Below, piece after piece: positions 1 to 33,598 of a stretch of DNA of 33,598 nt (positions are counted from its first letter, which is position 1; every line of letters begins with the position of its first letter). The stretch comes from a virus. Taxonomy: Duplodnaviria > Caudoviricetes. The notes under the pieces were generated by a model, which did not search any database, was not told the origin of the DNA, and worked only from the letters and a program-made list of their open reading frames with translations. The position numbers were made by a program, and so were the translations under genes. The stretch is taken from positions 1-33,598 of IMG/VR virus record IMGVR_UViG_3300014656_000084, one strand, 5' to 3'.

Positions 1-123
1 CACGGCGAGGCACTCGCTAGGAAGCATGGTGAACTGGAATGGTGGAATAAGACAGGTGTTAATATATTGAAATATTTATTGATGGAAGCCGAAAATTATA
101 TAAAGGAAGGAGAATAGAATATG
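1..123. repeat. Terminal direct repeat (123 bp), identical to 33476-33598; contig circularisation overlap
   Basis: Exact identity of both contig ends; the reading frames join across it (end of the 32999 gene, RBS, ATG of ERF). Confidence 0.97.
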
Positions 124-984
124 CCAATATATGATAACCACCAATCTGATAACATTGTCAACCTTGCAAAGGCACTTATAAAAGTTCAGGCGGTGCTTGA
201 AGAAGCCAAAAAGGATTCCGAAAACCCCTATTACCATAGCACCTATGCCGACCTGACATCAGTGTGGGGTGTGTGCAGAAAACCACTATCCGATAATGGG
301 CTATGTGTAGTACAAACAATGGGATATGACGAAGGACACCCTCTTTTGATTTATACAACACTATTGCACGAAACAGGTGAATGGGTAAGAAGCACACTGT
401 CTATCCAACCTGTGAAGAATGACCCGCAAGCTACCGGCTCGGCAATAACTTATGGCAGACGGTATTCACTGGCAGCTATAGTCGGTGTATGCCCCGAAGA
501 TGATGATGCGGAAAGTGCCACTGACCATAAACCACAACCAAAGCCTGCACAGAAGCCACCAGAGAAGCAACAGACCGCTTCTACTGCTAAACCTGATACC
601 CAAGCCACACGGACTGACCATTGGTGTGAGGAACATCAGACCAACTACTTTATGAAGGGTAAAATGAAAGGCTATGCTCACCCGATAGGTGATACAGGTA
701 CGTGGTGTCACGAACACAGGGAAGAAAAGCCACCGGCAAAAGAAGAACCCGCACCAGTAACGCCAGAAGAACAAACAGGAGCTTTTGATTGGGCTGTAGT
801 CGAGGACTGGATAAAGGAAATCAACTGGACAAAAGCATGGACCGGCTGGATCCATGCCAACATCAAACCTTGCCCTGACGACCTGACCGGGGGCTTGGAG
901 CCGGTTATGGGTAGAGTATCACCGGAGAACCAGCAGAAGTTCTACGATAAAATCAAGGAAATGCACGACCTGAAAATGAAATAA
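121..984 (+). CDS. erf: ERF-family single-strand annealing recombination protein
   Basis: N-terminal KDSENPYYHSTYADL...HETGEW...DPQATGSAITYGRRYSLAAIVGVCPEDDDAE ERF signature; Pro/Gln linker; CEEH...H...C putative Zn site further downstream. Confidence 0.92.
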   Translation: MPIYDNHQSDNIVNLAKALIKVQAVLEEAKKDSENPYYHSTYADLTSVWGVCRKPLSDNGLCVVQTMGYDEGHPLLIYTTLLHETGEWVRSTLSIQPVKNDPQATGSAITYGRRYSLAAIVGVCPEDDDAESATDHKPQPKPAQKPPEKQQTASTAKPDTQATRTDHWCEEHQTNYFMKGKMKGYAHPIGDTGTWCHEHREEKPPAKEEPAPVTPEEQTGAFDWAVVEDWIKEINWTKAWTGWIHANIKPCPDDLTGGLEPVMGRVSPENQQKFYDKIKEMHDLKMK

Positions 985-1011
985 AATTATAAAAGGAGAT
1001 TAAAGGCAATT

Positions 1012-1395
1012 ATGGAACAAAAAGAGAAACAGACTAATCCGGCAGTTATTATTATCAGGAAGGAGAAACACCAGTTACCGTGTAAGCTCACACAGGGAGA
1101 GTATAACGCTAAAAGTGAAGAATTATCTACTACTACTCTAGCCATTACAGCAGAAGAGGAACGGCAGAAAAGCGTAAAAGACCAAATGAAATACCAGCTA
1201 TCGGAATTAACATCTAAACAGACCAGCCTCGCCCACGTTGTATCACGTAAGGAAGAATACAGAGAAGTAGAATGTACCGTGGAATTACATTCAAATGATA
1301 CCGTAAGAATTATAAGGGATGACACCGGGGAAATATATTCTCAACGCTCGGCATACGATGATGAAAAACAACTACGTATGCCTGTAGAATCATAA
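1012..1395 (+). CDS. Hypothetical phage protein (coiled-coil)
   Basis: AAGGAG RBS upstream; 127-aa ORF in operon context. Confidence 0.75.
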   Translation: MEQKEKQTNPAVIIIRKEKHQLPCKLTQGEYNAKSEELSTTTLAITAEEERQKSVKDQMKYQLSELTSKQTSLAHVVSRKEEYREVECTVELHSNDTVRIIRDDTGEIYSQRSAYDDEKQLRMPVES

Positions 1396-1407
1396 TAGGA
1401 GGTAGCC

Positions 1408-1638
1408 ATGAAACAATTTTATACTTGTTGGGTTGAGGGTACAAGTGGTGGTTATGGCAGTAAGCACACTACCTTTGTTAGTGCAAAGACTGAATCAGAA
1501 AGACTAGCCAATCTAGCAGAGAATAAGGGCAAGACGGTTTATGTCCTCTGTTGTTTAGGGTACACAAAAGTTGTTACAACAGTATGGGAAAACTGCGAAA
1601 TCGATGAAACCGATGAAACCGATGAAATGCCATTTTAG
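1408..1638 (+). CDS. Hypothetical protein, flanked by TAGGAGGTAGCC direct repeats
   Basis: AGGAGG RBS; 76-aa ORF ending in a DETDETDEMPF acidic tail. Confidence 0.75.
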   Translation: MKQFYTCWVEGTSGGYGSKHTTFVSAKTESERLANLAENKGKTVYVLCCLGYTKVVTTVWENCEIDETDETDEMPF

Positions 1639-1653
1639 GAGGTAGCCTATGAC

Positions 1654-1722
1654 ATGAAACTACAACTGAATAAACTAGCCAAGTTTATAGAAAATAAAAA
1701 AGAAAGGAAGTCTAAACACTAA
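1654..1722 (+). CDS. 22-aa Lys-rich mini-ORF (MKLQLNKLAKFIENKKERKSKH)
   Basis: Read manually; follows AGGAGG and an overlapping ATG-ACA-TGA minigene at 1649-1657. Confidence 0.35.
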   Translation: MKLQLNKLAKFIENKKERKSKH

Positions 1723-1778
1723 AAGGGCATCAAGAGGGGAGGGTACTCTCACACCCTCCTCCTTGAAAGGAGCGGAAG

Positions 1779-2123
1779 TTGGAAAATTTGACATTGGAAG
1801 ATATTGAAAAAGCCATTGTTATAGCTGAGGAAAGAAATATTATATTATACTCTGTTGAAGCATCCTATAAATCTTGCAGGGATATTAAAATGCTGCCATC
1901 GTTTTATCCGGTAAAAGAGGATAGTATACTAACCATGTATCGTGGTGTACGGATAATATCTTCCGCATGGATTCCTGACGATATGGCGGTGCTGACTTAT
2001 ATTACAAGATGGGGTACAAGGAAAGTAGTTATTGATAATATAGGGACTAATCCTCCCTTGACCAGAAGGAGAATCGATGAAAGGCATATTACTAAAACCA
2101 GACCTGATAAGAGCTACTGTTGA
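1779..2123 (+). CDS. Hypothetical protein
   Basis: TTG start after AAGGAG; 114 aa. Confidence 0.6.
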   Translation: MENLTLEDIEKAIVIAEERNIILYSVEASYKSCRDIKMLPSFYPVKEDSILTMYRGVRIISSAWIPDDMAVLTYITRWGTRKVVIDNIGTNPPLTRRRIDERHITKTRPDKSYC

Positions 2124-2703
2124 GGGTAGAAAGACACATACCCGCAGGCTGAGAGGCTTGGAGAAGATTAACGAGTGTCCTGATGATTGGGAATTGGAGA
2201 ATCCTGAATATGCAATCACAATTCCTGAAGGTGCGTTTGTATTCCGTAATAGAACAAACGAGTTGGTTATGGTCAAGCCATACGTCAAAATAGGGGAGAC
2301 AGCCTATATCAAAGAGGCTTGGCGGTTCTTCGGGTGGGATTATGAAGAAGGGCAATTTAGACTAGAGTACAAAGATGGTGGTGTAGGTATTTGGCTTTGT
2401 TTAACCGAAGAAATATTTGGTAAATACTGGTATGCTGGTATAGACTTACAAGATGATAAATGGAGACCTCCTCTCTTCATGCCTGAGTTTGCATCGAGGC
2501 ACAAAGTTAATTTCCTTTCAGCCGTTCCAAAGAGGCTACATGATATGACTGAGGAAGATATTAAGGCAGAGGGTTTTGATGGTAATTACACTAATATTGG
2601 ATATTACTATGTTTTTGGACAAGCTTGGAACTCAATGAATCCCGACCACACTTGGGATAAAAACGAGTGGGTGATAGATTATGGTTTCAGATTGGAGAAG
2701 TGA
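2077..2703 (+). CDS. ASCH/PUA-like domain phage protein, copy 1
   Basis: MKGILLKPDLIRATVEGRKTHTRR N-terminus, YIKEAW, WRPPLFMPEFASR, RLHDMTEEDIKAEG and W..NEWV motifs typical of this phage family. Confidence 0.8.
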   Translation: MKGILLKPDLIRATVEGRKTHTRRLRGLEKINECPDDWELENPEYAITIPEGAFVFRNRTNELVMVKPYVKIGETAYIKEAWRFFGWDYEEGQFRLEYKDGGVGIWLCLTEEIFGKYWYAGIDLQDDKWRPPLFMPEFASRHKVNFLSAVPKRLHDMTEEDIKAEGFDGNYTNIGYYYVFGQAWNSMNPDHTWDKNEWVIDYGFRLEK

Positions 2704-2870
2704 TGCCAGAAATAATAAAAGTGAACGGTAAGAACAAGATAGAGCATACCTGTGATTGCGGTGCTGTCAGATTATTGCCCTGCGATAGGAACGGCAAGGT
2801 CAGGAACACGACAGGGCTGTGCGAGAAATGCTCACGGAAAGCCAATAACTTTATTGTGAGGGGAAGGTAG
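2703..2870 (+). CDS. Small Zn-ribbon-like protein
   Basis: TGATG overlap with the upstream stop; CDCG and CEKC motifs; start at 2703 preferred over 2667. Confidence 0.65.
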   Translation: MPEIIKVNGKNKIEHTCDCGAVRLLPCDRNGKVRNTTGLCEKCSRKANNFIVRGR

Positions 2871-2871
2871 G

Positions 2872-3423
2872 ATGAAAATATTAATAGCTTGTGAATTTAG
2901 CGGTATTGTAAGAGAAGCATTTAAGGCTAGAGGACATAATGTGTGGAGTTGTGACTTATTACCTACCGAAATACCAGGACAGCATATACAGGATGATATA
3001 CTGAAACACCTTGACGATGGTTGGGACTTGATGATTGCTCACCCGTATTGTACAGATACTGCTATTTCTGGGGCCCGGTGGTTTCCTGAGAAGATAGCTG
3101 ATGGTAGACAGCAAAAAGCTATAGGTTTCTTTCTAGTATTGGCTACTGCCGATATTCCCAAGATAGCACTGGAACATCCTATATCCATAATGTCAACAGT
3201 TTATAGAAAACCCGACCAGATAATACAACCTTGGCAATTTGGCCATGGTGAGATAAAGGCTACCTGCCTGTGGTTAAAGAACCTTTCATTACTACGACCT
3301 ACCAATATAGTGGATGGTCGTGAGGCAAGAGTTCATAGAGAGCCACCGTCATCCGACCGATGGAAGAATAGGTCAAGAACATTACCTGGTATAGCAAAAG
3401 CAATGGCAGAACAATGGGGCTAA
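2872..3423 (+). CDS. Short phage DNA cytosine (C5) methyltransferase-like protein
   Basis: LIACEFSG (motif I-like), WSCD, MIAHPYCT (motif IV-like, usually HPPCT), ALEHP (ENP-like), QPWQFGH, KATCLWL, RSRT..GIAKAMAEQWG. Confidence 0.85.
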   Translation: MKILIACEFSGIVREAFKARGHNVWSCDLLPTEIPGQHIQDDILKHLDDGWDLMIAHPYCTDTAISGARWFPEKIADGRQQKAIGFFLVLATADIPKIALEHPISIMSTVYRKPDQIIQPWQFGHGEIKATCLWLKNLSLLRPTNIVDGREARVHREPPSSDRWKNRSRTLPGIAKAMAEQWG

Positions 3424-3463
3424 CAGGTGTAGCCAATAACTTTGTGATTAAAGGGAGGCAAGC

Positions 3464-3811
3464 ATGAAAAAGTATTTACTGAGTGACGAGCAGATATTTG
3501 ACAGCATTGACCTAAGCGAAGAGAGGGAATACAAAAAAGGTGGACGCAGTCTATACACCGTTAATGTTGATAAGTTACTTCAAGCACAAATAGAACACCT
3601 GCTGGCGATGGGCTGGCTACCTGAAGATGAAGTTGAGAAAATTAAGCAGTCCGAGAGAGAACGGATGATAAAACTATTCAAAGAATACTTCCCTTGTATG
3701 CCTGATATGTTTGGTCACGGTTGCGACCAAGACGATACCGATTGTAGTAAGTGCAGTCATATCACATCAGTTATAGATGATGTTGAGAAAGCCCTAAAGG
3801 ACGGCAGTTGA
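3464..3811 (+). CDS. Hypothetical protein with Cys-rich C-terminus
   Basis: GGGAGG RBS; 115 aa. Confidence 0.7.
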   Translation: MKKYLLSDEQIFDSIDLSEEREYKKGGRSLYTVNVDKLLQAQIEHLLAMGWLPEDEVEKIKQSERERMIKLFKEYFPCMPDMFGHGCDQDDTDCSKCSHITSVIDDVEKALKDGS

Positions 3812-3911
3812 ACCTCTATCCTTTGTACCGCCCAATCCCAATGCTGATTTTGCGAACAACAGGCTGTATAACGGTTTGGACAGTTATCTATCTGAATTGA
3901 GCGCAAAGGAC

Positions 3912-3940
3912 TTGACATTGTAATAACATTGTAGTATAAT
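3912..3940 (+). promoter_or_regulatory. Consensus sigma70 promoter of the replication operon, with internal ACATTGTA direct repeats
   Basis: TTGACA (3912-3917), 17-bp spacer, TATAAT (3935-3940); ACATTGTA at 3915-3922 and 3926-3933. Confidence 0.85.
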
Positions 3941-3947
3941 CGTAATT

Positions 3948-4136
3948 ATGAATATTAAAGAATTAGAAACAGGATTGGAAACTAAAACAGAACAGGTTAT
4001 ATTCCGGTTGACTTCCGAAGAGAAACAGGGATTATTCAAAGAGGCACAGAAGTTAGGTATCTCCACTTCTGCCTTTATCCGCTTACTCTACCGTTCATGG
4101 CTAAACGGAAACGTCAACATTAACTCTATGAGGTAA
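3948..4136 (+). CDS. Ribbon-helix-helix (CopG/MobC-like) DNA-binding protein
   Basis: KTEQVIFRLTSEEK...AQKLGISTSAFIRLL RHH pattern. Confidence 0.75.
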   Translation: MNIKELETGLETKTEQVIFRLTSEEKQGLFKEAQKLGISTSAFIRLLYRSWLNGNVNINSMR

Positions 4137-4138
4137 TT

Positions 4139-4540
4139 ATGAATATGGAAGTATTTATAGCTACCAGAGAGGCGGAGCGTTGCCTCTTAGGTGCTATACT
4201 GATACAACACGCATTATCTACCACATACTTGGGCTTACCGAGTGCTATAGAATCAGTACGCAATATCATTAATCCAGATGATATTTACGACCAGCAAAAC
4301 AGGCGCATACTCACAGCTATGTTTAATTGCCAAAAGCCTCACCAGATTAACGTAGCACAGGAATTACACAGGACGGATAAACTTCAGCGTGGGGATTGTA
4401 CCCACATGAGCCATTGCATTATAGAGTGCCCCTGCTCGTTAGACTATGATTCCTATGCACAGGCTGTCAAAAACTATTCCAATATGAGAAAAGGTATAGA
4501 GCTTAAAAAGAAACCAGTAATAATAGGCGGTATAAATTGA
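4139..4540 (+). CDS. Stand-alone DnaB N-terminal-domain-like protein
   Basis: EAERCLLGAIL...PDDIYDQQNRRILTAM resembles the DnaB N-terminal EAEqavLGaiL...pedFy...hr.If.am pattern. Confidence 0.7.
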   Translation: MNMEVFIATREAERCLLGAILIQHALSTTYLGLPSAIESVRNIINPDDIYDQQNRRILTAMFNCQKPHQINVAQELHRTDKLQRGDCTHMSHCIIECPCSLDYDSYAQAVKNYSNMRKGIELKKKPVIIGGIN

Positions 4541-5802
4541 CTGAATTAGAAATACCTGCGTTTAGTAAAGACCTGAATGGTTATGCTCTTTACTGGCCAT
4601 CTATAGATATAACTATGAAGTGTGAACGTGTTTCAGATGATGCTAAGGGTGAATTAGTGGTAATACATGACAACGGTATTGGCACTAAAGAGCTTCTCCG
4701 GACAAGCGTAAACCTGATGTCTCTGCCGACAATGGACAAAATAGCTACCAGGTTATTAAAAAACTCCAAAGACATTGACTGGCAAGCAGCACTTCAATAC
4801 TGTACCAAGTTAGTTGTATCTGCTCTCCGTGAAGGCGGAATACAGGAAAATATAAATCAAGAGCCTAAAATAATGAGAATACCTTTATTGATTGACCCGA
4901 TAATACCTCTTAATATGCCGACCACCATCTTCTCAGCAGGTGGTAAGGGAAAATCTACCATAGCAGATTACTTCGCTATCCTTGTACAGTTCGGTATCTG
5001 TGCTGACGGTAATCTACCCTTTGTCCCGATGCAAGCGAATGTCCTCTATCTTGATTGGGAAGCCGATGCTGATACTCACCGGAGATATATTACCGCTATT
5101 AAAAGGGGATTACATATTGACAATGACGAACCAATCCTGTACAGGCAAATGAGTAATCCTCTTATCAATTCAGTGGAGTATGTACGCAGCCAGGTAGCAC
5201 AATTCGATATTGGTTTTATCATCATAGATTCCGTAATGGCTGCCACCGCTACCAGTGGACACGGACAAAGCGAGTCCACTATTGCTTCTGAGTTCTATAA
5301 CTGCCTTAATTCTTTCCGGTGTACTTCATTATCTATCGACCACATAACTAAATCTGATATGTCCAGCAACCAGGCTACCGCACCATTCGGTAGTGTCTCA
5401 AAGTTTAACAGGTCCCGAGCGCAGTATGAATTAAAATCAGATGATGATGATAGCGACCACAAAGAGTATGCGCTGGTATCAAAGAAGTTTAACCCGGGAC
5501 GGAGCCGGAAGCCGATAGGAATGGCGGTAGACTTTTACAATGATAGCGATGATACATTACAAAGTATACGCTTCTCAGCCTGTGATATTGGCAGTAATAA
5601 TGATTTAGCTGAAAGGGTATTAACCAAGCGGCAGCGTATAATAAATATTTTGCAATCAGAAGGCACAGCAGCTATTAAGGATATTGCCGAAATGTTGAAC
5701 GAGCCGGACAATACAAAAAGTATCGGTGTTATACTGGCAAAAGACAAGAAAACATTTGTAAAAATCGGTACTGGAAAATATGGGTTGTTAGAAAATTTTT
5801 GA
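4537..5802 (+). CDS. RecA-fold AAA_25/RepA-like replicative helicase with C-terminal winged helix
   Basis: Walker A AGGKGKST, VLYLDWE, Walker B FIIIDS, IDHITK, PFGS; C-terminal AIKDIAEML helix-turn-helix. Confidence 0.85.
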   Translation: MTELEIPAFSKDLNGYALYWPSIDITMKCERVSDDAKGELVVIHDNGIGTKELLRTSVNLMSLPTMDKIATRLLKNSKDIDWQAALQYCTKLVVSALREGGIQENINQEPKIMRIPLLIDPIIPLNMPTTIFSAGGKGKSTIADYFAILVQFGICADGNLPFVPMQANVLYLDWEADADTHRRYITAIKRGLHIDNDEPILYRQMSNPLINSVEYVRSQVAQFDIGFIIIDSVMAATATSGHGQSESTIASEFYNCLNSFRCTSLSIDHITKSDMSSNQATAPFGSVSKFNRSRAQYELKSDDDDSDHKEYALVSKKFNPGRSRKPIGMAVDFYNDSDDTLQSIRFSACDIGSNNDLAERVLTKRQRIINILQSEGTAAIKDIAEMLNEPDNTKSIGVILAKDKKTFVKIGTGKYGLLENF

Positions 5803-5990
5803 GGCTAAATAAAAAAGTTGTTAGAAGGTTGTTAGATTTTTTTCTAACAAGGGGTTGAGACTAGATGGAAAAGTTGTTAGAAATTTTTGAGGCTAATCTA
5901 ACAAAGTTGTTAGAAGTTAGAATCTGGTTAGCTAACAAAACACTACTACTCTTTAGAGTAGTGTTGTTAGTTATTTGTTAGATGTTAGAA
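5784..5990. repeat. Iteron-like repeat cluster with hairpin; putative replication origin
   Basis: GTTGTTAGA at 5784, 5817, 5828, 5873 and 5906, plus partial copies at 5963-5990; inverted (T)CTAACAA at 5843, 5897 and 5932; hairpin at 5932-5970; AT-rich; directly after the helicase. Confidence 0.8.
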
Positions 5991-6148
5991 AATAAGGAGG
6001 TAAAAAATGTCCCCAGAGAATTAGAGCTAAAATAAATAGATAATGCAAAGAGTATGAGCCTTTTGTATTAGATTTTAGTAAAGGCAGACCAGACCCCCTC
6101 TGGTTAGATGTGCATGGCGATAGAACTTGCTGACATAGGCTACTGAAA

Positions 6149-6679
6149 GTGTATATGAAATCATTTTTATTCAAACCTGAAATGCTAAAAGCCTTTGTAG
6201 AGGGTAGAAAGACCCTAACTAGCCTATTGCATGGGCTGAAAGAGATTAATGAGAATCCTGGTGATTGGTATTGTTTACTTAGGGACAAGTTATCAGGTGA
6301 TTATCTTGTTAAATGCAAAATCACAGGTAAACAAGTAATAGTCAAGCCCCGCTTTCAGGTGGGTGATAAGTTCTACTGCAAAGAGGGTTATTGGGTAGAT
6401 AGCAAGTGGAAATCACACCTATTAATGCCTGAATGGGCAGCAAGGTACTTCGGGGAGATAACATCAGTTAAACTCGATAGACTTCAGAATATGACTGAGA
6501 AGGATGCCGTGGATGAGGGAGTTGATTACAGCACAGGTCATGCGGACAAAAAAGAATGGACTCGTATAAATTCCTTTATCGACTTGTGGGACTCAACCAA
6601 CAAGGTCTATACGTGGGAGAAAAACCCCTGGGTCTGGACATACGGAATAAAACTAACAGCCTATCCGGTTAATTCCTAA
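6149..6679 (+). CDS. ASCH/PUA-like domain phage protein, copy 2
   Basis: Paralog of 2077-2703 (FKPEMLKAFVEGRKT, YCKEGYW, WKSHLLMPEWAAR, RLQNMTEKDAVDEG, WEKNPWVW). Confidence 0.78.
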   Translation: MYMKSFLFKPEMLKAFVEGRKTLTSLLHGLKEINENPGDWYCLLRDKLSGDYLVKCKITGKQVIVKPRFQVGDKFYCKEGYWVDSKWKSHLLMPEWAARYFGEITSVKLDRLQNMTEKDAVDEGVDYSTGHADKKEWTRINSFIDLWDSTNKVYTWEKNPWVWTYGIKLTAYPVNS

Positions 6680-6693
6680 ACGAGCCTATAGGC

Positions 6694-6725
6694 TTGAAAA
6701 AGGACATCCACTCTTATGATATACT
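6694..6725 (+). promoter_or_regulatory. Possible promoter of the membrane-protein gene
   Basis: TTGAAA at 6694-6699 and extended -10 TGaTATACT at 6717-6725; spacing is not canonical. Confidence 0.4.
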
Positions 6726-6743
6726 GATTAAAAGGAGGAGACA

Positions 6744-7244
6744 ATGGAAGAAAAATCAGATGAAATAAAGGCATTGGATACCTATTATGAAACGGCAAAC
6801 ACTGAATATGACCGCATCCACAAAGTATTTGACCAGATAGATAATAAAGTTGGGTTTTTAATTGCTATAATAATAGGCATACCAGTAGCAACTATTGGAT
6901 TTGCATCTCAATTAAAGCAGAGTGATTTTAATATACCCTCTCTGATATTTGGAGCAATTGGGCTTCTATCCTTTTTGGGCGCTGGTTGGTTCACAATGCA
7001 AGCTATTAAGGTTAGGGATGTAAAGCTAGGCGTGCCGTACGCTGAATTTAGGCAGTTTGTAAGGGAATATGATGACATAACTATGCGTGAATGGGTTGCC
7101 GAAGCCTTAATGAAATCATCTGAACACAATTATCCCATGACATTAAAAAAGGGGAAATGCATTCGCCTGATTGAACCCTTTCTTCTTGTTGAGACAGTAG
7201 CCTTTTTATCGGCTATAATATCTATACTAATCGGCAATTTATAA
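6744..7244 (+). CDS. Three-TM membrane protein, Pycsar-effector-like topology; probable moron
   Basis: AAGGAGG RBS; IDNKVGFLIAIIIG TM1, second TM, soluble linker, N....KK followed by a C-terminal TM. Confidence 0.7.
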   Translation: MEEKSDEIKALDTYYETANTEYDRIHKVFDQIDNKVGFLIAIIIGIPVATIGFASQLKQSDFNIPSLIFGAIGLLSFLGAGWFTMQAIKVRDVKLGVPYAEFRQFVREYDDITMREWVAEALMKSSEHNYPMTLKKGKCIRLIEPFLLVETVAFLSAIISILIGNL

Positions 7245-7329
7245 ACCTTTAACACCATTTTACTGAAGGAACTGAAATAGAGGGAGTGCCCCTTGTGCTA
7301 TGGATTTATTGAGGTAAAGGAGGTAAAGA

Positions 7330-7902
7330 ATGATTAACAATAATGAAACTAAGATGGTTATGTTTGATAGTGATGAGGCAGCTACTTATAAGGCAAATAT
7401 ATCTGGTTGGGTAAGTAGGCATGGGCGCTTTTTAGGTAATGATGAGCGTGCTGCAAGGTATGATGGTTGTACCCATACTCGCTGTGAGGATTGCGGTGAG
7501 CCTGTTGATAGAGGTAGATTGGTATGTCCTCAATGCCATGAGAACAGACAAATAAAGAGATATGATGCCATGCCAAAAGAGGAATGGAACGGCGAGGGGA
7601 TGATCTATTCCGCTGCTGCCGATAGATTTTTCCGAGATTGGGATGACGTTGAAAATTGCCTTGAGGATGAAGGTGGGACAGCAGATAGTTTGCGCCTGAT
7701 AATCTGTGAGCCTGAATATTTACCACCAATTCCTGACGATTACGGTTGTGATGAGTTGGCTGAAGATGGTGAATTACCAGATGAAGTTGCTCAAGCAATA
7801 GAGGAATTTAACAAGGTGATTATAGCGGCGGGAGCAGTATCATGGTTTCCTGGGAAGAAAGCTGTATTATTACAAAGCAGTATGAGGGTAAAGAATGATT
7901 AA
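7330..7902 (+). CDS. Hypothetical phage protein with Zn-finger-like motifs
   Basis: AAGGAGGT RBS; ARYDGCTHTRCEDCG...CPQC. Confidence 0.8.
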   Translation: MINNNETKMVMFDSDEAATYKANISGWVSRHGRFLGNDERAARYDGCTHTRCEDCGEPVDRGRLVCPQCHENRQIKRYDAMPKEEWNGEGMIYSAAADRFFRDWDDVENCLEDEGGTADSLRLIICEPEYLPPIPDDYGCDELAEDGELPDEVAQAIEEFNKVIIAAGAVSWFPGKKAVLLQSSMRVKND

Positions 7903-8269
7903 GAGAGGCGTGACAATAACTATCTACTACCCGGGCTCGGTAATATCCTGCAACCACTATCTAGGGCGTAGGCGAGGCGGTGGAGAATACGTTAAGCCAG
8001 AAGCAAGAGCGTGGATGGATGCGCTCGGCTGGATGATAAAGCCATATCACATTGAGGACTGGAATATGCCTATCCATGTTACCTGTAATGGGAAATTTAG
8101 GGATGAAAGAAGTAGACCCGACCTTGCCAACATCGGAAAAATTTGCTTGGATGCGATTGAGGACGTGACACATATAAACGATAAGCACTACCGATGGCAT
8201 GACGGCTCGGTGGTGTTGAAGAAGGATGAGTTGCCAGAGCTACAGATAACCATTGAGGAGGGAGAATGA
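7895..8269 (+). CDS. rusA: RusA-like Holliday junction resolvase
   Basis: PG..IS.NH start, RPDLANIGKICLDAIED..HINDK catalytic pattern, terminal ITIEE strand. Confidence 0.75.
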   Translation: MIKRGVTITIYYPGSVISCNHYLGRRRGGGEYVKPEARAWMDALGWMIKPYHIEDWNMPIHVTCNGKFRDERSRPDLANIGKICLDAIEDVTHINDKHYRWHDGSVVLKKDELPELQITIEEGE

Positions 8270-8307
8270 AACGAGTATATAGATGGATATAAAGAAATAA
8301 AGGAGAA

Positions 8308-8529
8308 GTGATGCAAAAATACTTCCACGAACTAACAGAAGAAGAATACAAAGAAAAGGTTGACGGTAAGCTCACCTACGCTGAGTGTGACAGAGACTAT
8401 CCCCAGCCTGTATGGTGCGGTTATCACAATGCTACATGGGGATTACTAGGTTGCTGGTCACTGACAGACTTCCTAGTCACTGGAGAGGGCTACTGCAAGG
8501 ATTGCGATGCTTATATACGGATTTATTAA
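8308..8529 (+). CDS. Small Cys-rich hypothetical protein
   Basis: AAGGAG RBS; WC...GCW...CKDC. Confidence 0.7.
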   Translation: MMQKYFHELTEEEYKEKVDGKLTYAECDRDYPQPVWCGYHNATWGLLGCWSLTDFLVTGEGYCKDCDAYIRIY

Positions 8530-8543
8530 GGTGGAGGTAGAAA

Positions 8544-9089
8544 ATGAACGATACTGAGAAGACGGAGACTACAAAGCAAGCCAAAATAGATAAAATTACA
8601 AAGGGACTGACAGCGATATTAACCGACCCATCCTTAGTTGATAATGTTATAACTTATCTATATAGAAATCATGTGGTCATAGAAATAGAACCTTGGTTGG
8701 AATTACCTCTTGAAAGAGAAAAGAGTATTGGATGTCCTAGTTGTAGAGGGTATGGGAAGATTGACCATTATAAGAGGACAGAATATTATAGACCTACCCA
8801 TGCAGAGATGTATGATGATGGGCGACACGGTGGATGTTTCGGTAGAGAATACACCCATACAACAATTTGTGAGCGTTGCAAGGGTAAGAAACGAATACCT
8901 ATAAATGAAATACTTAAAGACGAGAAATGTCCTTGGTGTACAGATGGCAAAAAATATAATCATAGTTCGGAAAACCAGTTTCTTGTTCCTTGTTCACAAT
9001 GTGAGGGAACTGGTCAATTAAAACCACTTTTAATTAGAGGTTCTTTAAGGGATGTAATTGAGTACGCTATGGTTATAAGTTTGAAGTAG
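8544..9089 (+). CDS. Protein with four DnaJ-type CxxCxGxG-like zinc-finger repeats
   Basis: CPSCRGYG, CERCKGKK, CPWCTDGK, CSQCEGTG; GGAGG RBS. Confidence 0.8.
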   Translation: MNDTEKTETTKQAKIDKITKGLTAILTDPSLVDNVITYLYRNHVVIEIEPWLELPLEREKSIGCPSCRGYGKIDHYKRTEYYRPTHAEMYDDGRHGGCFGREYTHTTICERCKGKKRIPINEILKDEKCPWCTDGKKYNHSSENQFLVPCSQCEGTGQLKPLLIRGSLRDVIEYAMVISLK

Positions 9090-9102
9090 AAAGGAGAATT
9101 TA

Positions 9103-9447
9103 ATGAACGATGCTGAGAAGATTAAGAAGGTGAGGGAAGAGATACACGAAGTTATAACATATCCTACTTGCAAGAAGTGTCAGTATTGGGATAGGCAAGG
9201 GCATTATTGTTATAGCGAGAGCGTTGGGGTTGATTTAACAAGTTGTGAATTGCTTGACAAAATCCTCGCCATTGATGGGCTAGTGGTAAAGTCAGACGAC
9301 CAGAATTTGCCTGAATATCGGAAGTGTTCAGATGTATCCGATTTTTATAATAGTGAAGTGATAAAACCAGCCTTTAGAGATTGTTTTATACCGACTACAC
9401 CAACGGATATGCTTAAAGACGGCTGGATTAAACCAATAAGGAAGTAG
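9103..9447 (+). CDS. Hypothetical Cys-containing protein
   Basis: AAGGAG RBS; CKKCQYW...C. Confidence 0.72.
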   Translation: MNDAEKIKKVREEIHEVITYPTCKKCQYWDRQGHYCYSESVGVDLTSCELLDKILAIDGLVVKSDDQNLPEYRKCSDVSDFYNSEVIKPAFRDCFIPTTPTDMLKDGWIKPIRK

Positions 9448-9450
9448 CCC

Positions 9451-9654
9451 ATGAGGTACGCATTACCGATATTCCATTGCCTACCTGGTAAGGTACAGGG
9501 TATACTCAGAAAGCACATGGATAGTATACCGCCCTGTGTATGGGTAGAGTGGCCGCATGATATCCAGCAGGTGATTACGGTTGTGCTGGACAAGTCCATA
9601 GACTACGGTAAGTTTATGAGAAAATCGCCAAGCAGCCCCAAGAAGACGAAATGA
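9451..9654 (+). CDS. Hypothetical protein
   Basis: 67-aa ORF filling the operon gap; weak RBS. Confidence 0.5.
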   Translation: MRYALPIFHCLPGKVQGILRKHMDSIPPCVWVEWPHDIQQVITVVLDKSIDYGKFMRKSPSSPKKTK

Positions 9655-9658
9655 GTGA

Positions 9659-10081
9659 ATGAGTGAGAAGGACTGGTTTTCACCCGGTTCAATCCGTTTC
9701 ACCAGAGACGAAATGATATGGCTGGTCAACTGGTTACCGGTACTCAAAGAGGGTATCTGGCCGCCCGAGCACCGGGAAACAGGATATATAGGTTTGCCTG
9801 GCACTAAAGGGCACAGAGCGCCATTTGAGGACCCTGCGGGCTTTGCAGGGGAAGTAAATATCCGGCTCAGTACCACCGGGGAGGCCGGAGAGGCCCTGGT
9901 CGATGAAGTGCAGAGCGGCTTAGAACTTGAGCAATTAAGTAGACCGGCACGGAGGGCGTTGAACTACATATCTGGATGGAGGAGGCGGAGATTATCCTAT
10001 CGGGCCTGGGTAAGACAGGTTGATTACAGAGCGAAAAAGGATATTATTATGAAGCGAAAACGTATTCATTTTAAGTCCTGA
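9659..10081 (+). CDS. Basic hypothetical protein; positional candidate for late-gene activator or antiterminator
   Basis: Last gene before the late promoter; Arg-rich C-terminus; function inferred from position only. Confidence 0.6.
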   Translation: MSEKDWFSPGSIRFTRDEMIWLVNWLPVLKEGIWPPEHRETGYIGLPGTKGHRAPFEDPAGFAGEVNIRLSTTGEAGEALVDEVQSGLELEQLSRPARRALNYISGWRRRRLSYRAWVRQVDYRAKKDIIMKRKRIHFKS

Positions 10082-10107
10082 ATATCAAGGCTAATTAAAG
10101 AAAAAAC

Positions 10108-10136
10108 TTGACAGAATACAGAATATGTGCTAGTGT
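10108..10136 (+). promoter_or_regulatory. Putative late promoter
   Basis: TTGACA (10108-10113), 17-bp spacer, TGc-TAGTGT (10131-10136); spacer contains tandem ACAGAAT. Confidence 0.7.
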
Positions 10137-10159
10137 AAAATCAGCGACAGTTGTGAGAT

Positions 10160-10192
10160 AAGCCACCGGTTACCCCCGGTGGTTTTGCTTTT
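10160..10192 (+). terminator. Promoter-proximal rho-independent terminator
   Basis: AAGCCACCGG / CCGGTGGTTT stem followed by TGCTTTT. Confidence 0.7.
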
Positions 10193-10322
10193 AAGGGGGA
10201 ATATGACAACTAACGGCAATGGGTTTTAATTAGTAAGAGGTGACACCGCTGTATATTATTATAGTATATTATAATATACATGGGCGAAAGCGTAAGCTGA
10301 ATATTACATAAAGGTAAAAGTT

Positions 10323-10712
10323 GTGAAATTAAACCAGATAACTTGGGCCAGATGGCGGGTAATTGACCCTTACAACGATAAGTATTACAACGTGTTTACG
10401 GTAAGCATACCACAGCCGAGTTATCAATATCCATGTGCAGCGGTATTGTTGAGTATCGCAAGCGGCAAGAACAAGGTACTACTCCGGTTTGGTTCATTAG
10501 ATGAATTGAGAGAAATATTTATCACCCCTGATGATTACAGGGAACGGTTAGAGCTAGGGTATCGGATGGCGATAGAGCAACGAGACAAAATACAACGACA
10601 TCTCAAAACCTTTATAGCGTTAGAGACGGCAAAGGGAGCAGTTGTCGATACTGGGACAGGTGAGATATTGGCAGAAGCGGAGAGAATCGTAAATGGTAAG
10701 CAACGGCAATAA
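10323..10712 (+). CDS. Hypothetical protein
   Basis: GTG start, 129 aa, C-terminal VDTGTGEI motif; overlaps terS. Confidence 0.65.
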   Translation: MKLNQITWARWRVIDPYNDKYYNVFTVSIPQPSYQYPCAAVLLSIASGKNKVLLRFGSLDELREIFITPDDYRERLELGYRMAIEQRDKIQRHLKTFIALETAKGAVVDTGTGEILAEAERIVNGKQRQ

Positions 10713-11145
10713 CGGCAATAGTACAAATGGACTTAGTAAAAAAAGAGAGCAGACAGCCGAGAGGATAATTAAAGCCTTGGGCGAGACTCAGGGCTTGCTT
10801 ACTATGGCAGCCCGTAAGGCCGGCGTATCGTATACCACTGTCAAGAGATATGCGACTGAGTTTCAGTCTGTAAGGGAAGCAGTACAGGAAGCCAAAGAGT
10901 CAATGCTTGACTTTGCCGAGGGTAAACTATATAGTAAAATTAAAGACGGCGATAATGCCTGTATTATTTTCTACCTGAAGACCCAAGGTAAAGCACGAGG
11001 CTTTATAGAACGGCAAGAAGTATCTGGCAGAGACGGAGAGGCAATTAAGATTGAGCAAACAATTCGGCATATCACACAAGAAGAGCTTCACCCTGCTATA
11101 GAGGCTTTAGTCAAAGCCGGTGTTGTAGCTATAAACCAGAACTAA
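10693..11145 (+). CDS. terS: Terminase small subunit
   Basis: N-terminal HTH (AARKAGVSYTTV..Y), IIFYLKTQGKARGFIER motif; directly upstream of terL. Confidence 0.85.
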   Translation: MVSNGNNGNSTNGLSKKREQTAERIIKALGETQGLLTMAARKAGVSYTTVKRYATEFQSVREAVQEAKESMLDFAEGKLYSKIKDGDNACIIFYLKTQGKARGFIERQEVSGRDGEAIKIEQTIRHITQEELHPAIEALVKAGVVAINQN

Positions 11146-11158
11146 ATAGGAGACTATA

Positions 11159-12466
11159 TTGGTAGTAGCCGAGCGTCCAAAACTATTATGGTCAGTAGGA
11201 CCGGAGACGGGTTCGGAAATACATGACCTTTCTTTGGCGTGGACGAAATACATTCCTCTTAAGCCGACTCCTAAGCAGCTGGCCTTTTTACTTCTACCCT
11301 GTCTCGAGGCTTTATTTGGTGGAGCAGGAGGCCCTGGTAAGAGTGTGGGTCTGCTTATGGCAGCTCTCCAATACGTTGATACAAAAGATTATGCCGCCTT
11401 AATTATCAGGCGGACATATGCGGATTTATCCCTGCCAGGTGCTCTAATGGAAGTATCGCGCTCTTGGCTTACTAATACAGATGCTAGGTGGAGTGATATG
11501 GAGAAGTCCTGGCATTTTCCCGCTGGTGCTTCGCTTACTTTTGGGTATCTGGATAATATCCGAGACTTGGACAGGTATCAGTCAGCAGCTTTTCAATTTA
11601 TCGGCTTCGATGAACTTACTCAATTTCCTGAACGATACTATACTTATATGTTCTCCAGGACGAGAAGATTAATGGGCTCTAGTGTCCCCATTCGTATGAG
11701 GTCAGCATCAAACCCGGGTAATATTGGGCACGACTGGGTAAAGAGGCGGTTCATGGACGAGCGAAGTACGGCTAGAGTTTTCCTCCCGGCTAAGCTCGCT
11801 GATAACCCTCATATTGATGCTGCTGAGTACCACAAATCCCTTGCGGAGCTTGACCCTATTACACAACGGCAGATAGAGGATGGGGATTGGACAGCCAGGC
11901 ATGGAGGTTCTAAGTTCCGGCGGGAGTGGTTTGAGATTGTCGATGTTGCGCCTGCTGAGGTTACATCTGTAAGATGTTGGGATATGGCAGCTACAGAAGC
12001 TAAGGCAGGAAAAGACCCTGATTGGACTGTGGGGTTACGCATGGGCAGGACTGCAAATAATATCCTGTACATTATGGACATAAGGCGGATGAGGGGCACG
12101 CCGAACACTACGGAGCAGTTAATTAAGCAGACCGCGGAGCTTGATGGCAGGGCAGTCAAGATACGGATGGAGCAGGAGCCGGGATCGAGTGGAATTAAGG
12201 CGATAGACGATTATAAGCGTAGAGTGCTTATGGGTTATGATTTCAAGGGCGTCCCGTCTACAGGTTCAAAAGAGGTTCGGGCTAATCCTGTAGCGAGTCA
12301 GGCTGAAGCAGGCAATATTAAAATTGTAAGGGGATCGTGGAATACTGCATTCCTTGATGAGATAGAGCTTTTTCCCCAAGGCTCACATGATGACATTTGT
12401 GATGCTTTATCAGGAGCTTTGGATGCCTTGGTTGGAGTTGGAGATAGACCTTTTATGATAGGATGA
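11159..12466 (+). CDS. terL: Terminase large subunit
   Basis: Walker A GGAGGPGKS, Walker B FIGFDE, ASNPG coupling motif, nuclease WDMA...HDDICDA. Confidence 0.95.
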   Translation: MVVAERPKLLWSVGPETGSEIHDLSLAWTKYIPLKPTPKQLAFLLLPCLEALFGGAGGPGKSVGLLMAALQYVDTKDYAALIIRRTYADLSLPGALMEVSRSWLTNTDARWSDMEKSWHFPAGASLTFGYLDNIRDLDRYQSAAFQFIGFDELTQFPERYYTYMFSRTRRLMGSSVPIRMRSASNPGNIGHDWVKRRFMDERSTARVFLPAKLADNPHIDAAEYHKSLAELDPITQRQIEDGDWTARHGGSKFRREWFEIVDVAPAEVTSVRCWDMAATEAKAGKDPDWTVGLRMGRTANNILYIMDIRRMRGTPNTTEQLIKQTAELDGRAVKIRMEQEPGSSGIKAIDDYKRRVLMGYDFKGVPSTGSKEVRANPVASQAEAGNIKIVRGSWNTAFLDEIELFPQGSHDDICDALSGALDALVGVGDRPFMIG

Positions 12467-12627
12467 TGGAAAAGGTTCGATGTGAAATATGTGGTGAGGT
12501 AATGACTTCAGAGGATGCTCTGGAGCACAAGATAAAAACTGGACACAATAGCTGGACATTATTATTAACCAAGGAGGATAAAAATGGCAGTCAGAATATT
12601 ACCACCGAGTGTAGGGGATTCTTATGA
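12463..12627 (+). CDS. 54-aa C2H2-type zinc-finger micro-protein (not in the ORF track)
   Basis: ATGA overlap with the terL stop; MMEKVRCEICGEVMTSEDALEHKIKTGH... Confidence 0.6.
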   Translation: MMEKVRCEICGEVMTSEDALEHKIKTGHNSWTLLLTKEDKNGSQNITTECRGFL

Positions 12628-13624
12628 GGGACTCTCGACGGATAGTAAACCTACTGGAGTTGTGATTAACTCCACGTTCCGGGAGCAGAACACACAGTCA
12701 ACATGGATAACCTATGATGGCACGAATTGGGTGCTGAAAGAGCAAACGGGCGAAGTGCAAGCGACGCCTACGAGCAATACAGTATTGGCGAGGCTCAAAG
12801 ATATAAAGACCTCCGTTGCGGAGTTAAAGACACTAATTGTGCTGGCTGCTGGCACTGCTGTAGTTGGTAATGTAGGTATTGACCAGACTACGCCGGAGAC
12901 AACCAATAGGGTTGTGACGCATAAGAGACAAGCGCCAGCACTTCACAGGGACAATATCTCAGCGCAGGATATATTAGCCACTCCGGCGGCACCGGGAGCA
13001 GGCGACAGACCGACAGAAGGCTCTTTACTGGCTAATACCAATTACAAATATCGTGTCTCGGCGGTAAACGATAACGGCGTGACAGTAGCCTCAACAGTGG
13101 GCAATATTACCACGTCTGCCGATGGTTTGAATACCCACAGAATCAGGCTTACCATTACCAAAGTGACAGGGGCTTTGAAATACAACATCTTCTGCTCGGT
13201 AGATGCTAGCCCGAAATATCAGGGACAGGTTGCCGATGGTGGTGGCGCAACAACTGATTATGACGTAGACACGACTGGTGCAGGAGCAGTAAGCGTGACG
13301 GAGGGCTTTGCATGGAATGAGCCGGCAGTTGGTGGTGGCATAGATTGTGCAGGCTTTGAAGGCGTGGACTTTGACTGCAAAATAACTCTGGGTGGGACTT
13401 CACCAGTAATTGAGTTGACGCCGATTTATTACGATTCTGTTGACGCTCAGTGGTATGCCGGCGAAAGTTTATTCTTCACTGGTTCAGCAGGCGGTGGTGG
13501 CGTGATACGAGGGAAACTCAGAGTACGCTGTTATGCCAAAGGTGCGATAGCATTTCTACAGGTGAGAAGCCTGACTGGCACGACACCCTCGTTTTCGCTC
13601 ACAGTTTACGGCAGTAGATTCTAA
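12584..13624 (+). CDS. Beta-rich putative virion protein (fibre or decoration; fn3-like central part)
   Basis: AAGGAGG RBS; Thr/Gly-rich; YKYRVSAVNDNG...VTGALKYNIF fn3-like strands. Confidence 0.65.
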   Translation: MAVRILPPSVGDSYEGLSTDSKPTGVVINSTFREQNTQSTWITYDGTNWVLKEQTGEVQATPTSNTVLARLKDIKTSVAELKTLIVLAAGTAVVGNVGIDQTTPETTNRVVTHKRQAPALHRDNISAQDILATPAAPGAGDRPTEGSLLANTNYKYRVSAVNDNGVTVASTVGNITTSADGLNTHRIRLTITKVTGALKYNIFCSVDASPKYQGQVADGGGATTDYDVDTTGAGAVSVTEGFAWNEPAVGGGIDCAGFEGVDFDCKITLGGTSPVIELTPIYYDSVDAQWYAGESLFFTGSAGGGGVIRGKLRVRCYAKGAIAFLQVRSLTGTTPSFSLTVYGSRF

Positions 13625-13633
13625 GGAGTCCGA

Positions 13634-14428
13634 ATGGCTAATTTAACATTACTCAAAGAAAAATATCTCACGAGGTTGCCTTCGGGATTGGTGAGAACTG
13701 ATGTAATGCCTGTTAATCCTGATTTAAGGCAGAGGGATTATAGACTTGTACTTGATATGCCTGGAATAGACCAGAGAATTGGGGATACTATTCTATTTGA
13801 CCGTTCTGGTATACAGCCTCCGAATCACGGCACAATCGTAGGTGCAACGTGGAGGTCTGCCAATGGACTTATGACTTTGAGATACGATGGTGACGACTAT
13901 GTTAATATTGATGTTGTCCTTCCCGAACTTGCTAATACTAAGAAAGGTACATGGATGACTTGGGTGAAGCTGGATGATGCTACTCCAGCAACTTCTGCCA
14001 ACATCATAACATTTGGTGATACTAGTGCTAGCGAGTATATCCTGATGCAGATAACAACAACTGGATTGTTATATTGTGCATTAAATATTGCTGGAGTTGG
14101 GCAGTGGAGATTAGATACTGATGCATCAGTAATATCTGACTACACTTGGGTGCATTTAGCACTAATACAGGATGGAGTTGCACCTGTTTTATTAGTCAAT
14201 GGAGAAGCAGTTGCCCAAGCATTTTTACTGGCTACTAATACAACGGCATGGTTTGCAGATTGTGCTGGAATTGATAATGGACGAATTGGTTGTTTTAATT
14301 ATAATGCGGGTGGTAATATAGCGTTTATCACCAACGGCAACACTGGTTTCACCAGAATAGCCAATTATGACCTCACTCAAGAGCGAATTCAAGCGATAGT
14401 AGCAAGCGAACTCGGATGGTGGTTATAA
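13634..14428 (+). CDS. LamG/concanavalin-A-like jelly-roll protein (putative glycan-binding virion protein)
   Basis: FDRSG...NHGT..GATW, YDGDDYV, TWMTWVK, WVHLAL..DG....L.VNG, final LT..RI.AI motif. Confidence 0.82.
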   Translation: MANLTLLKEKYLTRLPSGLVRTDVMPVNPDLRQRDYRLVLDMPGIDQRIGDTILFDRSGIQPPNHGTIVGATWRSANGLMTLRYDGDDYVNIDVVLPELANTKKGTWMTWVKLDDATPATSANIITFGDTSASEYILMQITTTGLLYCALNIAGVGQWRLDTDASVISDYTWVHLALIQDGVAPVLLVNGEAVAQAFLLATNTTAWFADCAGIDNGRIGCFNYNAGGNIAFITNGNTGFTRIANYDLTQERIQAIVASELGWWL

Positions 14429-14472
14429 TGCTTAATTTATCGGCTATTCGGCAAACAGTGAGGAAAGAGTAA

Positions 14473-14784
14473 ATGGTCATACAAAATGATAATTCGGCAA
14501 GGGGCGTAGAAAGAATGGCAACAGTAAGCGAGATATTCTGGCACAAGAATAGTCACGGGAAATGCCCTCAGTGTGGGCGAGAGCGTGACCTGGGTATGGT
14601 CAATGACAAATTCCAAGACCAGTTCAAAGACCGCTGTATTGACTGCTGTTTCGGCCCGCCTATGGAATACTGGGACATGTGTGACGCCTGCGGACAACTT
14701 TACGTAGGTGAGCACTGCGATAACCCTAAGTGTGCTGAGGGGTCACCGGAGACACCCCCGCCCAGTGAGGCTGTGAACCCATGA
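14473..14784 (+). CDS. Cys-rich metal-binding protein
   Basis: CPQC, CIDCC, CDAC and HCDNPKC in 103 aa. Confidence 0.7.
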   Translation: MVIQNDNSARGVERMATVSEIFWHKNSHGKCPQCGRERDLGMVNDKFQDQFKDRCIDCCFGPPMEYWDMCDACGQLYVGEHCDNPKCAEGSPETPPPSEAVNP

Positions 14785-14843
14785 CAACGTATTTGCTAGG
14801 TGCGTATTTACTGAATGAAAACGGAGCGTATTTGCTGGAATGA
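14781..14843 (+). CDS. 20-aa repeat peptide MTTYLLGAYLLNENGAYLLE (not in the ORF track)
   Basis: ATGA overlaps at both ends (upstream stop 14782-14784, downstream start 14840); three YLL repeats with synonymous codon variation. Confidence 0.6.
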   Translation: MTTYLLGAYLLNENGAYLLE

Positions 14844-15673
14844 AGATTATACGAGTCTTTCCCCGCCGTACTTCATTCACCCCAAAAGATGATATGGCTG
14901 TTGTTGGCTCTCCCCCCCTATTTATGCCTGCCCCAACTGCTGTATCAGACATCGAGGTTCACGTATCCTGCACCTTTACTTGGGACAAACCGAAAGCGGA
15001 ATATTTGGCTAAGGCATGGCGGCAATATTTCCCTGTAAAAATTGGCGGTCCCGCTTATGATGACCCCTGCGATGGTTTTACACCTGGGCTATATCTTAAG
15101 CAGGGTGTAGTCATCACAAGCCGTGGTTGTAACCATAAATGCCCGTGGTGTCTGGTGTGGCGCAGAGAGGGGGCATTGCGGTTGCTTACAATCACAGAGG
15201 GGAACATTGAGCAGTCAAATAGCCTACTACAATGCCCACGTTCTCACATCGATAGCGTCCTTGATATGCTTACTACTCAACACCAGGTCTGTTTAGCGGG
15301 CGGTTTGGAATCTTCTCTGGTTAGTCAATGGTTTGCGGATAGAGTCCGTTCCCTTAGAATCAAACAGGTATTCATGGCGTGCGATACCAAAGAGGCTATC
15401 AAGCCGCTCCGCAAAGCCATTAACCTATTAGGGCTTGGACAGCATAAGACCTACTGCTACGTCCTTTTGAAGTTCAACCCTAATGAGACTATAAGCGAAG
15501 CCACTGAACGCATGATTGATATTTGGCAGGCTGGCGCTACGCCCTTCGCCCAGCTTTACCAGCCGCCGGATCACTGGATAGATTACCCTATCGAATGGAG
15601 GCACTTTCAGCGCACGTGGTCGAGACCAGCGGCAATGAGAGCATTTATGAAGTCTTTTCCACACTCTCCCTAA
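14840..15673 (+). CDS. Radical SAM protein (phage-type, with N-terminal region resembling a truncated B12-binding domain)
   Basis: TSRGCNHKCPWC (CxxxCxxC) at 15128-15151; VSCTFTW...IGGPA N-terminus; YVL and PFAQLY C-terminal motifs. Confidence 0.88.
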   Translation: MKIIRVFPRRTSFTPKDDMAVVGSPPLFMPAPTAVSDIEVHVSCTFTWDKPKAEYLAKAWRQYFPVKIGGPAYDDPCDGFTPGLYLKQGVVITSRGCNHKCPWCLVWRREGALRLLTITEGNIEQSNSLLQCPRSHIDSVLDMLTTQHQVCLAGGLESSLVSQWFADRVRSLRIKQVFMACDTKEAIKPLRKAINLLGLGQHKTYCYVLLKFNPNETISEATERMIDIWQAGATPFAQLYQPPDHWIDYPIEWRHFQRTWSRPAAMRAFMKSFPHSP

Positions 15674-15852
15674 TTTAGAAAAGGAGCTAAAGAGTGAATG
15701 ATTACACATCAAATGCCGGAAAGCCAATTTATCGATACGGATAATTGAAACAATACGGCTGGAAGAGCAAACTGTGACTGTGACCTTTGACAGCATCAGC
15801 ACAAGTACAAAATATAGTCAATCAAGAAAAACATCTTTTAGGAGTGTGAGGG

Positions 15853-16179
15853 ATGAAATACTGTGTAATGGCTAATCTGGCTTTCGATACTCCTGCAAAA
15901 AATGATACAATGTCTCTTGCCATAAAAGATCAGATAGCGGGTAAATTAATATGGGGTGCAGTCCAACACTCTAAAAGCGTTACTGAAGATGGAAAGCCAA
16001 GCAATAATCTGGAGATACGTTTTGACACGGAAGCAGACATGAATGAGTTATTTGCTTTGATTAAAAATAAGATGCTTAAAGTTCCAGTTTTGAAAGGCAG
16101 ATTATCTAAACATCCTTGTCCGCACGATGAAAATAATGGTTCACAGTGTGAGTTTGAAGAGGTTTTTGTTAAGGACTGA
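15853..16179 (+). CDS. Hypothetical protein
   Basis: AGGAG RBS; C-terminal HPCPHDE...C motif. Confidence 0.7.
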   Translation: MKYCVMANLAFDTPAKNDTMSLAIKDQIAGKLIWGAVQHSKSVTEDGKPSNNLEIRFDTEADMNELFALIKNKMLKVPVLKGRLSKHPCPHDENNGSQCEFEEVFVKD

Positions 16180-16182
16180 ATA

Positions 16183-18237
16183 ATGTTAAAGACGATAAGA
16201 ACAAAACTTGCTACAGCGATATCTCCTAAGGTGGCTACCTTAGATAAGGACCGGATACGAATAGAGAGCTATCAGACTCCGAATTTACCTATCTATACCG
16301 ATATGAGCGTTCATAAGGCTACAAAAGAGGGATATAAGATTTCCGTCTTTGTTTATCGCGCTGTGCGAACTATCATTCAAGTGGCAAGTGCTGTGCCGTG
16401 GATCGTGGTCGATAAGGATGGCGAGCCTATAGATAGACATCCGCTGGAGGTAGTGCTGAAAAATCCCAATCCCGAATTTTCAGGTCAAGATATGATTGAA
16501 ATTCTGATAGCACATCTTGAGCTTACTGGAAATGCCCTGTGGCAACCTGTTATCGTGAGAAATCAGATAAAAGAAATATGGCCGGTCATGCCAGACCTGG
16601 TAAGACCTATACCATCCGATGTCAGGGGTGAGTGGCTTAAGGGATGGGACATCACAGTAGACGGACGACATGAGATACTGCCTGCGAATCAGTTTATCCA
16701 TTTTCAGCAAGTAGACCCGGGTAATCCGTACTGGGGAATATCACCGCTTAAGGCTGCTGCGAGGACAGTAGATACCGATAATGAGGCCCAGGATACTCAG
16801 AAGATATCTATGCAGAATAGAGGAGTCGTCGATGGAGTATTCACTCATGAGTCAGTCCTAACACAGGAGCAGTTTGAGGAAGCGAGGCGTCAGGTACGGG
16901 AGAAATTCCTGGATAAGTCTCGGCGACGTGAGCCGTGGGTGCTTGGCGCGGGAGCTAAGTGGAATCAAATGTCTCTTACTCCTGTGGAGATGGATTTTAT
17001 AGCGTCTCGTCTGGCTAATCTTCGAGCTATAGCTGCAGCTTTCGGGCTTGACCCTTGGTGGTTAGGAGACAGAACTACATCAACATATAATAATGTAATG
17101 GAAGCTCGTAAGGCCTTATATGAGGATGTGGTTATTCCACTGCTGGATGATGTAAGGTCAACCATTAATCTTAAAATATCCCCGATGTATGGTGATATTG
17201 AGGTTACATACGACCTCTCCGGTATACCTGCCATGCGGGAAGATTACGGTAAGAAGGTCACGCAGGCTCAAACTCTTTGGAATATGGGAGTCCCGTTTGA
17301 GCAGATAAACACACGTCTTGAAATGGGATTCGATGAGTTCAGAGGATGGAGTTCAGGCTACCTGCCGATGAATTTATTGCCGACTGGTTCTCCGAGAGCT
17401 GAACTTGAAGAGATTGGTGATGAGGAATTAGAAAAGAGTTATAAATCTCTCAATCTGGAATCTGAAGAGGCAAAGACAGTTTATTGGAAGGCAATAGACA
17501 GGAGAAAATTAGGTTGGTGGGGAGTGACGTCTAAGAGGATAGAGACGCTATATAGAAAAGAATCCAACGAAATAGTTAAGGCTATCAAAGGAAAAGGTAC
17601 GGCGGATGAGGTAGATACTGCCAGTTCCCGGGCTATTAAGAAACTTACTCCGGAGTGGGAGAAGATGATAACTGCTATCCTTGTTACACTCGTAAGGGAT
17701 TTTGGAGACCGTATAGCGGATGACCTCGGTGCGCAGCCTAAAAGCATGACTCCATCTGAGGTTAAGTGGCGATTTGACCCGTTTAGCGCAGCCTCTCGTC
17801 TATGGATAGAAAGGCATGGAGCAGAAACGGTTAAAAGTATCATAGATACCAACCTGGCGGATGTAAGGGCGGTAATCCTGATGGGTAAGGAAGAAAATTT
17901 ACTAATACCTCAGATAGCTGAAAGGCTGAAAGCCTTTTATGATGACAGGAGCGAATATAAGGCAATGAGGGTAGCCAGAACGGAAGTATCTGCTGCTGCC
18001 GGATTTGGGCAAAGAGAGGCAGCCGAGCAATCGGGGATAGTTCAGGCGAAGCGGTGGATATCATCGAGGGACGATAGGGTAAGGGATAGCCACCAGGCAC
18101 TAGACGGAGAGGAGCGGCAGTTGGACGAGGCATACTCAAATGGACTGATGTTTCCTGGCGACCCGTCTGGCGACCCTGCCGAGTCTATCCAGTGTAGATG
18201 TGCTGAGCAATATTTTAGCAGGGAACCAAAGGTATAA
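16183..18237 (+). CDS. HK97-type portal protein fused to a MuF (SPP1 gp7-like) minor head domain
   Basis: Portal motifs PNPEFSG, L.LTGNA, IHF....P..PYWGISP, IAAAFGL; C-terminal RVARTE...KRW....DDRVRDSH..LDG...FPGDP.....IQCRC MuF signature. Confidence 0.93.
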   Translation: MLKTIRTKLATAISPKVATLDKDRIRIESYQTPNLPIYTDMSVHKATKEGYKISVFVYRAVRTIIQVASAVPWIVVDKDGEPIDRHPLEVVLKNPNPEFSGQDMIEILIAHLELTGNALWQPVIVRNQIKEIWPVMPDLVRPIPSDVRGEWLKGWDITVDGRHEILPANQFIHFQQVDPGNPYWGISPLKAAARTVDTDNEAQDTQKISMQNRGVVDGVFTHESVLTQEQFEEARRQVREKFLDKSRRREPWVLGAGAKWNQMSLTPVEMDFIASRLANLRAIAAAFGLDPWWLGDRTTSTYNNVMEARKALYEDVVIPLLDDVRSTINLKISPMYGDIEVTYDLSGIPAMREDYGKKVTQAQTLWNMGVPFEQINTRLEMGFDEFRGWSSGYLPMNLLPTGSPRAELEEIGDEELEKSYKSLNLESEEAKTVYWKAIDRRKLGWWGVTSKRIETLYRKESNEIVKAIKGKGTADEVDTASSRAIKKLTPEWEKMITAILVTLVRDFGDRIADDLGAQPKSMTPSEVKWRFDPFSAASRLWIERHGAETVKSIIDTNLADVRAVILMGKEENLLIPQIAERLKAFYDDRSEYKAMRVARTEVSAAAGFGQREAAEQSGIVQAKRWISSRDDRVRDSHQALDGEERQLDEAYSNGLMFPGDPSGDPAESIQCRCAEQYFSREPKV

Positions 18238-18258
18238 ATTATAATCAGGAGGTGAGTA

Positions 18259-19389
18259 GTGGAGCGTAAAACAGTAAAATTTGAAGTTAAGGCAGTCGAC
18301 GAGGAAAGCGGTATCATTGAGGGTTATGGTGCGACTTTTAGCAGCAAGCCCGATTCCTATGGTGATATTATCGACCCCGGTGCTTTTTCCAAGACACTGA
18401 AGGAGAATAAGGATTCCATTGTATCACTATTTAACCATAACGTGATGGAGCCGATAGGATTACCTGAACTAAAACAGGATGCCAACGGTCTTCATGCGAA
18501 AATCCGTCTTGTGATGGATATTCAGAAGGCACGGGATACGCTCGCTCTTGCCAGGGCGGGAGTTATCAAAAGGATGTCAATCGGGTATGATACCGTTAAA
18601 TCTGATTTTATCGACGGTGTTCGGCATCTCAAAGAGGTTCGGCTCTACGATGTCTCTCCTGTGATATTTGCAGCTAACCAGGAGGCCAGGATCCTATCTG
18701 TGAAGGCAGCTACTACATTCGACGACTTGGCATTGGCGGATAGAGAAAAGGAGTGGGATGCCGGAGCAGCAGAGAGGCGAGTCAGGGCCTGGGCGGGTGG
18801 AGATGATATAAACTGGGATAAATATCGCCGGGCATTCATGTGGTATAATTCAGAAGATACAGAGATGCTTGGGTCATATAAGTTAGGCTTTGCTGATATA
18901 TCGGGCGGACGGCTGATAGCTATACCACGAGGCATATTTGCCATAGCCGGTGTGCTAATGGGTGCGCGTGGAGGTGTTCAGATACCAGTGGAGGACAAGG
19001 CGAAGGTGCAAGCGCATTGTGAGAAATATTATACCAAGATGCGCAAGGAATTTGACGATGAAGCCATAGTTGCTCCCTGGGAAAAGTCCAGGGGAGAGTC
19101 TGATGAGACAGGTGCTGAATATTCAAACAATTTAGATATCAAGTCGGGTCGAGTCCTAAGCGCAGCTAGTATGAGTAAAGTCGAAGCTGCTCTTGAGGCA
19201 CTTAGAGCACTTCTTGAGGTTGCTAATGTAGAGGATGAAGCCGAGAAATCACTTCACTCTTCAGAAGAGACTCCTGAAGCCGCTGAACTGGATGCTTTAA
19301 TATCAGGACTCAAGGCAAGTAATGAAGGCTTTGACACTAAAGAAGCCGAATCCAGGATAGATGCTATCCTGGCACAATTAACGAAATAG
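18259..19389 (+). CDS. HK97-family prohead protease with inserted domain and acidic scaffold-like tail
   Basis: EGYGATF...DSYGDII.PGAF, LFNH, MSIGY, LYDVSPV.FAAN..A.I..VK. Confidence 0.92.
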   Translation: MERKTVKFEVKAVDEESGIIEGYGATFSSKPDSYGDIIDPGAFSKTLKENKDSIVSLFNHNVMEPIGLPELKQDANGLHAKIRLVMDIQKARDTLALARAGVIKRMSIGYDTVKSDFIDGVRHLKEVRLYDVSPVIFAANQEARILSVKAATTFDDLALADREKEWDAGAAERRVRAWAGGDDINWDKYRRAFMWYNSEDTEMLGSYKLGFADISGGRLIAIPRGIFAIAGVLMGARGGVQIPVEDKAKVQAHCEKYYTKMRKEFDDEAIVAPWEKSRGESDETGAEYSNNLDIKSGRVLSAASMSKVEAALEALRALLEVANVEDEAEKSLHSSEETPEAAELDALISGLKASNEGFDTKEAESRIDAILAQLTK

Positions 19390-19401
19390 GAGGAAAAGGG
19401 A

Positions 19402-20631
19402 ATGGACCCAAAAGAGTTAGCAAAGAAAATAGAAGAGGCGGTTGGAGAACTCCACAAGGCGGTAGAGCGCCAAGATGCCGAGATTAAAAAGTACGGCGAG
19501 CCTTTATCTGAGACTAAAAGCTCAATCGAGCGTATAGATAAGGCAGTAACTGCTCTCATGGAGCAGAAGGCAAATCTAGACAAACGGCTTGATGACCTTG
19601 AGCTTAAGATCGGTAGAGAAAAACTGGTCAAGCCCGAAAGCGGCGATAACACTGATGAGCAGAAGTCTCGAAAGGCAGCGTTTTACAAATACGTACGCTC
19701 CGGTGAAAAGGCTCTATCTCCAGAGGAACGGAAGGCGCTGGTAGAAGATGCTACCGGTCAATATATCATAGAGCCTGAACTCGATGCCGAGATTGAACGC
19801 ATCTTGCCGAAGATAACGATAATCAGAGGGCTGGCTACCGTGAGGACAATCGGCAAGGACCGCATCAAGATGCGCAGCATGGGTGCCGTATCGGTTGGGT
19901 GGGGTAAGCTAGAGACAGGTACTGATATAACTGAATCTGACCTCACGCCGGGAGTACCGACTCATCAGTACGTAGAAGACCTCTACGGGCTGGCTAAAAT
20001 CGGTGAAGATGAGCTCATGGATAGTGATGTCAATCTTGAGGCGATACTGGGTGAAGAGTTTGCCCGGGCGCTTGGAGAGGCAGAGGAAGAGAAATTTGTA
20101 CTTGGATCCGGGCATGACAGCAATCAGCCGGAGGGCATTACAATCAATGCCACATTAGTAGCTGCTGCCGAGTCTACAGCGGCTTCCGCTGCAATAACTG
20201 TAGAGGATATGCTAAAAATCCTTTATGCATGTCCGGCTCAGTACCGCAGGAATGGCGTGTTTATTGTAAATTCCGCCACAGAACTAGCTATCAGGAAATT
20301 AAGAGCAGGGTCAGGTGGCGCAGCGGGAGAGGTACTTGGCGAGTTCCTATGGCAGCCAAGCGTTCAGGCGGGCGTGCCTAATACCTTCCTGGGTAAGGCG
20401 ATTTATACCCAGGACGACATGAAGACACTGGCTGATACGGCTCAGGTAATTGCGATATTCGGTGACATCAAGGCTGGCTATCGCATCATAGACAGGGTCG
20501 GTATGACTCTTCAGAGACTAACCGAACTGTACGCAGAATCCGGTCTCATCGGGTTCAAGATTCACAAAAGGGTCACTGGTGGTGTCATGAAGGCAAGCCA
20601 GAAACCTATCGTACTGTTAACAGAAGCATAG
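19402..20631 (+). CDS. Major capsid protein, HK97 fold
   Basis: N-terminal coiled-coil delta domain, EERKAL, F..GSG...QPEGI, FLWQPS.QAG.P.T.LG, FGD...GY.IIDR. Confidence 0.95.
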   Translation: MDPKELAKKIEEAVGELHKAVERQDAEIKKYGEPLSETKSSIERIDKAVTALMEQKANLDKRLDDLELKIGREKLVKPESGDNTDEQKSRKAAFYKYVRSGEKALSPEERKALVEDATGQYIIEPELDAEIERILPKITIIRGLATVRTIGKDRIKMRSMGAVSVGWGKLETGTDITESDLTPGVPTHQYVEDLYGLAKIGEDELMDSDVNLEAILGEEFARALGEAEEEKFVLGSGHDSNQPEGITINATLVAAAESTAASAAITVEDMLKILYACPAQYRRNGVFIVNSATELAIRKLRAGSGGAAGEVLGEFLWQPSVQAGVPNTFLGKAIYTQDDMKTLADTAQVIAIFGDIKAGYRIIDRVGMTLQRLTELYAESGLIGFKIHKRVTGGVMKASQKPIVLLTEA

Positions 20632-20710
20632 CCTAAGGGCTAAAGCGAATAGAGTTAAAAAATAAAACGGGGAGGTGAAAATGAATCCTCCCCAAAGGAA
20701 AGGCAATAAA

Positions 20711-21514
20711 ATGGTAGCAAAAATACATAGAGTACATATACCAAACATGGGTGAAGCATCTGTGCCTAAAGGGTCGGGTCATCCGTTTGAGGCTTTTACA
20801 GTGAAGCCTCGTGGCTTTGATATCGGAGATATCCTCAGATTAGGGATGTATACATATGTCCTTGGTAAGTTGGGAGCCACTATTACCGGATGCGGCTTAG
20901 GGCTTAAGAATGGACTGGCACAAGGTGTTGACCAAGTAGTCCTCGGAGCTATTGCCCTTGCAGGAGATATGGAGGTCACACTAACCACATCTGCGACATC
21001 AGGTAAAGCAGGGACAGGTTTGACTGAGGTAGATGACTACAAGGGTGGTACTATCGTTCTATTCAAAGCTGGTGTGGATAAACCACAAATACGGGGTATC
21101 ACTGGTAATACCGCACGAGCTGCGACTGGCGCAGTGAATGTCACGTTCAAATTGGACTCCCCGTTGAATCTTGACCTTGCCGTCACGGATGTAGGTGAGG
21201 CTATGCAGAATCCGTGGTCATATTTGGTTCAGGATTCAGAGATTTCTCATCCTGTCGTTGGTGTGGCTACAGTAGTAGGCACGGCTGGCCAGTACATCTG
21301 GGTGCAGACTTGGGGGCCTGTCTTCGTATCACCTCAAGCCAATGTGGGTGTTGGTGGAGCTGGCATCGGGTGTTACTGGAGGCACGATGGCTCTATCGAT
21401 GTCTATGCATCGATAGGTGCGTATGTGTCAACGCAATATGCTGGGTTCGTACTAGCAGAGGCTATCGCACATACTCAAGGAGCTCCGTTCTTCATGCTTC
21501 AGGTACTACCATAA
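20711..21514 (+). CDS. Putative capsid decoration/cement protein
   Basis: Directly after the MCP; Gly/Ala-rich; GQYIWVQTWG motif; start may be 20675 or 20711. Confidence 0.6.
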   Translation: MVAKIHRVHIPNMGEASVPKGSGHPFEAFTVKPRGFDIGDILRLGMYTYVLGKLGATITGCGLGLKNGLAQGVDQVVLGAIALAGDMEVTLTTSATSGKAGTGLTEVDDYKGGTIVLFKAGVDKPQIRGITGNTARAATGAVNVTFKLDSPLNLDLAVTDVGEAMQNPWSYLVQDSEISHPVVGVATVVGTAGQYIWVQTWGPVFVSPQANVGVGGAGIGCYWRHDGSIDVYASIGAYVSTQYAGFVLAEAIAHTQGAPFFMLQVLP

Positions 21515-21523
21515 AGGTATAGA

Positions 21524-21598
21524 CTGCCCTCCGGGGCAGGTCAGTGAACGGAGGGGTTAGCCGAAAGCGTTTCTCCTTTCGCATAGGTTAACCTCTCC
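21524..21598 (+). promoter_or_regulatory. Intergenic RNA stem-loops after the capsid genes
   Basis: CTGCCC/GGGCAG hairpin, then 13-bp stem GGAGGGGTTAGCC (21550-21562) / GGTTAACCTCTCC (21586-21598) with two G-U pairs. Confidence 0.6.
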
Positions 21599-21619
21599 AT
21601 TAAAAGGAGAATAATATAT

Positions 21620-21892
21620 ATGAGGATACGAATTTTGAAGTCAGTGGCTACCATTCGCGGGTCATTCCAGGCTGGTGATATAGCAGATATGCCTGATGAT
21701 ACAGCTCGTGACTGGTGCCGGGCTGGAATAGCGATGCTCGATAAGAGCATTGAGCCGAAAGAGATAAAGGGTAATAAAAGTATTAAACATAAAGAGACAA
21801 AAGGAAATAACGGTTTATACTGGTGCCAGAAGTGCGGACGAAGTCATGAACGAAAATCCAAAATAGGAAAAAGACATGCGAAAGTTAATTAG
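21620..21892 (+). CDS. Small post-capsid protein with C-terminal CxxC..H motif
   Basis: AAGGAG RBS; MRIRILKS....GD......A..W...GIA pattern common after capsid genes. Confidence 0.7.
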   Translation: MRIRILKSVATIRGSFQAGDIADMPDDTARDWCRAGIAMLDKSIEPKEIKGNKSIKHKETKGNNGLYWCQKCGRSHERKSKIGKRHAKVN

Positions 21893-22373
21893 AGAGATAG
21901 CCTGCGGCATCGGTAGGTCGTTTGGAGCTGAATGCTTTTTACATACTGATGTAGCTCCCGTGATTAATTTACTCAGGATTAGCCGTTCTGAATTCTTAGC
22001 TGAGATGGTAAAGGTCGGTATAGTTCCTATTGACATGGGGACACCTCTCGATAGTGTCATGACAATAACCACTGAAAGTGAGCTAGAGAGAATAGCTCCG
22101 CATCTTGTTTACCCGGCGGGTTGGTATATAGAGGAAATCTGGGACTGTGAAGATTATGCTATTCAGGCCCAGGGTGATGCCTCTCGTAAATTTCATGTAA
22201 GCGGAATAAGGATGGGACTTGGATGGATGCCTCTTGGATATCACGGGTTTCCTATTACGCTATCTAAAGAGGGCACTACTTGGTTATTTGAGCCTAATGC
22301 CGGCTTCTCTTGCGCTGGTAAATGGTTTAAGATAGACGATAACGGATATAGTCCAAATAAGGTACTGGCTTAG
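21876..22373 (+). CDS. Transglutaminase/papain-like cysteine protease domain protein
   Basis: WDCEDYA (Cys), GYHGF (His), WLFEP (Glu) putative catalytic triad. Confidence 0.7.
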   Translation: MRKLIREIACGIGRSFGAECFLHTDVAPVINLLRISRSEFLAEMVKVGIVPIDMGTPLDSVMTITTESELERIAPHLVYPAGWYIEEIWDCEDYAIQAQGDASRKFHVSGIRMGLGWMPLGYHGFPITLSKEGTTWLFEPNAGFSCAGKWFKIDDNGYSPNKVLA

Positions 22374-22383
22374 GAGTGTAATA

Positions 22384-23601
22384 ATGGCTCTATCAGATTT
22401 AGCCTTGGTCAATTTAACGCAAGCGAAGAACTTCTTACAGATAGATACCGCCACATCTCTCCGTATTGATGCTGAATATGTCGGTATGGGTGATGGTGAG
22501 GAGGCAGAGTTTGACCTTGCCCATACTCCGGTCGAAGGCAGTTTGAAATTGTATGTTAATAGTATCCTTCAAGTCGAGGGTACGAATTTTACAATAAGTG
22601 CAGCAACCATAACCTTTTTAGCAGGTTCAATACCTGCTGCTCTGGCTCCTATAACAGCATCGTACGACTATTCTATCACTCTAACTTTAGTTACTATCAG
22701 TGATGAATATGTTGGGCAAGGTGACCCTATAGGTACTACGATATTTTACCTCAACAATATACCGGTGAATGGCAGCCTGGTGCTTTACGTAGATGATGTG
22801 CTGCAAGTTGAGGATGAAGATTATACGCTTGAGGGCTTGACTATTACCTTTGTGGTAGCTCCTCCTAATAAAGATGTCATTCTTGCGAGTTATGATGTAT
22901 CGTGTGGTCTTAATTCTCAAGAGGCATTTGACGATGAGTTGCTGGAAAATCTGATTAATGCAGCTACTAAAAAAGCTGAGGAATATACCGGCAGGGCATT
23001 CGTACAAAGACAGATAACCGAGTCACATAACGGCGATGGTTCGAAGGTGCTCAGACTTTATAGGAGACCGATTGTATCCGTATCATCCGTATCCTATAAG
23101 CGGATAGTCCGTAGTACAGGCGATGGTTCTACAGTCATTTTCTCTCTAGGGTATACTCCAAAATCAGGCAGCTTGACAGTTTACGTAGACGGCGTGCTTC
23201 AGACCGTAACGACTGATTATGCTCTGAGTGGGCAGGTTGTGACATTTGTTAGTGCTCCGGCTGATGATGCCGAGTTAATATTCAGGTTTAATGTTAGCCT
23301 TGTATTAAATAGCAGCTTTTTCGAGCAGCTATACATCGGGAGGTTAACAGGTTCATGGCTATTAAATTATGAATACGTAATAGTCTATACGGCTGGCTAT
23401 GGGTCGACTAGAGCACTTGCCCAGGCAGCAGTCCCTGATGCTTTGACGGCGGTTCTGATAGCGATAGCGAACTGGTGGGAGAATAGGCTTGGTCTATCGA
23501 CTCAGAACATATCAGGGATAGGGTCAGCATCGTACGCAGGTCTGGGATTGCCGGATGCCAGTAAAGAATTACTGAATTCATTAAGGACTGAACTATGTTA
23601 G
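22384..23601 (+). CDS. Head-tail connector (HK97 gp6-like) with three inserted beta-sandwich repeats
   Basis: LTQAKNFLQID, DDELLENLINAAT..AE.YTGR, YTAGY, VPDAL....IANWWENR; three GD..F.L...P..GSL..YV...LQ repeats. Confidence 0.85.
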   Translation: MALSDLALVNLTQAKNFLQIDTATSLRIDAEYVGMGDGEEAEFDLAHTPVEGSLKLYVNSILQVEGTNFTISAATITFLAGSIPAALAPITASYDYSITLTLVTISDEYVGQGDPIGTTIFYLNNIPVNGSLVLYVDDVLQVEDEDYTLEGLTITFVVAPPNKDVILASYDVSCGLNSQEAFDDELLENLINAATKKAEEYTGRAFVQRQITESHNGDGSKVLRLYRRPIVSVSSVSYKRIVRSTGDGSTVIFSLGYTPKSGSLTVYVDGVLQTVTTDYALSGQVVTFVSAPADDAELIFRFNVSLVLNSSFFEQLYIGRLTGSWLLNYEYVIVYTAGYGSTRALAQAAVPDALTAVLIAIANWWENRLGLSTQNISGIGSASYAGLGLPDASKELLNSLRTELC

Positions 23602-23903
23602 CAGGCTTGATACGGCAGAGAGTAAAGCTACAGGAGAAAACGGTTGTACGGGGAGCTTTGGGTGAGACCGTGGTATGGAAACCCATTCAGGAATTGTATG
23701 CCAGAGTGATACCTTTGGATGTGAGGGCAATAGCTCAATATATGCAATTAAACACTCATGTAACGCATAAAGTCCTGCTTCGCGGGACTGTTTCGATAAA
23801 CCTAGGATCGCATAGACTCTTGCATAGGGATAGGATATACCAGCCGCAGCATTCAGCTAAACATTATGACGGAGTGACGGAAGTAGTCGTATTGGAGATA
23901 TAG
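23595..23903 (+). CDS. Head closure/stopper protein (SPP1 gp16-like)
   Basis: M.AGL.R.RV.LQ......GE....W....A.V.P...THKV..R pattern and gene position. Confidence 0.8.
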   Translation: MLAGLIRQRVKLQEKTVVRGALGETVVWKPIQELYARVIPLDVRAIAQYMQLNTHVTHKVLLRGTVSINLGSHRLLHRDRIYQPQHSAKHYDGVTEVVVLEI

Positions 23904-24317
23904 ATGGGCATCGAGATTGTCTTTGAGAATAAAATACGTGAGGTCATGAAGAAGACAACTGATAAAGCCGATGAGCGTATGCTAGAAGCGGTTCAATCAG
24001 TCCGTAATACCACACTTGAAACTCTATCAGGTTCTCGGACGGGACGTATATATAAAGTGCCTGGTACTCAGCGGGAATATACGGCAAGTGCTCCCGGTGA
24101 GCCTCCGGCAGTCCAGTTTGGTGACCTTCGCAAATCAGTGAAAGGCGGGATAGAAAAAGAAGGCAAGAACGTAGTGGGATTCGTGGGAAGCGAGCTTCCA
24201 AAAGGGCCGATGCTGGAGTTCGGCACCAGGAATATGGCTCCCAGGCCGTGGCTACGCCCTAGTTTCGAGAAGAGCGCCGATAAGATAAAGGAAATATTTA
24301 CGAGGTTGTGGTTCTGA
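23904..24317 (+). CDS. HK97 gp10-like tail completion protein
   Basis: ASAPGEPPA...G.LR.S, LEFGTRNMAPRPWLRP. Confidence 0.88.
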   Translation: MGIEIVFENKIREVMKKTTDKADERMLEAVQSVRNTTLETLSGSRTGRIYKVPGTQREYTASAPGEPPAVQFGDLRKSVKGGIEKEGKNVVGFVGSELPKGPMLEFGTRNMAPRPWLRPSFEKSADKIKEIFTRLWF

Positions 24318-24748
24318 TGGATATTGTAGAATCGTTGCTTACGGCTATACATACTTTACTTACCGGAGACTCCACTCTCAAAAGTAGAATGGGCGGCACA
24401 GTTCGTTTATATCCTGTGTGGGCTCCGCCGGACGCCGAGTTTCCATATTTGGTTCATAGAATAGATATACGACCTCTGGCGGACTACTCCCCGCAGAGTA
24501 AAAGCACATATCTTATTGACATATGGAGTTATTCACCGTCTGCCAAAGAAACTTTGGATATTAGAGAGAGGCTTATGGAGTTGCTTGATGGATTGGATTC
24601 GTCTACAACAAAGACAAGTGAATTTTGGTTGTGGAAGCAAGGGGATGGGTTTGTACCTGAAAGCACGGAGGGTATATGGCATTATGCAATGATACTTAAT
24701 TTGAAACATACGAACGACGCGCAAATAGGTGTATTATTAAAGAGATAA
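24317..24748 (+). CDS. Tail terminator (DUF3168-like)
   Basis: L.GD..L......R.Y...AP....FPY, IDIWS; TGATG overlap with the upstream gene. Confidence 0.8.
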   Translation: MDIVESLLTAIHTLLTGDSTLKSRMGGTVRLYPVWAPPDAEFPYLVHRIDIRPLADYSPQSKSTYLIDIWSYSPSAKETLDIRERLMELLDGLDSSTTKTSEFWLWKQGDGFVPESTEGIWHYAMILNLKHTNDAQIGVLLKR

Positions 24749-24767
24749 AAACAGGAGGTAAACAGAT

Positions 24768-25187
24768 ATGGCAAGTGAAGCATTGGCAGGGTTTGGAGCA
24801 CTACTGAACTGGGATGGGGTAGATATAGCGGAGTTGACCAACATCAGCGGTCCAACGGAGACTATGGATACGATTGACGTGACCAGTCATGACTCTCCTG
24901 ATACATATCGGGAGTTCGTAGCTGGACTACGGAACGGCGGAGATATATCATTTGAGGGCAACTTCATCAAGGGAAATGCCACTGGGCAGATAGCTATGCA
25001 TACTGATTTCCAAGCCGGTGAGAAGAAGGCTTGGATTATCAAGCTGCCTGGTTGGGTTGCAGGAGTCCCGCAGATATCAGGAAATGGCTTTGTGACAGCA
25101 TTTTCAATGACCTACCCATATGAGGATAAAATCTCATTATCAGGGACAATAAAAGTTACAGGAATGCCAGTTCTGGCAGCAGCATAA
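24768..25187 (+). CDS. Tail tube protein, copy 1
   Basis: ISGP..T.DTIDVTSHDS...YREFVAGLR.GG.ISFEGN...KVTG.P. Confidence 0.9.
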   Translation: MASEALAGFGALLNWDGVDIAELTNISGPTETMDTIDVTSHDSPDTYREFVAGLRNGGDISFEGNFIKGNATGQIAMHTDFQAGEKKAWIIKLPGWVAGVPQISGNGFVTAFSMTYPYEDKISLSGTIKVTGMPVLAAA

Positions 25188-25205
25188 TAAAATAGGAGGT
25201 GAAAC

Positions 25206-25946
25206 ATGGTTTCAAGTGGTGTATCAGGTTTCGGTACGCTTTTGATATGGAATTATAATCGTATCCTGGAGATGATGAGTATAGGGGGACCGGCGCAGAC
25301 CAGAGATACGATAGATGTCACTAGCCATGATAGTCCAGATAATTATCGTGAGTTTGTGGCTGGACCTGCGTCAGGAGGTGAGGTGTCTATTGACGGAAAC
25401 CTCATAGTAGAAGACGAGCTTGGTCAGGTGGCATTTTATGCTAATATGCTATCAGGGACTAAACGGACTGCATGGATTGTGATGCCGATGGCAGTCGGAG
25501 CGTCGCTTTTGTTTGAGGCAATAGCGAAGAGCTTCAGCCTATCCGCTCCTCACGATGATAAGATTGGCGTATCTGCGGCGCTTCAGATTACCGGCAAGCC
25601 GACTCTATATGTGGCGCAATCGGCAGGTATGACTGTTCTAACTGGTAAGAAGTATGGCGGGGTAGATGCTGGTGCTGCTCTTGTGATAACACCGGCTGTA
25701 GCAGTTGATACGTACGCATATGGCTGCACAGTCGATGCGGATACGACTGGTGTTTTACTCACGGCGACAGCGGTCGGGCATATAGTCAGGATCCAAGGGG
25801 TGCTAGAAGGGACTGGGGTTGAGACTCCAGTTGCTATTACTCTTAATCCTGCCGGTGAGGATACTGAGGTATTCATTATGGTATATGAAACTCCTACTGT
25901 AAAATCGCCTAGATTGTATGTTTTAACGGTAACTAGACCAGCATAA
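25206..25946 (+). CDS. Tail tube protein, copy 2, with C-terminal cadherin/Ig-like extension
   Basis: Paralog core (DTIDVTSHDSPDNYREFVAG) plus about 105 aa beta-sandwich ending Y.LTVTR. Confidence 0.85.
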   Translation: MVSSGVSGFGTLLIWNYNRILEMMSIGGPAQTRDTIDVTSHDSPDNYREFVAGPASGGEVSIDGNLIVEDELGQVAFYANMLSGTKRTAWIVMPMAVGASLLFEAIAKSFSLSAPHDDKIGVSAALQITGKPTLYVAQSAGMTVLTGKKYGGVDAGAALVITPAVAVDTYAYGCTVDADTTGVLLTATAVGHIVRIQGVLEGTGVETPVAITLNPAGEDTEVFIMVYETPTVKSPRLYVLTVTRPA

Positions 25947-25960
25947 TAAAAGGAGAGAAA

Positions 25961-26299
25961 ATGAATAAAGCTAGACCGGATATCAAGATAGACCTTGATA
26001 GGGAGAGGTCGATGTGCCTTGACCTGAACGCAATGTGTGAATTTGAGAAGGTGACTGGAAAGAGTCTAACTGACGGCTCTTTCTCCGGCACTAATATGTC
26101 AGCATCGGATATTCGTGCCATGCTTTGGGCCTGTCTTCTGGGTGATGATTCCGAGTTGACATTGGAACAAGTCGGTTCGCTGATTTCTGTTGAAAATATA
26201 GCCGATGTAGCGATGAAACTAAACAAGGCATTTGAGGTAGCTGTTCCCCGGGCTGAGAGGAAGAGTGGACGCCCTTTACCCAAAAATTCGATTGGTTAG
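25961..26299 (+). CDS. Tail assembly chaperone (gpG-like)
   Basis: Position between tube and tape measure; DLNAMCEFE...IRAMLWACL...LTLEQVG. Confidence 0.85.
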   Translation: MNKARPDIKIDLDRERSMCLDLNAMCEFEKVTGKSLTDGSFSGTNMSASDIRAMLWACLLGDDSELTLEQVGSLISVENIADVAMKLNKAFEVAVPRAERKSGRPLPKNSIG

Positions 26300-26598
26300 A
26301 CATATGGAGCTTTGGATGCCATAATCTAAGGCTATCCAGTCAGGAGTTTTGGAGATTGACAATGGCGCAGTTGGGTGCTTTATCCAGTCGATACAGGGAG
26401 GAGCAGAGAGGGTTAGACTTCAGGGCTGCTATGATATGTTCGGTGATAGCTGAGGTTAATAGGGATAGAAAAAGACGACCCAAGCCGTTCACTCCTGATG
26501 ATTTCCTGCCGAAAGAAGAATCAGAGGAGCTTGACAATCCGAAAATGAAGAGGGCTATGAAAAGAATCAATCAGATGCTTGGAGGGGAAGAGAGGTAA
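26272..26598 (+). CDS. Tail assembly chaperone -1 frameshift extension (gpT-like), slippery site C CCT TTA at 26272-26278
   Basis: In-frame X XXY YYZ heptamer; the -1 frame is open from there (…WLDIWSFG..NLRLSSQEFWRLT…) into the 26356-26598 ORF. Confidence 0.85.
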   Translation, partial: PFTQKFDWLDIWSFGCHNLRLSSQEFWRLTMAQLGALSSRYREEQRGLDFRAAMICSVIAEVNRDRKRRPKPFTPDDFLPKEESEELDNPKMKRAMKRINQMLGGEER

Positions 26599-26600
26599 TT

Positions 26601-28067
26601 ATGGATGTATTTACACTCGTAGGAAAGATAACCCTCGATGGGATAAAAACGGCTGAAGAAGAACTCGGGAAACTACAAGGGTTATTCGAGAAGAACGCTA
26701 AGACTATCAAGGCTGCCGGCATAGCTATGACTGCTGCCGGCGCAGCTATAACCGGTGCTCTGGCATTATCCCTGAACGCTGCTGCTGAAGAGGAAAAAGG
26801 CATAATAAAACTAAGCCAGGCACTTGCTAATGTAGGAGTGAGTTATAATGAAGTCAAATCTACACTTGAGAGTAAAATAGCTGCTACCCAAGCATCGACT
26901 GCTATAGCAGACGACCAGCAGCGTGCCGCCCTTCAGAGGCTGGTTGAGATTACAGGCGACTATAATCAATCATTAGATTTAATGTCCATAGCTGCTGATT
27001 TATCTGTTGCCAAAAACATGGACATGGGCTCAGCAGCGGAATTAGTCGGTAAGGTGGCTGCTGGTAATACAGGAATCCTGCTAAGGTATGGTATTGTCCT
27101 AAAAAGTGGAGCTACTGCCACAGAGGCACTTGGAGCACTTCAGGCGAAATTTGCAGGTCAAGCCGAAGCATATGGCAGCACTATGGCGGGTCAACTGGCT
27201 AATATCAAAAATACCATAGGAGATTTAATGGAAGCCATCGGTAGTAATTTACTGCCGATTATAAGTGATTTAATCAAGGGCTATGTCCAGCCTGCAATTA
27301 ATGCGATAATTCAATGGGTACAGGCTAATCCGCAATTAGCCAAGACTTTAACGATTATAGCCGCGGTTATAGGTATGCTGCTCGCTGTGTTAGGCCCTCT
27401 GTTGTTAATGTTGCCTGGAATCATAGCTGCCTTACCGATATTGGGAGCGGTTTTTGCTGCACTTACTGGACCTATCGGACTTGTTATAGCTGCGATAGCT
27501 GCTCTTATTGCTATTACAGTACTGGTTATTAAGAATTGGGATACTATCAGCTCGAAGGCAAGGGAAATATGGGAAAAGCTTGTAAGTTTCTTTTCTGATA
27601 TCTGGAGTGGAATAACAAATATATTTCAGGAACATGGATATAAGATTTTAGCTATTATTTTTCCCATTATAGGTATTCCGCTTTTAATAGCGAAGAACTG
27701 GGATATTGTTAAAACAGCGATAGCCGATGCTATTAATTATATAATAGATAAGGTAAATGATTTCATCAATGTGCTTAATAAAATCCCTTTTGTTAATCTC
27801 GGCGCGGTGGGAACTATCGGTGTAGGGATACCATCGTTCGGCAGGGGCGGGATAGTTCCCGGACGTATAGGTGAGCCTGTCATGGCGATGGTACACGGAG
27901 GGGAAACTATCGGCAGAGGATTTACTATGCCGGGAGTCTATGGAGCGAATGGTGAGGCAGTAAACATATATGTCGCTGGTTCGGTGGTTACAGAGAGAGA
28001 TTTACAGAGAAGCATCAGAGAGGCTTTTTTGGATATAAAAAATAGAAATACGAGTACGGGGTTTTAA
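26601..28067 (+). CDS. Tape measure protein (short, 488 aa)
   Basis: Ala-rich helical protein, hydrophobic GPIGLVIAAIAAL segment, KNWD/W-periodic repeats, C-terminal IP.F..GGIV.G....A.VHGGE. Confidence 0.92.
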   Translation: MDVFTLVGKITLDGIKTAEEELGKLQGLFEKNAKTIKAAGIAMTAAGAAITGALALSLNAAAEEEKGIIKLSQALANVGVSYNEVKSTLESKIAATQASTAIADDQQRAALQRLVEITGDYNQSLDLMSIAADLSVAKNMDMGSAAELVGKVAAGNTGILLRYGIVLKSGATATEALGALQAKFAGQAEAYGSTMAGQLANIKNTIGDLMEAIGSNLLPIISDLIKGYVQPAINAIIQWVQANPQLAKTLTIIAAVIGMLLAVLGPLLLMLPGIIAALPILGAVFAALTGPIGLVIAAIAALIAITVLVIKNWDTISSKAREIWEKLVSFFSDIWSGITNIFQEHGYKILAIIFPIIGIPLLIAKNWDIVKTAIADAINYIIDKVNDFINVLNKIPFVNLGAVGTIGVGIPSFGRGGIVPGRIGEPVMAMVHGGETIGRGFTMPGVYGANGEAVNIYVAGSVVTERDLQRSIREAFLDIKNRNTSTGF

Positions 28068-28068
28068 T

Positions 28069-30135
28069 ATGGCAACAATAATTTTGAGACCTAATGCCGC
28101 AGGAGATGAAACTAATATTACAGAGCAATATCCAGTATCGGACAGCCATTATGATAAGGTTGATGAGGTGATAGCCGATGAGGATGCTACTTTCGTCTAT
28201 GAAAGTACAGGGGATGATAACTACTATAGGGATTTGTATAATCTGCCTATTTGTGGGCCAGTCGGAGCGATAGAGAATATAACAGTTTATGCTCGATGCA
28301 GAACCTATGGCGCTGGAGCTACGAGAGTTAGTATGAAAATATCTATCCAAACTGGGGGTACAGTTTATGAAGGGGCAGAGGAAACATTAACCAGCAGCTA
28401 TGCTAATTATTCAAAAACCTGGGCTTTAAATCCCAAAACTGGTATAGCTTGGGTTGAATCCGATATAGATGCTCTGCAAATTGGAATATCATTACGTAAT
28501 GCAGTGGAGCCTCCCAGTGCTCTTTCTTCTTTGTGTACCCAAATATGGGTAGTTATTACCTATTCCGAGACTCCGGTAATGATTACTAGAATAGCATTTG
28601 AAACAGACCCATTTGCTGATACTCCTATATGGGATGATGTTAGCGATGATGTTATTTCCTTTAGTTTCGCCAGAGGCAGACAACATGAATTAGATAGGTT
28701 CGAGGCTGGAGTTGCCACTCTACTGCTAAAAAATGACAATGGTGACTACTGGCCGTTAAATACCGTGGGAGAATATTATCCAAATGTAGATATCGGTAAG
28801 AAGGTCAATATCCGGGTAAGGTATAACGAAGTATATGACAGGTATACTGGATTTATAGAATCCATGACTCCAATATGGTTAAGTGACCGGGGAGGACTAG
28901 TGCCAGTGATGCAGATTAACTGCGCTGATGCTGTAACAATATTCTCCAGAACCCGGCTAAATACGAGTTACGGACAGCAGTTATCGGGAGCGAGAATAGG
29001 AGCAGTCCTTAATACAGTAGGATTTCCTTCCGCCGATAGACAGTTAGATGACGGTCAATTTACAATGATAGCCTCCGGGACTCTTGAGAATGTTCTGGCT
29101 CAAGAGCATATATTCAAAGTGGCAGAATCGGAATTAGGGCTTTTTTATATAGCTCCTGACGGTGATGCTGTATTTGAAGATAAATCGCATCGGACGGTGT
29201 CTCCGCATGATGTCAGCCAGGCTACTTTTAACGATTCTTTTGCAGATATAATATTATCACTCGATGACACCCTATTATTTAACGAGATTAGGCTTACTCG
29301 ACAGGGTGGCGCGGAGCAGGTAGCGACTGATTCTACCAGTAAAGAAAAATACGGATGGAGGTCTCTTGTTAGGTCAGGGTTATACGTAATATCAGATTTA
29401 ATTACAAAACTCTGCGTTTATTACCTGTTAGCCAGGTATGGCTCCCCTGCTATGAGAGCTGAGTCTATTACTATCGAGCCTCAGAGCAATCCGAACGTGC
29501 TATTTCCTCAAGTTTTAGGTTTCGGTATTTCAACACGAATCACTGTGCAGAAAGCTGAGGGGAGTATTGATGCTGATTATTTTATTGAGGGCATAGACGA
29601 GGATTACGACTTGCGGGACGGCAGATGGACGACCAGATGGCAGATATCTGATGCAGACAGATATTTATATGAACCGGAGGCTCAAGTGGAAACATTACGG
29701 CCTGACAGTATAGTAACAAAGTTGAATATGCATGATCAAGCTGGGGGTGCATTGACTTATGATGAACTGGCAGATGGGTTGGATGCTACATATGGTAAAA
29801 AAGAAACATCAACTTCAGCCTGTTCTGTTATATGTAGCCTACCCAACATCGTAAAGGGTACAGTGGAGAAGGTAACTGTCTATTGGAGAGTATCAGGAGC
29901 AAACGGATATATGAGCCTTGGGGTAAGACTAAATTCAGTGAATTATTTTGCATATGATACTGTTTCATTACCTCTCGGCACTTATTCGCATGAATACCTG
30001 CTGAACCCTGCGACAGGTTTAGCCTGGACGTGGGAAGAGGTAGATGAATTACAATTAATTGTGATTGATGTCTCTACTTATGATGTTTATATATATGATG
30101 TATGGGCGATAGTAAATTTTACGCCCAGTTGGTAA
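28069..30135 (+). CDS. Tail tip/baseplate hub protein with duplicated terminal beta domains
   Basis: Follows the TMP; central RGR..ELDRF.AG...L.N..G...P and E.G.FY...DG...F motifs; LNP.TG.AW...D.LQ repeated at both ends. Confidence 0.8.
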   Translation: MATIILRPNAAGDETNITEQYPVSDSHYDKVDEVIADEDATFVYESTGDDNYYRDLYNLPICGPVGAIENITVYARCRTYGAGATRVSMKISIQTGGTVYEGAEETLTSSYANYSKTWALNPKTGIAWVESDIDALQIGISLRNAVEPPSALSSLCTQIWVVITYSETPVMITRIAFETDPFADTPIWDDVSDDVISFSFARGRQHELDRFEAGVATLLLKNDNGDYWPLNTVGEYYPNVDIGKKVNIRVRYNEVYDRYTGFIESMTPIWLSDRGGLVPVMQINCADAVTIFSRTRLNTSYGQQLSGARIGAVLNTVGFPSADRQLDDGQFTMIASGTLENVLAQEHIFKVAESELGLFYIAPDGDAVFEDKSHRTVSPHDVSQATFNDSFADIILSLDDTLLFNEIRLTRQGGAEQVATDSTSKEKYGWRSLVRSGLYVISDLITKLCVYYLLARYGSPAMRAESITIEPQSNPNVLFPQVLGFGISTRITVQKAEGSIDADYFIEGIDEDYDLRDGRWTTRWQISDADRYLYEPEAQVETLRPDSIVTKLNMHDQAGGALTYDELADGLDATYGKKETSTSACSVICSLPNIVKGTVEKVTVYWRVSGANGYMSLGVRLNSVNYFAYDTVSLPLGTYSHEYLLNPATGLAWTWEEVDELQLIVIDVSTYDVYIYDVWAIVNFTPSW

Positions 30136-30154
30136 AATGTGAAGGGATAATGCC

Positions 30155-30427
30155 ATGGCTGATAAAACAGGAAAAACCGATAGGGTATTAGCAGAGGTAA
30201 TAGAGGCTAAGAGTGCTGTACGGCTGCTTGTAGTAAAGCTGTACGGCGAAAATGGATTTGAAGGTGATATAACCGAGATTAAAAGGAAACTAACATTGAT
30301 AGATGAGATACAAGCGCGGAGTAAGATTAATCGGTATATTATAATAGGGATGCTAACCGTACTGGCAGGCGGTGGCGGTGTGGGAGCAACCAAGATTCTA
30401 CAGATAATATCACAAATAACACAGTAG
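30155..30427 (+). CDS. Single-TM coiled-coil protein, holin-like
   Basis: Last late gene; C-terminal hydrophobic YIIIGMLTVLAGGGGVG segment. Confidence 0.55.
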   Translation: MADKTGKTDRVLAEVIEAKSAVRLLVVKLYGENGFEGDITEIKRKLTLIDEIQARSKINRYIIIGMLTVLAGGGGVGATKILQIISQITQ

Positions 30428-30449
30428 ACAGTAATTAAATATGAAATGT

Positions 30450-30482
30450 AACAGGGCGGGTAAAACCCGCCCTGTTTTTTTG
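30450..30482 (+). terminator. Rho-independent terminator ending the late operon
   Basis: AACAGGGCGGGT-AAA-ACCCGCCCTGTT followed by a T run. Confidence 0.92.
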
Positions 30483-30517
30483 TCTAAAAATATATTTTGC
30501 ATTTTGTAAATTAGCTA

Positions 30518-30546
30518 TTGACAAATCGTGATTAATCCTGTATAAT
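30518..30546 (+). promoter_or_regulatory. Consensus sigma70 early promoter
   Basis: TTGACA (30518-30523), 17-bp spacer, TATAAT (30541-30546); AT-rich upstream element. Confidence 0.88.
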
Positions 30547-30581
30547 ATTGATATAGAATTATACATAGAGGGAGAAAGGCA

Positions 30582-31016
30582 TTGACTACACAAGACACGG
30601 TTACCATGGACAGAATCACACTTGAGAAGATAAAATTTGGGATTCAGGAAATGGTTAGTTCCTCAGTAATGGGTGATATGCAATATGAAAGCATAGATGA
30701 TATTGTCACACGGTCCATTATTAAACGACTCACTATTTATCTGTGGGGTAATAAGGTTAATTCCGAAGAACATGATGATATTGTGCATACTTACCCTGCA
30801 ACCATGTGGGAAGAATTGAAGCGTGATTTCTGGCCTGCGTGGTTAAAGCGTAAGTTTCCAGTAAGATATTCAAAAGACATTACCCACCACACAAGCATAC
30901 ACTACCATGTTTGTCCTCACCTAAACCATAAAGTTGACCATGACCACTTGAGTTTTATGATGCGTAATGACATTAGAGTCAATGAAGTAGAAAACGATAT
31001 AGAAAGGGGCTACTAG
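30582..31016 (+). CDS. Hypothetical early protein
   Basis: 144 aa; YPATMWE..K....P.WL..KFPVRY...CPH motif. Confidence 0.72.
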   Translation: MTTQDTVTMDRITLEKIKFGIQEMVSSSVMGDMQYESIDDIVTRSIIKRLTIYLWGNKVNSEEHDDIVHTYPATMWEELKRDFWPAWLKRKFPVRYSKDITHHTSIHYHVCPHLNHKVDHDHLSFMMRNDIRVNEVENDIERGY

Positions 31017-31217
31017 ATGGAAGAACAACCGATAGAATTTCATAAACTGATAAAGAAACTGAGGATATATTTCAAGACCCAAGATGCACTGGCTCAGAAG
31101 CTAAAGGTAACAAGGCTGACAATCAGTAATTGGGAAAGCCAGAGGTCACGCCCTACAAATCGCTCAATACGCCAGGTAAACCGGCTGGCGAAGGATGCCG
31201 GAATGGAGGTTAAGTAA
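31017..31217 (+). CDS. XRE/Cro-like helix-turn-helix regulator
   Basis: IKKLR....TQDALAQKLKVTRLTISNWE....RP. Confidence 0.9.
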   Translation: MEEQPIEFHKLIKKLRIYFKTQDALAQKLKVTRLTISNWESQRSRPTNRSIRQVNRLAKDAGMEVK

Positions 31218-31218
31218 A

Positions 31219-31422
31219 ATGGTATGTTATAAACCAGGCAAAGAGACAGGCTTATGGTTTGAAATCAAATGTATCACCGAGGACATTTCCAGCAAGTCCA
31301 AAAAAGGGGAGTCCTGTAACCATGAAAAGGAAGTACTAAAAGCACTCCTGAAAAAGAAACGCATGGAAGATGCACAGAAGCCATGCGTTAGGCGTGAGAC
31401 ATCGAAATCTGACAGTTTATAG
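31219..31422 (+). CDS. Hypothetical protein
   Basis: GGAGG RBS before ATG 31219 (ORF track start 31195). Confidence 0.55.
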   Translation: MVCYKPGKETGLWFEIKCITEDISSKSKKGESCNHEKEVLKALLKKKRMEDAQKPCVRRETSKSDSL

Positions 31423-31457
31423 CCCTAACCTATAGATTACCATAAGGGAGGTACATT

Positions 31458-31634
31458 ATGGAAGCCGCGAGGGATTATATTTTGGAATGTCATACTGTTA
31501 TTTGTACTGGTGGTATTCACTGCCGAAATGCATCCGCACAACAATGCAGTAGATGTATGTGCGCTGTTTGCTCAAGAAGTAAATGTGTTGCTGAAGCGGT
31601 AAAAATCTATGATTTAGCAAAGGAAAGAGGGTAA
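31458..31634 (+). CDS. 58-aa Cys-rich micro-protein (not in the ORF track)
   Basis: GGGAGGT RBS; MEAARDYILECHTVICTGGIHCRNASAQQCSRCMCAVCSRSKCVAEAVKIYDLAKERG. Confidence 0.7.
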   Translation: MEAARDYILECHTVICTGGIHCRNASAQQCSRCMCAVCSRSKCVAEAVKIYDLAKERG

Positions 31635-31637
31635 ACT

Positions 31638-31841
31638 GTGGTAAACGATTATGAACGACTGCAAGGTAGTGACTGGCAAAGCCTGACAACACCGGAGAAT
31701 TACCACCGAGAAGTTGTTAAACTCAGGGCTGAGATTGAGGAATTGAAGGCAATAATAGAATGTTACCAAGAAGCTGTGCAAGAGGCGGTAAAAATCTATG
31801 ATTTATCAAAAAAAGGAGGTAATTATGAAAAAATGGATTAA
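31638..31841 (+). CDS. Coiled-coil hypothetical protein
   Basis: GAGGG RBS, GTG start; shares EAVKIYDL with the upstream gene. Confidence 0.65.
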   Translation: MVNDYERLQGSDWQSLTTPENYHREVVKLRAEIEELKAIIECYQEAVQEAVKIYDLSKKGGNYEKMD

Positions 31842-32034
31842 ACCGATACAACAAATGGGAGCTTGTCGAGAAGCGACGGCCACAGGCAACAGTGTCAACA
31901 TTGACATATACGAAGTCCCGATAGGGGAACTAACCAAGCTCAGAGATAGGCTCAATGAAATATTGGGTGATAGCCCCATTGAGGAGCTGCGGAGGCAGTC
32001 ATCCTGCTGCTCCGAGCCGTATGGGGGTAGTTAG
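31825..32034 (+). CDS. Hypothetical protein
   Basis: AAGGAGGT RBS before ATG 31825. Confidence 0.65.
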   Translation: MKKWIKPIQQMGACREATATGNSVNIDIYEVPIGELTKLRDRLNEILGDSPIEELRRQSSCCSEPYGGS

Positions 32035-32202
32035 ATGAAATATCTAGGATGGAAACAAGCCGGTTTTTACGGTGTGCAGTGTAGTAAATGCCAGGAAGTC
32101 TTGGTCGGTGAAGACCCTGTGCATTTGATATCAAATGAGGATGGAACAAACGAGGCAAAGGTATTGTGTACCAAGTGCCTGAAGGAGGCAATTAATGTCT
32201 GA
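32035..32202 (+). CDS. 55-aa CxxC...CxxC zinc-ribbon micro-protein (not in the ORF track)
   Basis: GGGGGT RBS; CSKC and CTKC. Confidence 0.65.
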   Translation: MKYLGWKQAGFYGVQCSKCQEVLVGEDPVHLISNEDGTNEAKVLCTKCLKEAINV

Positions 32203-32344
32203 GTTTACCTGTATCATCAGACCGTCAGTCGACTACTGTACTGTGTGCGGTGGTAATATATATCAGATGGACGGTATGACTGCCAAACAACTGGAAGCAC
32301 AGGAAAGAGAAGAAAGAGAAGAAATTGAGGAGGAACAAGAATAA
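32195..32344 (+). CDS. 49-aa acidic micro-protein (not in the ORF track)
   Basis: AAGGAGG RBS; CTVCGG and a Glu-rich tail; TAATG coupling to the next gene. Confidence 0.6.
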   Translation: MSEFTCIIRPSVDYCTVCGGNIYQMDGMTAKQLEAQEREEREEIEEEQE

Positions 32345-32775
32345 TGACTGAACTAAAAGAGCAAATCAAGGTGGTTGCGGATGCACGGAGTAGGGCTCAA
32401 GAATTAAAGGGCATGAAAGAACATCTATATGATGAATGGGCTGAAATGAATAAAGAGCTTCTTACTGATTACGAAGCCGCAAAGCAGGCTATAATAGACG
32501 CTGAGTCGTTACTCCGTGAGCTAACACTCCAAGCCTACAAAGAGACAGGTAGTAAAACACCATGCCCGGGCGTTGGTGTCCGTGAAGTAACCAAGTTGTC
32601 CTACGATCAGAAGATAGCTTTTGATTGGGCAAAGTCTCATAAGATGGCTCTCAAATTAGACGTAACAGCCTTTGAAAAGATTGTGAAAGCAGACACTCCA
32701 GACTTCGTTAAGATTACCACTGAGGCTCAAGCAACGATAGCCACCGACCTGAATAAAGTATTGGAAGGAGAATAA
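32344..32775 (+). CDS. Coiled-coil protein, possibly Gp157/Mu Gam-like
   Basis: N-terminal coiled coil, then GV.VR...KL.YD...A..WA; located near ERF; family call tentative. Confidence 0.55.
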   Translation: MTELKEQIKVVADARSRAQELKGMKEHLYDEWAEMNKELLTDYEAAKQAIIDAESLLRELTLQAYKETGSKTPCPGVGVREVTKLSYDQKIAFDWAKSHKMALKLDVTAFEKIVKADTPDFVKITTEAQATIATDLNKVLEGE

Positions 32776-32776
32776 T

Positions 32777-32995
32777 ATGATAAAAGTTTATCTAAAAGAC
32801 GGACAAGAGGTAACTATTGACAAAGGCATGAGCGCCTACTATCAAAAGGTTATGCGAGATGTCAAGGCAGAAGAAGAAGTGGGAACTGTGCTTGAAGTAA
32901 GAAATAGCGGAACTTTTTATAGCGGAAAGGTTATTGCCAGCTTCAAGGCTGATGAAGTGCTATACTTCACAAACGAAACAGAGGAAGGAGAATAG
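32777..32995 (+). CDS. Small beta-rich hypothetical protein
   Basis: AAGGAG RBS; 72 aa. Confidence 0.72.
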   Translation: MIKVYLKDGQEVTIDKGMSAYYQKVMRDVKAEEEVGTVLEVRNSGTFYSGKVIASFKADEVLYFTNETEEGE

Positions 32996-32998
32996 AAT

Positions 32999-33592
32999 AT
33001 GTATCTCACCTTAGAAAAAGCAAGGCAGTTGTATGCAGGCGCTATCATCGGGGAAGGCGCTATCATCGAGCAAGGCGCTATCATCGAGCAAGGCGCTTAC
33101 ATCAGGAAAGGCGCTATCATCAGGAAAGGCGCTTACATCGAGCAAGGCGCTTACATCGGGAAAGGCGCTTACATCGGGAAAGGCGCTATCATCGAGCAAG
33201 GCGCTTACATCGAGCAAGGCGCTATCATCGAGCAAGGCGCTTACATCGGGGAAGGCGCTATCATCAGGAAAGGCGCTTACATCAGGAAAGGCGCTATCAT
33301 CAGGAAAGGCGCTTACATCGGGAAAGGCGCTTACATCGGGAAAGGCGCTTACATCGGGAAAGGCGCTTACATAATTACTATTCATTCAAAGTATACTTGT
33401 AATATTTCACCGTCAAAAAGTGGTGTGTTTATCCGCATGGGTTGCGAAATTCATCTCGCACAATATTTCAAAGACCACGGCGAGGCACTCGCTAGGAAGC
33501 ATGGTGAACTGGAATGGTGGAATAAGACAGGTGTTAATATATTGAAATATTTATTGATGGAAGCCGAAAATTATATAAAGGAAGGAGAATAG
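32999..33592 (+). CDS. Hexapeptide-repeat (left-handed beta-helix) protein
   Basis: 18 GA[IY]I(GE/EQ/RK/GK) units, then an IRMGCEIH C-terminal domain; AAGGAG RBS. Confidence 0.88.
   Translation: MYLTLEKARQLYAGAIIGEGAIIEQGAIIEQGAYIRKGAIIRKGAYIEQGAYIGKGAYIGKGAIIEQGAYIEQGAIIEQGAYIGEGAIIRKGAYIRKGAIIRKGAYIGKGAYIGKGAYIGKGAYIITIHSKYTCNISPSKSGVFIRMGCEIHLAQYFKDHGEALARKHGELEWWNKTGVNILKYLLMEAENYIKEGE
33038..33372 (+). repeat. 18-bp tandem repeat array (18 full units plus a partial unit)
   Basis: GGCGCT-(ATC|TAC)-ATC-(GGGGAA|GAGCAA|AGGAAA|GGGAAA). Confidence 0.97.
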
Positions 33593-33598
33593 AATATG
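33476..33598. repeat. Terminal direct repeat (123 bp), identical to 1-123
   Basis: Exact identity with the contig start. Confidence 0.97.

Follow-up and report, generated by a model that had tools for sequence, protein, structure and literature searches.

Short direct repeats at gene junctions of an uncultured groundwater siphophage: likely single-gene insertion scars and one recombining pair

Repeat-Bracketed Genes in the Phage Genome

The stretch of DNA analyzed here (the window, 33,598 nt) corresponds to a circle of 33,475 bp with an overlap of 123 nt (1-123 = 33476-33598) and derives from a small, uncultured groundwater phage, a circular siphophage whose host is likely a member of the Dehalococcoidia. 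Near its end a hexapeptide-repeat (left-handed beta-helix) gene of 197 aa (32999..33592; Pfam Hexapep E 2e-22; this and all features below are on the plus strand) is flanked by two copies of a 20-bp repeat. The first copy (32982..33001) covers the end of a 72-aa gene, a ribosome site, and a stop with the start of the hexapeptide gene, and the second (33579..33598 = 104-123) covers the end of the hexapeptide gene, a ribosome site and the start of a gene for an ERF-family single-strand annealing protein (121..984; PF04404 E 6e-24, 85 bits vs. a curated cut-off of 25; PHROG 2324). As a consequence of the circular layout and its 123-nt overlap, the copy at 33579 is the one directly before ERF at 121; the window is cut at the last base of this copy. 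A third copy of the junction motif (12 bp, 32763..32774) lies at the end of a 143-aa gene and makes up a chain of three junctions.

Single genes elsewhere in the genome are similarly placed between two copies of a repeat. These are a 76-aa gene between 12-bp repeats that are mostly Shine-Dalgarno sequence (1396/1636, 1396..1647; the second copy lies before a frame of 22 codons at 1654), a methyltransferase-family gene (2872-3423, PHROG 757) between 13-bp repeats (2840/3431, 2840..3443), a ribbon-helix-helix-like gene of 62 aa (3948-4136) between 14-bp repeats (3942/4133, 3942..4146), a 190-aa gene (PHROG 11053) preceding rusA between 16-bp repeats (7322/7887, 7322..7902), a cysteine-rich 181-aa gene of low GC content (36.5%) between repeats matching at 19 of 20 bp that span both start codons (8543/9102, 8543..9121), the second tail-tube gene between 13-bp repeats (25180/25939, 25180..25951), and a 67-aa gene between 21-bp repeats (31596/31785, 31596..31805). 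Weaker pairs surround a 129-aa gene before the small terminase (10203/10693, ATG plus 9 nt, 10203..10710; suggestive only), two accessory genes (14464/15689, 11 of 12 nt, 14464..15700) and the interval 30550..31004 (30550/30996, 9 nt and out of register). All ten pairs that a sequence-only reading of this genome had named are present where it placed them, and two further pairs that it overlooked were found, 3942/4133 (14 nt) and 32763/32983 (12 nt). The exact cores are 12-21 bp in length, and the longest imperfect stretch, of ~38 bp, is at 31596/31785.

Each pair has its own sequence, differing from locus to locus, as had been claimed; several of the motifs occur three to seven times in the genome, and part of the 3942/4133 motif appears again at 26595 and 31819. 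The claim that no integrase is encoded also held, as six-frame searches for PF00589 and PF00239 were negative for the window while detecting their positive controls, and no transposase was found among its 57 proteins. A single PHROG match to "integrase" was rejected, being weak and falling on the N-terminus of the capsid protein. Neither the tyrosine or serine recombinase nor the common att site that mark an integron-type array was found.

Deletion between the copies in silico left the upstream gene open and kept the downstream start wherever these are present, with two upstream genes acquiring altered last residues. At 2840/3431 the deletion turns the upstream gene into one of 57 aa with a stop that overlaps the following start, and the sequence continuing from the second copy is a remnant of the C-terminus of that upstream gene (15/30 identical to the right of the core).

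Adjacent Junctions Share More Sequence Than Chance Allows

Junction identity was assessed in windows of -60 to +30 around 58 curated starts, counting runs in register (offset within 6 nt) and comparing adjacent junctions with distant pairs, defined as junctions three or more genes apart (n=1,537). With these starts, which were picked with prior knowledge of the repeats, identity of at least 13 nt was found in 6/58 adjacent vs. 4/1,537 distant pairs, and of at least 12 nt in 8/58 vs. 7/1,537. An automatic gene caller in place of the curated starts gave 4/52 adjacent vs. 3/1,381 distant, and dropping the register rule left the outcome unchanged. When junction order was permuted with every Shine-Dalgarno sequence kept, none of 20,000 permutations matched the observed count at either length. 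Distant pairs reach 13-15 nt; runs of at least 16 nt occur in three adjacent pairs and in none of the 1,537 distant ones. The prediction that adjacent junctions would share more identity than chance was therefore borne out.

Seven of the ten originally named pairs exceed chance: 2840/3431 (13 nt), 7322/7887 (16), 25180/25939 (13), 31596/31785 (21), 32982/33579 (20), 1396/1636 (12, mostly Shine-Dalgarno) and 8543/9102 (19/20, ungapped score 17.5; scores of at least 14 occur in 5/1,482 distant pairs). The other three are at chance level. In-register runs of 9 nt, the length that 30550/30996 attains out of register, were found in 63/1,537 distant pairs, while the remaining two pairs were judged by length, outside the permutation test: the second start of 14464/15689 opens 16 codons only, and the first start of 10203/10693 opens eight. 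For the possibility that the small-terminase start was duplicated at 10203/10693, L004, L160, and L162 offered no alignable junction. Repeat-bracketed junctions are therefore a sound observation for seven pairs, and "about ten" cassettes were too many, all the more so as the second tail-tube gene is kept in place in L160 with junctions that carry no repeat. The tail-tube genes are old paralogues, and a 13-bp junction repeat can thus bracket an old resident gene rather than a gained cassette.

Relatives of the Bracketed Genes and of the Phage

Both the methyltransferase gene and the 190-aa gene come from widespread families with no relation to the adjacent genes. Members of the methyltransferase family have flanking repeats of their own (13-19 bp, each different) in 5/71 distinct loci vs. 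2/4,970 cross-locus pairs. Homologs of the 190-aa gene have a core in common and variable tails (among the 60 of 120 matches listed); no repeat of their own of at least 12 nt was found in 27 loci, and the protein was not found among 401 genomes of the class of G001. The two neighboring small genes at 31596/31785 share the same C-terminal peptide, which the one homolog of the 67-aa gene lacks; the exact 21-mer of this pair had no match in viral contigs. A search with the 58-aa protein returned only itself, and for the C-terminal part of the hexapeptide protein no homologs were found. In an all-against-all comparison, neighboring genes had no similarity beyond the repeat.

No close relative of the phage was found: the best large-terminase match was at 74%, the best full-domain ERF matches were at about 50-64% (L093 being the contig of the window itself), capsid reached 48% and replication ATPase 30%, and rusA had no matches. 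With these searches no empty site was found for any pair. A portal search returned three Chloroflexota contigs at 61-70%.

A Head-To-Tail Joint at the Hexapeptide Gene

Contigs of four public sequencing runs (X1-X4) were searched for joints against 24000-33598, a region covering four pairs. A contig from X4 (295 nt, depth 3.2) runs from 33334 to 33578 and then from 32982 to 33031, joining the end of the hexapeptide gene to its own start as a 597-bp unit; the joint keeps one copy of the flanking repeat, with 20 shared letters. The head-to-tail product that had been predicted thus exists at 32982/33579, as a circle or as a tandem, and this pair recombines. The explicit joint is represented by one contig in one of the four runs and at one of the four pairs. 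At 25180/25939, 30550/30996, and 31596/31785 the X1 and X2 contigs pass through with no listed joint, and none of the four pairs had an empty site in X1-X4. Other joints (31004 to 33570, 30727 to 30840, 32388 to 32511, and 29492 to 29575) had short sides and no shared letters and were set aside as deriving from other organisms.

The X1 contigs also break around the hexapeptide gene, one ending at 33011 and another starting at 32982, the first base of the repeat. A simulation with k=31 produced these breaks, together with a contig over 33343-33598 like that in X1, from a head-to-tail form, and not from a single copy or an empty site, and with 123-nt nodes the long simulated contig begins at 33476, which is the window's own cut point. 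The X1 contig spanning 33343-33598 (256 nt, unique 31-mers) has a depth of 17 vs. 9.6-11 alongside, in contig depths that are coarse and to which other organisms may contribute. We consider the head-to-tail form likely to be a natural tandem amplification of the gene that was collapsed by assembly. On their own, the X1 breaks could also come from a second context carrying this cassette, and X1 is possibly the run from which the window itself derives.

The Junction Footprint in Other Phages

Among 107 other phage loci, 13/808 adjacent vs. 5/3,026 distant pairs carry a junction repeat, a footprint ~10 times above background; the repeats are thus a general feature of phage contigs and not, as had been suggested, a system special to this genome. 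The density in the window exceeds that of other contigs by a factor of about five or more (4/52 vs. 8/567, 7/557, 2/321, and 2/577; Fisher p 0.013 to 0.0006), the window having been chosen for this trait. Many ERF loci contain junction-like repeats of 15-29 bp, and G003, which is the nearest head relative, lacks both an ERF match and any repeat of at least 11 nt in 55 adjacent pairs. Junctions beside ERF genes, however, carry repeats in 8/567 cases vs. 9/878 elsewhere (p=0.62, the other phages being ones that may or may not encode an ERF).

Discussion

We think it likely, at a probability of roughly 60%, that seven to nine short genes lying between their own junction copies represent single-gene insertion scars, and that the 20-bp hexapeptide pair is still active and has probably given rise to a tandem duplication. 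Incoming DNA would pair at about a dozen bases that it has in common with a resident junction, supplied by the short stop, ribosome-site and start sequences. One crossover, or else an insertion in which the target is copied, would then leave a junction copy on each side. Inserts would survive because the upstream stop, ribosome site and downstream start remain whole. Such events would require neither a dedicated recombinase nor a common site, and could be catalyzed by ERF or host RecA or result from replication slippage; once a repeat pair exists, unequal crossover would become possible. The sequence-only reading is thus supported in part: the junction repeats are real and unusually dense, but a dedicated ERF-driven system is improbable.

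Events of this kind have precedents (PMC2853133, PMC3029335, PMC9391042), the nearest known processes being target-duplicating insertion, PeSL shuffling and T4 microhomology amplification. Restriction-modification genes have been found inserted with long target duplication, in a screen that required repeats >30 bp together with an empty site in a relative (Furuta et al., 2010, PMC2853133). As here, locus-specific direct repeats surround an insert with no mobility gene, often lying across the start or stop of translation, which leaves the target gene intact, and orphan methyltransferases are among the cases; in contrast, the repeats described here are 12-21 bp, bracket mostly genes unrelated to restriction-modification, are numerous in one phage, and come with no empty site found. 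In mycobacteriophage LRRHood, a gene block is flanked at a gene end by a direct repeat of 29 bp, of which related phages have one copy (Pope et al., 2011, PMC3029335). It likewise consists of inserted DNA flanked at a gene end, but is a single block of four genes for which the empty site is proven, whereas we observe single genes with shorter repeats at 6-8/58 junctions. The same paper cites the "boundary sequence" idea (Clark et al., 2001) and reports such sequences absent from most mosaic borders.

The PeSL cassettes of T4-type phages undergo integrase-free shuffling (Arbiol et al., 2010, PMC2839356; Comeau et al., 2014, PMC4122927), in which small genes are gained and lost through recombination of flanking junctions, with head-to-tail circles. 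The present phage resembles them in its small single genes between junction sequences, lack of an integrase, and head-to-tail product (at 1/4 pairs), but PeSLs share one promoter/stem-loop/ribosome-site motif family whereas each locus here has a private repeat, and PeSL circles are rare (~1 in 100,000 virions) whereas the head-to-tail form here would be near one per genome. In the "genomic accordion" of T4/T6, segments bounded by microhomology are amplified (Srikant et al., 2022, PMC9391042; PMC13096335). There too the joint keeps one copy of a short flanking repeat; coverage over the unit is raised in those phages, to which the coarse X1 depth may correspond. Those amplifications, however, arose in the laboratory under selection, at microhomologies of 6-10 bp and with borders that varied, while the likely one here comprises exactly one gene and its ribosome site in a wild population.

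A different origin for the repeats, as remains of tandem duplications in which the inner part of the resident gene was afterwards replaced or diverged rather than as traces of incoming DNA, is unlikely. The tail-tube paralogues, the in-frame peptide ends or starts held in common at 31596/31785 and 8543/9102, and the tandem duplication seen at just such a repeat for the hexapeptide gene speak for it, but similarity between neighbors stops at the repeat, and the methyltransferase and 190-aa genes have no kinship with the genes beside them.

We regard as improbable, and somewhat more so, a dedicated integrase-free cassette system in which ERF makes single-gene circles and re-inserts them at junction repeats genome-wide. 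ERF-family Rad52-like recombinases do recombine diverged sequences efficiently (De Paepe et al., 2014, PMC3945230), this phage encodes one, directly behind the active pair, as a candidate for action at 12-21-bp repeats, and the density of the window, the repeats of many ERF loci and the bare junctions of G003 fit such a system. Nevertheless, the sequence-only proposal of ERF as driver is not supported, given the lack of any excess beside ERF genes and exact cores shorter than the 23-27 bp cited in the same paper as the pairing minimum of Redbeta, where ErfD3 was tested on 800-bp repeats; moreover, the window was selected for its repeats, and the joint occurs at one of the four tested pairs and has no accompanying empty site.

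Less probable still is that the repeats are insertion scars but that the head-to-tail form is an excised circle that was amplified as the libraries were made, or is a chimera, or comes from a second phage with this cassette. The simulated contigs for tandem and circle are identical, and the joint is one contig of low depth from libraries whose methods are not on record. Excision would, however, leave empty sites, with predicted contig breaks at 33001 and 32972 that X1 does not have, and the same two break points recur in X1, in the X4 joint and at the window's own cut. Convergent translation signals and chance, drawing on a narrow ribosome-site and stop/start vocabulary, explain three of the ten named pairs and probably the tail-tube pair, as the recurring motifs and 13-15-nt distant matches would suggest, but are highly improbable as the general cause and refuted as the whole explanation by the permutations, which keep those motifs, with the runs of at least 16 nt and the 2840/3431 and 31596/31785 cores, which lie outside the ribosome site, also opposed.

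It has long been asked how single small genes enter the genomes of phages at the borders between genes. On this question the present genome offers a set of several neighboring, dated-looking scars, a background rate drawn from about 200 further loci, and one pair recombining in nature. More tentatively, and with the balance against it, translation junctions might be general integrase-free docking sites for small genes, the private repeats turning them into a one-gene accordion, with nearly two copies of the hexapeptide gene per genome, which the collapsed assembly would have concealed and the cut point of the circular contig revealed. If so, contig cut and break points could be used to scan uncultured phages for dosage-selected genes such as those for counter-defence. 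Should the tandem form hold, metagenome assemblies would miss collapsed single-gene amplifications, which point to dosage-selected genes, and the hexapeptide protein would be a candidate product of one. A literature search, mainly of openly available papers, found no earlier account of single-gene amplification occurring naturally in uncultured phages, nor any paper on these phages. In the region 30300-33598 the sole 12-of-12 promoter is at 30518, away from the repeats.

Repeated junctions and the genes between them

All ten of the direct repeat pairs that the sequence-only reading had placed around single genes or blocks were found in the window. When regions from -60 to +30 around 58 gene starts, a list drawn up with the repeats already known, were compared, in-register runs (offset within 6 nt) of at least 13 nt were shared by 6 of 58 adjacent junction pairs and by 4 of 1,537 pairs three or more genes apart. 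None of 20,000 permutations of junction order reached the adjacent count; such permutations retain every ribosome site, as the sequence-only reading had required of a control. With an automatic gene caller the corresponding counts in the window were 4/52 and 3/1,381. Seven of the pairs stand, while 10203/10693, 14464/15689, and 30550/30996 (start positions of the two copies) are at chance level. Two further pairs were identified, 3942/4133 and 32763/32983, the latter completing a chain of three similar junctions ahead of the ERF gene (121-984).

As anticipated, in silico deletion between copies leaves the upstream gene open and keeps the downstream start. This is seen most clearly for the methyltransferase-family gene, where copy 2 continues as a close variant of the last residues of the upstream gene and deletion produces a stop overlapping the next start. 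The 190-aa gene has 210 homologues, which among the 60 listed have a common core and differing tails; several of these begin with similar first three residues, and for this reason its own start may resemble that of rusA by chance, giving the repeat. The only homologue found for the 67-aa gene matches its first 38 residues, without the repeated end. The tail-tube pair does not represent a gained cassette: contig L160 conserves the order of the two tail-tube genes and the gene that follows them, lacks the junction repeat, and has a second tail tube that natively ends in the same residues.

A likely head-to-tail hexapeptide gene

Contigs from four public sequencing runs (X1-X4) were aligned to window positions 24000-33598. 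The gene for a 197-aa hexapeptide-repeat protein (32999-33592) lies between the 20-bp repeats of pair 32982/33579, and an X4 contig (295 nt, depth 3.2) follows 33334-33578 without differences and then continues with 50 letters from 32982, 20 of which are the repeat; only this contig, from a single run of the four, carries the explicit joint. In X1, which may be the window's own source, a contig stops at 33011, its successor begins at 32982, and a 256-nt contig over 33343-33598 has a depth of 17 vs. 9.6-11 in adjoining contigs. Contigs were then simulated at k=31, which we take to be the assembly word size and which agrees with the 30-nt overlaps observed. The head-to-tail form reproduced the three X1 borders exactly, along with a 256-nt piece that was two-fold, a single copy gave no break at the gene, and an empty site gave breaks at 32972 and 33001. 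Simulation with 123-nt nodes started the long contig at 33476, the cut point of the window. Because the simulated borders match both X1 and the window cut, it is likely that assembly collapsed a head-to-tail hexapeptide gene. The head-to-tail junction expected of such repeats is seen for this pair in the X4 contig. The X1 breaks, if considered without the X4 joint, would also fit the same cassette in a second context. Tandem and circular forms of the head-to-tail gene give identical simulated contigs; since no empty site appears, we favor a tandem duplication, carried by much of the population, over a circle. For the other three pairs within 24000-33598, no joint was among those listed from the four runs.

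The nearest Atlas clusters to the hexapeptide-repeat protein are mostly viral, without names. By analogy with T4 tifA, we infer that the gene would be under dosage selection. Within it, 18-bp units follow one another over 33037-33372, where exact repeats reach 52 bp, on which basis the gene may also vary in length. The 3' end of the 143-aa gene is a variant one in X2, where one contig shows approximately ten differences at 32709-32733.

Junction repeats in other loci

In 107 distinct loci (of 119) retrieved through two accessory genes, at least 13 nt were common to 13/808 adjacent and 5/3,026 distant pairs; in 50 longer loci, at least 12 nt were common to 16/901 adjacent pairs vs. 37/8,571 pairs. 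Methyltransferase-family genes have their own bracketing repeat of 13-19 bp, each different, in 5 of 71 distinct loci (of 80), vs. 2 of 4,970 cross-locus pairs, and the 190-aa family has one in none of 27 distinct loci (of 39) at 12 nt. Repeat density was higher in the window, which was chosen for the trait, than in every comparison set (Fisher p 0.013-0.0006, uncorrected). The suggestion that ERF drives the process was not borne out, as repeats occurred in 8/567 beside ERF and 9/878 in other accessory loci, whose ERF status is not known (p=0.62, crude caller).

The 1.6-kb contig L122 has the start of its ERF gene twice (80-172 and 1509-1602, 1,430 bp apart), each behind an imperfect ~30-nt junction repeat, and could possibly represent a head-to-tail block or circle including ERF itself. 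Direct repeats of 15-29 bp, 0.2-1.8 kb apart, occur in the ERF-bearing contigs L097, L100, L123, L131, L132, L146, and L084, many containing a ribosome site and start. When window positions 32344-33598 are compared with the relatives L086, L100, L103, and L105, the 143-aa gene is kept 0.3-1.2 kb before ERF and the genes between differ; as L086 and L105 also have 11-12-bp junction repeats there, this interval looks like an insertion hot spot.

Mechanism and relation to known systems

Most likely, genes would enter at translation junctions through short common sequence, leaving junction sequence on both sides of the new gene, and would persist because translation is undisturbed; the repeat pair would then permit unequal crossover, as seen for one gene. 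Replication slippage may be an alternative. Every exact repeat core in the window is shorter than the 23-27 bp cited as the Redβ pairing minimum in PMC3945230, which also describes ErfD3 as efficient on diverged 800-bp repeats. T4 gene amplification uses 6-10-bp microhomologies (PMC9391042), and by that analogy no special system would be needed.

The gene-cassette interpretation was partly right and the observation behind it mostly so: the footprint is a variant of known processes. Its way of working resembles that of insertion with target duplication (PMC2853133), the LRRHood insert (PMC3029335), PeSL shuffling (PMC2839356), and T4 or T6 amplification (PMC9391042, PMC13096335). The window's repeats fall short of the 30 bp given for long target duplications in PMC2853133, and, unlike PeSLs, they have no shared motif. 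Nor does the window fit integrons, as a six-frame search revealed neither a tyrosine nor a serine recombinase; no transposase was found among its 57 proteins. Added to these systems are the repeat density in one genome, a background rate from other loci, and a likely natural amplification of a single gene deduced from assembly break points; for this last, we found no earlier paper in a search that covered few subscription journals.

Genome and likely host

The window is a 33,475-bp circular contig with a 123-nt end overlap and all 57 called genes on the + strand; CheckV estimates 67% completeness, yet the contig closes. Pfam and PHROGs identified a terminase, portal, protease, HK97-type capsid, two tail tubes, and tape measure, together with ERF, a DnaB-N/AAA pair, RusA, and numerous small genes, and recognized no lysin or holin among the 57 proteins. 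This gene content marks the phage as a siphophage. Its portal is 61-70% identical to those of three contigs from genome bins of Chloroflexota, of which two bear the name Dehalococcoidia or Dehalococcoidales, making a host of that group likely. Groundwater runs contain DNA near-identical to the window.

Behind the AAA gene, repeats of 10-16 bp are clustered in A+T-rich sequence (5783-5990) and are likely origin iterons. A perfect sigma-70-type promoter (3912-3948) lies 7 bases ahead of the start of a ribbon-helix-helix-like gene, whose message is likely leaderless, and at 30450-30546 a strong terminator is followed by a 12-of-12 promoter opening the early genes, the hexapeptide gene included. 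Six genes lie between the large terminase and portal (12463-16179), an interval of ~190 bp in contig L004 and <150 bp in L053, L062, L069, and L070. Two ASCH-like paralogs (2077-2703 and 6155-6679; PHROG 874) are 32% identical.
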